The notes: generated by a model from the sequence alone, not told the origin. 64,000 nt of DNA from an uncultured Gemmatimonadaceae bacterium (GCA_963790305.1 CAWBOC010000013.1:160001-224000); one strand, 5' to 3'; positions 1 to 64,000 are shown, numbered from the stretch's first letter. Numbers and translations are program-made.

Positions 1-19
1 ATGTCATGGAGCGAACGCA

Positions 20-318
20 GTGATGAATCGCCCGTCGTCCTCGCTCTCCCGTTCTGCGCGCCATCGCCCGGGCTTTCACGCGCTCGTTCTCGCGATTGGC
101 TTCCTCGTCGGGGGGTTGATCACCCATATCAGCCGGCGGTTCCTGCCCCCGGGTGCGGTCAAGGAATTCCTGACCACGGGGCTTAGCGGCTCGGTTGGGC
201 CAGTGTCGATCGACCTGATCATGATTAAGTTCTCTCTAGGACCCGTGGCCGTCGACATTCGCTGTTGAGCCTGCTCGGCGTGCTCATCGCCTATCTCATC
301 GCTCGATCGCTGTTCTAG
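20..318 (+). CDS. DUF4321-like small membrane protein (one frameshift near 260)
   Basis: ORF 20..268 continues in another frame as LLSLLGVLIAYLIARSLF to TAG at 316-318. It is hydrophobic and lies directly upstream of tatA. Confidence 0.6.
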
Positions 319-326
319 GAGGTACC

Positions 327-581
327 ATGCCCTTCGGCAATTTCAGCTTCTGGGAGATCATCCTCCTGATGGTGGCGGTGCTCCTGCTGTTCGGCGCGAA
401 GCGGCTTCCCGAAATCGGCGCCTCGATGGGCAAGGGCATCCGGGAGTTCAAGAAGTCGCTCACCGATGTCAATCGGTCGCTCACGGAGCCCGAAGCGCGC
501 GACGCCCTGCCGCCGGCTCGCTCGGAGAGTGAAGTGCGGAAGGACGAGGAGCGGCGCCCGGAGCCGAAGAGACTGATCTAG
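327..581 (+). CDS. tatA: Twin-arginine translocase TatA/TatE subunit
   Basis: N-terminal TM followed by LLFGAKRLPEIGASMGKGIREFKK. GGAGG RBS at 318-322. Confidence 0.95.
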   Translation: MPFGNFSFWEIILLMVAVLLLFGAKRLPEIGASMGKGIREFKKSLTDVNRSLTEPEARDALPPARSESEVRKDEERRPEPKRLI

Positions 582-722
582 GGGTCAGGGGTCAGGAGTC
601 AGGGGTCAGGGAAGGAAAGGCGCGTCGCCGCTGTCGCGGCAGACGCGCTCATCCGATGAGCAAACGGCCGCGCAGCGCGCGGCCGTTTGCTTTTCCTTCC
701 CTGACCCCTGACTCCTGACCCC
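581..722. repeat. Intergenic inverted repeat built from 7-bp tandem units (CAGGGGT/CAGGAGT)
   Basis: GGGGTCAGGAGTCAGGGGTCAGGGAAGGAAA (588-618) is the reverse complement of TTTCCTTCCCTGACCCCTGACTCCTGACCCC (692-722). Confidence 0.9.
659..696. terminator. Probable intrinsic terminator between convergent tatA and PPIase
   Basis: 15-bp perfect stem AGCAAACGGCCGCGC / GCGCGGCCGTTTGCT with a 3-nt loop, followed by a T-rich tract. Confidence 0.75.
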
Positions 723-725
723 TAA

Positions 726-2562
726 CTAGCTAGCTCTCTCCCGAGTCAGCGCCTGCACCTCACTCCGCCGATCGTCGACATCCGCCTCCTTTCGAAGCGC
801 TGTCACGAAGTCCTGAATCCGCTGGCGGCGGAGACGCAGCAGCAGCTGCTGGCGCTGCTGGTCCTTCTGGGCCTCCCATACGGCGCGGTCAGCGGTCGTG
901 CGCGCATCCACGCGAGTGATGAATACCCCGTCCTCCGTCTTCACAGGCCCGCTCGTCGCTCCGACGGGCAATCCGAACGCGGCACCCACTGCCTCATTGA
1001 GACGGCCGATTCCGGGCACGAGACTGACGCGGGTGAACATCCCGGTCCGCTCGACTGTCGCCCCGTTTTCCTGCGCGGCTTGCTCCAGGGATCTGCCGGC
1101 CACCACCGCATTGGTGATGCGCCGAGCGCGCGGCTCGAGGTAGTCGACCTTCTTCCGATTGACCAGGACACGGCGGATCTCCTCGCGTACATTGTCGAGC
1201 CCGACCTCGCCGCCCTCCTGGAGTGAGTCGATGCGCGCCAGATAGAAGGCCTCGGGTGCGTCCACGACGTCGCTGATGTCGCCCACACGCGATCCTCGAA
1301 ATGCCCAGGCCCCGAGGTCCTGGACGTACTGGCCGTTCCAGGTCAGCGGGTCGCCCTCGACCGCTACGGCGCGCGCGATCGGCAGATTGAATCGCCGAGC
1401 CGCGCTGTCGAGCCGGGTGGGGTCATCAGCCGCGGCGGCGACGTCCGCAACAGAGTCGGCGAGCGTCGTTATGCGCTGTGCGCTGGAATCGCTCTGCGTG
1501 ATCGGCAGCAGAATGTGGCGCACCTTGATCGAGTCGCCCTTCTTCTCGTCGACCTTGATCAGATGATACCCGAATTGCGAGAGCGCGGGTGGTGAGATCT
1601 CACCGGGCCGCAACGCGAAGGCGACGCGCTCGAACTCGGGCACGAACGCGCCGCGCACAACGGTGCCAAGGAGTCCACCTTGCGCGGCGGACACGCTGTC
1701 CGAGGATTCGCGACGCGCCACGGTATCGAACGGGACGCCACCCAGGATCTCCTCGCGGAGCGCGATCGCGCGCTGCCGCGTGGCGGCGCTGTCCGCTGCC
1801 GTGATGGGGCGGGGAAGCGCGATGAGCGACAACACGGCTCGTCCCTGACGCTTGGCAAAGTCGTCACGGTGCTCGTCGAAGTATCGCCGAATCTCATCGT
1901 CGGTGACCCGCACTGCGCTGTCAGGGACTGCCGCGGGACGGAGCGCGACGTATGACACGCGCGCGGAATCGCGCTCATCCTGCCAGATGCGCCACAGCCG
2001 GGCGTCGGTGAGGTAGACTCCGGCAGCGATCTGCTCGAAGAGCTTTTGCCGCGGAATCTCGGTGCGGTAGTACTGCTCGAGGAACTGCGTCAGCCCCTGC
2101 TGCCGCGCCATTCGGGCTCTGAAGAAGGCGCTGATACTTCTCGGGATCGAATCGCCCCTCGGTTTGAAGATCCGGGTTCTGCGCCAGATCGGGGTGCGGC
2201 ATGGCCATCGCGGCGTACTGGATCTCGCGGTCCGTCACGGTGATTCCCCGGCGTTCGTACTCGCGCGCGAGAAGGATCGAGTCGACGATTTGCTGGAAGG
2301 CTATCTCCTCGATCCGCCGCGCGTCATCCTGCGTCAGCGAGCCCGCGCCCCGGCGCTGCTGCTCCTGGGCCGAGAGCGCGCGCACCTGTGTATCCCAGCG
2401 ATCGTAGGTGATGTCGATGCCGTTGACGCTGCCGACCGACGTGCCTCGCGTGATGCCGCGGCTGGTGAGCCCGGATGTTTCGGCGAACAGAAAGACACCG
2501 ACGAACGAAATGAAGATGATCCAGAAGACGATCTTCGCGGATCCGCGGAACGCTTGCAGCAC
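726..2562 (-). CDS. SurA/PpiD-family peptidyl-prolyl isomerase (frameshift near 2110)
   Basis: The N-terminal TM and SurA_N-like part are in ORF 1975..2625 (GTG at 2562). Rotamase motifs GGLLG..RGAFVPEFE and SQFGYHLIKV are in ORF 726..2111. Confidence 0.85.
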
Positions 2563-2652
2563 GGAAGGGACAGGCTGTGGGTGGGTGGATGTCGCAACCA
2601 GAAAATCTATCCGGCCGCGCTTCATAAAATCAAGCCACGATATGACTTCCGA

Positions 2653-2682
2653 TTGACTTCAATCGTCAGGAGGGTATATCTT
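2653..2682 (+). promoter_or_regulatory. Possible sigma70 promoter for the TPR-aroQ-acc-ftsK run
   Basis: TTGACT-N18-TATCTT in the divergent intergenic region. Confidence 0.4.
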
Positions 2683-2731
2683 GCCGCGTCTCGCCGCCCC
2701 GGGCCTGGGGCAGTTCCTCTGAGGGCATTGC

Positions 2732-4648
2732 ATGGCCGCCAACACCGCCCTGATCGAAGACCTTCTTCGACAATACGCTGAAAACCCGCGCCGTGTCTTT
2801 GCCCGACTTGCGAACGAGCTTCGAAAGTCTGGTGACTACGACCGGGCGATCGAGATCTGCCGCGGGCAAATCCCGCAGCAACCTGGCTACATCAGCGGCC
2901 ACATCGTGCTCGGGCAGTCCCTGTACGACTGCGGTCGGCTCGAGGAGGCCCGCCAGACGTTCGAGACCGCACTCAACCTCGATCCAGAGAACCTGATCGC
3001 GCTGCGTCACCTGGGCGACATCGCCCGCCAGCATGGCGCGAACGATGTCGCTCGCGGATGGTACCGCCGGCTGCTCGAGGTTGATCCGCAGAACGACGAA
3101 GTCGTCGCGCAACTGGAGGCGATGGGCGGCCCCGGCGGCGGCACTCCGGCCGTGGGTCAGCCGGTTGTCGCCGAGGAGTTCTCGCCGACGCTCGATATCG
3201 AAGGGTTGAACGTTCCGGCAGTAGAAGCGGCGCCCTCGCCAGAGGCAGGCGCGCCAGTCGGGCCGGAAATCGAGATCGATGAATACCGGCTCGACACCGC
3301 GGGAAAATCGAGCGACGCCGTGGCCGAGCACGAGCCTCTCGAGATCGAGACTGCCGCCGACTTCGAGCCAGCGCGTGGGGCGGAGAAGGCGTTCCCCGAT
3401 CTCGAGCAGAGCCTCGAGGTGAGTGGGATCGGCCCCAGCGACCCGTCGCCCAAGGCTGCCGACGCCGAGGCGATGTTTGGCGACGCGGTCATCGATGAAA
3501 GTCCGGAGAGCGGTGGCGAGCCAAGGGACGCCGTCGACGCGTACTACCCGATGCTGGACGTGCAGTCGACCGGACCGTCTCCGGCCGCGTTCGTCACCGA
3601 GACGATGGCGGAGCTGTATCTCCAGCAAGGGTACGTGCAGGAGGCGCTCGACATTTATCGCCAGCTCGCGGCTCAGAACCCGGCCGACGACACCCTCCGG
3701 GAGCGCGTTAGGCAGCTCGAGCAGGGATCGCGGTCGAGCATCGGCATCGCCGCGATCTCGGACGAAGTGGTGGAGGCCGCGCACAAGCGCGCAACGACCA
3801 GACCGAAAAAGACCATTCGCAGCTTCTTCGCGAAGCTCGCGATGCGACGCGTCGTCGAGCGCGAGGAAGCCGCCGCGGCACCCGACGAGACGACTGGCTT
3901 CGATGATCAGGAGCCGGATGAGCCGAGCGGCGGGCGCCGCCGCAACGAGCCACCGGCCGCTCCGCCCGCCCCGGTGGAGAGGCGGCGTGCCGCGCCAGAG
4001 CTGGAAGAGCCGGCGTGGCTCAGATCCGATCCGGAGCCGGAGTCACCGCCGCAGGGGTCCGGTGAGCCGGGCGGACCATTCGCGCTCCTCGACGAGACCG
4101 AGTGGAGCTCCGCCGTGGCGCCCACTCGTGCCAACGAGCCGACGAACCGTGCTCCCCCATCGCACGAAGACGTACCATGGCTGGCCGGGTACGAGCCTGA
4201 CACGAAACAGCCGCCGCGAGCGGGCGAGGGGTCGCAAGGGCACACCGGTGAGATGATCGCGATTCCACCCTCGGAGCTCTTTCCGACACGGAGCATTCCG
4301 ACCGAGGATGAGAACGCGGCCGCGACGCTGGCGAGCGTGTTCGAGCCGGAATTCGCTGCTCGCCTCACTCCCGTGCGGCCGATGCCGAGCCAGCAGCCGC
4401 CCGAGCAGCGCTCGCGCACGCCCGCCGAAGGCATGCGTCCCAGCGGAGCGACTCGTCAGGCGGAGGAGGAGCTCTCGCTCGACCAGGTGTTCGGGCGAAC
4501 GCCGTCGTCCGGCACACCGCAGGCACGCTCCGGCTTCACCTTCGACCAATTCTTCGACGAGCAAAAGGACGCGAATCGCGAAGGCCCACAGGACGCTTCG
4601 AGCGAGATCGAGCTGTTCAACACGTGGCTCGACCAGCTCAAGAAGTAG
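2732..4648 (+). CDS. Tetratricopeptide-repeat protein with long acidic/Pro-rich linkers
   Basis: N-terminal TPRs (FARLANELRKSGDYDRAIEIC; ALNLDPENLIALRHLGDI) and an internal TETMAELYLQQG TPR. Confidence 0.8.
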   Translation: MAANTALIEDLLRQYAENPRRVFARLANELRKSGDYDRAIEICRGQIPQQPGYISGHIVLGQSLYDCGRLEEARQTFETALNLDPENLIALRHLGDIARQHGANDVARGWYRRLLEVDPQNDEVVAQLEAMGGPGGGTPAVGQPVVAEEFSPTLDIEGLNVPAVEAAPSPEAGAPVGPEIEIDEYRLDTAGKSSDAVAEHEPLEIETAADFEPARGAEKAFPDLEQSLEVSGIGPSDPSPKAADAEAMFGDAVIDESPESGGEPRDAVDAYYPMLDVQSTGPSPAAFVTETMAELYLQQGYVQEALDIYRQLAAQNPADDTLRERVRQLEQGSRSSIGIAAISDEVVEAAHKRATTRPKKTIRSFFAKLAMRRVVEREEAAAAPDETTGFDDQEPDEPSGGRRRNEPPAAPPAPVERRRAAPELEEPAWLRSDPEPESPPQGSGEPGGPFALLDETEWSSAVAPTRANEPTNRAPPSHEDVPWLAGYEPDTKQPPRAGEGSQGHTGEMIAIPPSELFPTRSIPTEDENAAATLASVFEPEFAARLTPVRPMPSQQPPEQRSRTPAEGMRPSGATRQAEEELSLDQVFGRTPSSGTPQARSGFTFDQFFDEQKDANREGPQDASSEIELFNTWLDQLKK

Positions 4649-5091
4649 TGCGCATCGCCGTATTGAACGGGCCGAGCCTCAATCTGCTCGGCTCGCGCGA
4701 ACCGGAGATCTACGGTCGCGCAACGCTCGGCGACATTGAGAAGCGGCTCCGGGCGGTCGCGGGGGAAATCGGCGCCGAGGTTGAATTCGCCCAGCACAAT
4801 GGTGAAGGCGAGCTCATCGATCGAATCCATGCCATGCGCGGGAAGACCGACGGCGCCCTGATCAATGCTGGCGCGTACACGCACACGAGCCTCGCCATCC
4901 GCGACGCGCTCGCCGCGGTCGATGTGCCCTTCGTCGAGGTGCATCTGACGAACATATTTGCCCGCGAGCCGGAGCGACGGCATTCGATGCTGGCCGCTGG
5001 GGCGACCGCGGTACTCTGCGGGTTCGGGGCACTCGGATACGAGCTGGCACTACGCGGCCTCGTGGCGAAGCTGGCTGCGCAGAGTGCCTGA
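4648..5091 (+). CDS. aroQ: Type II 3-dehydroquinate dehydratase
   Basis: LNGPSLNLLGSREPEIYG, INAGAYTHTS, EVHLTNIFARE. The GTG overlaps the TPR stop. Confidence 0.95.
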   Translation: MRIAVLNGPSLNLLGSREPEIYGRATLGDIEKRLRAVAGEIGAEVEFAQHNGEGELIDRIHAMRGKTDGALINAGAYTHTSLAIRDALAAVDVPFVEVHLTNIFAREPERRHSMLAAGATAVLCGFGALGYELALRGLVAKLAAQSA

Positions 5092-6169
5092 CCGACGACC
5101 CCAGCGCCTCGAGGCGCTCTCGGAGGCAATCCTCGAGGCGCACCTCGATGCGATTCTCCTCACGAGCCTCCCCAACATTCGCTACATCACCGGCTTCTCC
5201 GGCACGAGCGCGCTGGCGCTCGTCACGGGCAGGGACGCGACGCTGATCACCGATTTCCGCTACCAGACGCAGGCGAGCGCGGAAGTCGGCGATCTCGCGC
5301 GTGTCGTGATCGAGCCGCAAAGTCTCTGGGCAGGATTGTGGCGTACGCTGCCGACACGGTCTCCGTCGATCATTGGATTCGAGTCGCATCACCTCGTGCA
5401 TCGTGACTTTCAGCGGCTGCTCGAGCAGGGAGCGCGGTGGCAGTGGCGCCCGACGATCGACGTCGTCGAGACACTGCGAGAGCGGAAGGACGAGGGTGAG
5501 CTCGCTCTGATCTCGCGCGCGGCCAACATCGCCGACGCCGCGCTCGAGCGTGCGATTGCCGAGATTCGCGCGGGGATGTCGGAGCTGGAGATCGCCGGCC
5601 TGCTGGAGCGCGCGCTTCGCGATGGGGGCAGCGAAGGCTTTCCGTTTCCAACGATCGTTGCATCGGGGGAGCGCTCCGCGCTTCCGCACGCGCGGTCGTC
5701 GGAGCGGGCAGTGAGGGATGGCGATTTTCTCCTGATCGACTTCGGTGCGGTGGTCGGCGGCTATTGCGCCGATGTCACGCGCACGTTCGTCGTCGGCTCG
5801 GCGAGCGACGAGCAGCGGGAGATTCATTCGATCGTTCGCGAGGCGAACGAGCGCGCGTCGCGAGCCATCCACGCGGGTATGCGGGGGCGAGATGCCGACG
5901 CGGTCGCTCGGGGCTACATTGAAGACCGCGGTTTCGGCAATGCATTCGGCCACAGCCTCGGCCATGGGATCGGCATCGAGGTGCACGAAGCGCCGCGGCT
6001 GGCGAGGACTGCCGAGGCGTCGCTTCCGGATCACGCCGTCGTCACCATCGAGCCAGGTATTTATCGGCCGGGGTGGGGCGGGGTGCGCATTGAGGATGAC
6101 GTCTTTCTCGAAGACGGGGGCGCCCGAGTGCTCACCGCGTTTTCGCATGACCTGATCGAGATCGGCTGA
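5084..6169 (+). CDS. Xaa-Pro peptidase, M24 family
   Basis: DFGA..GYCADVTRT, GHSLGHGIGIEVHEAP, TIEPGIY, GVRIEDD. Confidence 0.92.
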   Translation: MPDRRPQRLEALSEAILEAHLDAILLTSLPNIRYITGFSGTSALALVTGRDATLITDFRYQTQASAEVGDLARVVIEPQSLWAGLWRTLPTRSPSIIGFESHHLVHRDFQRLLEQGARWQWRPTIDVVETLRERKDEGELALISRAANIADAALERAIAEIRAGMSELEIAGLLERALRDGGSEGFPFPTIVASGERSALPHARSSERAVRDGDFLLIDFGAVVGGYCADVTRTFVVGSASDEQREIHSIVREANERASRAIHAGMRGRDADAVARGYIEDRGFGNAFGHSLGHGIGIEVHEAPRLARTAEASLPDHAVVTIEPGIYRPGWGGVRIEDDVFLEDGGARVLTAFSHDLIEIG

Positions 6170-6199
6170 CGTCGTGCGGACCGACCCTATCTCAGGCCC

Positions 6200-6700
6200 A
6201 TGATCGACCTACGCTACGTGAAGAAGCTCGTCGAGATGCTCGATGAATCGAGCGTCGATTCCATTGAGATCTCGACGGACAAGGGGATGAAGATCCGCAT
6301 CTCGAAGACGCCCCAGCAACGGGGGACGGTGCAGGTTGCGCCGCCCATGCCCATCCCGATGCCGGTGACGCCTCTCGCGCCCAGCCGGGCTACCCCTAGC
6401 GAGTCCCTCCCGGCGGTGGGGGAGGGGGAAGGGCCCAAGGCCGAGCCCAAGTCGAAGATGCTGGAAGTGAAGTCCCCCATGGTCGGCACCTTCTACAAGT
6501 CGCCCGAGCCAGGGGCGCCCGCTTACGTAACGGCGGGGGCGCGCGTCTCTAAAGGACAGATCCTCTGCATCATCGAAGCAATGAAGATCATGAACGAGAT
6601 CGAGTCCGAGTTCTCGGGCGTCGTGCGGGAGGTCCTCGTCGAGGACGCGCACCCGGTCGAGTATGGACAAGTCCTTTTCCGCATCGACCCCAATGGCTGA
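6200..6700 (+). CDS. accB: Acetyl-CoA carboxylase biotin carboxyl carrier protein
   Basis: KSPMVGTFY and the biotinylation motif IIEAMKIMNEI. Confidence 0.96.
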   Translation: MIDLRYVKKLVEMLDESSVDSIEISTDKGMKIRISKTPQQRGTVQVAPPMPIPMPVTPLAPSRATPSESLPAVGEGEGPKAEPKSKMLEVKSPMVGTFYKSPEPGAPAYVTAGARVSKGQILCIIEAMKIMNEIESEFSGVVREVLVEDAHPVEYGQVLFRIDPNG

Positions 6701-7865
6701 GACCGCCGCAACACGCTCTGCCCCAACGCCCGGAGCACACCAGGCGACCGCCGGCTTCAACTTCAAGGCGGTTCTGCAGCGCATGATCCAGCAAAACGCG
6801 TCCGACTTGCACCTCAAGGTCGGCCGCCCGCCGGTGCTTCGCATCAACGGCGAGCTTCAGCAGCTCGATCTTCCGCCCCTGAAGCCGGAAGACCTGAAGC
6901 AGCTGGCCGAGCAGATCATGACGCCGAAGCAGGTGAAGGAATTCACCGAGAACAAGGAAGCCGACTTCGCGATCGGCGTTCCTGGCATTGGCCGCTTCCG
7001 CGTCAACGTATTCCAGCAGCGCGGTACGATCGCCTATGCGCTGCGACTCGTGCCCTACCAGGTGAAGAACTGCACCGAGCTCAACCTGCCGCCCGTCGTC
7101 GAGGAGATCGCGATGAAGCCGCGCGGGCTCGTGCTCGTCACCGGAGTCACGGGCTCGGGCAAGTCGACTGCGTTGGCGGCGATGATTCAGCACATCAACG
7201 AGCGCCGGCACGCGAACGTGATCACGATCGAGGACCCGATCGAGTTCCTGCACCGCGACATCAACTGCAACATCAACCAGCGCGAGGTCGGCACCGACAC
7301 GGGGAATTTCGGCTCGGCGCTGCGCCGCGTGCTGCGTCAGGATCCCGACGTGATCCTGATCGGTGAGATTCGCGACCTCGAGACGCTCGAGGTCGCGCTG
7401 AAGGCGGCCAGCACCGGCCACACGGTGTTCTCGACGCTGCACACGACGGACGCGACGCAAACGATCAATCGCGTCCTGTCGTTCTATGCGCCGCACCAGC
7501 AGAGCGAGGTCCGGTTCTCGCTGTCGAGCGCGTTGCAGGCGGTCATCTCGCTGCGCCTCGTCCCGCGCTCGGACAAGCCGGGTCGTGTGCCCGCGTGCGA
7601 GATCCTCATCAACACCGCGGCCGTGCGCGACCAGATTCGCGACATGTCGAAGTCACTCAACATCCCGGACCTCATCAAGGAAGGAACGGTGCAGTACGGG
7701 ATGCAGAGCTTCGACCAGTCGCTGATGCACTGGTATACGCAGGGCGTCATCTCGTACGAGAGCGCGATGTTCTACGCGACCAACCCGAGCGAGTTCGCGC
7801 TCCGCATCCAGGGCGTCGAAGGCTCGAGCGACAAGAGCTGGGACAAGTTCCGGGAAAAGCAATAG
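6693..7865 (+). CDS. PilT/PilU-family type IV pilus retraction ATPase
   Basis: ASDLHL, Walker A GVTGSGKST, TIEDPIEF, LRQDPDVILIGEIRD, GHTVFSTLHT, GMQSFDQ. Confidence 0.92.
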   Translation: MAETAATRSAPTPGAHQATAGFNFKAVLQRMIQQNASDLHLKVGRPPVLRINGELQQLDLPPLKPEDLKQLAEQIMTPKQVKEFTENKEADFAIGVPGIGRFRVNVFQQRGTIAYALRLVPYQVKNCTELNLPPVVEEIAMKPRGLVLVTGVTGSGKSTALAAMIQHINERRHANVITIEDPIEFLHRDINCNINQREVGTDTGNFGSALRRVLRQDPDVILIGEIRDLETLEVALKAASTGHTVFSTLHTTDATQTINRVLSFYAPHQQSEVRFSLSSALQAVISLRLVPRSDKPGRVPACEILINTAAVRDQIRDMSKSLNIPDLIKEGTVQYGMQSFDQSLMHWYTQGVISYESAMFYATNPSEFALRIQGVEGSSDKSWDKFREKQ

Positions 7866-7871
7866 TGCGAA

Positions 7872-7968
7872 GTCGAAGGTTGGCGAGGTGGTCGAGGTCG
7901 TCGAGGTGATCCAGGAGGCTGCGGTTCGCACCTTGAGTCCCTCGGCCACCTTGACCACCTTGACTCCC
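7872..7968. repeat. Intergenic imperfect inverted repeat of 9-bp units (GAGGTSGTC-like)
   Basis: GAGGTGGTC-GAGGTCGTC-GAGGTGATC on the left and CACCTTGAC-CACCTTGAC on the right. Confidence 0.7.
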
Positions 7969-7970
7969 TC

Positions 7971-9329
7971 ATGTTCAAGAAAGTCCTGATCGCCAACCGC
8001 GGCGAGATCGCGCTGCGCGTCATTCGCGCGTGCCGCGAGCTCGGGATTCAGACGGTCGCCGTCTACTCCGAAGCGGACCGCGAATCGCTGCACGTCCGAT
8101 TCGCCGACGACGACGTCTGCATCGGTCCGCCGCCGGCCCGCGAGTCGTATCTGCGGATCCCGCGGCATCATCGCCGCCGCCGAGATCACCGGCGCGGACG
8201 CGATTCATCCCGGATACGGATTCCTCGCCGAGAACGCCGAGTTCGCCGAGACCTGCGCCGCGTCGAACATCACCTTCATCGGTCCCACGCCCGAGCAGAT
8301 CCGCGTGATGGGCGACAAGGCCGCGGCTCGTAAGGCGATGGCCGACGTCGGAGTGCCGATCATTCCGGGGACGCCTGGCCCGGTCGAAGACGCCGAAGAA
8401 GCGCTCACGTTCGCGCGCGAGATCGGGTTCCCGGTGATCATCAAGGCCGCGGCGGGCGGTGGCGGGAAGGGAATGCGCGTCGCGAAGGACGCGGACGACT
8501 TCGCCCGCTCATTTCAGCTCGCGCGATCGGAGGCGCTGTCGGCGTTCGGCAATGGCGACGTCTACGTCGAGAAGTACCTCGCCCGCCCGCGCCACATCGA
8601 GTTCCAGATCATGGGCGACAAGCACGGCAACATGATTCACCTCGGCGAGCGCGACTGCTCGGTGCAGCGGCGGCATCAGAAGCTGATCGAGGAGGCGCCG
8701 AGTCCGATCATGACGCCCGAGCTTCGCGAGCGAATGGGGGAAGCCGCCGTGCGAGGCGCAAAGGCGATCGACTACGTGGGCGCCGGCACGATCGAGATGC
8801 TGCTACAACGAGGACGGGTCGTTCTACTTCATGGAGATGAACACCCGCATTCAGGTCGAGCATCCGGTGACGGAAATGCTTACCGGCATCGATCTGGTGA
8901 AGGAGCAGATCCGTGTCGCGGCGGGGGAGAAGCTGTCCGTCAAGGAGCTGCCGCCGTTGCGCGGGCACGTGATCGAGTGCCGCGTCAATGCGGAGGATCC
9001 GGCGCGAAATTTTCAGCCGTCGCCCGGGAAGATCGAAGTGTTCCATCCGCCGGGCGGTCCAGGCGTGCGCCTGGACACGCACGTCTACGCCGGCTATACG
9101 GTCCCACCGTTCTACGATTCGTTGATCGCCAAGCTGATCGTGCAGGGCAGAGACCGGCAGGAGGCGATCCGCGCGCATGCACATGGCGCTCGAGAGCTTC
9201 ATCATCGAAGGCGTGACGACCACCATTCCCTTTCTGGGACGCGTGATGATGCACAAGAAATTTCAGGCGGGCGACGTCGACACGAAGTTCCTCGAGCGCG
9301 AGGGCGAGCTCATGCGGGAGCCCGTCTAG
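7971..9329 (+). CDS. accC: Biotin carboxylase (several frameshifts)
   Basis: [72 protein letters not shown], spread over three frames. Confidence 0.93.
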
Positions 9330-10075
9330 TGCGCGTCGACGTGTACTTCGGGGTGCAGGGGCTGCAGCCGGCGAGCGTGCAGGGCCGGCTGGTCGCCGTG
9401 ATCGACGTGCTGCGCGCGTCGACGGTCGGCGCCATCGCGCTCGCCAACGGCGCCCGCGCGGTCGTCCCGCTCGAGAGCTCCGACGAAGTGATCACCCGCT
9501 CGAAGAGCTTCGACCGAACGGAGGTCCGGCTCGCGGGGGAGCGAAAGATGAATCCGATTCCGGGATTCGACTTCGGCAATTCGCCTCGGGAGTTCACCCG
9601 CGAGGCGGTGGAGGGGAAGACGGTGCTGTTCACGACCACCAACGGCACCGGCGCATTCCTCGCCGTTCAGGGCGCGCGTGATGTGGTCGTCGCCTCGTAC
9701 GTCAACTTCACCGCCGTGCTCGCCATGATGCGCGCGGCAGTGCGCGCGGGAACGGACGTCAGCATCATTTGCGCGGGGCGCGAGAAGGAATTCGCCCTCG
9801 AGGATGCCGCGTGCGCCGGGCGCTACGTGCGCCAGCTCACGACGCGGACACCGGACATGGAGATGAACGATGCCGCGCGCGCGAGCGAGCTGATCGCGAA
9901 GCGCTATGGCGACCGCATCGACCAGCTCTTCGCCGAATCCGCGCACGGCCGCGCGTTGTCGGAGGCGGGCTTCGCCGAGGATCTCGTGACCTGCGCGCAG
10001 ATCGACTCGCATCCGATCATCCCCATCTATCAGGACCGGCAGATCACCAAGCTCGGTCCAGAACGCGAGCGGTAG
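9329..10075 (+). CDS. comB: 2-phosphosulfolactate phosphatase family protein
   Basis: [36 protein letters not shown]. Confidence 0.88.
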
Positions 10076-10084
10076 GGTAGGCCG

Positions 10085-12426
10085 TTGGGTAGCACGACGT
10101 TGCGGCGCGAGCTCGCCGGCATCGCACTTCTTCTCTTCGCGCTGTTCCTGGGCGCCGCCATCGCCTTTCCCGGCGCGGACGCCACGAGCTGCATGGCCGC
10201 GCGCGGTCCGACGGGACCGGTAGGAGCGTGTTTGCGGTCGGTGTTCGTCGCCACGCTTGGCCTTCCGGCGACCGTTCTGCTCCCGCTGCTGCCCCTGGTG
10301 TACGCCTTACGAGTCTTCCGCCGCATCGAGGCCGACACCGATCGCTCGTGGCTCGTCTTCCTCGGGCGGCCTCGCCTTGTTGCTGCCGGTGGCGATCGCG
10401 CTGGCGATGGGTGCGGCGCGCGAAGTCGAGCCTGCACACGGGCCTGTGGGGCAGCTTCGCCGCGTTCTACCTCCAGCGTGCCTTCGGCTTCGCCGGCGCC
10501 TGGATCATCGTGATGCTCGCTCTTCAGCGTGCTGACGGCCGTGACGCTGGCGTGGAATCCGGTGCGCGTCCTGATCGGCTGGAAGCCGAAGCCAACCGCG
10601 CTGGTGATGGATCACGCGCCGTCGAAGGCGAAGCGGCGGTGGCCGGTGGGGGAAGAGAACGTCGTCGACCGCGAGGCCGCGGCGGTAGCGCTGGCGCCGA
10701 CGCCGGAGGAGATGCCGGGCGTCGATCCATCGCTGCGGGATACTCCCGTCGAGGTGAGTGCGGAACGCGGAATTCGGAAGAAGAAGCGGACCAAGGCCGA
10801 CCTGGCTGCAGAGCACGCCGAGAAGATCGCGGCGGTGATCGACGCGAACGCGTCGGTGCCCGAGGTCGCGGCGGACGAGCTGCCGACGCCCGACATTCTT
10901 TCGCCGCCCCCGCCACGGAATCGGGACTCGTCGCAGCGCGAGCTCGACGCAATGGGCGTGAAGCTCATGGACGCGCTGCGCACCTTCCGTGTCGAAGGGG
11001 AGCTCGTCGGGCGCACGACGGGTCCCGTCGTCACGCAATTCGAGATCGAGCCCGCAGCAGGGGTGAAGGTGCGCCAGATCGCGAATCTCTCGAACGATCT
11101 CGCGCTCGCCATGCGCGCGCAGAGCATCCGCATCGTGGCGCCGATCCCCGGCCGCGGCGCCGTCGGCGTGGAGGTGCCCAACCCGGCGCCGGAGATCGTT
11201 GGCGTTCCGCGAGCTGCTCGAGTCGAAGGACTTTCAGCAGGCGCGCGCTGCGCTGCCGATCGCGTTAGGCAAGGATCTCGAGGGCAAGCCCGTCATCGCC
11301 GATCTGGCGAAGATGCCGCACCTGCTCATCGCCGGGGCAACCGGGTCCGGCAAGTCGGTGTGCGTGAACACGCTCATCACGAGCCTCGTCTACCGGCACA
11401 CGCCGAAGACGCTGCGCTTCCTGATGGTCGATCCGAAGATGGTGGAGCTGTCGGTGTACAATCAGCTCCCGCATCTGCGCCACAAGGTGATCACGGACAA
11501 TCGCGATGCCGCGGCCGTGCTGAAGTGGGCCGTGCTGGAGATGCAGGAGCGCTACGAGCTGCTGGCCGCGAACGGGTGCCGCAACATCCAGGACTTCAAT
11601 CGCAAGGCGCCAGGACGGTCTGCCGCTGTCCATGCCGAAGCGCGCGGACATCGCGTTCGAGGATCTCACGTACCGCGGCGGCGTTCTCCCGTACATCGTC
11701 GTCGTCATCGACGAGCTCGCCGACCTCATGATGACGGTCCAGGGCGAGGTGGAGACGCCGCTGGCGATGCTCGCGCAGAAGGCGCGCGCCATCGGCATCC
11801 ACCTGATTCTCGCGACGCAGCGCCCGAGCGTGAACGTCATCACCGGGCTCATCAAGGCGAACTTCCCCAGCCGGATCGCATTCCGCGTCGCCTCCCAGGT
11901 GGACAGCCGCACGATTCTCGACGGCATCGGCGCGGAGTCGCTGTTAGGCAACGGCGACATGCTCTTCATCCCGCCGGGCAAGTCCGAGCCGTCGCGCCTT
12001 CAGGGCGCGTTCATTCCGAGCGAGGACACCGAGCGGCTCATGCAGTGGTATCGCGACGAGCGCGACGCGAAGCGGAAGGCGTACGAGGCGCAGGGGCTCG
12101 TGCTCGAGGAGCCGGTGGCGGCGGAGCCGGACATTCTCGAGGCCGTGCGCCAGCGTGAGGCGCTCGATCAGGGCGGGGATGAGGGCGAGGATGCGGAGGT
12201 TGGCGACCGGGACAAGCTCTTCCGCGAGGCGGCCGAGGTCGTCCTCCACCACCAGCAGGGATCGACGTCGCTCTTGCAGCGGCGACTGAAGGTCGGCTAC
12301 GGCCGGGCGGCGCGAATCATCGACCAGCTGCACGCAGCGGGCATACTCGGGCCGCCGGACGGCTCCAAGCCGCGCGATGTGCTCGTGGGCCTCGAGGATC
12401 TCGACCGGATTTGTGGACCGAGGTGA
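10085..12426 (+). CDS. ftsK: DNA translocase FtsK (several frameshifts)
   Basis: N-terminal TMs, GPVVTQFE, MPHLLIAGATGSGKSV, DPKMVEL, IDELADLMM, ATQRPSV, and the gamma domain STSLLQRRLKVGYGRAAR. Confidence 0.95.
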
Positions 12427-12432
12427 AGGGAC

Positions 12433-12457
12433 AGGTGCTCGAGGTGCTCGAGCACCT
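12433..12457. repeat. Hairpin made of AGGTGCTCG 9-mers between convergent genes
   Basis: AGGTGCTCG x2 followed by AGCACCT, giving a 10-bp stem. Confidence 0.6.
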
Positions 12458-12951
12458 ATGGGGTTATCAGTCCCTTCTCCGTCAGGTCCATCATGACCTG
12501 CATCCCCATCTTCATGCCCCACCGCTCAGCGGCGCCGACCGTCTCGAGCGCCACCGCCGGTTGCTTCTCCGCCATCATGCGGCCAAGGGGAGTCTCGAAG
12601 AACGCGATCATCTGATCGATCTGCTCCTTCGTGTAGTGACGATCGTGCACACCCACCAGGATCGTCACGAACTCCCCGATGTTGTCCGTCGCGCGCTTGA
12701 TGAACTCGTTCCAGAACACGTCCGGGATGTCAGGCTGCGCCTTCTTCTGCGCGTCCAGCCCGACCTTCATTCCCTCGAGCATCGTCCGCTCGGCGCGCGT
12801 CAACGCGATGAGCTTGCGGATCGCTTTCTCCTTCTCGGGATCGACCCGCTTCTCGGCGACCGCTGATCCGGCCTGCGCGTTCGGCGTCTGTGAGATGGCG
12901 GGCGACGCGCTGACAAGCGTTAGGCCGATGAGGATCGGCGATGAGGCGCAT
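12456..12951 (-). CDS. DUF2059-like exported protein (frameshift in the signal peptide)
   Basis: RHYTKEQIDQMIAFFETPLGRMMAEKQP motif, with a signal-like N-terminus. Confidence 0.75.
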
Positions 12952-13119
12952 GGATGAGGGTTACAGGTTAGAACAAACGGGCGCGTGCAGCGACCCCAGA
13001 ATCACAATGCGCGAAGGCCGGCGTCTCGCAAGGGCTCGGTCGTGGCCATGCCGCAGTAGCGACGATTCGCCTTCCCGCTCGCCACGAGGGCGATCGGCAT
13101 GGATGCGTCGTCCACCGCT

Positions 13120-13950
13120 CCCATAGCATGCGCGACCGCGTGAGGAGCGCCTACGCTTGAAAACTCGGCGAGTCGAAACCCGCCGGCTTCCAGCTCGGCC
13201 GCGAGCTCGTCCTCGGAGAAATGGTGCGCGAAGTCGGGGACCAGATCGTCGCCAAGCTCCGCCTTTTGCGGCCCCGAATCGCGCGAAGGACATTAGCAGT
13301 CCTCGTGACGATGCGCAGATACCGAATCGCTTGCTGGCGCGCGAAGACAGAAACCAGGACCGGTGCGCCGTTAGGCAGGTGCGGCCGCAACTGCTTCAGG
13401 AACCGGATGCGAGTCGACGCGTGCTGCATCAGCGTATAACTGCGACCACCCAATGATCGCCCCGTCGCATGTTGGAATATCGGAGTGGGCATTCGTCCCG
13501 CGGGGCGAGGGCGACGCGCGCGCGATCCTTCACGACCCAGAATGCTCGTTGGCACTTTGAAGCGAGATCGGGGTGGCACTCGAACGCACGGACCACGGCG
13601 AGGCCGCGTCGCTCCAGCGCAACGACTGTCACGACCGCCCCCAGCCGACGAGACCAGAACCGAGCGACAACCCAGGAAGTGCCGCTCGAAGGATCCGCGC
13701 CTCCCAGCGGAAGAATCCCGAGAAGATTGTAGTGCTCGTCGTGGTACATGCGCGTGCGTCGGTAGTACAGTCTCGTTGGTCGCATACAGCGAGGTCCGGT
13801 CGAGGAGGCCGAGCCATGTGCCGATGAAGACGCCCCGCGCTGCCGTGATCGAGCCTTCGAACCACCGACGTCGAGGCGTCGTAGGCCCGGACTGTCCACG
13901 GCAGATGCGACCGTCGTCCATGCCGAGGAATGAGGAGCCATTCCCAAATG
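13120..13950 (-). CDS. Class I SAM-dependent methyltransferase-like (frameshifted; ends approximate)
   Basis: SAM motif VLVSSAGGGR, then RIRFLKQLRPHLPNGAPVLVSVF and HHFSEDELAAELEAGGF in adjacent frames. Confidence 0.55.
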
Positions 13951-14070
13951 TATCACGTCCCCGTTGCCAGGTCGGGCAGCGCATCCGTGACGTGCAACGG
14001 GACGCAACGGAGCCACTGGCATGCGAGCGATGATGACGACCCTCACGACCGCTCCGTATCTTGTGCCTCC

Positions 14071-14445
14071 ATGACGACCGAGCGAATGGCGTTCGGAGAG
14101 CTGGGGGAGCGGGTAGCGGAGCGGTGGCTGAAGCGACAGGGATGGCGGGTGCTGATGCGTCGCTTCAGGAGCGGTCATCGCGACATTGACCTCGTCATGG
14201 AGCGCGATGGGCTCGTGAGCTTCGTCGAGGTCAAGGCGCGCCGGGGGTCGGAGTTCGGCGAGCCGGTGGAGGCAGTCGGGTGGCGGAAGCAGCGCGAGCT
14301 CACCCGGTCGGCGCTGGTGTGGATCGACCGTCACGGACGCCCGTACGAGACCTACCGGTTCGATGTAGTCGGGGTGCTGGTCGAGCAGGAACGCGTGCGA
14401 ATTCGGCACGTGGAGAACGCATTCGAGGTGCGCGGTTCGCGTTGA
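14071..14445 (+). CDS. yraN: YraN-family PD-(D/E)XK nuclease-like protein
   Basis: GELGERVA..WL, DIDLVM, FVEVKAR, YRFDVVGV. Confidence 0.9.
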   Translation: MTTERMAFGELGERVAERWLKRQGWRVLMRRFRSGHRDIDLVMERDGLVSFVEVKARRGSEFGEPVEAVGWRKQRELTRSALVWIDRHGRPYETYRFDVVGVLVEQERVRIRHVENAFEVRGSR

Positions 14446-14470
14446 CTTTCCAGGGATGGTTTCGTATTTT
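14442..14470 (+). promoter_or_regulatory. Probable sigma70 promoter of recA
   Basis: TTGACT-N17-TATTTT, about 80 nt upstream of the recA ATG. Confidence 0.55.
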
Positions 14471-14552
14471 GTTCGGGCATGGTGCGCTCCCCGGCCACGG
14501 GTAGATTCACCGCACGGCCAGATCCTTCCACGACAACTCAAAGGGCGGACGA

Positions 14553-15596
<1,044 letters not shown>

Positions 15597-15619
15597 TCCT
15601 GCGCCGGCCGGCTTTCCAA

Positions 15620-15702
15620 CGCCGGGGAACGGATTACGTGGAATGTGGCGCTACCCGGAATGCGCTCGTTCACGTGATCTGCGCCCCGGCGGTTTTGATT
15701 TT
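15620..15702 (+). terminator. Long stem-loop with U-rich tail between recA and recX
   Basis: CGCCGGGG..CGGATTACGTG pairs with CACGTGATCTG..CCCCGGCG (G-U pairs on the + strand), followed by GTTTTGATTTT. Confidence 0.6.
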
Positions 15703-15731
15703 CAGGAGTCGAGGTCGTCGAGGTGATCATC

Positions 15732-16268
15732 ATGCCGCACGGACACGCTGAAGAGGGCTCCGGCGACGCCTCGGAGTCCCGAGGGACCGGCGAACCGTCG
15801 CCCGCGTATGCTCGCTCGCTCGACATGCTCGCCCGTGCGCCACGGTCCGTTCGCGATCTCCGGCGTCGGCTCCTGCTCAAGGGCGAGGTGGAAGCTGACG
15901 TCGACGCCGCGATCGGGCGCTTGACCGCCGCCGGTCTCCTCGACGACGCCGCCTACGCGCGCGCGTTCGTGCGGTCGAAGGTATCCTCGCAAGGATTCTC
16001 GCGCCGGCGCTTGCAGCAGGAGCTCGCGAAGCGAGGGGTCGCACGCGAGATCGCCGGCGACGCCATCGACGAGGTTCTGCATGACGACGAGGTCGACGAA
16101 GCCGCGAACATTGAGCGCGCGGCGTCGAAGAAGCTCCGGACGCTTCGCGGTCTCGACGAGGAGACGCAGCGACGGCGTTTGTACGCTTACCTGGCGCGGC
16201 GCGGATACGAGGCGGATGAGGTGCGCGCCGTGGTCGGCCGACTGAAAACGGAGCAGCGAGCGGACTAG
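15732..16268 (+). CDS. recX: Regulatory protein RecX
   Basis: LDMLARAPRS, GLLDDAAYARAF, LQQELAKRGV, YLARRGY. It follows recA. Confidence 0.9.
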   Translation: MPHGHAEEGSGDASESRGTGEPSPAYARSLDMLARAPRSVRDLRRRLLLKGEVEADVDAAIGRLTAAGLLDDAAYARAFVRSKVSSQGFSRRRLQQELAKRGVAREIAGDAIDEVLHDDEVDEAANIERAASKKLRTLRGLDEETQRRRLYAYLARRGYEADEVRAVVGRLKTEQRAD

Positions 16269-16331
16269 AAGGGGCCTTTCGAGTCCCGGTCGCTGGCCCG
16301 GATCCACGAGCGCCTCGTATATTGCGCGTCT

Positions 16332-19128
16332 ATGCAGGCTTCCGAGATCCGCGCGCGCTTTCTCTCGTACTTCCAGGCGCACCAGCACTCCGTCCGGCCG
16401 AGCTCGCCACTCGTTCCCGCGGATGACCCGACGTTGCTCTTCACCAACGCCGGCATGGTGCAATTCAAGAAGATCTTCCTCGGCCAGGAGCAGACCGAGT
16501 ACGGTCGTCGCGCCACGACGGTCCAGAAGTGTGTGCGCGCGGGCGGCAAGCATAACGATCTGGAGCAGGTCGGACACACCTTCCGGCATCACACCTTCTT
16601 CGAGATGCTTGGCAACTTCTCGTTTGGCGACTACTTCAAGGCCGAGGCGATCCGCTTCGCCTGGGAGTTCGTCACCGAGGAGCTTTCGCTCGACCCGCGG
16701 CACCTGCGGGTGACCGTGTATCACTCCGACGACGAGGCGCGGGACCTCTGGCGCGATGTGGCGCAGCTGCCGCCCTCGCGCATCTACGGCCTGGGCGAGA
16801 AGGACAACTTCTGGCAGATGGGGGAGACCGGCCCGTGTGGGCCGTGCTCGGAGATCTACGTCGATCTCGCCCACGTCGCGAATGACTGGGTGTTCCCGGC
16901 CGGTGCGACCGGTGAATGGACGGAGCGCGACCGCGCCGACTTCTCGCTCGAGGCCTTCGTCGTCGGTGCGGAAGCGGGTCGCTTTCTCGAGATCTGGAAC
17001 CTCGTGTTCATGCAGTTCGATCGGTCCGCGGACGGAACGCTGACGCCCCTTCCGAAGCCATCGATCGATACCGGGGCCGGCCTCGAGCGCATTGCCGCGG
17101 TCATGCAGGGGACAACCAGCAACTTTCACACGGACCTCTTCACCCCGATTCTTCACACCATTGAGGAGGTCGTGGGCGTTCCCTACTGGGGACGGGAGAG
17201 CGACGAGGCGCGTCGCGGTATTGCCGCGCATTTGCCCGGCGGCGTGCGCCGGATCATTCCGAACGCGGTCGAGCCGGCGTCCTTTCGAGTCATCGCCGAT
17301 CACGCGCGCGCGGTCGCGTTCCTGCTCGGCGATGGCGTCTTCCCATCGAACGAAGGACGGGGCTACGTCCTGCGCCGAATCCTCCGTCGGGCCGTTAGGC
17401 ACGCCTGGCTGCTCGGCCGGCAGGAGCCGACGCTCGCGCCGGTCGTTCAAGCCGTGATCGAGAGCATGGGGGGCATCTATCCCGAGCTCCTCCATCGGGC
17501 GAAGCACATCGTGGACACCACGACGGCGGAGGAGGAGCGCTTTCTCGCCACGATCGATGCCGGAATGGCGCGGTTCGACGAGCTTGCACCGCCCGCCACG
17601 ACGCAGGGATCTACCGCGGTACGGGGGACGATCTCGGGTGAGGAGGCGTTCATCCTGTACGACCGCTACGGCTTCCCGATCGACCTCACGGAGCTCATGG
17701 CGCGCGAGCGGGGCTACACCGTCGACATCGCGGGCTTCGAGGCCGCGCTCGAGACACAGCGTCAGCAGTCGCAGGCCGATCGGAAGGCGAAGAAAATCGG
17801 CGTGGCGGCCGACCAGCTGACGGAGGGCGCGTGGGAGGCGGAGTCTGCGCCCGCGACGCCTGTTGGACCCGCGCGACATCAGCGAAACGGCGTTCGTGGG
17901 GTACGAGACCGTCGAGATCGAGACGCAGGTGACCGCGGTTCGCCGCCTCGGTGACGACCGGCTCGCGGTGATGCTGCGCGAAACGCCGTTCTACGCCGAG
18001 TCTGGCGGCCAGATCGCCGACGTCGGAGAGATCATCGGCGAAGGGTGGCGGGTCGACGTCGACGACGTGCGCCGCGTCGACGGCCGGGTGGCGGCGTTAG
18101 GCAAGCTCACCGGGTCGTTCAAGTTCGGCCGCGTCATCGCGCGCGTGCCGAGCGATCGCCGCCGGGATACCGAGCGCAATCACACCGCGACCCATCTGCT
18201 GCACGGTGCGCTGCGGGAGGTCCTCGGCGAGCACGTGCATCAGGCGGGCTCACTCGTCGCGCCGGACCGGCTTCGCTTCGACTTCACGCACCACGGGCCC
18301 GTCAAGCCCGAAGCGCTGACGGAGATCGAAGAGCGCGTCAATCGCGCCATCTGGGCCGACGTCGACGTGCAGTTCACGCAGAAGTCCTATCGTGAGGCGG
18401 TCGAAGCGGGCGCCATGGCGCTGTTCGGCGAGAAGTACGGCGACGTCGTGCGCGTCGTCTCCATTCCGGGATACTCCGTGGAGCTGTGCGGCGGAACGCA
18501 CGCGCGCAACACCGGACAGATCGCGCTCTTCAAGATCGTGGCGGAAACCGGCGTGGCGGCCGGCGTGCGCCGGATCGAGGCGGTCACGGGCCCGCGCGCC
18601 TACGAGCTCATTCGCGAGGAAGAGCGGCGACTTCAAAAGATCGTCGACCTCGTGAAGGGAACGTCCGACGGCGTCGTGAAGCGGGTCGAGGCGCTGGTGG
18701 AAGAGCGGCGTCAGCTTCAACGCCGGCTCGATGACAGCCTGCGTGGTGGGGGCGATCAGGTGGCAACGCTCGTCGCCGGTGCACGACAGGTGAATGGCGC
18801 GCGCGTGGTTGCCGCCGAGGTGCGTGTCGGCGACGCGAAGGAGCTACAGGCGCTGGCGGATGCGCTTCGCGAGAAGCTCGGGACGGGCGTGGGGGTGTTG
18901 GGCGCGTCGATCGGGGACAAGACGACCATGCTCGTCGTCGTCACCGACGATCTCCGTGAGAAAGGGGTACGTGCCGATGCCCTCGTGCGCGACATTGCGG
19001 CGATCGCGGGCGGGCGTGGGGGTGGCAAGCCGCACCTGGCGCAGGCTGGCATTCCCGACGCCACGAAGCTTCCTCAGGCGATCGAGCACGCCCCGGGGAT
19101 CATCGCGCGTGCGCTCGCGACCGCCTGA
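16332..19128 (+). CDS. alaS: Alanine--tRNA ligase (frameshift near 17860)
   Basis: DPTLLFTNAGMVQFK, HHTFFEMLGNFSFGDYFK, NHTATHLLH, ELCGGTH, GGRGGGKP. Confidence 0.97.
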
Positions 19129-19472
19129 CGACGTGCGCCAGCCGTCACCGGGGACAGTCGGTGCCTGGCTGGAGGGTCGCACGCCTCCGCCTCCCCAGAT
19201 GCTGCGATCGCGAATCCTGCTGGCGTTAGGCGATGGACTCGGCCGCGCCGTGGCGGACACCGAGGAGGTGTGCCTCGATGCCGCGGAGCGCGTGCTGTCC
19301 CATCTGTTCTCGGACGGCACGGGAGGCCGACACGAGGCAGTCGACTTGCTGGCAGCCGACGCGCTGGTGACGTACGCCCTCGAGTTCGCCGCCGAGACGC
19401 CGCCGAGAGTTCGAGGTCAGCGCGACGCTCGCGCTCGAGCGCTTTGGACAGCTTGCACGGGGATGCGCATGA
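19129..19472 (+). CDS. Small hypothetical protein (ends approximate)
   Basis: Coding-like segment WLEGRTPPPP...DLLAADALVTYALEFAAE. An apparent frameshift joins it to the next gene, with an ATGA overlap at 19469-19472. Confidence 0.45.
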
Positions 19473-20197
19473 GCATCCTGACGCGCTTGGAGGCGAATGG
19501 CGGACTGGCCGTCCTCGTCGACCCCAACCGGACAGCGCCGGACGAAGCGGAACAGCTCGCGGCGCGGGCCGCCGATGAGGGGGTCGCCGCGCTCCTCGTC
19601 GGCACGTCGTACGCCGATGAGGCAAATGTCGGGGCGGTGGCCCGCGCGATGAAGCGCGGAGCGCCGGCCGTCCCGCTTCTCGAGTTTCCTGGTGCGGCCT
19701 CGCATCTCGTGCCGGACGTGGACGCGGTCCTCTTGCTCTCGCTCGTATCCGGGCGCAACGCTCAGTACTTGATCGAAGAGCACGTTCGCGCCGTTCCGTT
19801 TTTCGAGCGGCATCCGGACGTGGAGCCGATCAGCACTGCGTACCTGCTGATCGACGGTGGCGAAGTGACCTCGGTCGAAGCGGTGAGCCAGACGCGTCCG
19901 CTCCCGGCGGGCAAGCCGGAGCTCGTGGCCGCGCACGTGCGCGCGGCAATGCTGGTGGGCATGGCGGCGACGTACCTCAATGCAGGAAGTGGTGCGCGGC
20001 GGCCGGTGTCCCCTGTTCTCATTCGTGCGGCGCGCGCGGCGACCAGAGGTCCGCTCTTCGTCGGCGGAGGCGTGCGAACCGCGGACGCTGTTCGCGCAGC
20101 GCGAGACGCGGGAGCGGACTTCGTGGTCGTTGGCACGTTGGTCGAGCGACAAGGCGCGCCGGCGGTCCGCGAGCTCGCGCGCGCCGCGCGCGTATGA
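19469..20197 (+). CDS. Geranylgeranylglyceryl/heptaprenylglyceryl phosphate synthase family (PcrB-like, group II-like)
   Basis: LVDP, DAVLLLSLVSGRNAQYLI, YLLIDGG..TSVEAVS, YLNAGSGA, FVGGGVR, GADFVVVGT. Confidence 0.85.
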   Translation: MSILTRLEANGGLAVLVDPNRTAPDEAEQLAARAADEGVAALLVGTSYADEANVGAVARAMKRGAPAVPLLEFPGAASHLVPDVDAVLLLSLVSGRNAQYLIEEHVRAVPFFERHPDVEPISTAYLLIDGGEVTSVEAVSQTRPLPAGKPELVAAHVRAAMLVGMAATYLNAGSGARRPVSPVLIRAARAATRGPLFVGGGVRTADAVRAARDAGADFVVVGTLVERQGAPAVRELARAARV

Positions 20198-20949
20198 TCG
20201 ACATTCACACGCATCTCCTTCCGGGTGTCGACGACGGCTCGCCAAGCATCGACGTCTCGGTCCCCATTCTTCAACGCTTTGCCGATGAGGGAGTGGAGGT
20301 CGTCGTCTGCACACCCCATCTCGAAGCGGGTCGGGCCGCACGAGCGCCTCACGAGCAATATGATGCGATCTTTCGCGAGCTCAGCGCGCGCGCTCCGGGC
20401 GGTATCTCGCTGCTGCGCGGATGGGAAATCATGATCGACGTTCCGGAGGTCGATCTCAGCGACCCTCGCCTGGGGCTTGGCGGCTCCGTGGCCGTGCTCG
20501 TCGAGTTTCCCCGCATGAACGTTCCCGCGGCGGCCGCACGAGAGCTGATGCGCCTGAGGCACAGCGGTATCATCCCGGTGCTGGCGCACCCCGAGCGGTA
20601 CTGGGGATGCACGCCGGACATGGTTCGCGCGTGGCGCGACGCAGGCGCCGCGATCCAGATGGATGCGTCGATGCTGCTCGGCGGGCCGAATTCGTCGAAG
20701 CTGGCGCGGTCACTCCTCGGGGAGGGTTTGGTGGACTGTATCGCCAGCGACAACCATGGCGACAGGCGGTCGCTTTCGGGCGCACGTCAATGGCTGCTCG
20801 AGATCGGCGCTGACGAGCAGGCCGAGCTGTTGACGCGGGGGAACGCGCGGCGAATGCTGGATGGCCAGCCGCCGCTCCCTGTAGCGGCCCTGCCGATTGT
20901 CGAGCGCGGCATGCTGGCTCGGCTCAAGCAGCTCGTGCTCGGCCACTGA
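20194..20949 (+). CDS. CpsB/CapC/YwqE PHP-family tyrosine phosphatase
   Basis: MIDIHTHLLPGVDDG, CTPH, LAHPERY, IASDNH. Confidence 0.9.
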   Translation: MIDIHTHLLPGVDDGSPSIDVSVPILQRFADEGVEVVVCTPHLEAGRAARAPHEQYDAIFRELSARAPGGISLLRGWEIMIDVPEVDLSDPRLGLGGSVAVLVEFPRMNVPAAAARELMRLRHSGIIPVLAHPERYWGCTPDMVRAWRDAGAAIQMDASMLLGGPNSSKLARSLLGEGLVDCIASDNHGDRRSLSGARQWLLEIGADEQAELLTRGNARRMLDGQPPLPVAALPIVERGMLARLKQLVLGH

Positions 20950-21509
20950 TGGCCAAGACCTCTGATGCGCTCCGAGAGCTGGCTGCTTTGGCCGGGCGCG
21001 TCGCCGACACGGTGGCGGCCGACCTGGATCGCGCGCTCGATCTCGTGCGCGAGACCGTGCGCGGCGGAGGGACGCTCTTCTTCTGCGGAAACGGCGGTAG
21101 TGCGGCCGACGCGCAGCATCTGGCGACCGAGTACGTGGTGCGGTACATGAAGACGCGGCGAGCGTACCCCGCCGTGGCGCTGACGACGGACACATCCCTC
21201 CTCACCGCGGCGGGGAATGATCTGGGCTTCGAGGAGATCTTCGCGCGCCAGGTCGAGGCGCTCGCGAAGCCTGGCGATCTGCTGATCATCCATTCGACGA
21301 GCGGAAGCTCGCCTAACGTGCTCCGTGCGGCTGAAGCAGCTCGTGCCAAGCGCGTGAAGGTCCTGTCGTTTGCCGCACGCGATGGTGGCGAGCTCAAGGC
21401 ACTGTCCGATCACATCGTCGTCGTACCTACGGATCGTACTGACCGGGCGCAGGAGATCCATCTCTGCATGGAGCACGCGATCTGCGAGGCGATCGAGCGT
21501 GATCTGTAG
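20949..21509 (+). CDS. gmhA: Phosphoheptose isomerase (SIS domain)
   Basis: CGNGGSAADAQH, GNDLGFEEIFARQ, STSGSSPNV, QEIH. Confidence 0.9.
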   Translation: MAKTSDALRELAALAGRVADTVAADLDRALDLVRETVRGGGTLFFCGNGGSAADAQHLATEYVVRYMKTRRAYPAVALTTDTSLLTAAGNDLGFEEIFARQVEALAKPGDLLIIHSTSGSSPNVLRAAEAARAKRVKVLSFAARDGGELKALSDHIVVVPTDRTDRAQEIHLCMEHAICEAIERDL

Positions 21510-21524
21510 CCGAGCTGCTCGTAA

Positions 21525-22280
21525 ATGATCTCACTTCGCGGCAAGAACGCTCTCGTTACCGGTGGCTCGCGCGGCATTGGTGCTGCTACCGCGCTGCTCC
21601 TCGCGGATGCGGGCGCTAACGTCGGTATTGGTTACCGCTCTCGCGAGGCCGAAGCGGCCGAGGTAGTGCGAGAGATCGCCAGTCGCGGCGTGAAGGGGTT
21701 CGCTCACGCGGCGGATCTCGCCAGCGCTGAGGCAACCCAATCACTGTTCGAGCGGGCGCGCCGGGAGCTGGGCGGATTGGACATTTTCGTCGGCAACGCC
21801 GGTATCTGGCCGGCCGAGGCGACGCCGGTGGCGGAGATGTCGGACGAGCGCTGGCTCGAGACGATGCGGCAGAACGTCGACTCGATTTTCTACGGCTCGC
21901 GCCTCGCGGCGCGGATGCTGGGGAACGGCGGGCGAATTGTGCTCGTGTCGAGCACTGCGGGGCAGCGTGGCGAGGCGTTTCACGCCGACTATGGCGCGTC
22001 GAAAGGAGCGATCATCTCGTTCGTGAAGTCGTTCGCGATCGAGCTGGCGGCGCGGGACATCACCGTCAACTCGGTTGCGCCGGGCTGGGTCGATACGGAC
22101 ATGTCGGCACCCGCGTACGGAGGAGACGAGAAGGAGCGTATCCGCCGGTCGATTCCCATCGGTCGGATCGCGAGCGCGATGGACATTGCCGGACCGATCG
22201 TGTTCCTCTGCTCGGACCTCGCGCGCCACATCACCGGCGAGATTCTAAACGTGAACGGGGGAAGCGTCCTCTCCGGTTGA
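21525..22280 (+). CDS. SDR-family oxidoreductase (FabG-like)
   Basis: TGGSRGIG, NAGI, YGASK, VNSVAPGWVDTDM. Confidence 0.9.
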   Translation: MISLRGKNALVTGGSRGIGAATALLLADAGANVGIGYRSREAEAAEVVREIASRGVKGFAHAADLASAEATQSLFERARRELGGLDIFVGNAGIWPAEATPVAEMSDERWLETMRQNVDSIFYGSRLAARMLGNGGRIVLVSSTAGQRGEAFHADYGASKGAIISFVKSFAIELAARDITVNSVAPGWVDTDMSAPAYGGDEKERIRRSIPIGRIASAMDIAGPIVFLCSDLARHITGEILNVNGGSVLSG

Positions 22281-22367
22281 ACCGGGGCCCGCAGGCACGA
22301 CGACGGTCCGGACTTTGCCAAACAAATGGCGCATGTGACCTGCATCACCAACTTTGAAGGGGGTCTT

Positions 22368-22904
22368 ATGCGCCGCTACCTCGTCTTTTCGCTGCTAATC
22401 GCGGCGTCGTGCTCCACTGGCGTCGACGCACCGCTGGCTCCGGCCCCGAATTTCAGCACCGTGGGACCCGGAAAGGGGAATTCTCCCGATCGAATCCGGG
22501 TCTGGGAGCACCACCGAGAGGACTTCAGCCTGATCGTGGCTGGATGCCTCAACGAGCCACTGGTCGTGACGGGAACGATGAACTTCACCCTCCAGGATCA
22601 GGATAATCCCGGGGAGCGCGCACACTTCCGGTTTCATACCAATCTCCAGGGCGTCTCCGGAGTTACTCAGATCACCGGGACTCGCTATCGCCTGGCGCAG
22701 GTGCACAACGCGACGATCAACAACGACACGACCGACGTGATGCCCCTCGAGACCACTCAAGTTTTCCGATACCGTCTCATCGGAAGTGGGCCGCTCAACA
22801 ACTCCACGATCGACATCTCATTCAAGCTTACGATCAACGCGAACGGCACTACGACTGCGTCATACACGCGGGCCGAGGCGCGCTGTCGTGAGGACGGACC
22901 GTAG
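22368..22904 (+). CDS. Hypothetical lipoprotein, beta-rich
   Basis: MRRYLVFSLLIAASC resembles a lipobox signal. GAAGGGGG RBS upstream. Confidence 0.6.
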   Translation: MRRYLVFSLLIAASCSTGVDAPLAPAPNFSTVGPGKGNSPDRIRVWEHHREDFSLIVAGCLNEPLVVTGTMNFTLQDQDNPGERAHFRFHTNLQGVSGVTQITGTRYRLAQVHNATINNDTTDVMPLETTQVFRYRLIGSGPLNNSTIDISFKLTINANGTTTASYTRAEARCREDGP

Positions 22905-22959
22905 TCGGATTGTCCCGCAGCAAGTATGGTTGGTCAGTGAGGTGACGTCGTAACGGTAC

Positions 22960-22988
22960 CCGAGGCCCGCCGACTGAGCGGGCCTCGG
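22960..22988. terminator. GC-rich hairpin (possible terminator)
   Basis: 11-bp stem CCGAGGCCCGC / GCGGGCCTCGG. No clear U-tract. Confidence 0.35.
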
Positions 22989-23102
22989 CCGCATTCGGCC
23001 CCCTCGTGCGGCTTCGGCGACGCGTGGCGAAACGCTGGCCGTTCAGGCCAGATTGCATCGCTCGCCGCGCCGCCTCGGCCGTTTCTTGATTTCCTCACGA
23101 CC

Positions 23103-24071
23103 GTGATCCCAATCCTCTTCACCGGTGGTACGATCTCGATGCGCCAGGATCCCGCAATCGGCGGTGCGATCCCGACGCTGTCGGGACGCGATATCCTTGC
23201 CGCGACACGCGGCATCGAGGAGGTCGCTGACTTCGAGGTAGAGGAATGGGGGGCGTATCCAGGTCCGCACATGACCGTCGAGCGGATGTGGGCGCTTCGA
23301 AACAGGATCGCCGAGCATATCGAGCGTCCGGAAGTGGACGGTGTCGTCGTCACGCATGGCACGGACACGCTCGAGGAATCCGCGTACCTCAACGCCCGCA
23401 CGATTGCCGCGCACAAGCCGATCGTATTCACCGGCGCGATGCGGACCGCGAGCGAGCTCGGCTGGGACGGACCGTCGAATCTGATCGACGCGGTTCGTGT
23501 GGCCGCGAGCGAGGAGTCGCGCGGCTACGGCGTGATGGTGACGCTCTCGGGGCGGGTATTCGCCGGCCTCGACGTGACCAAGGCGCACACGCATTTGCTC
23601 GATGCCTTCGAGAGCCCGGGGCTCGGCCCGATCGGCGTCATCGACGATGGCAATGTGATCTTTCGTCGTGCGCTCCCCCCTTCGCCCCCGCTTCTCGCGC
23701 CGCCGTCGCCCGCGCTGCCGATCGATATCGTCGCCGCGTACCCGGGCGCGGACGCTCGGCTCCTCGATGCTGCTCGGGTTGACGCGTTAGGCGTCGTCAT
23801 CTCCGCGATGGGACGGGGGAACGTGCCGCCCGCGATGGTGTCTGGGATCGAGCGATGGATTCGGGCCGGGAAGCCGATTGTCGTCGCGTCACGAGCGCTT
23901 CGAGGGCGCGTCGGACGTACATACGGGTATCCGGGGGCCGGACGCCGATTGCACGACCTCGGCGCTGTGTTCGCTGGCTCGCGCCGTCCGCAACAGGCGC
24001 GAATCGAGCTCAGTCTTGCGTTGGGTGCCGGGCTGACGGGGGGGGAGTTGAGGCAGCTCTTCGAGGAGTGA
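23103..24071 (+). CDS. Asparaginase
   Basis: FTGGTISM, VVTHGTDTLEESAY, TGAMR, GRGNVPP. Confidence 0.92.
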   Translation: MIPILFTGGTISMRQDPAIGGAIPTLSGRDILAATRGIEEVADFEVEEWGAYPGPHMTVERMWALRNRIAEHIERPEVDGVVVTHGTDTLEESAYLNARTIAAHKPIVFTGAMRTASELGWDGPSNLIDAVRVAASEESRGYGVMVTLSGRVFAGLDVTKAHTHLLDAFESPGLGPIGVIDDGNVIFRRALPPSPPLLAPPSPALPIDIVAAYPGADARLLDAARVDALGVVISAMGRGNVPPAMVSGIERWIRAGKPIVVASRALRGRVGRTYGYPGAGRRLHDLGAVFAGSRRPQQARIELSLALGAGLTGGELRQLFEE

Positions 24072-24083
24072 CGAAGCCAGTTT

Positions 24084-24479
24084 TCAGTTCGCTTCTCTCC
24101 AGACCTCGAAACACCGATGTCCGAACTCTCGCGCCGCGCGCATCTGATCGGGGAAGCCGAAGCAGTCGACCCACCCCATCTCCGCCGCGCGCCACTTGCA
24201 GCACCAGACGAAGGTCCACTGGCGAACGACGCCCTCGGCATGCGCCTCCACGGAGCCCCGGAAATCGGAGCACCCCGCGTAGCCTTCGACGCGTACCCGC
24301 TCGAGGCGGAGCGCTGGCTCGACGTCCAGCAGCTGCGCCAGCACGCGTAGCACCTTCACCGGAGGCGCGAACCCGGCTGCCTCGACCAACGGCGCCTTCC
24401 CATGCGTGCTATACTGCCGCACGGAGGCCTTGAACTCGTCGGTCGCGCCGGAGACGGCGAGCAGGGGTTCGAGATTCAT
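24084..24479 (-). CDS. Hypothetical protein
   Basis: Clean 131-codon ORF with a WCCKWRA...DCFGFPDQ segment. A TATGTT -10-like hexamer lies 9 nt before the ATG. Confidence 0.6.
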   Translation of the reverse strand: MNLEPLLAVSGATDEFKASVRQYSTHGKAPLVEAAGFAPPVKVLRVLAQLLDVEPALRLERVRVEGYAGCSDFRGSVEAHAEGVVRQWTFVWCCKWRAAEMGWVDCFGFPDQMRAAREFGHRCFEVWREAN

Positions 24480-24527
24480 TGGTGCCCAAACATAAACATC
24501 TGAAGGGCCATTTCCAAGCCTTTCGAC

Positions 24528-25850
24528 ATGCCCGCGCTCTCCCCGCCAGGCCCCGTTCTCGACATCGCTAAGCGCCTGGAGAACGAGGGCTTCGAGACCT
24601 GGTGCGTCGGCGGCGCCGTCCGCGATGCCCTGCTCGGGCACCCCCACCTGGACTGGGATCTCGCTACGGCCGCGACCCCGCAGCAGGTGCGTCGCCTTTT
24701 TCCGCGGACCGTCCCGGTCGGGATCGAGTTCGGAACCGTCGGCGTGCTCGATCGCAACGGCACGATGCACGAGGTCACGACCTTCCGACGCGATGTCGAA
24801 ACCGATGGACGGCACGCGGTCGTGACTTTCGGCGCGACGATCGACGAGGATCTCGCGCGGCGCGACTTCACGTTGAACGCGATCGCCTACCATCCCGCAG
24901 ACGCGGCGTCTGCACGATCCCTTCGAGGGTCAGCAGGACATTGCTCGTCGTGTCATCCGCGCCGTCGGGGAGCCGACGGAGCGGATGCGCGAGGATCGAC
25001 TGCGCGCGCTGCGTGCGATTCGGTTCGCCGCCCGGTTCGACTTCGACATTGATCCGGAGACGTGGCAGGCCATCGTCGAAAGTGCGCCGCATCTCGGTCG
25101 TCTGTCCGCCGAGCGCGTGAAGCAGGAGCTCGAGAAGACGATGGAGCAGGTCGAGCGGCCCGGGAGAGCGCTGGAGCTTTGGCGGGACAGCGGCGCTCTC
25201 GCGTGCGCTCCTGCCGGCCATCGAGGGCATCTCACCGATCGCGCTGCGCACGCTCGATCATCTTCCACGTGCGACCGGAAAGCGTGCCAGCCAGCGGAAA
25301 ATGCTGCGGCTGGTCGCGCTCTTCAGCGAGCTGTCGCCGCGCGAAGCGGAGAAGACGGCGAGGAAGCTCCGCTTCTCGAACCAGCAGATCGCGTGGATTC
25401 GCGCCGTCGTCGAGCACGCGACAGCAGCGTCATAGCGAGATCGTCGAGGCGCACGTATCGGCCAAGGCCAGTCTCGCCGACACGAAATCGCGGAAGTGGA
25501 TCGCCGTCGCAGGGCGCACGCGCATTGCGTCGGTGCATGCGCCTGGTCGCAGCGCGCTTCGCCGCGCAGCGCGACGCGGAGAAGCGGTCGCCGAGGGCGG
25601 AAGCGCATCGAGCGCGCTGTATCGGCGGGTCCTGCGGTCAGCCTTTCACGAGCCGGTCGAGCTCAGCGATCTTGCCATCAGCGGCGACGAGCTTGCGCGG
25701 CGCGGGCGTCGCGGAGGGACCGGAGATGGGGTGGGTGCTTCACCGACCTGCTCGATCGTCGTGCTCGAGGATCCGCGCCGGAACACCGTCGAGGAGCTGC
25801 TGCGTTTGGCTGCCGAATTGCTGAAGCGATATCGCACCGGAGAACGCTAG
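24528..25850 (+). CDS. CCA tRNA nucleotidyltransferase / poly(A) polymerase family (frameshifted)
   Basis: VGGAVRDALLG, DWDLAT, EVTTFR, DLARRDFTLNA, EDRLRALRAIRFAAR, LSAERV. Confidence 0.9.
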
Positions 25851-25861
25851 CCCACACGACG

Positions 25862-26389
25862 ATGTTCTTTCGCGGAAAACAATTCGACACGTCGATCTGG
25901 AAGCGGTTTCGCACGGCCGCCGACGGGTACTCGTTCGCCAAGGAGACCGACTACTACGCCGCGCATGTCGTCGCGAACGCGGAGCGCGTCGTCGACCTCT
26001 TCCACGCGCTCATGGAGCACCTTCCGCCCGCGGTGGACGTCGCGATCGAGGATCGACGCTCGGGCCGTCGATGGAAGGGGGAGAGTCTCGCGCTGCCCGA
26101 CGTTCGCGACGCGATCGCTCGGCTGAAGACGGCCCTGGCCGGATCGGGCGGCGTCGAGATCGCCGTGTACACGAGCGAGGATCAACTGACGCTCAATCCG
26201 GTGCTCGAGCTGTTCATCTACGCGCGCAGCGATCAGTGGCTCTACATCCTGCAGGGGAAGGGGCTGGAAGAGCGGCGGACGGTGCGCACGAAGAGCTGGC
26301 GGCTGAAGCAGCAGGAGTTCCCGCCGGCTCCAGAGCTCAGCCAGGCGCTGGAGCAGGCCGCGACATCGTTAGGTCTTCAGCCGGCGTGA
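25862..26389 (+). CDS. Hypothetical protein
   Basis: 175-codon ORF starting MFFRGKQFDTS, with typical GC3-rich codon use and tight packing to its neighbours. Confidence 0.65.
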   Translation: MFFRGKQFDTSIWKRFRTAADGYSFAKETDYYAAHVVANAERVVDLFHALMEHLPPAVDVAIEDRRSGRRWKGESLALPDVRDAIARLKTALAGSGGVEIAVYTSEDQLTLNPVLELFIYARSDQWLYILQGKGLEERRTVRTKSWRLKQQEFPPAPELSQALEQAATSLGLQPA

Positions 26390-27116
26390 GCGGGGCCGCG
26401 CTGGCCCTCGCAGTCGTCGCGGCGGCGGCCGAACGTCATGGGCGCGGCGGCCGTGACGTGGCGACGGGAGTGGAGCGCCCGCGCGCTCGAGACGATGATC
26501 GCGCTCGCCGCGGGCTTCATGATCGCCGCATCGGTGACCGACATTTTTCCCGAGGCGATCGCGCGCGGGGGAAGCGCCGCCGGCGCTCGTCGCCCTCCTC
26601 GGCTATGCGCTCGTGCATCTCACGCAGCACACGCTGGCCCCGCACTTCCATTTCGGCGAGGAGACGCACGAGGTCTCCAACGTCGTCAGCGTGTCCGCGC
26701 TCGTCGGCCTGCTGCTGCACACGTTCGTCGATGGCGTGGCCATCGCGAGCGCATTCGGCGTGAGCAGCTCGCTGGGCGTGCTCGTGTTCGTGGCGATTCT
26801 CTTGCACAAGTTTCCGGAGGGGCTCGCCATCTCGAGCCTGTTCCTCGCCGCTGGCGCAGGACGCGCGCGCGCTCTGTACGCCGCAGCCGCGCTGGGGGCG
26901 GCGACGATCGCGGGAGTCGTCCTGACCGGCGTCGTCGGATCTGCTTGCGACGTGGGGGCTCGCGCTGTCCGCGGGGGTCACCTTGTACGTCGGTGCGTCG
27001 AATCTCGTTCCGGAGTTTCAGGCCAAGAGCGGATGGCGGCTCCCGTTGGCGTTTTTCGCGGGGTGCGGGATCTACGTCGCCGCGCGAGTGCTGGTGCGAT
27101 GCATGACGCGAGCTGA
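26386..27116 (+). CDS. ZIP-family metal transporter (frameshifted)
   Basis: [37 protein letters not shown]. Confidence 0.85.
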
Positions 27117-27123
27117 GCTGCGC

Positions 27124-28505
27124 ATGCCGCGTAACCGACCGCGCACTCTTCCGGCGAAGCGCCCGCGCGATCCGTCGCTCTTCGCTCCCCCGGCGTCGTC
27201 GCAGCCGCTCGCGGCGCGCATGCGTCCGCGAACCCTCGACGAGTTCGTCGGCCAGACGCATCTGCTCGCTCCCGGCAGCGCGCTGCGCGACGCGATCGAG
27301 AAGGGCAACGTCGGCTCGATGATCTTCTGGGGCCCGCCCGGCTCCGGAAAGACGACGCTCGCCTTCCTCATCGCGCAGTACACCGATCGCGAGTTCGTCC
27401 CGTTCTCCTCGGTGACGGAAGGCGTGCCGCGCGTGCGCGAGATCATCGCCGAGGCCGAGGCGCGGCTCGAGACGGGGCGGGGCACGATCCTGTTCGCCGA
27501 CGAGATCCACCGCCTCAACAAGGCGCAGCAGGACGCGTTTCTCCCGCACGTCGAGGCGGGCACGATCACGCTCATCGGGGCGACGACGGAAAACCCATCG
27601 TTCGAGATCATTGGCGCGCTGCTCTCGCGAAGCCGCGTGTTCGTGCTCGAGCAGCTCGGCACCGACGATGTCGCCACGCTCGTCAGGCGCGCTGTCAGCC
27701 GATGAGGAGCGCGGGCTCGGCGCAGATGTCGCTGCGCGTCGACGACGACGCCGATGCACGCTGATCGCGACGGAGGCGGACGGCGATGCGCGGCGCGCGC
27801 TCACGGTGCTCGAAGCGTCGGCCACTCACGTGGGCGGCGGCGGACACATCACGGTGCCAGGTCGCGCGCGATGCGCTGCAGAAGCGGTTCGCGCGATACG
27901 ACAAGGGCGGCGAGGAGCACTACAACCTCATCTCGGCCTATCACAAGGCGCTTCGCGGCAGCGATCCGCAGGGCGCGCTGTACTGGCTGGCGCGGATGAT
28001 CGACGGCGGCGAGGATCCGATGTACATCGCGCGCCGAACGGTCCGCTTCGCGGCCGAGGACGTCGGGCTCGCCGATCCGGACGCGCTGCGACTCGCGCAT
28101 CGCCGCGCGTGATGCGTATCACTTTCTCGGATCGCCGGAGGGCGAGCTCGCGCTGGCCGAGGCGGCCGTCTATCTGGCGACGGCGCCGAAGTCGAACCGC
28201 GTGTACGAGGCGTGGAACGAGGCCATGCGGCTCGCGCGCGAGTCGCCGGCCGAGCCGGTGCCTTTGCATATTCGCAACGCGCCGACGAAGCTGATGAAGG
28301 AACTGGGGTATGGCGATGGGTATCAGTACGCACACGCCGTCCCCGAGGCATACATCCCGCAGGAGTATCTTCCGGACCGGCTGCGGGGACGCTGCTCTAC
28401 GAGCCGGGCCCGTTCGGGTTCGAGCAGGACATCGCGAAGCGGCTCGCGTGGTGGACGGAGCTGAGAGAGAAAGCCGCGGGGGCGCGGCGCTCGGAGGACA
28501 CGTGA
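27124..28505 (+). CDS. rarA: Replication-associated recombination protein A (frameshifted)
   Basis: [53 protein letters not shown]. Confidence 0.93.
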
Positions 28506-28535
28506 AGGCATTCAACGCACGAGGGAGACAACGGT

Positions 28536-29013
28536 ATGCGTAAGCTCGCGTTGGTCGGACTGGCCGCGGCGACGGCGTTTGGCACGTACGGATGTGCGAG
28601 CGTCGCTCGCAACGCGTTCGCCGAGCCGGTGGTCACGCTCCGCGATGTGAAGCTCCAGGGCATCGGACTCACCGGTGGGTCGTTCGACGTCGTGCTCAGC
28701 GTCTACAATCCGAACGGGTATCGCCTGGATGCGACGCAGCTGAATTACAATCTGTTCGTGGACACGCTGCGATTCGCGAATGGCACGCTGGCGCAGCAGT
28801 TCACGGTGCAGGAGAAGGATTCCACGCTCGTGCGCGTGCCGGTGAATTTCAGCTACGCCGGCGTCGGCGAGGCCGGTCGACAGCTGCTGAACACGGGGTC
28901 GGTGAACTATCGCGTGGCGGGCGACGTGACGGTGGCGACGCCGGTCGGGCAGCTTCAAGGTTCCGTACGACCGGACCGGCCGGTTCTCGACGTTAGGCGG
29001 GTCGAGTCGGTAG
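28536..29013 (+). CDS. LEA_2/WHy-domain lipoprotein (frameshift near 28950)
   Basis: Signal peptide with YGC, and LSVYNPNGYRL. The alternative frame ends FKVPYDRTGRFSTLGGSSR at TAG 29011-29013. Confidence 0.8.
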
Positions 29014-29018
29014 ACTGC

Positions 29019-29054
29019 AGAGGCGCTAAAGGCGCTAGGGGCGCTAGAGGCGCT
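29019..29054 (+). repeat. Tandem 9-mer ARRGGCGCT x4
   Basis: AGAGGCGCT AAAGGCGCT AGGGGCGCT AGAGGCGCT. Confidence 0.85.
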
Positions 29055-29065
29055 AGGGAACTGGC

Positions 29066-30397
29066 TTGAACGCCAACTTTCGAGCAGGAGTCATCATCGC
29101 TAGAGACATCATCTCGCTCGCGCCGCCGGCGGAGCGCGCCATCCTCGTCGGCGCTCCGCTCAAGCGGTCGGCGGCGAGGCATCTGCTGACGGAGCATCTG
29201 GAGGAGCTGGCGCGCCTGGCGGACACCGCGGGCGCGGAAGTCGTCGGAGAGGTCACGCAGCTGCTCGATCGTCCGAGCCCGGCGACGTATCTGGGGAAGG
29301 GGAAGCTCGAGGAGCTGCGGCACCGCGTCGCCGACATCGGGGCGACGCTGGTCATCTTCGACGACGAGCTTTCGCCGACCCAGGGGAAGAACATCGAGCT
29401 CGAGCTCGGCACGCGCGTGATGGATCGTGCGGAGCTGATTCTCGACATCTTCGCCACGCGCGCGCGCAACGAGCGAAGCGAAGATGCAGGTCGAGCTCGC
29501 GCAGCTCGAGTACATGCTGCCGCGTCTGGCGCGGATGTGGACGCACCTCGAGAAGACCCGCGGCGGCATCGGTCTGCGCGGGCCCGGGTGAAACGCAGAT
29601 CGAAACGGACCGTCGGCTCATCCGGCCACCGCATCAAGGTGCTGCGGGAGCGGTTGGAGGACGTGCGGCGGTCGCGCGAGGTGCAGCGCGCCGGCCGTCG
29701 CGATGCGTTCAAGGCGTCGCTCGTCGGCTACACGAATGCCGGCAAGTCGTCGATCCTGCGCGCGCTGGCATCGGCGTCTGATGTCTTCGTGGAGGACCGG
29801 CTCTTCGCGACGCTCGATCCGCTGACGCGTGAGGTGCGCCTCGGCGATCACGCGCCGGCGCTGGTTACCGACACGGTCGGATTCATTCGCAAGCTGCCTC
29901 ACGACCTCGTCGCGTCGTTCCGCGCCACGCTCGAGGAGGCGGCGGATGCCGATCTGCTGCTCCACGTCATCGATGGCAGTCACCCCACCTGGGAGGAGCA
30001 GGTGTCGGTCGTGAACGAGGTGTTGGCGGAGCTGGAGATGGCCGAGAAGCCCGTGCTTCACGTCTTCAACAAGATCGACCGGCTTGACGGCGATGAGCTT
30101 CACGCGCTGCAGGAGCGAGCGCGTGAGCAGATTGGTGAGGCGATCTACGTCTCGGCGGTTGCGGAGGGAGGGCTCGAGCCGCTACGTCGCGCGCTGCTCG
30201 GCGCAATTCGCGCCAAGCGGCCGCTCATGGAGGTCGAGATTCCGGTGACCGACGGGCGACTGCTGGCCGAGGTGCACCGAAGTGCGGACGTGGTCGACCA
30301 GGCGCAGCGCGACGGCGTCATGGTGTTGCGCGCGAGGCTCGACGATGCGACGGCAGGGAGATTGCGAGGGAAGGGTGCCAAGATTCGTTCGAACTGA
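29066..30397 (+). CDS. hflX: GTPase HflX (internal compensating frameshifts)
   Basis: [52 protein letters not shown]. Confidence 0.95.
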
Positions 30398-30422
30398 GCG
30401 CAACGTCGGCCTGCAGGGTACG

Positions 30423-31337
30423 GTGGTGCATACTGATTTGCCAGGTAGCTGGGCCCCGGCCAACGCGGGCGCGGAGTCGAGTGACCCGAGTCACGGCCAG
30501 TGCGCCCTGTGTGGTAGCGAGAGCTTTGAGCCCGTGCGCGGTGTCCTCTCGCGTTGTCACGCTTGCGGACACATACAGTATTTGGTGGACCCGTCGGTTG
30601 CGCCTACAGACCTGTATACCGACGAATACTTCAACGGGCGCGAGTACCCTGGGTATCTCGACCAGGCTCCTTCTCTTCGTCGCTCAATGCGACGCCACCT
30701 GGCCCAGATGTCGACGTATGGACCGCTCCGGGGCGACCTCCTGGAGATTGGCTGTGCGTACGGTCTGTTCCTGGACGAGGCGCGCCCTTTTTTCTCTTCT
30801 CTTGTCGGAGTCGATGTATGCGGGGGCCCGGTGGAATTTGGTCGCCACACGCTCGGCCTGGACCTGAGGTGCGGCGATTTCCTTGGCATGGACTTCCCTC
30901 GCGAATCCTTCGACGCGATTTGCATGTGGGATACCATTGAGCACCTGGCCAACCCTCGAGACTTCGTCCGTGCGGCACGCCCTCTTCTCAAGCGTGATGG
31001 ATACTTCTACCTAACGACGGGGGATGCGGACTCGTTCAACGCTCGCGTCCGTGGCCGACGGTGGCGTCAGATTCATCCCCCGTCTCATCTGCAGTACTTT
31101 TCCCGGCGAACCATCGTCGAACTGTTTCGGCGTTCTGGCTTCGAGGTAACGGGAATCGAAACCGCCGCGTACTACCACACGGTCTATAACATTCTTGCAG
31201 GCGTTCGGCTGCGCGGGGGCTTGCCGACCGCCCTGACGGACTTTGCGCTGGGACCACTGGGCGGCGCAGTGACCCGCCGGCTTGGCTCGTGGATCGACCT
31301 TGGCGACATCATGTTCGTCGCTGCGCGGCCGGCCTGA
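30423..31337 (+). CDS. Class I SAM methyltransferase with N-terminal CxxC-CxxC
   Basis: CALCGS..CHACG, LLEIGCAYGLFL, DAICMWDTIEHL. Confidence 0.82.
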   Translation: MVHTDLPGSWAPANAGAESSDPSHGQCALCGSESFEPVRGVLSRCHACGHIQYLVDPSVAPTDLYTDEYFNGREYPGYLDQAPSLRRSMRRHLAQMSTYGPLRGDLLEIGCAYGLFLDEARPFFSSLVGVDVCGGPVEFGRHTLGLDLRCGDFLGMDFPRESFDAICMWDTIEHLANPRDFVRAARPLLKRDGYFYLTTGDADSFNARVRGRRWRQIHPPSHLQYFSRRTIVELFRRSGFEVTGIETAAYYHTVYNILAGVRLRGGLPTALTDFALGPLGGAVTRRLGSWIDLGDIMFVAARPA

Positions 31338-31364
31338 CCCGTCCTCACGTCGTAATCTTCTGTA

Positions 31365-31398
31365 GACGCCGCCGGACCACCGGCGGCGTCCGTGTTGT
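31365..31398 (+). terminator. Possible intrinsic terminator
   Basis: 11-bp stem GACGCCGCCGG / CCGGCGGCGTC followed by CGTGTTGT. Confidence 0.4.
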
Positions 31399-31520
31399 GG
31401 GCGGAGGGCGCCCATGCCTCCGCGGGACGTGCCTGCCTATCTTTCCACCTTGTGCGCGTCAGTGGCACCGATATCCAGGAGAAACGCACCGATGAAGAGC
31501 GTAGCAACGGGCCTCCTGCA

Positions 31521-32682
31521 GTGAACCATGTCGAGGTTTCCGTCGTGATGCCGTGCCTCAACGAAGCGGAAACGCTCGGGCGCTGTATCGCGAAGGCACA
31601 GCGCGCATTGAGCGAGGCGAAGATCAGCGGCGAGATCATCGTCGCTGACAACGGAAGCACCGACGGCTCGCAATCCATTGCCGAGCGAATGGGAGCCCGC
31701 GTGGTGCCCGTGAGAGATCGAGGATATGGCAATGCACTGATGGGTGGAATTGCCAGCGCCCGTGGCCGCTTCATCATCATGGGTGACGCCGACGATAGCT
31801 ACGACTTTCTCGAGATTCCGCGGTTTGTCGAGAAGCTGCGTGAAGGATTCCAGCTCGTGCAGGGGTGCCGACTCCCCTCAGGCGGAGGACTTGTCATGCC
31901 TGGAGCGATGCCGCCCCTTCATCGGTACTGGGGAAACCCAATGTTTTCCGCCATGGCGCGCCGTTGGTTTCACGCCCCAATTCACGACGTGTACTGCGGA
32001 CTGCGCGGGGTTCGAAAAGGGTTTCTACACGGAGCTCGATCAGCGGTGCACGGGGATGGAGTTTGCGACGGAGATGATCATTAAGTCCAGCCTCCGCGGT
32101 GCACGGATCGCTGAGGTTCCCATCACCCTCCATCCCGACGGGCGGACGACGCGCGCGCCCCACCTGCGCACGTTTCGCGACGGATGGCGTACGCTCCGGT
32201 TCTTCCTGATGTACAGCCCCCGGTACCTCTTTCTCGTACCGGGGGGAGTTCTGATCGCGCTCGGACTCCTTGGGTACGCTCTCGCTCTACCGGGAGTCAC
32301 GATTCGCGGCGCGACACTGGATGCTCACACGTTGCTATTCTCGAGTCTCGCCCTGATCTGCGGATATCAGTCAATTCTGTTCGCGGTGTTCGCCAAGATA
32401 TTCGCGATTCGCGAGCGGATGCTCCCGGAAGATGCTCGGATGGCAAGCCTCTTTCGGCTCGTCACGCTGGAGCGCGGCGCGCTTGCGGGCGCCGTCGCGA
32501 TGGTGCTTGGCGTTGCACTCTTGGTCGCAGCTATCGTCGAATGGGCGCGAGCGGAATTCGGTCCGCTCGACTACGCGAGCACGATGCGTCTCGTCGTTCC
32601 GGGGGTGACGCTCACCGCCGTCGGATTCCAGACGGTTCTGTCCAGCTTTTTCATGAGCATCCTTGGCATGAATCGCCGGTGA
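31521..32682 (+). CDS. GT2 glycosyltransferase, Dol-P-Man synthase-like with C-terminal TMs (frameshift near 32010)
   Basis: VSVVMPCLNEAET, DNGSTDGS, GDADDSYD, GMEFATEM, RDGWRTL. Confidence 0.88.
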
Positions 32683-33291
32683 ACGTCATCGAGAGACTCC
32701 ACGAGAGGTACGTGAAATCGCGGCGCGTCAGTGCATTGGCGGAGTCGATCGCCCCGCTGTTTCCCCGCGGGGCAAGGGTGCTGGATGTGGGGAGTGGCGA
32801 TGGGATGCTCGCCGAGGCGATCCAGCGGCGTCGACCAGGACGTGCAGCTCCGTGGTATCGATGTGATCGAGCGGCCGGACGCCCGGATTCCGGTTGCCGT
32901 CTTCGATGGAGTGACGCTGCCGTTTCCCGACCAGTCGTTCGAAGTCGTCGTATTTGTCGATGTCCTCCATCACACCGCCAATGCAGAGGCGCTGCTGCGC
33001 GATGCACGGCGGGTCGCTCGATATGGCGTCATCATCAAGGACCATTGTGCGGACGGTTTTCTTGCCTGGCCCACGTTGCGCTTCATGGATCGTGTGGGGA
33101 ACGCGCGCTTCGGGGTCGCGTTGCCACATCTCTACCTGCGGTGGGCGGAATGGCAGCGAATGTTCGTGCGGTTGGGGATGACCGTAACGACAATGCGGCG
33201 CCGACTGGGACTCTACCCACCTCCACTAAGCTGGTTTTTCGATCGGTCATTGCACTTCGTCGCGGTTGTGGTTCGCGCCGATCTCCGGTAG
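32679..33291 (+). CDS. SAM-dependent methyltransferase (frameshift near 32835)
   Basis: VLDVGSGDG, LPFPDQSFE, DVLHH, IIKDH. Confidence 0.8.
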
Positions 33292-33299
33292 CGTCGGTC

Positions 33300-33983
33300 G
33301 TGACCTCGACGAAATCGAGCGGGCGACTCGAACCGGTCGACGATCCGTGGGAAGCGGCATACCTAAGATTCGAGACGCCTGACGAGGAGAGGCGCAAGTT
33401 CATCCGTCGGCTGCTTTCCGTTGGCGCTCGCGCATGGCGAAGGGATGCATTGATATTGGATCTCTTTTGCGGTCGCGGAGGAGGTGCGCGCGCGCTCCAC
33501 TACCTGGGGTTTCAGCGGGTCGTTGGGCTTGATCTGTCGCGGCGCCTCCTGCAGGCGCGAGCGGACTCGTCTGCTTGCATTGTCGCCGACTGTCGTATCA
33601 TACCTGTCGCGAGCCGCTCGGCGGACATCGCAGTCGTACAGGGGGGACTTCACCATTTACCGGCAATCCCTGCGGATCTCGCCACGGTGCTGAAGGAGGT
33701 TGTCCGCGTGCTCCGTCCGGGCGGGATCTTCGTCGCCGTCGAGCCGTGGAGCACACCCTTCTTGACGCTCGTACACTGGGCGTGCCGACTTCCGTTGGCG
33801 CGCCACGCGCTGCCCAAGCTGGATGCCCTTGCTACCATGATCGAGCATGAGCGGCTTACGTACGAAGCATGGCTGCAAAGCGGACCCGCGATTCTCGCAG
33901 AGTTGGAGACGCACTTTGAGTGTCGTTTCAAGCGAACCCGGCTGGGCAAGCTTCAGTATGTAGGGATACGCCGCGTGCCATGA
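33300..33983 (+). CDS. SAM-dependent methyltransferase
   Basis: ILDLFCGRGGG, VGLDLS, QGGLHHL, RVLRPGG..VAVEPW. Confidence 0.82.
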   Translation: MTSTKSSGRLEPVDDPWEAAYLRFETPDEERRKFIRRLLSVGARAWRRDALILDLFCGRGGGARALHYLGFQRVVGLDLSRRLLQARADSSACIVADCRIIPVASRSADIAVVQGGLHHLPAIPADLATVLKEVVRVLRPGGIFVAVEPWSTPFLTLVHWACRLPLARHALPKLDALATMIEHERLTYEAWLQSGPAILAELETHFECRFKRTRLGKLQYVGIRRVP

Positions 33984-35737
33984 CCGAGCGCCGCGCTGAC
34001 CCGGCTCGGTCGCCGTACGAGCCCGAGGCGAATCCTCTCGCGGACGTGCGCGATCGCCCCGCCGAGGCGCCTGCGACGGCCGCGAAATCCTCCCGACGGT
34101 CTTCGCCTCGCGCGCTCTTGTGGTGGTGTCGCGGGATCGCTCTCGGGCTGGGCCTTCTTCAGGCGTGGGCGTTCCGCTACGAGGCGACTCCCGATGGCGT
34201 TTCGTATCTTGACGTGGCCGATGCCTATCGCGAGGGCCGATGGGGCGATGCGCCTAACGGATACTGGAGCCCGCTCTACTCGTGGCTGTTGGCGATCGCG
34301 GGAGCCGTACTCCGCCTGCCCCCGTCCGCTGACTTCGTGCTCGCGCACGTCGTGAATCTGGGCGCGTACGCGGCGAGCATGTGTGCGTTCGAATACTTCC
34401 TCCAGGGCGTTGCGCCGTTTTCCGTCGATCGACGGGGAGACAACGACCGCCAGCGCGACTGGTGGATCTTGGGCTACGCCCTGTTTCTGTGGGCCACCCT
34501 TGCGTTGATCGGCGTCGGGGTGACCACCCCTGACTTGCTGCTGGCGGGGGCGGCGTTCGCTGTCGCCGGGCTGTTAATGAGGGTTTGCCTCCCTGGCCGG
34601 CATTCGGTTCGGGGGGCCCTGTTGGGACTGACGGCAGCTGCAGGGTGTCTCGCCAAGGCGGCGTTTCTACCGATTTCGGTTGTCGTCTTCCTGGTGGCGG
34701 GAGTCCTCTGGTGGCGAACGAAGCGAACGATTCTGCCACTCGTAGTGGCGTTGGCTAGCTTCGCCGTCCTGTCGCTGCCGTATGCGGCGGCCCTCTCGCG
34801 GGCGAAAGGAAGACTCACGTTTTCCGAGTCAGGGCCGCTCGCGTACGCGTGGATAGTCAACGGAATTCCCGGGCAGGTTCACTGGCAGGGCGGGCCACCG
34901 GGCGCCGGACGTCCCACGCACCCCACGCGCAGGATCTCCGCCGCGCCGGCCGCATACGAATTCGGGACACCGCTTCGTGCGACGTATCCTCCGTGGTATG
35001 ACCCCACCTACTGGTATGATGGAGTCCGCCCGCGCTGGGACCCTGGCACCCAGGCGCGCATTGCGTATCACTACCTGCCGTTTCTTGGGGAGCTGTTCAC
35101 TCCGTTGATACTTGTTGTCGTGGCAACGCTGGTCGGCGCTCGGCGAGGGCCCGGAACGCTGTTGAGTGTCCTGGGACGCGGCTGGTCGATCACTCTGCCG
35201 GGCCTAACGGCTATAGCGATGTACGCGACGCTGTTCCTCGAAGCCCGATACATCGCCCCGTTTGTCGTAATGGTCTGGCTCGGAGTGCTGATCGGCCTAG
35301 ACGCGGTCATGCCCAGCGCGTGGCGACGAGGTCTGTTTGCCGCTGCCGCGGGCATTCTCGTGTTGGGGACTCTTCCCAATCTCACCCCGAAGCTGCGCGC
35401 ACTGCTTCCGACTTACGACAACCGTCATTGGGATGACGCCACTTTTGTGCTCGCGGGCGGCCTGCGTCCCGGTGACCGCATTGCCATCGTCGGGAACGGC
35501 GTCTTTGCTTATTGGGCGAGACTCGCGCGGCTCAAGATCGTTGCCGAGGTTCCCTCGGACGCGAGCGACCATTTTTGGAGAACCGACAGCGGGTCGCGTT
35601 CCGCGCTACTAACGGAGTTTCGGCGGGCGGGAGCTTCAGCGGTCGTGGCGGACAATGCTCCGTCTCCTGCGCTGCCGGGATGGCGTATCGGCCGGGATGG
35701 GCGCCTCGCCGTTCTACAATTGACCGGCGACGAGTGA
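33980..35737 (+). CDS. Polytopic membrane protein, possibly a GT-C-type transferase
   Basis: About 10 hydrophobic segments, an early loop PDGVSYLD..NGYWSPLYSW, and TPDLL. Confidence 0.6.
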   Translation: MTERRADPARSPYEPEANPLADVRDRPAEAPATAAKSSRRSSPRALLWWCRGIALGLGLLQAWAFRYEATPDGVSYLDVADAYREGRWGDAPNGYWSPLYSWLLAIAGAVLRLPPSADFVLAHVVNLGAYAASMCAFEYFLQGVAPFSVDRRGDNDRQRDWWILGYALFLWATLALIGVGVTTPDLLLAGAAFAVAGLLMRVCLPGRHSVRGALLGLTAAAGCLAKAAFLPISVVVFLVAGVLWWRTKRTILPLVVALASFAVLSLPYAAALSRAKGRLTFSESGPLAYAWIVNGIPGQVHWQGGPPGAGRPTHPTRRISAAPAAYEFGTPLRATYPPWYDPTYWYDGVRPRWDPGTQARIAYHYLPFLGELFTPLILVVVATLVGARRGPGTLLSVLGRGWSITLPGLTAIAMYATLFLEARYIAPFVVMVWLGVLIGLDAVMPSAWRRGLFAAAAGILVLGTLPNLTPKLRALLPTYDNRHWDDATFVLAGGLRPGDRIAIVGNGVFAYWARLARLKIVAEVPSDASDHFWRTDSGSRSALLTEFRRAGASAVVADNAPSPALPGWRIGRDGRLAVLQLTGDE

Positions 35738-35744
35738 GATTGCG

Positions 35745-37552
35745 TCACGGCACCGACGCGAACTGCAACCGCTCCTCCCACTCCGCGCGCAGCATCGTCA
35801 GAGCCCCATCGGGACATCCGTCGACACAGATCCCACATCGATTGCAGAGCTCCGACTCGACGACCGGTCGCCCCTCGACAAGCGTGATGGCGCCCGTTGG
35901 GCAGCTCTCGGCGCAGCCTTGGCACCCGGTGCATTGACCGGTGATCGCGGGAATCCGCGCGCAATCGAAGCAGCGGGCGGCCTCTTCTCCCGCGCGCGTC
36001 GCCGCTCGCGGCGTGACCGGACCAAACGGGTCTGAGGGGGGGGCGTCCAGCAACGGGAGTGCCCGTCGGCGGTCTGCGGCACCGCGATCAGGCGCAGGTC
36101 GCCCGTTTGCTTCCACCCACGCCGACGCGAAGACGATTGAAGTACGGGTGCCCGTGAGCGACGCGTGAATCTCCCCCGCCGCGCGCTTTCCGTCGGCCAC
36201 CGCGTGCGCGATGGACCGATGGCCGAAGGCACACGCGCCGCCGGCCCACACGTTAGGCATCGATGTTCGCAGCGTGTGCGGGTCAGTCGCAATGAAGCCG
36301 GAGCGCGTGAGGTCGAGCTCTCTCGCGAAGGGCGCGGCGTCGGGAACGCGCGACGACGCCAGCACGAGGCGGTCGCACGGAAGGACGCGCGCCGAGGTGC
36401 CGTCAGGCGCAGCGATGTCGACCGACGTCAGGAGTCCGGACTCGGGATCGACGTGGACTCGGCGGATGCGCCACTCGTGGTGGACGCGGATGCCTTCGCG
36501 GGCGCACGACGCGAGAAGCTCCGGCGTGACCGCTGGGGTGGTCGAGAGGGGAGGTGAGAACGAGCTGCTACGGACGACAGGGTCCGCGGATCGGTGGCGG
36601 CGGCGCGCCTGACGAGCGCCCGCGCCGCATCGACCGCGAGGGGTCCGTCACCCGCGACGATCGTCTGCCCGACCGGTGCGATGTCATTGCGCAGGACGTC
36701 CATGGCGTCGAAGATGTCCGGGTGATGCTGCGTGGACTCGAGCAGTGGCGTCCGCCGCCCGTGCAGCGCCGATCGCGAGGAAGACCGCGTCGCTCCGTCG
36801 TCGAGGAGTGCGCGCAAGCCAGCCACGGCTGCACCCCCTCGAAACTCGACTCCGAGTGCGAGGATAGCGGCGCACTCCGCTGCGGGCGCTCGCGACTGGG
36901 AATCGAAACGAGGGGATCCCGCCGCGTCATCAGGCCCCCCGGCTCGCCGCGCGCGTCGAGACACGATCGCGCGGTGTCCCAGGAGCGGCGAGATCGTGCG
37001 CGCAGGCGAGCCCGGCGGCGCCGGCGCCGACGATCGCGATCATCTTGCCCGACCGCGCTCGCCGCGACGGCGGCTTGCGGTCGACCGTCCGACGGCTCCA
37101 GCGACGGAACGCGCCTCGAACCGCGAGGTGCAGGGCCCGTCGGGCGCGACGAGGTCGGGCATGGCGAACGCCGCGGCGTGCTCCTCGAGCGCGGCGATCG
37201 CCACCGGCGCGCCAAAGGGCCGCCGTCGGCACGCCGACTCACAGGGCGCGAAGCAGCCGTTGCCGCACGTCGATGGGAGAGGGATGCGCCGCCCGAACGA
37301 CGCGGAACGCTGGCTCGTGGTCGCCTCCCGCGAGCGCGCGCGCCAGGGCGGGAATATCGACGCCCAAGCGGGCAGCCCTGCGCGGCATGCCGGCACGGGA
37401 CGAGCGCACCGCACGCGGCCGCGACGGAGCTGGCGGGTACCCGGTGCGCGTCCGACTCGGATGCGTCGCCGCCACATCCGCCGCGCTTGCCGGGCCGGTA
37501 CGGTGGGGCTGTAGGCCGCGGTCAGGTCGGAGGTCGCGCGCTCGGTGCTCAT
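35745..37552 (-). CDS. FAD-dependent oxidoreductase with 4Fe-4S clusters, GltD-like (heavily frameshifted)
   Basis: PSTCGNGCFAPCESACRR, IAIVGAGAAGLACAHDL, RTSMPNVWAGG, EAARCFDC and two CxxCxxCxxxCP motifs. Confidence 0.75.
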
Positions 37553-37869
37553 CGGCTGCTTGATGGGGATGGCGCCGCGGGTTAGGTTGCGGAAGTGCGG
37601 GAACGACAAGCACGTACGGCCATCGTGCCGGCTGGCAGGCGTGAGCGTTTTTGTGCGGTCGCTCGGCCGGCGTTGGAACGCCGGGACCTGGCACGTGATT
37701 TGACTCACGCCAGGCGTGAAGTCTCGTGGCCGCGGCCATTTGGGCGCGCCCGACGCCCGGCGTTGGTTGACGGGTGACACCCCTGGAAGGTTACTGTCGG
37801 ATCGCGGTGCGATCCGTGACGATTGAACGAGAGATTTCGCTGCTTCGGTTTGCGCCTCGGTGCAGATCG

Positions 37870-37882
37870 CGCGGTAGCTTTG
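37870..37882 (+). promoter_or_regulatory. ops-like element (or -10 hexamer) upstream of the RfaH-like gene
   Basis: CGCGGTAGCTTTG resembles the ops consensus GGCGGTAGnnTG, but it also contains TAGCTT. Confidence 0.35.
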
Positions 37883-37925
37883 TGTCTCGCGGGCGCTCGT
37901 CGCGATGCACCCTCGGAGAACGCAC

Positions 37926-38342
37926 TTGGATCACGTCGATCGCGATCTGTGCTGGCTACTGCTGTACACGAAGGCGCGCGCGGAAAGCTGGGCCGACATC
38001 AACCTGCGGAAGCAGGGGTTTGCGACGCTGCTGCCGCGGGTGCGGCAGCGCGACGGATTCGGCCCGCTGTTTCCGCGGTACGTCTTCGTTGGCGCGCCCG
38101 CAGGAACGGATTTTCGGCCGGCCCGCAGCACGCGCGGGGTGCTCTACGTCGTCCACTGCGGGGAGAAGCCGGCTCGCGTCCCGCTCGAGGTCATCGACGG
38201 CATTCGCGCGCGCATGGATGCGCACGGGCGTCGTGGAGCTCGAGGGCACGCCGTCGTCGATCCGCTCTTCGCCCGTCGTGAGCGCGAGCGGGTGCGGGCG
38301 CTCGTCAAGTTCGCGCAGGCGGGGTTCCGCGTCGTCGCGTAG
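37926..38342 (+). CDS. RfaH/NusG-paralog antiterminator, NGN domain only
   Basis: WLLLYTKARAE..NLRKQGF..LP, PLFPRYVFV, RSTRGV..VV..G.KPARVP. GGAG RBS and a TTG start. Confidence 0.82.
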   Translation: MDHVDRDLCWLLLYTKARAESWADINLRKQGFATLLPRVRQRDGFGPLFPRYVFVGAPAGTDFRPARSTRGVLYVVHCGEKPARVPLEVIDGIRARMDAHGRRGARGHAVVDPLFARRERERVRALVKFAQAGFRVVA

Positions 38343-38388
38343 TTAGGCAGTTCGGCGTTCACTTCTTTCGGTCTCTCAGAGTCCATTC

Positions 38389-39743
38389 ATGAGCATTTAC
38401 GGTGCGCTGCAGGAGAAGATCGCGCGACGCGAGGTCGTCTGCGGCGTGGTGGGAATGGGGTACGTGGGGTTGCCGCTCGCCGTGGAGATGGCGAAGAGCG
38501 GGTTGCGCGTGATCGGCTTCGAGAAGTCGCAGCACGTCGTCGATGTCGTGCGTGGCGGGCGAGAGCCACATCAAGGACGTGGCGGCCGCCGACGTCGCCG
38601 AGCTGCGTCGCCGGAAGCTGCTCGACGTGACGCTCGACATGGAGCGCCTCGCGGAGTGCGACGTCGTCTCGATCTGCGTGCCGACGCCGCTTGGGCAAGA
38701 CGAAGGATCCCGACATGTCGTACATCGTGTCGGCGACGGAGGCGGTGGCGGCGGCGCTGCGCCCGGGGCAGCTGATCGTCCTCGAGTCGACGACCTATCC
38801 AGGGACGACGCGCGAGATCATGCTGCCGCGCCTCGAGGAGAGCGGGCTGCATGTCGGTGAGGATTTCTTCCTCTGTTTCTCGCCCGAGCGCGTGGATCCA
38901 GGCAACGAGCGCTGGCACACGAAGAACACGCCGAAGGTCCTCGGCGGCATCACCGAGCAGTGCACCGAGCTCGGGATCGCGCGTCTACGAGATCTTCATC
39001 GAGCGCATGGTGCGCGTCTCGTCGCCGGAGGCGGCGGAGCTCACGAAGCTGCTCGAGAACACGTTCCGCATGATCAACATCGGGCTGGCGAACGAGATGG
39101 CGCAGATCTGCGACAAGCTGGGCGTGAACGTGTGGGAAGTGATCGATGCCGCGGCCACGAAGCCGTTCGGCTTCATGAAGTTCACGCCCGGTCCCGGGCT
39201 CGGCGGCCACTGCATCCCGCTCGATCCGCACTACCTCGCGTGGAAGATGCGCACGCTCGCCTACAAGACGCGGATGATCGAGCTCGCGGGGGAGATCAAC
39301 ACCGAGATGCCGGCGTTCTGGGTGACGAAGGTGCAGGATGCGCTGAACACGGTCGGCAAGCCGCTGCACGGGTCGCGCGTGCTCGTGCTCGGCGTCGCTT
39401 ACAAGAAGGACATCGACGATCTGCGCGAGTCCCCGGCGCTCGAGATCCTCGACCAGCTCAACCGGAAGGGCGCGGTCGTCTCGTACCACGATCCGTATCT
39501 GCCCGGAGATTCGGGAGGACGGCCATACGCCGTTAGGCGCGATCGGGCGATCGGTCGAGCTGACCGATGAGCGAGTGCGCGAGGCGGACGTCGTTTTGAT
39601 CGTCACCGATCACTCGAATGTGGACTACGAGCGAGTGTGCGGACATGGCGCGCATCGTCGTCGATACGCGTAACGCGTGCGCGAGCGCGCGCGCGAAGGC
39701 GAAGCGCGCTCGCTTCAGCACGTCGGAGCCGGTGACCGTCTGA
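38389..39743 (+). CDS. Nucleotide-sugar 6-dehydrogenase, WbpA/WecC-like (frameshifted)
   Basis: GMGYVGLPLA, ICVPTP, LESTTYPGTT, KLLENTFR, GLGGHCIP, GVAYKKDIDDLRESP. Confidence 0.9.
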
Positions 39744-39760
39744 GCGCTTCCCGCTGGGTG

Positions 39761-40672
39761 GTGACCACGACTCATCAAGCCGGACGTCCGCCCTCTTCGG
39801 GGCCGGTGGCGCAACGAGATATCCCCGGACGGCCCTCCGTCACCCCTGGGCTTCCGACCGTCGTTATCGATGGCTCGGGACAGTGGACCCAATGGGTCGC
39901 TGATGTCCGCCAGTATCGCGGAGCCCTTTACAGCCTCGCGTGGCGGAATGTCCGGTCGCGATACAAGCAGGCCGCTCCTGGGAATGTCGTGGGCGCTCAT
40001 CCAGCCGGCGGTACAGGTCGGTGTGTTCACCGTGCTGTTCGGAATCATTGCGCGCATCCCCTCCGGCGACGTGCCATATCCGTTGTTCGCGCTGTGCGGC
40101 GCTGCTGCCGTGGAACCTGTTCGCCGAGATCGTGTCGGATGGGTCGCAATCGCTGCGTGGCCAACCAGGCGCTCATCACCAAGCTGTTCTTTCCTCGGAT
40201 CTATCTCGTGCTTGCCGCGGGAGCTTCGGCGTTCGTTGACGCGTGGCGTGACCGCTCTCATGCTGATGCCCTTATGATCGTGTACGGAGTGTCGCCGGGA
40301 GTCGACGCGTTGGCCTGCGCATTCCCGCGTTCATCGGCCTGACGCTCTCTTGCCTTTGGGTTCGCCGCGCTCCTCGCGGCGGTCAATGCGCGCTGGCGGG
40401 ACGTGCAGCACACCGTTCCCTTCCTGCTGCAAGATCGGACTCTTCGTGACGCCCGTGCTGTACCCGGCCTCATCGTTCCGGAGCGACTGGCGGTGGCTCG
40501 CGGCCCTGAATCCCGCTGACGGGATGGATCGGATTGTTTCGGTCGAGCGCACTTGGACTGCCGCTTCCGCCGTCGACCGTGCTGATTCAGTCGATGTCCA
40601 TCAGTCTCGCGGTCACAGTGCTGGGCTTCTGGTACTTCGCGCGGGCCGAGCGACGTCGTCGACGTCGTATGA
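39761..40672 (+). CDS. wzm: Polysaccharide ABC transporter permease (frameshifted)
   Basis: RNVRSRYKQ..LGMSWALIQP, NQALITKLFFPR, RDVQH..PF, TPVLYP, LNP. Confidence 0.8.
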
Positions 40673-41894
40673 GCGCGCATCGCGGTACGAGCAGAACGTC
40701 TGAGCAAGCGCTATCGAATTCCGAGCCCGCATGCGCCAAGGTGGAGCACGTATCTTCGCAACCCGCGCCTCGCCCGTCTGACGAGCCGCACCGTCGCCGT
40801 CGACGCCCTGCGCGATGTTTCGTTCGACGTGCCGGAGGGCGAGGTGTTCGGCATCATCGGGCGCAACGGGGCGGGGAAGAGCACGCTGCTCAAGATCCTG
40901 TCGCGCATAACGAGCGCCGAGCGGAGGTCGCGCCACATGCGAGGGCACGTCGCCAGTCTCCTCGAGGTCGGTACGGGATTTCACCCGGATCTCACTGGGC
41001 GCGAGAACGTGTTTCTCAACGGCATGCTGCTCGGCATGTCGACGGCGCGAGGTCGACGCGGCATTCGACGAGATCGTCGACTTCGCGGGCGTCGGACCTA
41101 CATCGATATGCCGATCAAGCGGTACTCGAGCGGCATGCAGCTGCGCCTCGCGTTCGCGGTGGCGGCCCACCTGGCCGCGGACACGATGATCATCGACGAG
41201 GTCCTTGCGGTCGGCGATGCGGAGTTCCAGGAGAAATGCGCCCGGCACAATGCGAGCGTCCACCGAACGCGGCCGGACGACGCTGTTCGTGAGCCACAAC
41301 CTGGCGTTGGTCGAGAATCTCTGCACGCGCGCCATGCTGCTGCAGCGTGGCGAGGTCACCGGTATCGGGCCGTCCGAAGCGGTCGTTCGGCAGTACCTTC
41401 GGACCGCGGTCGATACGAGCGCCTCGTGTATCGACTACGACGGTGGCGTTCCGCCTGCGACCCAGGCGTGCGCGATTCGCAGGGCGTACATTCGCGGTCC
41501 CGATGGCGCCACGCCCATCCAGGGTGAGGAAGCAGTGCTCATCGTCGACATTACGGTGAACCAACCCGTGCGTCACCTCGAGCTCTGGTTAGGCCTCTCG
41601 ACGGCCGAGGGGGAGCGGGTCACCGCGCTCAACAACACTGATTATCGGCATGAATGGACGCTCGGTCCCGGATCCTATCGTGCGGAGATTCGCCTACCCG
41701 ACCTGCGCCTCCTCCCGCGTCGATACGCGCTGACACTGCGGCTGCAGCGACGGGAAGGCGAGGTGCATGATGAGGCGGTCGATGGCGTCGTGTTCGCGGT
41801 GCTCGAACGCAATGTCCTGGGGACGGGCGTACCGCTCCTCGGAGATCGCGGCGTCACTTGGCTTCCTGCGATCATACGGATCCAGCCGAACTAG
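40669..41894 (+). CDS. wzt: Polysaccharide ABC transporter ATPase with C-terminal carbohydrate-binding domain (frameshifted)
   Basis: GRNGAGKSTLLK, GFHPDLTGREN, YSSGMQLRLAFAV, DEVLAVGD, VSHNL, plus a beta-rich C-terminal extension. Confidence 0.88.
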
Positions 41895-41925
41895 ATCGCC
41901 ACTGATCACGAGGAAATCGAGAAAC

Positions 41926-42888
41926 ATGGCTGTGCGTAATCTGATCACGGGAGGCGCCGGATTCATCGGTAGCCACCTCGCGGAGCATCTCCTCGCCAAC
42001 GGCGAGCAGGTAATCGTCTGGGACAATCTCTCCACCGGTCGCATGCAGAATCTGCGGCGTTGCCTGGGTTGCGCCGGATTTCAGTACATCATCGGTGATT
42101 TCACGGAGGACCCGCAATTCGAACGCGTGGTTTCGAGGGTGGATGTCGTCTACCACCTGGCGGCGGCGGTGGGGGTTCAGCTGATCGTCAACGATCCGGT
42201 CCGAACGATCGAGACGAACATCGTGGGCAGCGAGGTCGCGCTGCGTGCGGCGGCGAAATTTGGCCGAAGGATCTTTCTCGCCTCGACGAGTGAGGTGTAT
42301 GGAAAGGGCGTCCGGGTGCCGTTTAGCGAAGATGACGATGTTGTCTACGGGCCGACAACGAAGCGCCGCTGGAACTACGCCATCTCGAAGGCCGTCGATG
42401 AGTTCCTGCTCCTGGCGTATCACGAATCCCACGCGCTCCCGGGCGTGGTTGCTCGACTGTTCAACACGGTCGGTCCTCGACAGGTCCCGTTCTACGGAAT
42501 GGTGATTCCGCGGTTCATCGAACAGGCGACGAGCGGCGCTGATATGACGGTGTATGGAGATGGGTCGCAGAGTCGTTGCTTCGGCCACGTCCTCGATGTC
42601 GTTCCCGCCATTCATAAACTTACGCACAGTGACGCCGCGCTTGGCCAAGTCGTGAACATCGGCTCGGATCAAGAAGTTACAATCGTCCAACTTGCTGAAC
42701 GGGTGCGCGCTCGCGTCGGGTCATCGTCGGAAATACGGTTTGTGCCGTACGACGTCGCGTATCGTCCGGGGTTCGAGGATATGCAACGACGCGTGCCGGA
42801 TCTGTCGAAGGCGCGCCGGCTGATCGGGTACGAGCCCACGCGCTCCCTCGACAATGTCATCGACGACATTCTCGCCGATGAAGGCTGA
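41926..42888 (+). CDS. NAD-dependent epimerase/dehydratase
   Basis: ITGGAGFIGSHL, ASTSEVYGK, YAISK, RLFNTVGPRQ. Confidence 0.9.
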   Translation: MAVRNLITGGAGFIGSHLAEHLLANGEQVIVWDNLSTGRMQNLRRCLGCAGFQYIIGDFTEDPQFERVVSRVDVVYHLAAAVGVQLIVNDPVRTIETNIVGSEVALRAAAKFGRRIFLASTSEVYGKGVRVPFSEDDDVVYGPTTKRRWNYAISKAVDEFLLLAYHESHALPGVVARLFNTVGPRQVPFYGMVIPRFIEQATSGADMTVYGDGSQSRCFGHVLDVVPAIHKLTHSDAALGQVVNIGSDQEVTIVQLAERVRARVGSSSEIRFVPYDVAYRPGFEDMQRRVPDLSKARRLIGYEPTRSLDNVIDDILADEG

Positions 42889-44155
42889 TCAGCTACACGT
42901 CCTTGCGGTCTCGCATGCGTATCCAAGGCGCAGGAACTCGAGCCACGGCGTCTTCATCCATCGGCTTCATGTGGCGATGCGCGAGCTTGGAGCTCGGGTG
43001 GATGTCTTGCAGCCGGCGGAATGGGCTCCGCCACGACCGCTTGGCATTCTCTTCGAACCCTGGCGCATGGCGCGCTCCGAGCGCGACGACATGCTCGACG
43101 AGCTCGACGGCATAACGATTCACCATCCGCCGGTCGTCATCCCCAGGCCAAGCCGATTGTTCCCGGGGGACCCGTGGGATCGCTCTTCGCGGGCCCTCGT
43201 TCGGTATTGCGCGCGCCGTCAGCACCTTGCGCGCGCGGACGTAGTGCTCGGCCATTTCATGGTTCCGGATGGGGTGCATGCGCTTCAACTAGGCCGCGCG
43301 CTCGGTATTCCCGTTGCGGGACTGGCGTGGGGCAATGATCTGCACGCGTGGCCGCAACGCTCGGAGGACTGGCGTGATCATCTCGTGAGCGTACTCAAAG
43401 GAGTGGATCTTCCCCTGGCGTGCTCACAGCGGATGGCGGCGGACGGCAATGAGTGGCTCGACGCTCCTAGAGATGACTGGCAAGTCATCTATGGGGGCGT
43501 AGAGCTCAGACGATTCGCGCCACCTGCGAACCGGGTAGAATCCCGTGCTGCCGTATTCGGGGCGTACGATGCGTTGCGCGATCCTGACGCGCGCATCCTG
43601 CTCATGGTTGGGCAACCAGTGCGTGAGAAGGGATATGTCGAGCTTCTCGATGTCTGGGAGTGGATCCAGCCACGAAGCCCGAGTTGGCATCTCGTCATGC
43701 TCGGGGGGCGCGGTGATTTGGACGTACCCTCGATGATCGCCACGCGGGCGCTCAACGGGGCCCACTGGATCGGGCTTCAGCCCGTGGACCGAATGCCGGA
43801 CTTGATGCGCGCCGCTGATGCATTCGTGCTCCCGAGCCATAACGAGGGTCTGTCGCTCTCCGTGCTCGAAGCATTGGCGACCGGCCTTCCCACGATCGCC
43901 ACTGACGTGGGAGGACACGCGGAGGTCATTCGTTCTCCCGACGAAGGATGGCTGATTCCACCACGGGACGTCTCGGCATTGCGGGATGCGCTGCACGAGC
44001 TCACGACGCAACCGGATGAGCGCGCGAGACGCGGCGCAGGCGGTCGTCGCGCGGCCCAGAGGATTGGAACGCCGAGCGACAACGCCGGGCGGCTCCTGTC
44101 GATTCTCAGCGAGCTCAGCGCCGGGCGATCACGCCCCGCATTGGCGGTCATATAA
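42878..44155 (+). CDS. GT4 glycosyltransferase
   Basis: REKGYVELL, ADAFVLPSHNEGLSLSVLEALATGLP. Confidence 0.9.
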   Translation: MKADQLHVLAVSHAYPRRRNSSHGVFIHRLHVAMRELGARVDVLQPAEWAPPRPLGILFEPWRMARSERDDMLDELDGITIHHPPVVIPRPSRLFPGDPWDRSSRALVRYCARRQHLARADVVLGHFMVPDGVHALQLGRALGIPVAGLAWGNDLHAWPQRSEDWRDHLVSVLKGVDLPLACSQRMAADGNEWLDAPRDDWQVIYGGVELRRFAPPANRVESRAAVFGAYDALRDPDARILLMVGQPVREKGYVELLDVWEWIQPRSPSWHLVMLGGRGDLDVPSMIATRALNGAHWIGLQPVDRMPDLMRAADAFVLPSHNEGLSLSVLEALATGLPTIATDVGGHAEVIRSPDEGWLIPPRDVSALRDALHELTTQPDERARRGAGGRRAAQRIGTPSDNAGRLLSILSELSAGRSRPALAVI

Positions 44156-44156
44156 G

Positions 44157-46081
44157 ATGTGCGGGATACTCGGCCTCATTGATTTGCGTGGCGACGGAGC
44201 GCTCTCGCATACGGAGCGGGCAGCGACTCTCCTTACCCATCGCGGGCCGGATACGTCGGCGAATTGGGTCACACGCGTGGGGCCGGCAGCGGTCGCGCTC
44301 GGCCACCGCCGGTTGAGCATCATCGATCTGTCGGCCGCCGGCGCGCAGCCAATGTTGCAGCGCGACAATGGATCGCTGTGCCCGGTTCGTACGACCACCG
44401 ACTCCGCGCGACTCGCGATGGTCTTCAACGGCGAGATCTATAACTACGTGGAGCTCCGCGACCAGCTGCGAAACGCAGGCCATCATTTCACGTCGGAGGG
44501 CGACACCGAGGTTCTGCTCGCGGCGTACGCCCAGTGGGGTGAGGACTGCGTCCAGCGCCTGAACGGGATGTTCGCGTTGGCGATCTGGGATCGCGAGGCG
44601 AGGCGACTCTTCTGCGCGCGCGACCGGTTCGGAGAAAAGCCTTTCTACTATGTGCTCGGGGAGGACGGTCAGCGGTTCGCGTTTGCATCCGAAGTCAAGG
44701 CGCTGGTTGGGCTCGGGATGGTGTCCCCGGACATCGACGCTCGAGCCCTCTACCGGTTCTTCCGGTTTGGGGAGCAGGCGGGCGTTGAGAACACGGTGTG
44801 GAAAGGCGTACGGAGGCTTCTCCCTGCAACCTCGCTGACCGTTCAGCTATCAGAGGCGAGGCTTACTGCTCGCTTGCGTCGGTACTGGGATGTGCAGATC
44901 GCGGACGATCGATCCGTGACGGCGGCACAGGCCGCGGCGCGGTTCGCTGAGCTCTTTCGCGACAGCGTCCGGATCCGCCTGCGGGCGGATGTTCCAATCG
45001 GAACGAGCCTGTCCGGCGGCCTCGACTCGTCGAGTGTCCTCTGTCAGATCAATGCGTTAGGCGCGGCCGCTGGGCAAAAGGCGTTCACTGCGCGCATGGA
45101 TGACCCGTCGCTCGACGAGAGTAGGTACGCCGCCCTCGTGCTCGCGCGAACGGGCGTCCCAGGCTACTCCGTCGTCCCAACGGCCGGTGAGTTTCTCATC
45201 GAGCTCGACCAGTTGGCGTATCACCAGGAGGAGCCGTTCACGTCCACGAGCGTGTTCGCTTCCTATCTCGTCCAGCGACTGGCGAAGCGCCATGGGGTGA
45301 CGGTCATGCTCGACGGCCAGGGCGCAGACGAGTATCTCGCCGGCTACGCACACTACCCGGCGCTCTTGCTCTCGTCGCTGGCCCGCGCAGGGCGTTGGCG
45401 AGCGTGGCGCAAAGAACGCCTGGCGACTCGGAGCGTGATCGGCGTGGATCCGGTGCCACCCCGGGCGGCTGTTCGCTACTGGCTGTCATCCATTGTGTCG
45501 CGGAATGGCGCGACATTTCTCTCGCAATCGATGCCGAACGCGATACGTCGTTCCTCGCCAGCGATCTGCGCGAACTGTTCGGCGGTGAGGAGCCGCGTAT
45601 GTTGCGGTTGGAAGGCGACGCGGTGAAGAGGCGGTTGTATGCCGACCTCATGCACGGTCACCTGCAGGAGCTCCTGCGGTACGCGGATCGCAACTCGATG
45701 GCGTTCTCGAGAGAGGTCCGGTTGCCGTTTCTCGATCATCGCCTGGTCGAGCTGTCGCTTTCGCTGCCCTCGGAAATGCTCTTCCACGATGGCCGCAGCA
45801 AGCGCGTGCTTCGCGATGCGATGCGTGGGGTAGTGCCGACAGAGATCCTCGAGCGCCGCGACAAGGTGGGGTTCATGTCTCCATGGGCCCAGTGGTGGAA
45901 GGAGGAGCGGGTTGCGGCCACGTTTCGGGAACGCCTCGAAGACGCACGCGAAATCCTGGGAGGGTACGTGAATGTCGATGCCGTTCCTCCTGCGTCGCCG
46001 GAAGCGTTGGGGGTCCTGACACTCGCTGCTTCATTGCGCCGACTACGCGCCCTCGAGCCCGAGCCGGTCGTCCTGGCGTGA
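44157..46081 (+). CDS. asnB: Asparagine synthase (glutamine-hydrolysing)-like amidotransferase (frameshift near 45525)
   Basis: MCGI, HRGPD, HRRLSIID, FNGEIYNY, LSGGLDSS, DGQGADE, EVRLPFLD. Confidence 0.92.
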
Positions 46082-46100
46082 AGGCACCGGTTGGAGGCGC

Positions 46101-47195
46101 GTGCGGGTCCTGACAGTGGTTGGCGCTCGCCCGCAGTTCATCAAGGCGGCCATCGTCTCCCGGGCCCTTCGTGACGCTGGTGTCGACGAGCTGCTCGTCC
46201 ATACGGGGCAGCACTACGACGACCGTCTCAGCGAGATTTTCTTTCGCGAGCTCGAGCTCGCACGGCCCTTGTTTCACCTTGGTATCGGTTCGGGGAGTCA
46301 CGGTGCGCAAACCGGCCGAATGATCGCCGAGATCGAGAAAGTCGTCGAGCGCGAGCGCCCCGATCGAGTCCTCGTGTTCGGGGATACGAACTCCACTCTC
46401 GCCGGCGCTCTCGCGGCTGCGAAGCTTCATGTGGCCGTGGATCATGTCGAGGCCGGCCTTCGGTCGTACGACAGAGACATGCCGGAGGAGGTGAATCGGG
46501 TCGTCGCGGATCACCTGTGCGATCTCTTGTTCTGTCCGACGCCGAATGCTGTACGACAACTGGCGCGCGAAGGCATCACTGAGGGCGTTTCGTTCGTCGG
46601 TGACGTAATGCTCGACCTCGCCGTTGAAGCGCGAGGTCCAGCGATGGGGCGGGCGCTGCCGGCGGGGCTGCGACCGGGCGCGTATTTTGTCGCGACGATT
46701 CATCGGCCCGCGAATACGGACGATCCCGGGCGCCTGCGCTCGATTGTCGCGACCCTCGAGTCGGTCGGGCGTGACATTGCGCCGGTCGTCCTGCCGGTCC
46801 ACCCACGGCTTGCGGCGTCGTTAGGCTCAGAGCGGCCGGCGATTGATGGTGTCATCTGTATCGAGCCGGTTGGGTATCTCGACATGCAAGGGCTCGTACT
46901 CCGTGCGCGTGGAGTTCTCACCGATTCGGGTGGACTGCAGAAGGAGGCGCTGTTCCACGGCGTCCCGTGCATCACGCTGCGTGATACCACCGAGTGGCCC
47001 GAAAGCGTGGATGCGGGATTCAACGTGCTGGCGGGGAACGGCCTTACCACGGTTGGGCCGCTTGCCGAACGATGCGCCGGGAGACGCCCCGTGCCGCCCG
47101 GCGTGCTCGAGGGATTCGGTGGAGGTGAGGCGGGGCCGCGCATCGCTGCCGCTGTCCGGGGCGCAGCATCGAGCCGACGCCGAAGGCGCCAATGA
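46101..47195 (+). CDS. wecB: Non-hydrolysing UDP-GlcNAc(NAcA) 2-epimerase, WecB/WbpI-like
   Basis: VVGARPQFIK, HTGQHYD, GDTNSTLAGAL, HVEAGLRS, TDSGGLQKEA. Confidence 0.9.
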   Translation: MRVLTVVGARPQFIKAAIVSRALRDAGVDELLVHTGQHYDDRLSEIFFRELELARPLFHLGIGSGSHGAQTGRMIAEIEKVVERERPDRVLVFGDTNSTLAGALAAAKLHVAVDHVEAGLRSYDRDMPEEVNRVVADHLCDLLFCPTPNAVRQLAREGITEGVSFVGDVMLDLAVEARGPAMGRALPAGLRPGAYFVATIHRPANTDDPGRLRSIVATLESVGRDIAPVVLPVHPRLAASLGSERPAIDGVICIEPVGYLDMQGLVLRARGVLTDSGGLQKEALFHGVPCITLRDTTEWPESVDAGFNVLAGNGLTTVGPLAERCAGRRPVPPGVLEGFGGGEAGPRIAAAVRGAASSRRRRRQ

Positions 47196-48476
47196 ATGCA
47201 GTGGTCGCCACCGAGTCGTCGGGGTACGTGCTCGTGCACGTCGTCGCGAGCGAATCTCTCGGCGAAATCATTGCGTCGCAGGTCATCGACCCTCTCCGCA
47301 CCCAGGCACGCACAAACGGGGAGCGGCGGCCCGAGCGGGTCATTGCACTCTTTCTCGAACCTGCGCGCATCGCGCTTCGCGAATCGATGCGGCGGAGGAT
47401 CGCGGCCTTCCGGAGGCGAGCTCCCGAGGTTGACGTCGTGCTTCACCCATTCGTCAGCCGACTCGGCGTGCTGCGGAACGCGCGTCTCGCGGCGTGGCGC
47501 ATACGACATCGCGCGCGCGGTCGACGCGTCGTGTTTCACTGTCGAGGCGAGCAGGGATTCGAGTGGGCAAGCGCGATGCGACTTCACCTTTCCGACAGCG
47601 TGATCATTCGCGGACATCCGTGGCGCATGGCCCGAAGAGTTCCTCTTCGCGCGCGGATACGACGGCCCGAACGGCGCCGACGCGATCACGCTGCGAGGAT
47701 ACCACCATCACCTGACGAGACTCCGTACGACCCTCGCCGGCTCACAGGGAGTCATCTCCGTATCGCCCGGGATGCTCGAATGGCTCGAGGAGCAGGGCGC
47801 GAGCGCGCATCAGTTGACCTACGTGCCATGCTGTGTTCCAGCGGTCGTGTTCAACCGCACGGTTCGCGAGAAGACCCGCGCCGAGCTCGCCTTGGCGCAC
47901 CAGGTCGTGCTCGCCTACGCGGGAACGCTCGGACGGTATCAGCACATCGAGGATGGCCTCATTCCGTTCTTTCGTGCGATGGCCGAACAGCATAGCGGCG
48001 TGCATTTGCTCGCTCTCGTCCCGGATGTGGACGCCATGCGGCGCATGCTCCACAGGCAGGGAGTTCCGTCGGACCAGGCGACGGTGCTTACCGTCGCACA
48101 ACAGGAGGTTGGACGGTACCTTTCCGCGGCCGACGCCGGCCTTCTGCTCCGCGCACCAAGCCGGATGAACCGGTTCAGTCAGCCCACGAAGCTTGGCGAA
48201 TACCTCGCGGCGGGCCTGCCCGTAATTGTGTCTCGTGGCACGGGACAGGTAGATCGGATGATGAAGGAGAACGACGCCGGATTCGCGGTCGATGCCTTTG
48301 GCGTGCCGTGGCCGCAGCTTGTCGCGGAGGCTGACCGCGTGTGGCGCGAGATTCGAGGCCGCGGTGACGCGATGCGACACAATGCGTTGAAGCTCTGCGA
48401 GCGCGAGTTTCTTTGGGACTCGTATACTGAGCGCGTGCGCGACATGTACGCGAGCGCGTCAGACACGCATTCCTGA
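47192..48476 (+). CDS. GT4-like glycosyltransferase (frameshifted)
   Basis: YAGTLGRYQ, YLSAADAGLLLR, QPTKLGEYLAAGLPVI. Confidence 0.8.
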
Positions 48477-48489
48477 ATCGAGCGCCGTC

Positions 48490-49576
48490 ATGAAATCCGA
48501 GCCCAGGCACGATCAGCCCATTCGTCTCGCGGTCGTAGGATGCGGGCGAATCAGCGATCGCCACTTCGAGGCGATTGAGGAGCATCCGGAGCTGACACTG
48601 GTCGCGGTGTGCGATGAGGTGCCGGACCGCGCGCGAACCGCCGGTGAGCAATACGGCGTGCCCGCGTTTCCCAGCTATGCCGCCATGCTCGCGGAGACCG
48701 ACGCCGATGCGGCGGTGATCTGCACGCCGAGCGGCCTCCATCCGCGGCATGGTATCATGGCGGCGGAGCGCGGCCTGCACGTCGTCTGCGAGAAGCCAAT
48801 GGCGACTCGCCTGGAAGAAGCGGACCAGCTGGTTCAGGACGTGCGACGAGGCCGGCGTGCATCTCTTCGTGGTGAAGCAGAACCGCCTCAATCCCGGGCG
48901 TTCAGCTGCTGAAGCGCGCCGTCGATCGCGGGCGGTTCGGACGCGTCTATCATGGCGAGCGTCCGCGTGTTCTGGAATCGACCGCAGTCGTACTACGACA
49001 TGGCGCCGTGGCGCGGCACATGGGAGTTCGATGGTGGAGCGTTCATGAACCAGGCGAGCCACTACGTGGACCTGATTCAATGGCTCATGGGGCCAGTCGA
49101 ATCCGTGTCGGCGAAGACGGCGACGCTGGGGCGGCGCATCGAGACGCGAGGATACCGGCGCGGCGATCCTGCGGTTTCGCAGCGGGGCGCTAGGCGTGCT
49201 CGAGACCACGATGCTGACCTATCCGCGAAACCTCGAGGGATCGATTACGATCATCGGGGAGAAGGGGACCGTGCAGATCGGAGGGACCGCGCTGAATCGC
49301 GTGGAGCAATGGCAGTTCGCCGAATACCATGACGATGATCGCGAGGCCGAGGCGCTGCGCGTCGCGCCCGATCCGCTTTCGGTGTACGGGTCCGGCCACC
49401 GTCCGTACTACGACAACGTGGTGAGCGTGCTTCGCGGCGAAGCGGCGCCGGGCACGGATGGGCGCGAAGGGCGCAAGTCACTGGAGCTCATCCTCGGTAT
49501 TTATGAGTCCGCGCGTACCGGCAGTGAGATCCACCTCCCGCTGCGGGCCTTCTCCCAGGAGGCGCGCTCCTCATGA
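48490..49576 (+). CDS. Gfo/Idh/MocA oxidoreductase, WbpB/WlbA-like (frameshifted)
   Basis: VGCGRISDRH, CTPSGLH, CEKPMA, VVKQNR, WRGTWEFDGGAFMNQASHYVD. Confidence 0.88.
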
Positions 49577-50297
49577 GCGAAATGCGAGAGCACGCGGGAG
49601 GATACTTCGTTCACGTCTCGAGTTACGTCGATGACGGAGCAACCATCGGGCGGGGGACACGCATGTGGCATTTCTGTCACGTCAATCGCGGTGCGGTGAT
49701 CGGCGAGCGATGCAGCCTCGGCCAGAACGTGGTGGTGATGCCGGGGACGCGTCTCGGGAACAACGTCAAGGTCCAGAACAACGTCAGCATCTACGAAGGG
49801 GTGGAGTGCGACGATGACGTGTTCCTCGGCCCGTCAATGGTCTTCACGAATGTCATGAATCCGCGGAGCCACGTCTCGCGGAAGCACGAGTACCAGCGCG
49901 ACGCCGGTGAGGTCGTGGAGCATCGATCGGCGCCAACGCGACGATCATTTGCGGGAACACGTTCGGCGATACTGCTTCGTCGCGGCGGGGGCGGTCGTCA
50001 CGCGGGATGTCCCGCCATATGCGCTCGTCGCGGGCGTGCCGGCCCAGGTGATCGGGTGGATGTGCCAGTGTGGCGAGCGCCTCGACCTCGCCGTCGCCCC
50101 GTACCGGGACCAGCGGTGACGTGCGCGAGCTCTGTGGCTCCCGGTATCTCAGTGACGGCGAACGGGCCATGTGCCGTGACGGCTGGTTCCGAATGTCGCC
50201 GAGTTGGCAACCGGTGACGGACATCGCACGCCGGGCCGGTATCGCGTCCGGCGGGTTCCCGGGCGAGGTCGGCGCTGCACGTAGTCGCGTCGGGTGA
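49573..50297 (+). CDS. Hexapeptide N-acetyltransferase, WbpD/WlbB-like (frameshifted; end approximate)
   Basis: [54 protein letters not shown]. Confidence 0.88.
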
Positions 50298-51264
50298 GCC
50301 GCTGTGAACGCCGACTGATCTCCATCGTCGTTCCCTTCGCATAACGAGCGCGAGAATATCCGCGAGCTTCGCGACGCGATCGACGCTGCGCTCAAGGACG
50401 GAGCCGTTCGACTTCGAGCTGATCGTCGTCGACGACAGCACGGACGACACGTGGCGGGTTATCGAGCAGCTGGCCAAGGAGGATTGGCGCGTGAGCGGCA
50501 TCCGGTTGGCGCGCCGTTTTGGCCAGCAGGCAGCACTCGTGGCCGGGTTCCGGTTTGCGCGTGGTGCCGCCGTCATTACCATGGACGCCGATCTCCAGCA
50601 TCCGCCGACCCTGATTCCGGAGCTCGTGCGGCATTGGCGCGAGGGCTCGCCGGTCGTTCACACGCAGCGTCTCGATGCCGAGCGTCACCGGCGGACTGCA
50701 GCGGCTCACGTCGCGCTGGTTCTACCGACTGTTCTCTCGCTGAGCGGAGTCCCCATGAATGAGGGTGCGGGCGAGTTCCGTCTGCTCGACCGCCGCGTTG
50801 TCGACTACATCGTGCGGATGACCGAGGGAGAGGTTTTTATTCGCGGCATCGTGAGTTGGCTCGGCTTTCCTAGCGTAACAGTGCCTTTCCGGGCGGCGCC
50901 GCGTCGCGCGGGACGGAGCGCGTACTCGTTTGCGCGTCGCTGGCGCATGGCCGCCACGGCGATCATCTCGTTTTCCATCCTGCCGCTGCGGATCGGCATG
51001 GTCATTGGGTCTCGCGACGGCGGCAATTTCATTCTTTATCTGGTCGTACGCGCTGGTCGTTCGACTGCAGGGCGGCGTTCCGCCGGGCTGGGCGTCAATC
51101 GTCAGCTTCACTGCCTTTCTGTTCGGCGTGCAGTTCGTCCTGATCGGTCTGCTTGGGCGAGTACATTGGCCGTATCCATCTGGCCACGAAGCAGCGGCCG
51201 CCGTTCGTCGTCGACCGCACGACTGACTTGGCCGACGCGGGGACAGCGGCCAATGCTGACCTAG
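50294..51264 (+). CDS. GT2 glycosyltransferase, GtrB/ArnC-like (frameshifted)
   Basis: ISIVVP..NE, VDDSTD, RRFGQQAAL, MDADLQHPP, FRLLDR, and two C-terminal TMs. Confidence 0.85.
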
Positions 51265-51273
51265 CGAGCGAGG

Positions 51274-52842
51274 ATGACGAGCTCTCTCCTCGCCTCTCCC
51301 GCTCGACCGGTGTGAGCCGCGTGAGGCCGTGCGCCTTCCCCGTGCCGGAGAAGCGCTGCTTGCCGTCGCGATCCTCGGCGCCCTGGGCCTTGCACTTATC
51401 CGGCCATGGGTGGCGCTTCCGTTTCCTGTCGTTGATTTCGGGGGTTGGCTGGTGCTGCTCTCGTCCTCCGCATTCGACAATGGATGGCTTCCGTGCTCTC
51501 GTGGAGGAGCATGTGCGTGAGGGCCGGGTGAATGCCGTCTCGCTGGCCTATATCGCCGCGAACTGGGGGATGTTTGGCAGCGACCCACTCGGCTGGCAGT
51601 TGCTTCGCGCCTCATCATGCTGGCCATCGTCGCGAACATCCTACATGCGCTCTTTCGAAGCTCGGCGCCCGTCGCGCGCCGGCTTGGCAGGCGCCGCGTT
51701 CTTCGTGATCACCGACTCTGCGCGAAGCGTCTGGATCTTCCGCAGGCAATCGAGCATGTCGCGACTCTGCTCATGCTCGTCGCGACTCCTCGTCGCCGCC
51801 TCGTACCACACGGCGACGCAGCCGTGGCGTCGGCGGCGGCCGTGTCCGTGCTATTGGTGCTCGCCATTTGGGTGCGAGAGCCAATGGTGGCCGCCGTGCC
51901 ATTCGTGCTCCTCGTTCGGATTGTGCCACCGGGGCGAGGGCCGGTTCGCGCTCCCGAAAATCGATCGGCGATCGGTGCGCCTCGTCTCGCTCGTTGGCGT
52001 TGCCGTCGCCATTCTGAATGTGATTCCCGTGATCGCGGTCCGTTCCCTGGAGCGGCCACGGGCTATGCCTCGCGCTTTGGCATTGAGAACATCTCCTTGC
52101 GGAACATGAGAACGTGCTGAGTGCGTTGGTACTCCCGGTCACGCGCGAGCCGTTGTTTCCCGCGAACGCCATGTTCCTGCTCGTCATCGTCCTCGCCGCA
52201 ACCGCACGGACGTCGCACGCTCGGCGCTATCGGCAAATGCTTCCCATTGCCGCGACACTTCCGCTAGGCGCCGCCCTGATCTACATGATGTGGCCGTCGT
52301 TCCCCGGCAACTACGCCCTGCCGTATGTTCTCGCCAGCGCGTGCACCTTCGCGCTCGCGCTCACCACGTTGTGGGAAGGCTCGTCGATTCGACGCGCGAT
52401 CGGCATTACGGGGGCGTGCGTGGTTATCGGATATGGAGCGCTGTTGACTCACAACGGCCAACATGAATACGCCTCGGCCCGACTGCTCGACGCTGACATG
52501 GCCCGGGTCGTCAGCGAACACCACGTATCGCAGTTGATTACAGCGGTGGACGACCCACAACTCTCGGGCGGGTTTAGTCGCGGGCTGGCTCTGTACTCGC
52601 GCGCCACGCGCGGTGCTGCGCCGCCTGGGTCCAAGGATGTCGACTGTGTGGAAGCCTTACGATTGTCGCGCGCGCTCTCTCCGGACATGCTCCTGCTCCG
52701 CTCCCCGGGCGCGTGTGCCCCGGTGGAATTTCCGACTCCTACCGTGTCGGTGCGGCGGACGGCGCCGATCGTCGACTGGAAGACATTCCGCGTTCGGCCC
52801 GGAGAACTAACGGCGGATTTCTGGGTGAGCACATCTCCGTAG
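51274..52842 (+). CDS. Polytopic membrane protein (frameshifted; start approximate)
   Basis: Successive hydrophobic segments across ORFs 51329, 51153, 51617 and 52114. Confidence 0.5.
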
Positions 52843-53761
52843 ATGAGGGTCCTCGTGACGGGGGCGGGAGGATTTGTCGGCCTTCATGTCCAGCGGGCCC
52901 TTGCGGCCGCGGGACATGACGTGAGGATCGATCGGCATTCGCCCCGAACGTCGCTGGATCTTACCGAGCGAGGAGACGGCTCGCGCCCTGATCACTACTG
53001 CAGAGCCCGAGGCGCTGATTCACCTCGCAGCCCGTGTGAACCCTCGAGGTGATCGCATGGGAAGCGGTTGTCAACAACAATAGCCTCGCGGCGTTCCGCG
53101 TCCTCGATGCGGTTACGGCGATACGCGCCGAGGGCGAAGGTACTCGTGGCCAGTTCGAGCGCCGTGTACGGCGCGGTGCCGCGTGAGAGAAATCCGGTCA
53201 AAGAATCGGAAGCTACGCGTCCCGTGACGATGTACGGCGCGAGCAAGGCCGCGACGGAAGCGATCGCCTTTGCATTCGCGGCGTCTGGATTGCGTGTCAC
53301 CGTCTGCCGGCCTTTCAACACGATTGGTCCCGGCGGCGACACTCGGTCGGCGCTCGCTCAGTGGGCGCGCGACGCTCTTCGATCCGGATTCGACGGCGTG
53401 TTTCGGTGCGGCCCGCTCGACACGTGGCGTGATCTCACCGATGTACGGGACATTGCTCGAGCGTACGTGCGGATCGTAGAGAGCGACGTTCAGGATCCTG
53501 TACTCAACCTTTGCTCTGGCCGGGCCACAGAAGGGCGGGTCGTGCTCGAAATGTTATTTGCGACGGCTGGCGTTCGACCGCAGGTCGTGTCCGCCCCCGC
53601 TCGCCCTGGCGATGTCGCATTTCAGAGCGGCGATCGGTCTCGCATAACGGCCGTAACCGGATGGGAGCCCGCCATTTCGCTTGACACAGACGGTAGAAGA
53701 CGTCGTGCGCGAACAGCGGCAGTCCATCCCCGCCTCGTTCACATCTCCCATCCACCCATGA
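52843..53761 (+). CDS. Extended SDR, Rmd/GDP-sugar reductase-like (frameshifted; end approximate)
   Basis: VLVTGAGGFVG, ASSSAVYG, MYGASK, RPFNTIGPG, RDLTDVRD. Confidence 0.75.
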
Positions 53762-54747
53762 CCTGGCAAGGGCGTACGGTGCTCGTGACGGGCGCCGCGG
53801 GGTTCATCGGCAGTCATCTCGTCGAGCGTCTGCTTGGCGAAGGAGCCAAGGTCCGCGCATTTGTGCACTACAATTCGCGCAACCATTGGGGCCACCTCGA
53901 AGATCTTCTGCCACACCAGCGGCACGACGTGGAGGTCATCAGCGGCGATCTGCGGGATCCACGTCGTGTCGATGAGGCGGTGAGCGGCGCTGACACCGTG
54001 TTTCATCTCGGCGCCCTTATCGCGATCCCGTATTCGTACGTCGCCCCGCAGGATGTGGTGATGACGAACGTCATTGGCACATTGAACGTGCTCGAGGCCG
54101 CGCGCCGCCACGGAACGCGGCGCATCATCCACACCTCCACGAGCGAGGTCTATGGCACGGCGCAGTACGTCCCAATCGACGAGCGGCATCCGCTGGTGGG
54201 ACAATCGCCCTATGCCGCGAGCAAGGTTGGTGCAGACCAGGTCGCGTTGAGTTACCACCGGTCCTTTCAGCTTCCCCTTGCGATCGCGCGCCCATTCAAC
54301 ACCTACGGGCCGCGGCAGTCGGCCCGCGCGGTCATCCCAGCGATCATCGTCCAGGCGCTGACGCAAAATCAAGTGATGCTCGGCGCTACCTTCCCGACGC
54401 GGGACCTCAACTACGTCGCCGACACGGTCGATGGTTTCCTGAAGATCGCCGACACCGATGCGGCGGTGGGAGAGGTCATCAATCTCGGCACCGGGCGTGA
54501 AGTGTCAGTGGGCGACATTGCGGCCACCATCATCCGGCTCGTCGGCCGCAGTATACAGATCGTGTTCGACGCGAACCGCGTCCGTCCCGATGCGAGTGAG
54601 GTCGAACGCCTCGTGGCGGATGCGACCAAGGCGAAGGCGCTCGTGGGCTGGGAGCCGCGCCACTCGCTCGACGACGGGCTGCGGGCGACCATCGACTGGA
54701 TTCGTCAGCATCTCGATCAGTACAAGCCGACTGTCTACGCGGTGTGA
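53758..54747 (+). CDS. NAD-dependent 4,6-dehydratase, LegB-like
   Basis: VRAFVHYNS, LIAIPYSY.AP, TSTSEVYGTAQYVPIDE, QSPYAASK, RPFNTYGPRQSARAVIP. Confidence 0.88.
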   Translation: MTWQGRTVLVTGAAGFIGSHLVERLLGEGAKVRAFVHYNSRNHWGHLEDLLPHQRHDVEVISGDLRDPRRVDEAVSGADTVFHLGALIAIPYSYVAPQDVVMTNVIGTLNVLEAARRHGTRRIIHTSTSEVYGTAQYVPIDERHPLVGQSPYAASKVGADQVALSYHRSFQLPLAIARPFNTYGPRQSARAVIPAIIVQALTQNQVMLGATFPTRDLNYVADTVDGFLKIADTDAAVGEVINLGTGREVSVGDIAATIIRLVGRSIQIVFDANRVRPDASEVERLVADATKAKALVGWEPRHSLDDGLRATIDWIRQHLDQYKPTVYAV

Positions 54748-55460
54748 CGACGCAGGCGCTTGTGATGGCGGGAGGCCTGGGCAGCCGGCTGCGGCCGCTC
54801 ACCGACGAGGTGCCAAAGCCTCTGCTGCCGATCGGCGGGCGACCGATCCTCGAGCTCATTCTGACCCAATTGCGGAGCGCTGGGGTCGCCGAAGTGTACA
54901 TCTCGGTCGGGTACAAGGCGGAGCTCATCCGGTCGTACATTTCAGATGGCCGTCGCCTGGGCCTCCGCGTTCGTTATGTGGATGAACCCACGCCGCTCGG
55001 GACTGCGGGCGCACTGGGCTACGTCAAAGGGGATGTGAAGGAGCCCTTGCTAGTAATGAACGGCGACATCCTCACCAAGCTTGATTTTCGGGGCTTTCGC
55101 GAGGGTCACATTGCCAGTGGGGCGCTCATCACCCTCGGTGTCCGCGAGGATCACTATCAGATTCCGTTTGGCCTCGTCGAGACGCAGAACGGACTCGTAG
55201 CCAGCATTCGGGAAAAGCCAGTCCAGCAGTATCTCGTGAGCGCTGGGATTTACATGATGTCCCCGCAAGCCATCGCATTGGTACAGCCTGGGGTCCGGCT
55301 CGACGTGCCCGATCTGATCAACGACGTCGTTCGCCACGGCGGCCGGGTGCGATACCATGTCATTCGCGAGAAGTGGATCGACATCGGTGCGCTGGAGGAC
55401 TTTCACCGCGCCAACGCGGAGCATGATGATTGGGTATCGGACAGGCCGGGCGCGTCCTAG
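54744..55460 (+). CDS. Sugar-1-phosphate nucleotidyltransferase, PtmE-like without CBS domains
   Basis: MAGGLGSRLRPLT..VPKPLL, PLGTAGAL, VMNGDILT, YQIPFG, WIDIG. Confidence 0.88.
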   Translation: MTTQALVMAGGLGSRLRPLTDEVPKPLLPIGGRPILELILTQLRSAGVAEVYISVGYKAELIRSYISDGRRLGLRVRYVDEPTPLGTAGALGYVKGDVKEPLLVMNGDILTKLDFRGFREGHIASGALITLGVREDHYQIPFGLVETQNGLVASIREKPVQQYLVSAGIYMMSPQAIALVQPGVRLDVPDLINDVVRHGGRVRYHVIREKWIDIGALEDFHRANAEHDDWVSDRPGAS

Positions 55461-55589
55461 AGATGCAGAGCGAGGAAGCGGTGGCGGCCTCCTTGCACTT
55501 GACCGGAGTGCGACACAGTTCACCCAGCGCTGCCCTTGTTCCTGATCAACGGCGGCAGTTGATGGTCGCCTCGCCGTCTCCAGCCCCAT

Positions 55590-55802
55590 GGCCACGTGAT
55601 GCCATCGCCTCGACCACCTCTCCGCCCAACGCTACGCCGCCCGGGGCGCGGGAGATCCTCGAGTGCTGGTTCGACGGGCGGCCGATTCGCGAGGATACCT
55701 GATCGTCAACAGCAGCAGCCTGGCTAGCGCCGGAGCCCACGCCTACAGCGAGGGCGACGCGACGGGAGGCTCGGAGGAGGCCGCTCCTTCAAGAGCAGTT
55801 GA
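55590..55802 (+). pseudogene. fdh: C-terminal fragment of an NAD-dependent formate dehydrogenase
   Basis: Across frames it reads ...REILECWFDGRPIRE, YLIV....LA.AGAHAYSEGDATGGSEEAA.FKS, the characteristic FDH C-terminus. No upstream part of the gene is present. Confidence 0.75.
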
Positions 55803-55824
55803 GCCGGGGGATGGCAGGCCAGGG

Positions 55825-56913
<1,089 letters not shown>

Positions 56914-57038
56914 ATCGGGTAGCTCCCCAGGAGAGCAACCGAGAGGAGGGCGATGACTACCTCGACGGCGATCATCTCCGCCATCGGCATCATCATTGCG
57001 GCCTACATAGCCTGGAACGAGCTCGGAGGAAGAAGACC

Positions 57039-57307
57039 TTGAACGGAACCACACGACGCTTATCTGCCCCAAGTGCGGCAGCGAGTCGGCAGCTACGAGC
57101 GCAACGGAGTGGGGGTTCATGAGACCAGTGCAGCCTCCAAGGGGGTCTTCCTCGACCGCGGTGGGCTGGAGCACTTGGTCGATGCCGAGGGCTCCCACTA
57201 CGAGCGCCGAGTTCTCTGAGCGCTCGCAGGAGAAGGGCGGCGAGCGCGAGGGGAAGTCGAAGAAGCGCAGCTTCCTCGAGGGCGTCCTCGAGATGGGCGG
57301 GGAATGA
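57039..57307 (+). CDS. zf-TFIIB-type zinc-ribbon protein (frameshifted)
   Basis: LICPKCG, YERNGV, GVFLDRGGLEHLVD, C-terminal KKRSFLE. Confidence 0.6.
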
Positions 57308-57329
57308 GCGCGGGCCGCCCTGGAGCAAA

Positions 57330-59399
57330 CGAGACCTCGCATTGATAGCCGGGGATGCCGTCCTCGCCGTCGTCATCGCTTCCGCCATAGTCGAAGCGCC
57401 GCTCGAGCTCGCCGATCGGCTGCAGCCGGCCCCGCCGGTCGACGGTGAGGAAGCTCAGGTCCGAGGCACTGCTGCGCCAGGCCGCCCGGCTGCTCGCCGT
57501 CTTCGCGGCTGACGGTCGGCAGGCCCATCACGCCGTTGCCGTCGCGCCTCGATCAGGCTGTTGAAGGCGTGGCTGCGGCCCTCGCTCTCGTAGCGCTGCT
57601 CGAGCCGCACCGACGAGGCGATGCGGGGCAGCCGGTCGAGGTCGATCAGGGTCACCATCAGCCCGTCCAAGTCGCGATAGCCGGTCAGGACGATGTCGCT
57701 GCCCGCCTGCTCGGCGCGGATCACGGTGTGGCTGACGCGGAAGCGCGCGCACGTCCTGCGGCCGGTCGACCGGCACGACATAGGCGGGCGGCATCGCATT
57801 TTCCGCAAGGCCGCGCCGGTAGCGGCCGAGGCTGCCATAGACGAGGTAGCGGTCGGTGAAGCGGTTGGCGATGATAGTGCGACTTGACGCCGGGCAGCGG
57901 CGTGTAGCGGTCGTGCGCCACCTCGCGGACGGTCGGGCCGAAGCTGGTCAGCGGAATGTCGAGATAGGCGAGCCGCGCCTCGGTACTCGCGCTCGTTGTT
58001 GCAATAACGCGGCCGGTCCTTGAGCAAAGCGCGGAAGCGGCCGCCGCGCGAATGGAGCGAGAATTGGTCGGGCGGCACGCCGCGCGCGCCGATCAGCCCC
58101 GGCGCGGCGCCGTCGACCGGCACGCGGTAGAGCAAAGCCGGCTCGTAGGTCGTCTCGAAGGTCGGCGGGCGCGTCGCAGGCCTGGCGAATCGTAGGATTG
58201 GTATTCGCGCGACACCGTCCACAGGAAGGCGTCGCTCTCGGTCACATACCATTGCGACGGTGTTCGGGCCGACGAAGGCGGTGGTGCGGCATTCGAGGTC
58301 GCGGTCCGCGCCGACCGCGCCGAGCGGGCAGACCGAGACGGTGTGGACGGTCGGATCGTCGAGCGGCGCGGACCGGGCGGTAGATCTCGGCCGCGTCGAA
58401 CAGGGGCCGGCTGCGGCGATCGATGTCGACCTCGGCGTTCCTCGTCGGAACGCCAGCGGCGCACGACCGGCCAGCTGAACGCTGGCGCCGGTCATGTCCG
58501 CGACACGTCGAACGGCGTGTAGATGACCAGATTGTCGCCGATCAGCCGCGTCGCGTAATTGCTCGAGCTGTAATAATCGTTGGACGACATGTAGAAGACG
58601 CCCTCGCGGCGCAGCCGGCCGTCGCCGTGTCGAGCCGGAACACCGACAATTCGGTGGCGTCGCTGGCGGTAGGAATAGCCGGTGATCAGCACGCGGTCGC
58701 CGAACACCAGCATCTCGTCATACCACATGTCGCTCGCCCGGGTCGCGATAGACGTTGGTCCGGTCGGCGAGCGCGAGCCGGCGGCCGCTGCCGCCGCGCG
58801 TGTCGACCACGAAGATGCGGCCGTCCTGCAGGACCAGCAGGAACTGGTTGATCTGCTTGACGATGTCGCCTTCCTCGACGTTGCGCATCTGGTTGTTGGT
58901 GATCTGGCCGTTGGTCGCCGGGGTGACCGAGACCGCGCGGTTGGTCGGCGCCGGGATGCGGCTGCCGGTGACGATGACATTGCCCTCGTCGCTCGTCCCC
59001 GACTGCGGCCGCGCATTGCGGATCGCTGTCGGGGCAGATCGGCTCGACCGCGTCGGATTGGACGTCGCCGGTTTCGCGCCTGGGCGAACTGGATGTGGCC
59101 GGAGCCGGCGTACCAGCCCCGGCGCGCCCGGTTCGCGGCCAGCACCGCGCCGAGATAGCGGCGGAACTCGTCCTCGCTGGCGAAGCGGGTCAGGGTCGGG
59201 GTTGTCGAACGCGGCCAGGGCCGCGTCGGCCGCCTCGCGCTGGGCGGGCGTCGGACTGGTGCCAGGTCGGACGAGGCATCGGCTCTCCGACCTCCTGGAT
59301 CAGGTCGCCGTCATAGCCGGCGACGGTCCGCTGACCGGTTGCCGCGCCCGACAGCGCTGCCAAACATGCTGCGACAATTGCGTACCGTCCGAAGCCCAT
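57330..59399 (-). CDS. Secreted beta-propeller-domain protein, apparently 3'-truncated and frameshifted
   Basis: Signal peptide, GGAGGA RBS, TNNQMRNVEEGDIVK, WYDEML, SNDYYSSSNYATRL, ESEGRSHAFN. The reading frame appears to break off after GYQCEVS. Confidence 0.7.
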
Positions 59400-59759
59400 G
59401 GCCGTCCTCCCGCAAGTCGTGGAAGACTATCCCAAAACGGCCGAGAATCCTAGCCCGCGGCGGAGCCTTCGAGCGCCCTGGAGCGTGACTAACTCAGCGG
59501 GCCTCGATGGGGCCGCGACGCTCGCGCATCGCTCCCCTTCCGGCTTCATAACGTGGCGTGGACCGTGGCAACCGCCTTCATCCCGCCGCGATGCGGGCGG
59601 CGGCCTGGATCGTTTCGGCCTCGACGCCGTGCCTGGCGTGCTTTTCACGGCACTGGCTCGAGCGAGGGTTTCCGTTGCAAAGTGGATCAATCGCGGCGCT
59701 TCCTGCTGATGACAAGCGCCGTGGATCGGCCTATTCTGGCCGAGGGGGGAGTGTTGGCC

Positions 59760-61202
59760 ATGCCCTACACGACCGATTATCGTTTCGACCTGTTCGTCAG
59801 CTACGCCCATTTCGACAATGCGCCCGCGCTCGACGGCGTCCAGTGGGTGTCTGAACTTCACAATCATCTCCGCAGCGCGCTGCGGCAAAGGATCGGGCGC
59901 GGCGCCGACGATCTCAAAATCTTCTTCGATCCCATGCTGCGCGCCAACCAGCGGCTTCCGGAGCTTCTGGAAGCGGCGAAAAACTCCGCGATCTTCCTGG
60001 CGGTCGGCTCCCGCGCCTGGGTCAGCCGGGAGTTCACGCTGCGGGAGCTCGCGGCATTTTGCGACGCGAACCCGGACCCATCGCGGCTGTTCCTGGTCGA
60101 ATGCCTGCCGCTCCATCCCACTCTGGAGCATTATCCCAAGGCGCTCGAACAACATCTCCGGATCGAGCTCCATTCCAGCAGCGACGGCGGTCCGGCGATG
60201 CCGCTGTCGCCGATCGCCGACGCGGCGCGGTTCCGCGAGGGTGTCCATCGCCTGGCCGAACAGATTGGCGACCGCCTGATCCCGATGCGGAAAGGCGCGG
60301 CCGGTTTCCCGCCAAAGCCGAGAGCGCCGGCCGCCGCTGCCGCCGCACCGGCCCGGGCTATACCAGCCAAATGCGCGGTGCTGATCGCGCAGCCGACCGA
60401 CGACCTCGCCGACGAGGCGGCCCAGCTCGATCATTTCCTCCGGCAATTCGGCATTCCGACCCGTGTCGCCAGCCGCTTCCCGCAGGGCGGGCCCGACTTC
60501 ACCGATGCGTTCCAGCAGGACCTCGGCGACTGCGGCTTGATGGTGCAGCTGCTGGGCCCCTATGCCGGTCGCCGGCCCGACGACCTGCCGATCGGTTATA
60601 CCCATTTCCAGGCGCAGGCGGCGCAGGCGGGGAAGGTCGCGATCATGCAATGGCGGCGGCCGGACCTCGATCCGGCCAGCGTCGCCGACGAGGGCTATGC
60701 CTCGCTTCTCGAGGGGGACACGGTGACCTCCTCGACGCTCGAGGAATTCAAGGAAGCGGTAAAGGCCAGGGCGCTCGCCTGCGCGACCCCGCCCGGGCCG
60801 AGGAAGCCGTCCTCGCTGGTCTTCATCGATGCCGACATCAGCGACATCGCCATCGCCCGCACCATCCAGAAGGAGTTCGCCGCGCACAAATTCCCGGCCG
60901 CGCTGCCCAGCGGCGGGGAAACGTCGGAAGAGACGCGCGTCGAGCTCGAGGAATATTTCGTCGATTCGGACGTGATCATCTTCCTCTACGGATCGTCCAA
61001 GCCGACCTGGATCAACGGCCAGCTCAGGCTCTACACCAGGCTCCGGCACAAGCGGGAAACCGACCCGAGGCTGCTCGCCGTCTATACCGGGCCGCCGGAG
61101 AACAAGGAGGAGATCGGCTTCCTCATTCCGGACGCGCGCGAGCTCTATTGTTCCGAGAGCTGGAACCTGGAGCCGATCCGCCAGCTCATCCGTGGACAGA
61201 CG
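59760..61202 (+). CDS. Multi-TIR protein (N-terminal TIR plus two further TIR/flavodoxin-like alpha/beta domains)
   Basis: DLFVSYAHFDN, KIFFD, SAIFLAVGSRAWVSREFTLRELAAF, then AVLIA..TDDL and LVFIDAD..SDVIIFLYG. GAGGGGGGA RBS. No stop before manC. Confidence 0.78.
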
Positions 61203-62612
61203 ATGACGCGCATAACCCCCCTCATCATGTGCGGCGGCGCCGGCACGCGGCTTTGGCCGGCTTCCCGCCAGGCTGCCCCCAAGCAATTCATCAACCTCAT
61301 GGGGCCGCGCTCGACTTTTCAGGAGACGCTCGCGCGGACCACGGATCCTGACTTGTTCGACCCGCCGGTCGTGATCACGAATGCCGACTATCGCCACATG
61401 GTTGCGGACCAGGTCGCGGAACTCGGTCTGCAGGCCGACATTCTGCTGGAGCCCGTGCGGCGCGATTCAGGCCCGGCAATCGCAGCTGGAACTGCGTTCA
61501 TTGCCTCACGCCATCCGGACGCGCTTGTGTTGGTGCTTGCGGCGGATCATGTCGTCCTCGACGTCGACAGTTTTCGCGCCGCCGCCCGATCTGCGGCGCG
61601 CAGCGCCGGACGCGGCTCGCTCGTATGCTTTGGCGTGAAGCCCGACCGGCCCGCAACCGGCTATGGATATTTGAAGCCTGGGCCTGCAACCCAAGACGAC
61701 GGCGTGCGCGCCCTGGAGGGCTTTGTCGAAAAGCCGGACGCCGCGCGAGCTGAAACTTACGTCAAGTCTGGGTACCTGTGGAATTCGGGCAACTTCCTCT
61801 TTCGCGCCGACGCTCTTCTCGACGAGTACCGGAAATTCGACGCGGCGACGGTTGAGGCCGCGTCGAAAGCAGTTTCGCAAGCGGAACGGGACGGCGCGTT
61901 CCTATTTCTTGACGCCGAAAGCTTCAGCGGCGCGACGGCGCTCTCTATCGACTATGCCGTCATGGAGCGAACGAACAATTCGTGCGTCATCGCGGTCGCG
62001 ATGGGGTGGTCGGACGTCGGCACCTGGGACGCGGTGTGGGAGCTCTCGGCGAAAGACGCAGCTGGCAACGCTGCAAAAGGCGATGCGATCTTTCAGGACT
62101 CGGGAGGCAACTACGTTTCAGCTGAGAATCTCGTTTGCCTCGTCGGCGTCTCCAACCTAGGCGTCATTCAAACTCGCGACGCAACGCTGGTCTTCGACCG
62201 CTCCAAGGGCGAGTCCGTGCGCCAACTCGTGAAACACCTCGAAGGCGCGCATCGGTCCGAGGCGCTGGAGCACACCAAGGTGTTCCGACCTTGGGGTTCT
62301 TACGAGCGGCTGGACTTCGGCCCGCGCTATCAGGTCAAGCACATCGTCGTGAAGCCAGGCGGAAAACTGTCTCTTCAGAAGCATTTCCATCGCGCGGAGC
62401 ACTGGGTCGTCGTGCGCGGCACGGCTCTCATCACGATCGACGGCAAGCAATCGCAACTGAATGAGAACGAATTCCACCTACATTCCGCTCGGCGCTTTGC
62501 ACCGACTCGAAATCCGGGGAAGATCCCCCTTGAGCTGATCGAGGTTCAATCGGGATCGTATCTGGGCGAGGACGACATCGTCCGGTTTGACGACGTCTAC
62601 AAACGAACCTGA
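61203..62612 (+). CDS. manC: Mannose-1-phosphate guanylyltransferase / mannose-6-phosphate isomerase
   Basis: CGGAGTRLWPASR..PKQF, FVEKP, WNSG, SIDYAVME, WSDVGTW, RPWG, HRAEHWVVV, EVQSGSYLGEDDIVR. Confidence 0.95.
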   Translation: MTRITPLIMCGGAGTRLWPASRQAAPKQFINLMGPRSTFQETLARTTDPDLFDPPVVITNADYRHMVADQVAELGLQADILLEPVRRDSGPAIAAGTAFIASRHPDALVLVLAADHVVLDVDSFRAAARSAARSAGRGSLVCFGVKPDRPATGYGYLKPGPATQDDGVRALEGFVEKPDAARAETYVKSGYLWNSGNFLFRADALLDEYRKFDAATVEAASKAVSQAERDGAFLFLDAESFSGATALSIDYAVMERTNNSCVIAVAMGWSDVGTWDAVWELSAKDAAGNAAKGDAIFQDSGGNYVSAENLVCLVGVSNLGVIQTRDATLVFDRSKGESVRQLVKHLEGAHRSEALEHTKVFRPWGSYERLDFGPRYQVKHIVVKPGGKLSLQKHFHRAEHWVVVRGTALITIDGKQSQLNENEFHLHSARRFAPTRNPGKIPLELIEVQSGSYLGEDDIVRFDDVYKRT

Positions 62613-62677
62613 AGGCTGCTAGCCGAACGCGCGCGGCCCTTTACGGCTTTTACGGCTGAGCAGCGCAAGGAAGTGCG

Positions 62678-63681
62678 CTAGCCGTAATAGGACCGGTACC
62701 AGGCGGCAAACTTCGCAATCCCGTCCTCGATCGGCGTCGCGGGCTTGAAGCCGACGTCCTCGACCAGCGCATCGACATCGGCGTAGGTCTTCGGGACGTC
62801 GCCCGGCTGCAGCGGCAAGAAATTCTTCTTTGCCTCGCGGCCCAGCGCCTTCTCGATACACCCGATGAAGTACATGAGTTCGACGGGATTGTTGTTGCCG
62901 ATGTTGTAGATGCGGTAGGGCGCAAACGAGGCGCCAGGGTCGGGCGCGTCGGCCGTCCATTTCGGGTCTGGGGCCGCGACCTTGTCGGCGGTCCGCACGA
63001 CGCCCTCGACGATGTCGTCGATATACGTGAAATCGCGCGCGTGATGACCGTTGTTGAAGACGTCGATCGGCTCTCCCGCCAGAATCTTGCGCGTGAAAAT
63101 GAACAACGCCATGTCTGGGCGGCCCCACGGCCCGTAGACCGTGAAAAATCGCAATCCCGTCACCGGCAGCTGGAAAAGACTCGCGTAGGCGTGCGCCATC
63201 AGCTCGTTGGCTTTTTTCGTCGCGCCGTAAAGGCTCAACGGGTGATCAACATTGTGATGGACGCTGAACGGCATCGCCGTGTTCGCGCCGTAGACGGAAC
63301 TCGAAGAGGCGAAGACGAGATGCTGCACGCCATTGCGCCGGCAGCCTTCGAGAATGTTCTGCGTGCCGACGATGTTAGCGTCGATGTAAGCGTGCGGATT
63401 TTCGATTGAATAGCGAACGCCGGCTTGGGCCGCGAGGTGGATGACCTTGTCTGGCCGCTCCACCTTGAAGAGAGCCTCGATAGAAGGGCGATCGGCGATA
63501 TCCTGGCGAATGAACTTGAAGCCGTTTCGGCCGTTAGTCGGGCCAAGCGGGCGTCTTTCAGGCGCGGATCGTAGTAATTGTTGATGTTGTCGACGCCGAC
63601 GACCTCGTCGCCCCGATCGAGAAGATATTTCGCAGTATGGAAGCCGATGAAGCCAGCCGCGCCGGTGACCAGAAATCTCAT
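62678..63681 (-). CDS. NAD-dependent epimerase, UDP-glucuronate 4-epimerase-like (frameshift near 63530)
   Basis: [50 protein letters not shown]. Confidence 0.92.
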
Positions 63682-64000
63682 CTCAACGGGTCCATGTCGT
63701 TCGAATGGCGCCGCCGCACTCGCCCGAAGGCGGCCGCGAAGGGCGCTGCTTTGTCTGATAGGGGATGCAATTAGTCAAACGTCGCGTCGCGCCGTCTGCT
63801 ATCCGACCACTTTTGCACCGCCGGAACCCCGGCGGCCAGCGCGCGTTTGACCGGTTGGACCCGGACTCTGAAGGACCGATCTGCTGACGTTCGTCTTAAC
63901 GCCCCGTCAGGGCGCTTCTCGATCGCCGCTCGAAGGATCATTTGATGACGAAAAGTGTCACACGCCCGATGCAAGAGGCGGTTGACGATCGCGATTACAG

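Follow-up and report, generated by a model that had tools for sequence, protein, structure and literature searches.

The DNA uptake sequences of Neisseriaceae (DUS) and Pasteurellaceae (USS) are short, non-palindromic words that occur about once per kilobase to once per few kilobases, equally on both strands. They lie inside genes in permissive frames and between genes, are retained at orthologous sites, form dialects, and are specific to their lineages. Chi of E. coli has a density similar to about one copy per 5 kb. The cyanobacterial octamer HIP1 (GCGATCGC) is described as hyper-abundant, with an over-representation of 15- to 300-fold, as conserved both within genes and between them, and as long of unknown function (PMC5861425, PMC13756078). 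Its sequence is palindromic, two methylases recognize it, and it is reported to enhance transformation (PMC13756078). For integrons, the R' consensus of the attC site is given as GTTRRRY, IntI1 is described as binding double-stranded R boxes, as in attI, and attG sites in genomes are named as possible entry points for cassettes (PMC12901181).

The word studied here is CGTTAGGC. It was analyzed in a 64-kb stretch of DNA (the window) on contig C13 of G000, a Gemmatimonadaceae MAG of 4.31 Mb, and in the genomes of relatives. The source organism is a soil-type bacterium. The genome contains 855 copies (419 forward, 436 reverse) against about 44 expected under an order-3 Markov null. This is an excess of about 19 times, and the word is the most over-represented 8-mer of the genome. 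The window has 16 copies, while dinucleotide shuffles gave a mean of 1.15 and a maximum of 4, and none of 100 shuffles reached 16. The over-representation claimed by the initial annotation survives a codon-aware null: 611 copies are in coding sequence, and 38.3 ± 5.8 are expected from 30 within-gene synonymous codon shuffles of 3,026 called genes (16 times). The initial annotation knew of no description of the word, and none was found among open-access papers and bioRxiv.

The word also occurs in different frames, as had been claimed. All four stop-free frames are enriched in G000, by 6.5 to 36 times, and the density is 0.19 per kb inside called genes and 0.23 outside. It encodes 294 of the 2,834 [SPTA]-L-G sites and 133 of the 590 x-P-N-[VADEG] sites of the genome, and 294 of its 1,010 TTA codons fall within a copy. 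The word is written into genes against the host's own codon habits. Its density hardly differs between genes with typical codon usage and those with an atypical one (0.17–0.20 per kb). There is a mild drop in the tenth of genes with the lowest GC3 (0.15 vs 0.20 per kb), which is only a weak sign that the word is depleted in acquired DNA. The integron array region of G000 has 3 words in 30 kb vs approximately 6 expected. The flanks of the copies have background composition; the word is a solitary 8-mer. The next base is a purine in 68% of the G000 copies and, as first noticed, in 13 of the 16 in the window. A second form, CGTTATGC, is present in 253 copies vs 35 expected in G000, and its enrichment is restricted to genomes that are rich in CGTTAGGC. 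The edge variants TGTTAGGC, CGTTAGGT, AGTTAGGC, and GGTTAGGC are also enriched across G000 (ratios 3.0 to 6.7), and the single-mismatch neighbors of the word show an uneven spectrum.

All 16 exact copies reported for the window are present, 13 forward and 3 reverse. Forward copies (+) read in sense as GTT-AGG lie in a TPR-repeat protein gene (2732–4648, +; word at 3706..3713, V-R, identical in the congeners G005 and G003), in alaS (17393..17400, V-R of RRAVRH, identical in all five aligned congeneric species), in an LEA_2-domain gene (28536–29069, +; 28991..28998, identical in G003, CGTTAGGT in G005), and in a UDP-glucose/GDP-mannose dehydrogenase gene (38851–39570, +; 39531..39538, identical in G003, not in G005). 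The sense reading GCG-TTA-GGC is found in the motor domain of ftsK (11263..11270, A-L-G of PIALGKD, identical in G005, G003, and G004), in a second alaS frame piece (17863–19128; 18095..18102, identical in all five aligned congeneric species), in an asparaginase gene (23103–24071, +; 23785..23792, identical in G005 and G003), and in an asparagine synthase gene (43986–45626, +; 45055..45062, identical in G003, not in G005). The copy in a UDP-GlcNAc 2-epimerase gene (46101–47195, +; 46819..46826) is read in sense as TCG-TTA-GGC and corresponds to CGTTGGGC in G003. The FtsK and AlaS peptides named above had both been claimed and are both there.

Further forward copies lie outside confident gene calls. 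The one at 12918..12925 is 27–35 bp before a species-variable segment (12953–14047); it is identical in G005 and is CGTCAGGC in G004. The copy at 13369..13376 is within this segment, where no gene is called, and cannot be aligned to G005, G003, or G004. Directly 3' of alaS, the copy at 19224..19231 is identical in G005 and is CGTTAGGT in G003, G004, and G008. The copy at 36251..36258 is identical in G005 and G003. The reverse copies (−) are antisense to the genes that carry them. That at 21311..21318 (CCT-AAC, P-N) is in a SIS-domain gene (20949–21509, +) and is not conserved in G005, G003, or G004. Those at 34252..34259 (CCT-AAC) and 35202..35209 (CTA-ACG, L-T) are in a 605-aa ORF without a Pfam family (33920–35737, +), for which the syntenic regions of G005 and G003 have no counterpart. 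The second form CGTTATGC has six copies in the window, at 1467(+), 16550(−), 40905(−), 43110(−), 50339(−), and 53642(−), spanning 1467..53649. Six near variants had been proposed. Five are within one mismatch of the word, namely TGTTAGGC at 11942(+), CGTTAGGT at 26367(+) and 31009(−), AGTTAGGC at 38341(+), and GGTTAGGC at 41587(+), spanning 11942..41594; the sixth, at 37580, is further than one mismatch away. The rest of the window, 46827..64000, is free of the word. This tail extends as far as the end of the contig (39 kb in total, GC 0.631) and contains a polysaccharide-biosynthesis gene cluster; homology with G005 and G003 weakens here and ends at about 50–55 kb.

At orthologous sites, the words of the window are identical in 20 of 30 comparisons, vs 19–29% for any aligned 8-mer. 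The values are 8 of 12 in G005 (24% of all aligned 8-mers, P = 0.002), 9 of 12 in G003 (19%, P = 3.5e-5), and 3 of 6 in G004 (29%, P = 0.24). Where the word is kept, the flanking synonymous sites vary between species. Together with the codon-aware enrichment and the use of several frames, this supports the proposal that the signal is specific to the lineage and operates at the level of the DNA rather than the protein. In G010 and G011, which belong to word-poor genera, RRAVRH is written GTG-CGC, without the word. The alaS words of the dense genome G016 are at other places than those in the genus of G000. Words were written independently at different sites in different genera.

The word is enriched in all nine genomes of the G000 genus, which are assembled in 13 to 330 contigs each. 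Across the order, the word-rich class comprises about 42 of the 401 Gemmatimonadales genomes, from 20 of 106 genera. The maximum is 7,821 copies, and the densest genome has one copy per 780 bp. The distribution is on/off among genera and within them: genus g38 includes five species with 3,244–4,141 copies and two with 66 and 8. To our knowledge, such differences within genera are sharper than any described for DUS or USS, which counts against an uptake tag.

The initial annotation described the word as strand-skewed. The 13:3 ratio is local to the window, and the genome-wide ratio in G000 is 419:436. Of 114 half-overlapping 64-kb windows, the studied one alone reaches the imbalance of 13:3 (binomial p 0.021), with approximately 2.4 such windows expected by chance. 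Neighboring copies are on the same strand in 412 cases and on opposite strands in 430. The proposed check against the replication strand gave no polarity. In GC-skewed 50-kb bins, the G-rich and C-rich strands carry 298 and 268 words (53% on the G-rich strand), vs 60–71% on one strand for the most skewed 8-mers of G000, and on contig C5 the counts are even on either side of a GC-skew switch. The gaps from one copy to the next follow an exponential distribution (CV 1.0), but with 11 gaps shorter than 300 bp against 50 expected. In five dense genomes, pairs separated by 40–70 bp reach 0.23 to 0.95 of the expected number, whatever their orientation, and the gap CV in dense G016 is 0.81. Copies in G000 are evenly spread (variance/mean 1.04 in 20-kb bins, no link with GC), and no clustering, macrodomain pattern, or large-scale regularity was found there.

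The strand skew is not upheld, and the suggestions of a recombination hotspot like Chi or an FtsK guide like KOPS lose their support with it. Both resemble the word in being over-represented octamers spread along a chromosome. The density of about one per 5 kb is like that of E. coli Chi, the window encodes an FtsK with a gamma domain, and the local 13:3 ratio is on a stretch of positive GC skew. However, the word has no replication-linked orientation, and the KOPS reading is largely refuted. Against Chi, RecC (PF04257) was found in none of five genomes, and the AddAB-type PDDEXK_1 domain has no match in G000 or any of the nine genomes of the genus. Across the order, AddAB-type genes are present in 6 of 42 word-rich and 83 of 359 other genomes (p 0.24), with no tracking in either direction. 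The dense genomes, with one word per 0.8 kb and enrichment over 100 times, far exceed the values known for Chi. We consider both suggestions unsupported and very improbable. A site for a chromosome-organizing or housekeeping DNA-binding protein, kept by ordinary selection, is rather unlikely. In its favor are the orthologous conservation, the even spread, and the exclusion of close neighbors, with the gap CV of 0.81 in G016. A binding-site reading of this kind was proposed by Xu et al. for HIP1 (PMC5861425). However, a core function should not toggle between species of one genus, the macrodomain pattern and large-scale regularity are missing from G000, and no known protein is a candidate. A by-product of sequence-specific repair (very-short-patch-like) or of a methylation-linked process that converts near-cognate sites would fit the spread by point substitutions and the uneven neighbor spectrum. 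A Dam-like PF02086 gene is present in eight of nine genomes of the genus, and HIP1 has been linked to methylases (PMC13756078). Among 31 relatives, no correspondence was found between the word-rich/word-poor pattern and PF01555, PF00145, PF02384, or PF02086. PF00145, PF01555, and PF02384 have no match in G000 and in the genus occur only in G003; PF02086 has matches in the word-poor G009, G011, G015, and G017 as well, and none was detected in the word-rich G012, G016, or G030. The 19-fold to more than 100-fold enrichment of the word far exceeds what is known for very-short-patch repair in E. coli. Individual sites are conserved, which argues for maintenance rather than constant re-creation, and we regard this process as improbable. 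The G000 assembly does carry indel errors, as seen from frame breaks in ftsK (two) and alaS (one) and from contigs of other metagenomes that are one base shorter near 11191–11203 and 11609. Nevertheless, an assembly or basecalling artefact has a negligible chance of explaining the word and is refuted for practical purposes. The word is enriched throughout the genus and in about a tenth of the order, and its copies in alaS encode conserved residues with at least three bases different from the codons of word-poor genera. No single-mismatch neighbor is common or depleted enough to be the source, and three major methylase families are absent from G000.

The initial annotation did not see that the word is identical to an integron attC core. 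CGTTAGGC is C followed by GTTAGGC, a perfect match to the R' core GTTRRRY, and is the commonest R' core in the cassette arrays of this order. In the array G021:C95:1-24000, all 26 copies close an attC with the inverse core GCCTAAC and paired L boxes, and the word terminates 28 of the 34 attC-like sites that were defined by hairpins in the arrays of G021 and G019. CGTTATGC is likewise an R' form in the arrays of G000 and G029. The reader may be the integron integrase or a close relative, with the dispersed copies as lone R boxes, attG-like or decoy sites, spread through IntI-linked selection or recombination; the double-stranded R-box binding of IntI1 and the attG insertion described in PMC12901181 fit this. 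We consider it unlikely, although not remote. The dispersed copies are inside conserved genes without L boxes, and the inverse core was found 40–160 bp upstream of only 1 of the 855 in G000; none of the 16 window copies has an attC-like site. The attC-like inverted pairs are depleted to 0.23–0.44 of expectation in five dense genomes. The intI gene of G000 is at C9:694984-695919 with its array downstream, on a contig other than that of the window. Dispersed copies as attC sites were rejected on the missing paired hairpin cores, the background flanks, and the location away from the array beside intI. When the window was compared with three congeners, a word lay within 60 bp of just 4 of the 50 boundaries of indels or synteny, about the chance level. 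The abundance of the word does not follow the presence of IntI: hits above cut-off occur in both word-rich and word-poor genomes, 22 of the 31 relatives in all, and IntI was not found in word-rich G012 and G005 and only as fragments in G016. Other R' forms are not enriched genome-wide, neither CGTTCTGC, the commonest in the G000 array (1.07 times), nor CGTTAGAC (0.18 times). Nor is there any sign that the word is avoided in the attC sites of word-rich genomes; G162 uses it there.

Among the options of the initial annotation, an uptake-sequence-like reading fits best. The word shares with DUS and USS its density, strand balance, frame independence, orthologous conservation, variant forms, and lineage specificity. 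It differs in that the organisms are from another phylum, no inverted pairs serve as terminators and close pairs are depleted, its presence toggles within genera, and it is identical to the attC core. With HIP1 it shares hyper-abundance and conservation at sites. However, it is asymmetric (the reverse complement, GCCTAACG, is a different word, as the initial annotation had pointed out), no tested methylase family tracks it, and G000 has no large-scale regularity. We tentatively favor an uptake-sequence-like or HIP1-like self word that may be kept by biased gene conversion or selection, a plausible reading that we hold at somewhat below even confidence. None of the candidate readers tested (competence genes, RecC, the AddAB-type nuclease, and four DNA methylase families) tracks the trait. 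ComEC and DprA are each present in five of five genomes and secretins in 30 of 31, word-poor ones included. Canonical ComEA (TIGR00426) reached the cut-off in none of five genomes; a small ComEA-like HHH_3 protein is encoded in G008, G016, and G021, and such proteins occur in word-poor genomes too. ComEC, DprA, secretins, and the ComEA-like protein all have representatives in the genus of G000. Competence-type genes are thus equally present in word-poor genomes and leave the on/off pattern unexplained, and no uptake receptor for the word was found. A plain uptake tag also gives no reason for the identity with the integron core, which counts against it; from this match we infer a shared or co-evolved reader.

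For the self word, the forces that we infer are uptake or recombination bias. CGTTAGGC, with CGTTATGC, CGTTAGGT, and TGTTAGGC as weaker accepted forms, would be a self word, present in very large numbers in some lineages of Gemmatimonadales. Synonymous point substitutions would introduce it into genes, where it would then be kept. The most likely mechanism, on the model of DUS/USS and of the effect reported for HIP1, is that a protein acting on double-stranded DNA in uptake or recombination prefers word-bearing fragments. Word-bearing alleles would then replace word-less alleles by biased gene conversion, or "molecular drive", until there is roughly one word per 0.8–5 kb. Another copy at a distance of up to a few hundred bases would bring no gain, and close pairs would stay rare. 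The host and a scattered tenth of its relatives carry one eight-letter word hundreds to thousands of times, in a manner that resembles the "self tags" of DNA uptake.

The octamer CGTTAGGC (the word) occurs by exact match 16 times in the 64-kb window, 13 times on the forward strand and 3 times on the reverse strand. An exact-match scan reproduced every coordinate and strand listed in the initial annotation. In 100 dinucleotide shuffles of the window the mean was 1.15 copies and the maximum 4, and 16 copies were never reached (0/100). The six near variants claimed alongside fared less well, as five are single mismatches and the one at position 37580 is not. A purine does follow 13 of the 16 window copies, and 68% of the copies genome-wide. 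The genome under study (G000, a Gemmatimonadaceae assembly of 4.31 Mb in 13 contigs, the window being C13:160001-224000) carries 855 copies, 419 forward and 436 reverse. With about 44 expected from an order-3 Markov model (19-fold, z about 122), the word ranks first among all 8-mers of G000 for over-representation. The 15 bases on each side of the copies have background composition, which marks the word as a self-contained 8-mer, not the centre of some longer repeat. The end-position single-mismatch forms TGTTAGGC and CGTTAGGT are also enriched and the inner form CGTTATGC has 253 copies versus 35 expected, while most other single-mismatch forms are not enriched. Depletion of such neighbors was left out as evidence, since the copies' own TTAG and TAGG raise the order-3 null. 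Other over-represented words in G000 are AATGCGGA (628 copies, 6.4 times), the GGCGCTAGAGGC-type word GCTAGAGG (198 copies, 15 times, despite containing CTAG) and ACTCCTGA (333 copies, 5 times).

The enrichment persists under a codon-aware null. Our own crude gene caller returned 3,026 genes covering 75% of G000, and these contain 611 copies versus 38.3 ± 5.8 in 30 within-gene synonymous-codon shuffles. All four stop-avoiding frames are enriched in the called genes: NCG-TTA-GGC (294 observed versus 8.2), GTT-AGG (54 versus 3.7), CTA-ACG (129 versus 5.9) and CCT-AAC (134 versus 20.5). The density is 0.19 copies per kb within called genes and 0.23 beyond them, a class that takes in uncalled genes too because the caller is crude. 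The word encodes 294 of the 2,834 [SPTA]-L-G tripeptides and 133 of the 590 x-P-N-[VADEG] sites, and 294 of the 1,010 TTA codons in called genes fall within it. The shuffle excess, the four-frame enrichment, the density outside genes and the codon use together indicate that the force acts on the DNA.

An assembly or basecalling artefact has next to no chance of explaining the word. The assembly does carry indel errors, as judged from a GC3 frame plot and Pfam domains. The gene ftsK (window 10529-12426) is spread over three frames by shifts near 11190-11205 and near 11600-11700, and alaS (16332-19128) over two by a shift near 17860-17950. Close to both ftsK breaks (at 11191-11203 and at 11609), contigs from other metagenomes are one base shorter, and the frame changes in the two genes are most likely indel errors of the assembly, not pseudogenes. 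However, the word is equally enriched in all nine genomes of the genus, in assemblies of 13 to 330 contigs, which disposes of the basecaller explanation that the initial annotation had raised. The copies in alaS also encode conserved residues and differ in at least three bases from the codons that word-poor genera use there (for example those of G010 and G011), and none of the single-mismatch neighbors in G000 is so abundant or so depleted as to qualify as the source of the word. Fifteen public sequencing runs were found, which contain only 5-7% of the sampled copies. Contigs from four of these runs, placed on the window, were mostly from relatives at 90-95% likeness and were uninformative for the sites.

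The strand skew proposed for the word is local. The 13:3 ratio belongs to the window, whereas the genome-wide ratio is 419:436. Among 114 half-overlapping 64-kb windows, this one alone is so lopsided (p 0.021, about 2.4 expected). Genes in the window run mostly forward, and this may contribute to its 13:3 ratio. In 50-kb bins with an absolute GC skew of at least 0.008 (2.9 Mb), 298 copies lie on the G-rich strand and 268 on the opposite strand; the most skewed 8-mers of G000 reach 60-71%. Across a clear GC-skew switch in contig C5 the strand balance of the word does not change. The GC skew of G000 is weak, so these polarity tests have modest power. Consecutive copies share a strand in 412 cases and differ in 430.

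Gaps between successive copies in G000 are near exponential (CV 1.0), and counts per 20-kb bin are Poisson-like (variance/mean 1.04) and unrelated to GC. However, only 11 gaps are shorter than 300 bp versus 50 expected, and in five dense genomes pairs 40-70 bases apart, whichever of the three orientation classes they belong to, occur at 0.23-0.95 of expectation. The word is thus solitary and does not form hairpin pairs. We had considered attC-like or terminator-like pairs; these are depleted, with the reverse-then-forward arrangement at 0.23-0.44 of expectation in the same genomes. The second-longest gap in G000 is a word-free stretch of 39 kb, from window 46827-64000 on to C13:245792. It has a GC content of 0.631 and is a polysaccharide-biosynthesis cluster of glycosyltransferases, sugar epimerases/dehydratases and nucleotidyl transferases. 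Within it, an open frame of 1,019 aa (window 59553-62612, +) ends in a C-terminal mannose-1-phosphate guanylyltransferase/isomerase; its N-terminal part has a weak TIR_2 match (29.0 bits versus a cut-off of 28), and the length of this part may come from an ORF extended too far.

The word is kept between species, which bears out the conservation at orthologous sites looked for in the initial annotation. Two sites in alaS are identical in all five aligned congeneric species (83-86% DNA identity), and synonymous positions near them vary among these congeners. When the window is aligned to congeners, 8 of 12 copies are identical in G005 versus 24% of all aligned 8-mers (P 0.002), 9 of 12 in G003 versus 19% (P 3.5e-5) and 3 of 6 in G004 versus 29% (P 0.24); the three tests are non-independent, as the species are related. 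In the very dense genome G016, the alaS copies lie at different sites from those of the window's genus.

We surveyed 401 Gemmatimonadales genomes of at least 80% completeness. A genome was called word-rich if its copies numbered 150 or more and were two or more times as numerous as those of the backwards-read control word. By a hand count, about 42 of the 401 are word-rich (relatives being non-independent samples): the window's family contributes 33 of its 191 genomes, and the two other families 4 of 21 and 5 of 189. Word-rich species occur in 20 of 106 genera. Five unpublished genomes (G015, G090, G209, G260 and G358) are all word-poor and enter the survey as denominators only. The top count is 7,821 copies in 6.1 Mb, and at the densest spacing there is one copy per 780 bp, written with the rarest codons. 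The trait can differ even between congeneric species: g38 combines five species at 3,244-4,141 copies with two at 66 and 8, and counts run from 8 to 835 in g18 and from 11 to 561 in g61. Among 31 relatives, the genomes enriched in CGTTATGC are the word-rich ones and no others, and its ratio to the word is 0.11 to 0.91.

Where relatives are word-poor, their copies are mostly gathered into runs on one strand, at intervals of about 550 bp. One such run, G021:C95:1-24000, is an integron cassette array. Each of its 26 copies forms the end of an attC site, whose inverse core GCCTAAC and paired L boxes precede C-GTTAGGC. In two arrays, 28 of 34 hairpin-defined attC-like sites end in the word, rough counts since the finder is noisy and reports both strands. 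The word fits the consensus of the R' core, the integron crossover box, given as GTTRRRY with crossover after its G in PMC12901181. The identity with this core is unlikely to be due to chance, extending as it does to the 5' C and the T-form C-GTTATGC. Large chromosomal arrays spaced at about 550 bp are found in G021 (C95:1-24000, at least 26 cassettes), G019 (C3), G029 (C1) and G162 (C2:836837-856836, about 30 attC-like sites in 20 kb). The occurrence of integrons in Gemmatimonadota is noted in PMC8618304. G000 itself encodes an intact integrase (355 aa, C9:694984-695919), and downstream of intI lies an array that shares its orientation. Its attC-like hairpins number about 17-21, at C9:694984-726000 and C8:12800-15900, outside the window, and the R' forms in its array are CGTTCTGC (9) and CGTTATGC (7-8). 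G000 also has near-perfect palindromic hairpins of 60-130 nt (C3:105759, C5:87749, C10:385631, C5:7755, C9:992467 and others), built of CACAGAGG- or CGCAGAGG-type repeats and some edged by GCATAAC...GTTATGC. This family may be REP- or MITE-like elements.

We looked for the reader, a putative protein recognizing the word, by asking whether candidate genes track the trait. ComEC and DprA are present in all five genomes tested and do not track it; nor does ComEA-like HHH_3, and canonical ComEA (TIGR00426) is above its cut-off in none of five. Secretins occur in 30 of 31 genomes with a copy number unlinked to the trait; the extra secretin of word-rich genomes in a first sample (3-4 versus 2) was not upheld among the 31. 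In G000, secretin matches at C3:186336-186845 and C11:42842-43351 have equal score and equal open-frame length (662 aa), and may reflect a duplication or redundancy among contigs. A few kb upstream of ftsK, recA, recX and alaS, at window 6663-7865 (+), is a gene for a PilT/PilB-type T2SSE ATPase. The DNA methylases PF01555, PF00145, PF02384 and PF02086 are uncorrelated with the trait. AddAB-type helicase-nuclease genes are patchy, with PDDEXK_1 (E <= 1e-10) in 89 of the 401 genomes, the unpublished G260 included. In g38 this domain is present in two word-poor species and absent from two word-rich ones, and among the 31 relatives it is found in 1 of 12 word-rich versus 8 of 19 word-poor genomes. 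The anticorrelation did not hold over all 401 (6 of 42 word-rich versus 83 of 359 others, Fisher p 0.24), and the densest genome, G356, has a match.

DNA uptake sequences of Neisseriaceae (DUS) and Pasteurellaceae (USS) are solitary words, neutral to strand and frame, conserved and rarely doubled nearby. Like these and the cyanobacterial octamer HIP1, the word is solitary and indifferent to strand and frame, arises via synonymous substitutions, is kept between species though written independently in different genera, and seldom has a second copy within a few hundred bases. Given this shared anatomy, we rank first, tentatively, a drive in which biased uptake or recombination would spread the word. 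HIP1 is reported to be 15- to 300-fold over-represented and conserved, and to enhance transformation (PMC5861425, PMC13756078). Searches of open-access literature and bioRxiv gave only primer-type matches to the word in either orientation among the matches listed, no paper joining a Gemmatimonad with a DNA uptake sequence, and papers on HIP1 and DUES of which none concerns the word. That an integrase reads the word is possible but rather unlikely. The identity with the R' core of the cassette arrays, 5' C and T-form included, speaks for it, but an inverse core lies upstream of only 1 of the 855 copies in G000, and the dispersed copies are not attC sites. The real R' forms CGTTCTGC and CGTTAGAC are not enriched genome-wide in G000 (1.07 and 0.18 times), and of the 50 indel or synteny boundaries that separate the window from three congeners, just 4 fall within 60 bp of the word, about as by chance, so it was rejected as a recombination joint. 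The integrase was also rejected as an on/off switch, since IntI is above cut-off in 22 of the 31 relatives, word-rich and word-poor, and in all five dense genomes. The R' forms of G000 had suggested that word-rich genomes avoid the word in their own attC sites; G162 and G124 contradict this, and word-rich G162, with the word in its own attC sites, shows no such avoidance.

A selected chromosomal binding site is a quite unlikely explanation. A by-product of repair or modification is very unlikely, given the four uncorrelated methylase families. A Chi or KOPS site is more improbable again, in view of the 298:268 strand balance, the absence of RecC from all five genomes tested, and AddAB genes that do not track the trait. 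The remaining probability we reserve for an explanation yet to be conceived. Beside uptake- or recombination-biased drive, it is conceivable, though doubtful, that a recombination signal of a mobile element doubles as a self tag across the whole genome, by either of two routes. In roughly one Gemmatimonadales species in ten, a putative reader that handles DNA would be tuned to the cassette core C-GTTAGGC or C-GTTATGC; these cells would then favor intake or recombination of cassette-bearing DNA, and as a side effect would come to carry thousands of copies of the word in their core genes. Conversely, the chromosome would be turned into a field of R boxes for IntI. We know of no such identity with a mobile element described for DUS, USS or HIP1.

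To our knowledge, hyper-abundant self words are well known from three bacterial groups only, those of DUS, USS and HIP1. Their origin and their readers are long-standing questions. CGTTAGGC is a fourth case. It differs from the other three in sitting in a poorly studied soil phylum, in the extreme enrichment reached with the rarest codons, and in being on or off among species of one genus. With such on/off differences, as in g38, the reader should be findable through plain comparative genomics. In word-rich lineages the word may also serve as a strong practical marker, both for separating native from foreign DNA and for binning. The identity with the integron core, if causal, would tie a genome-wide sequence drive to the main gene-capture system of bacteria.
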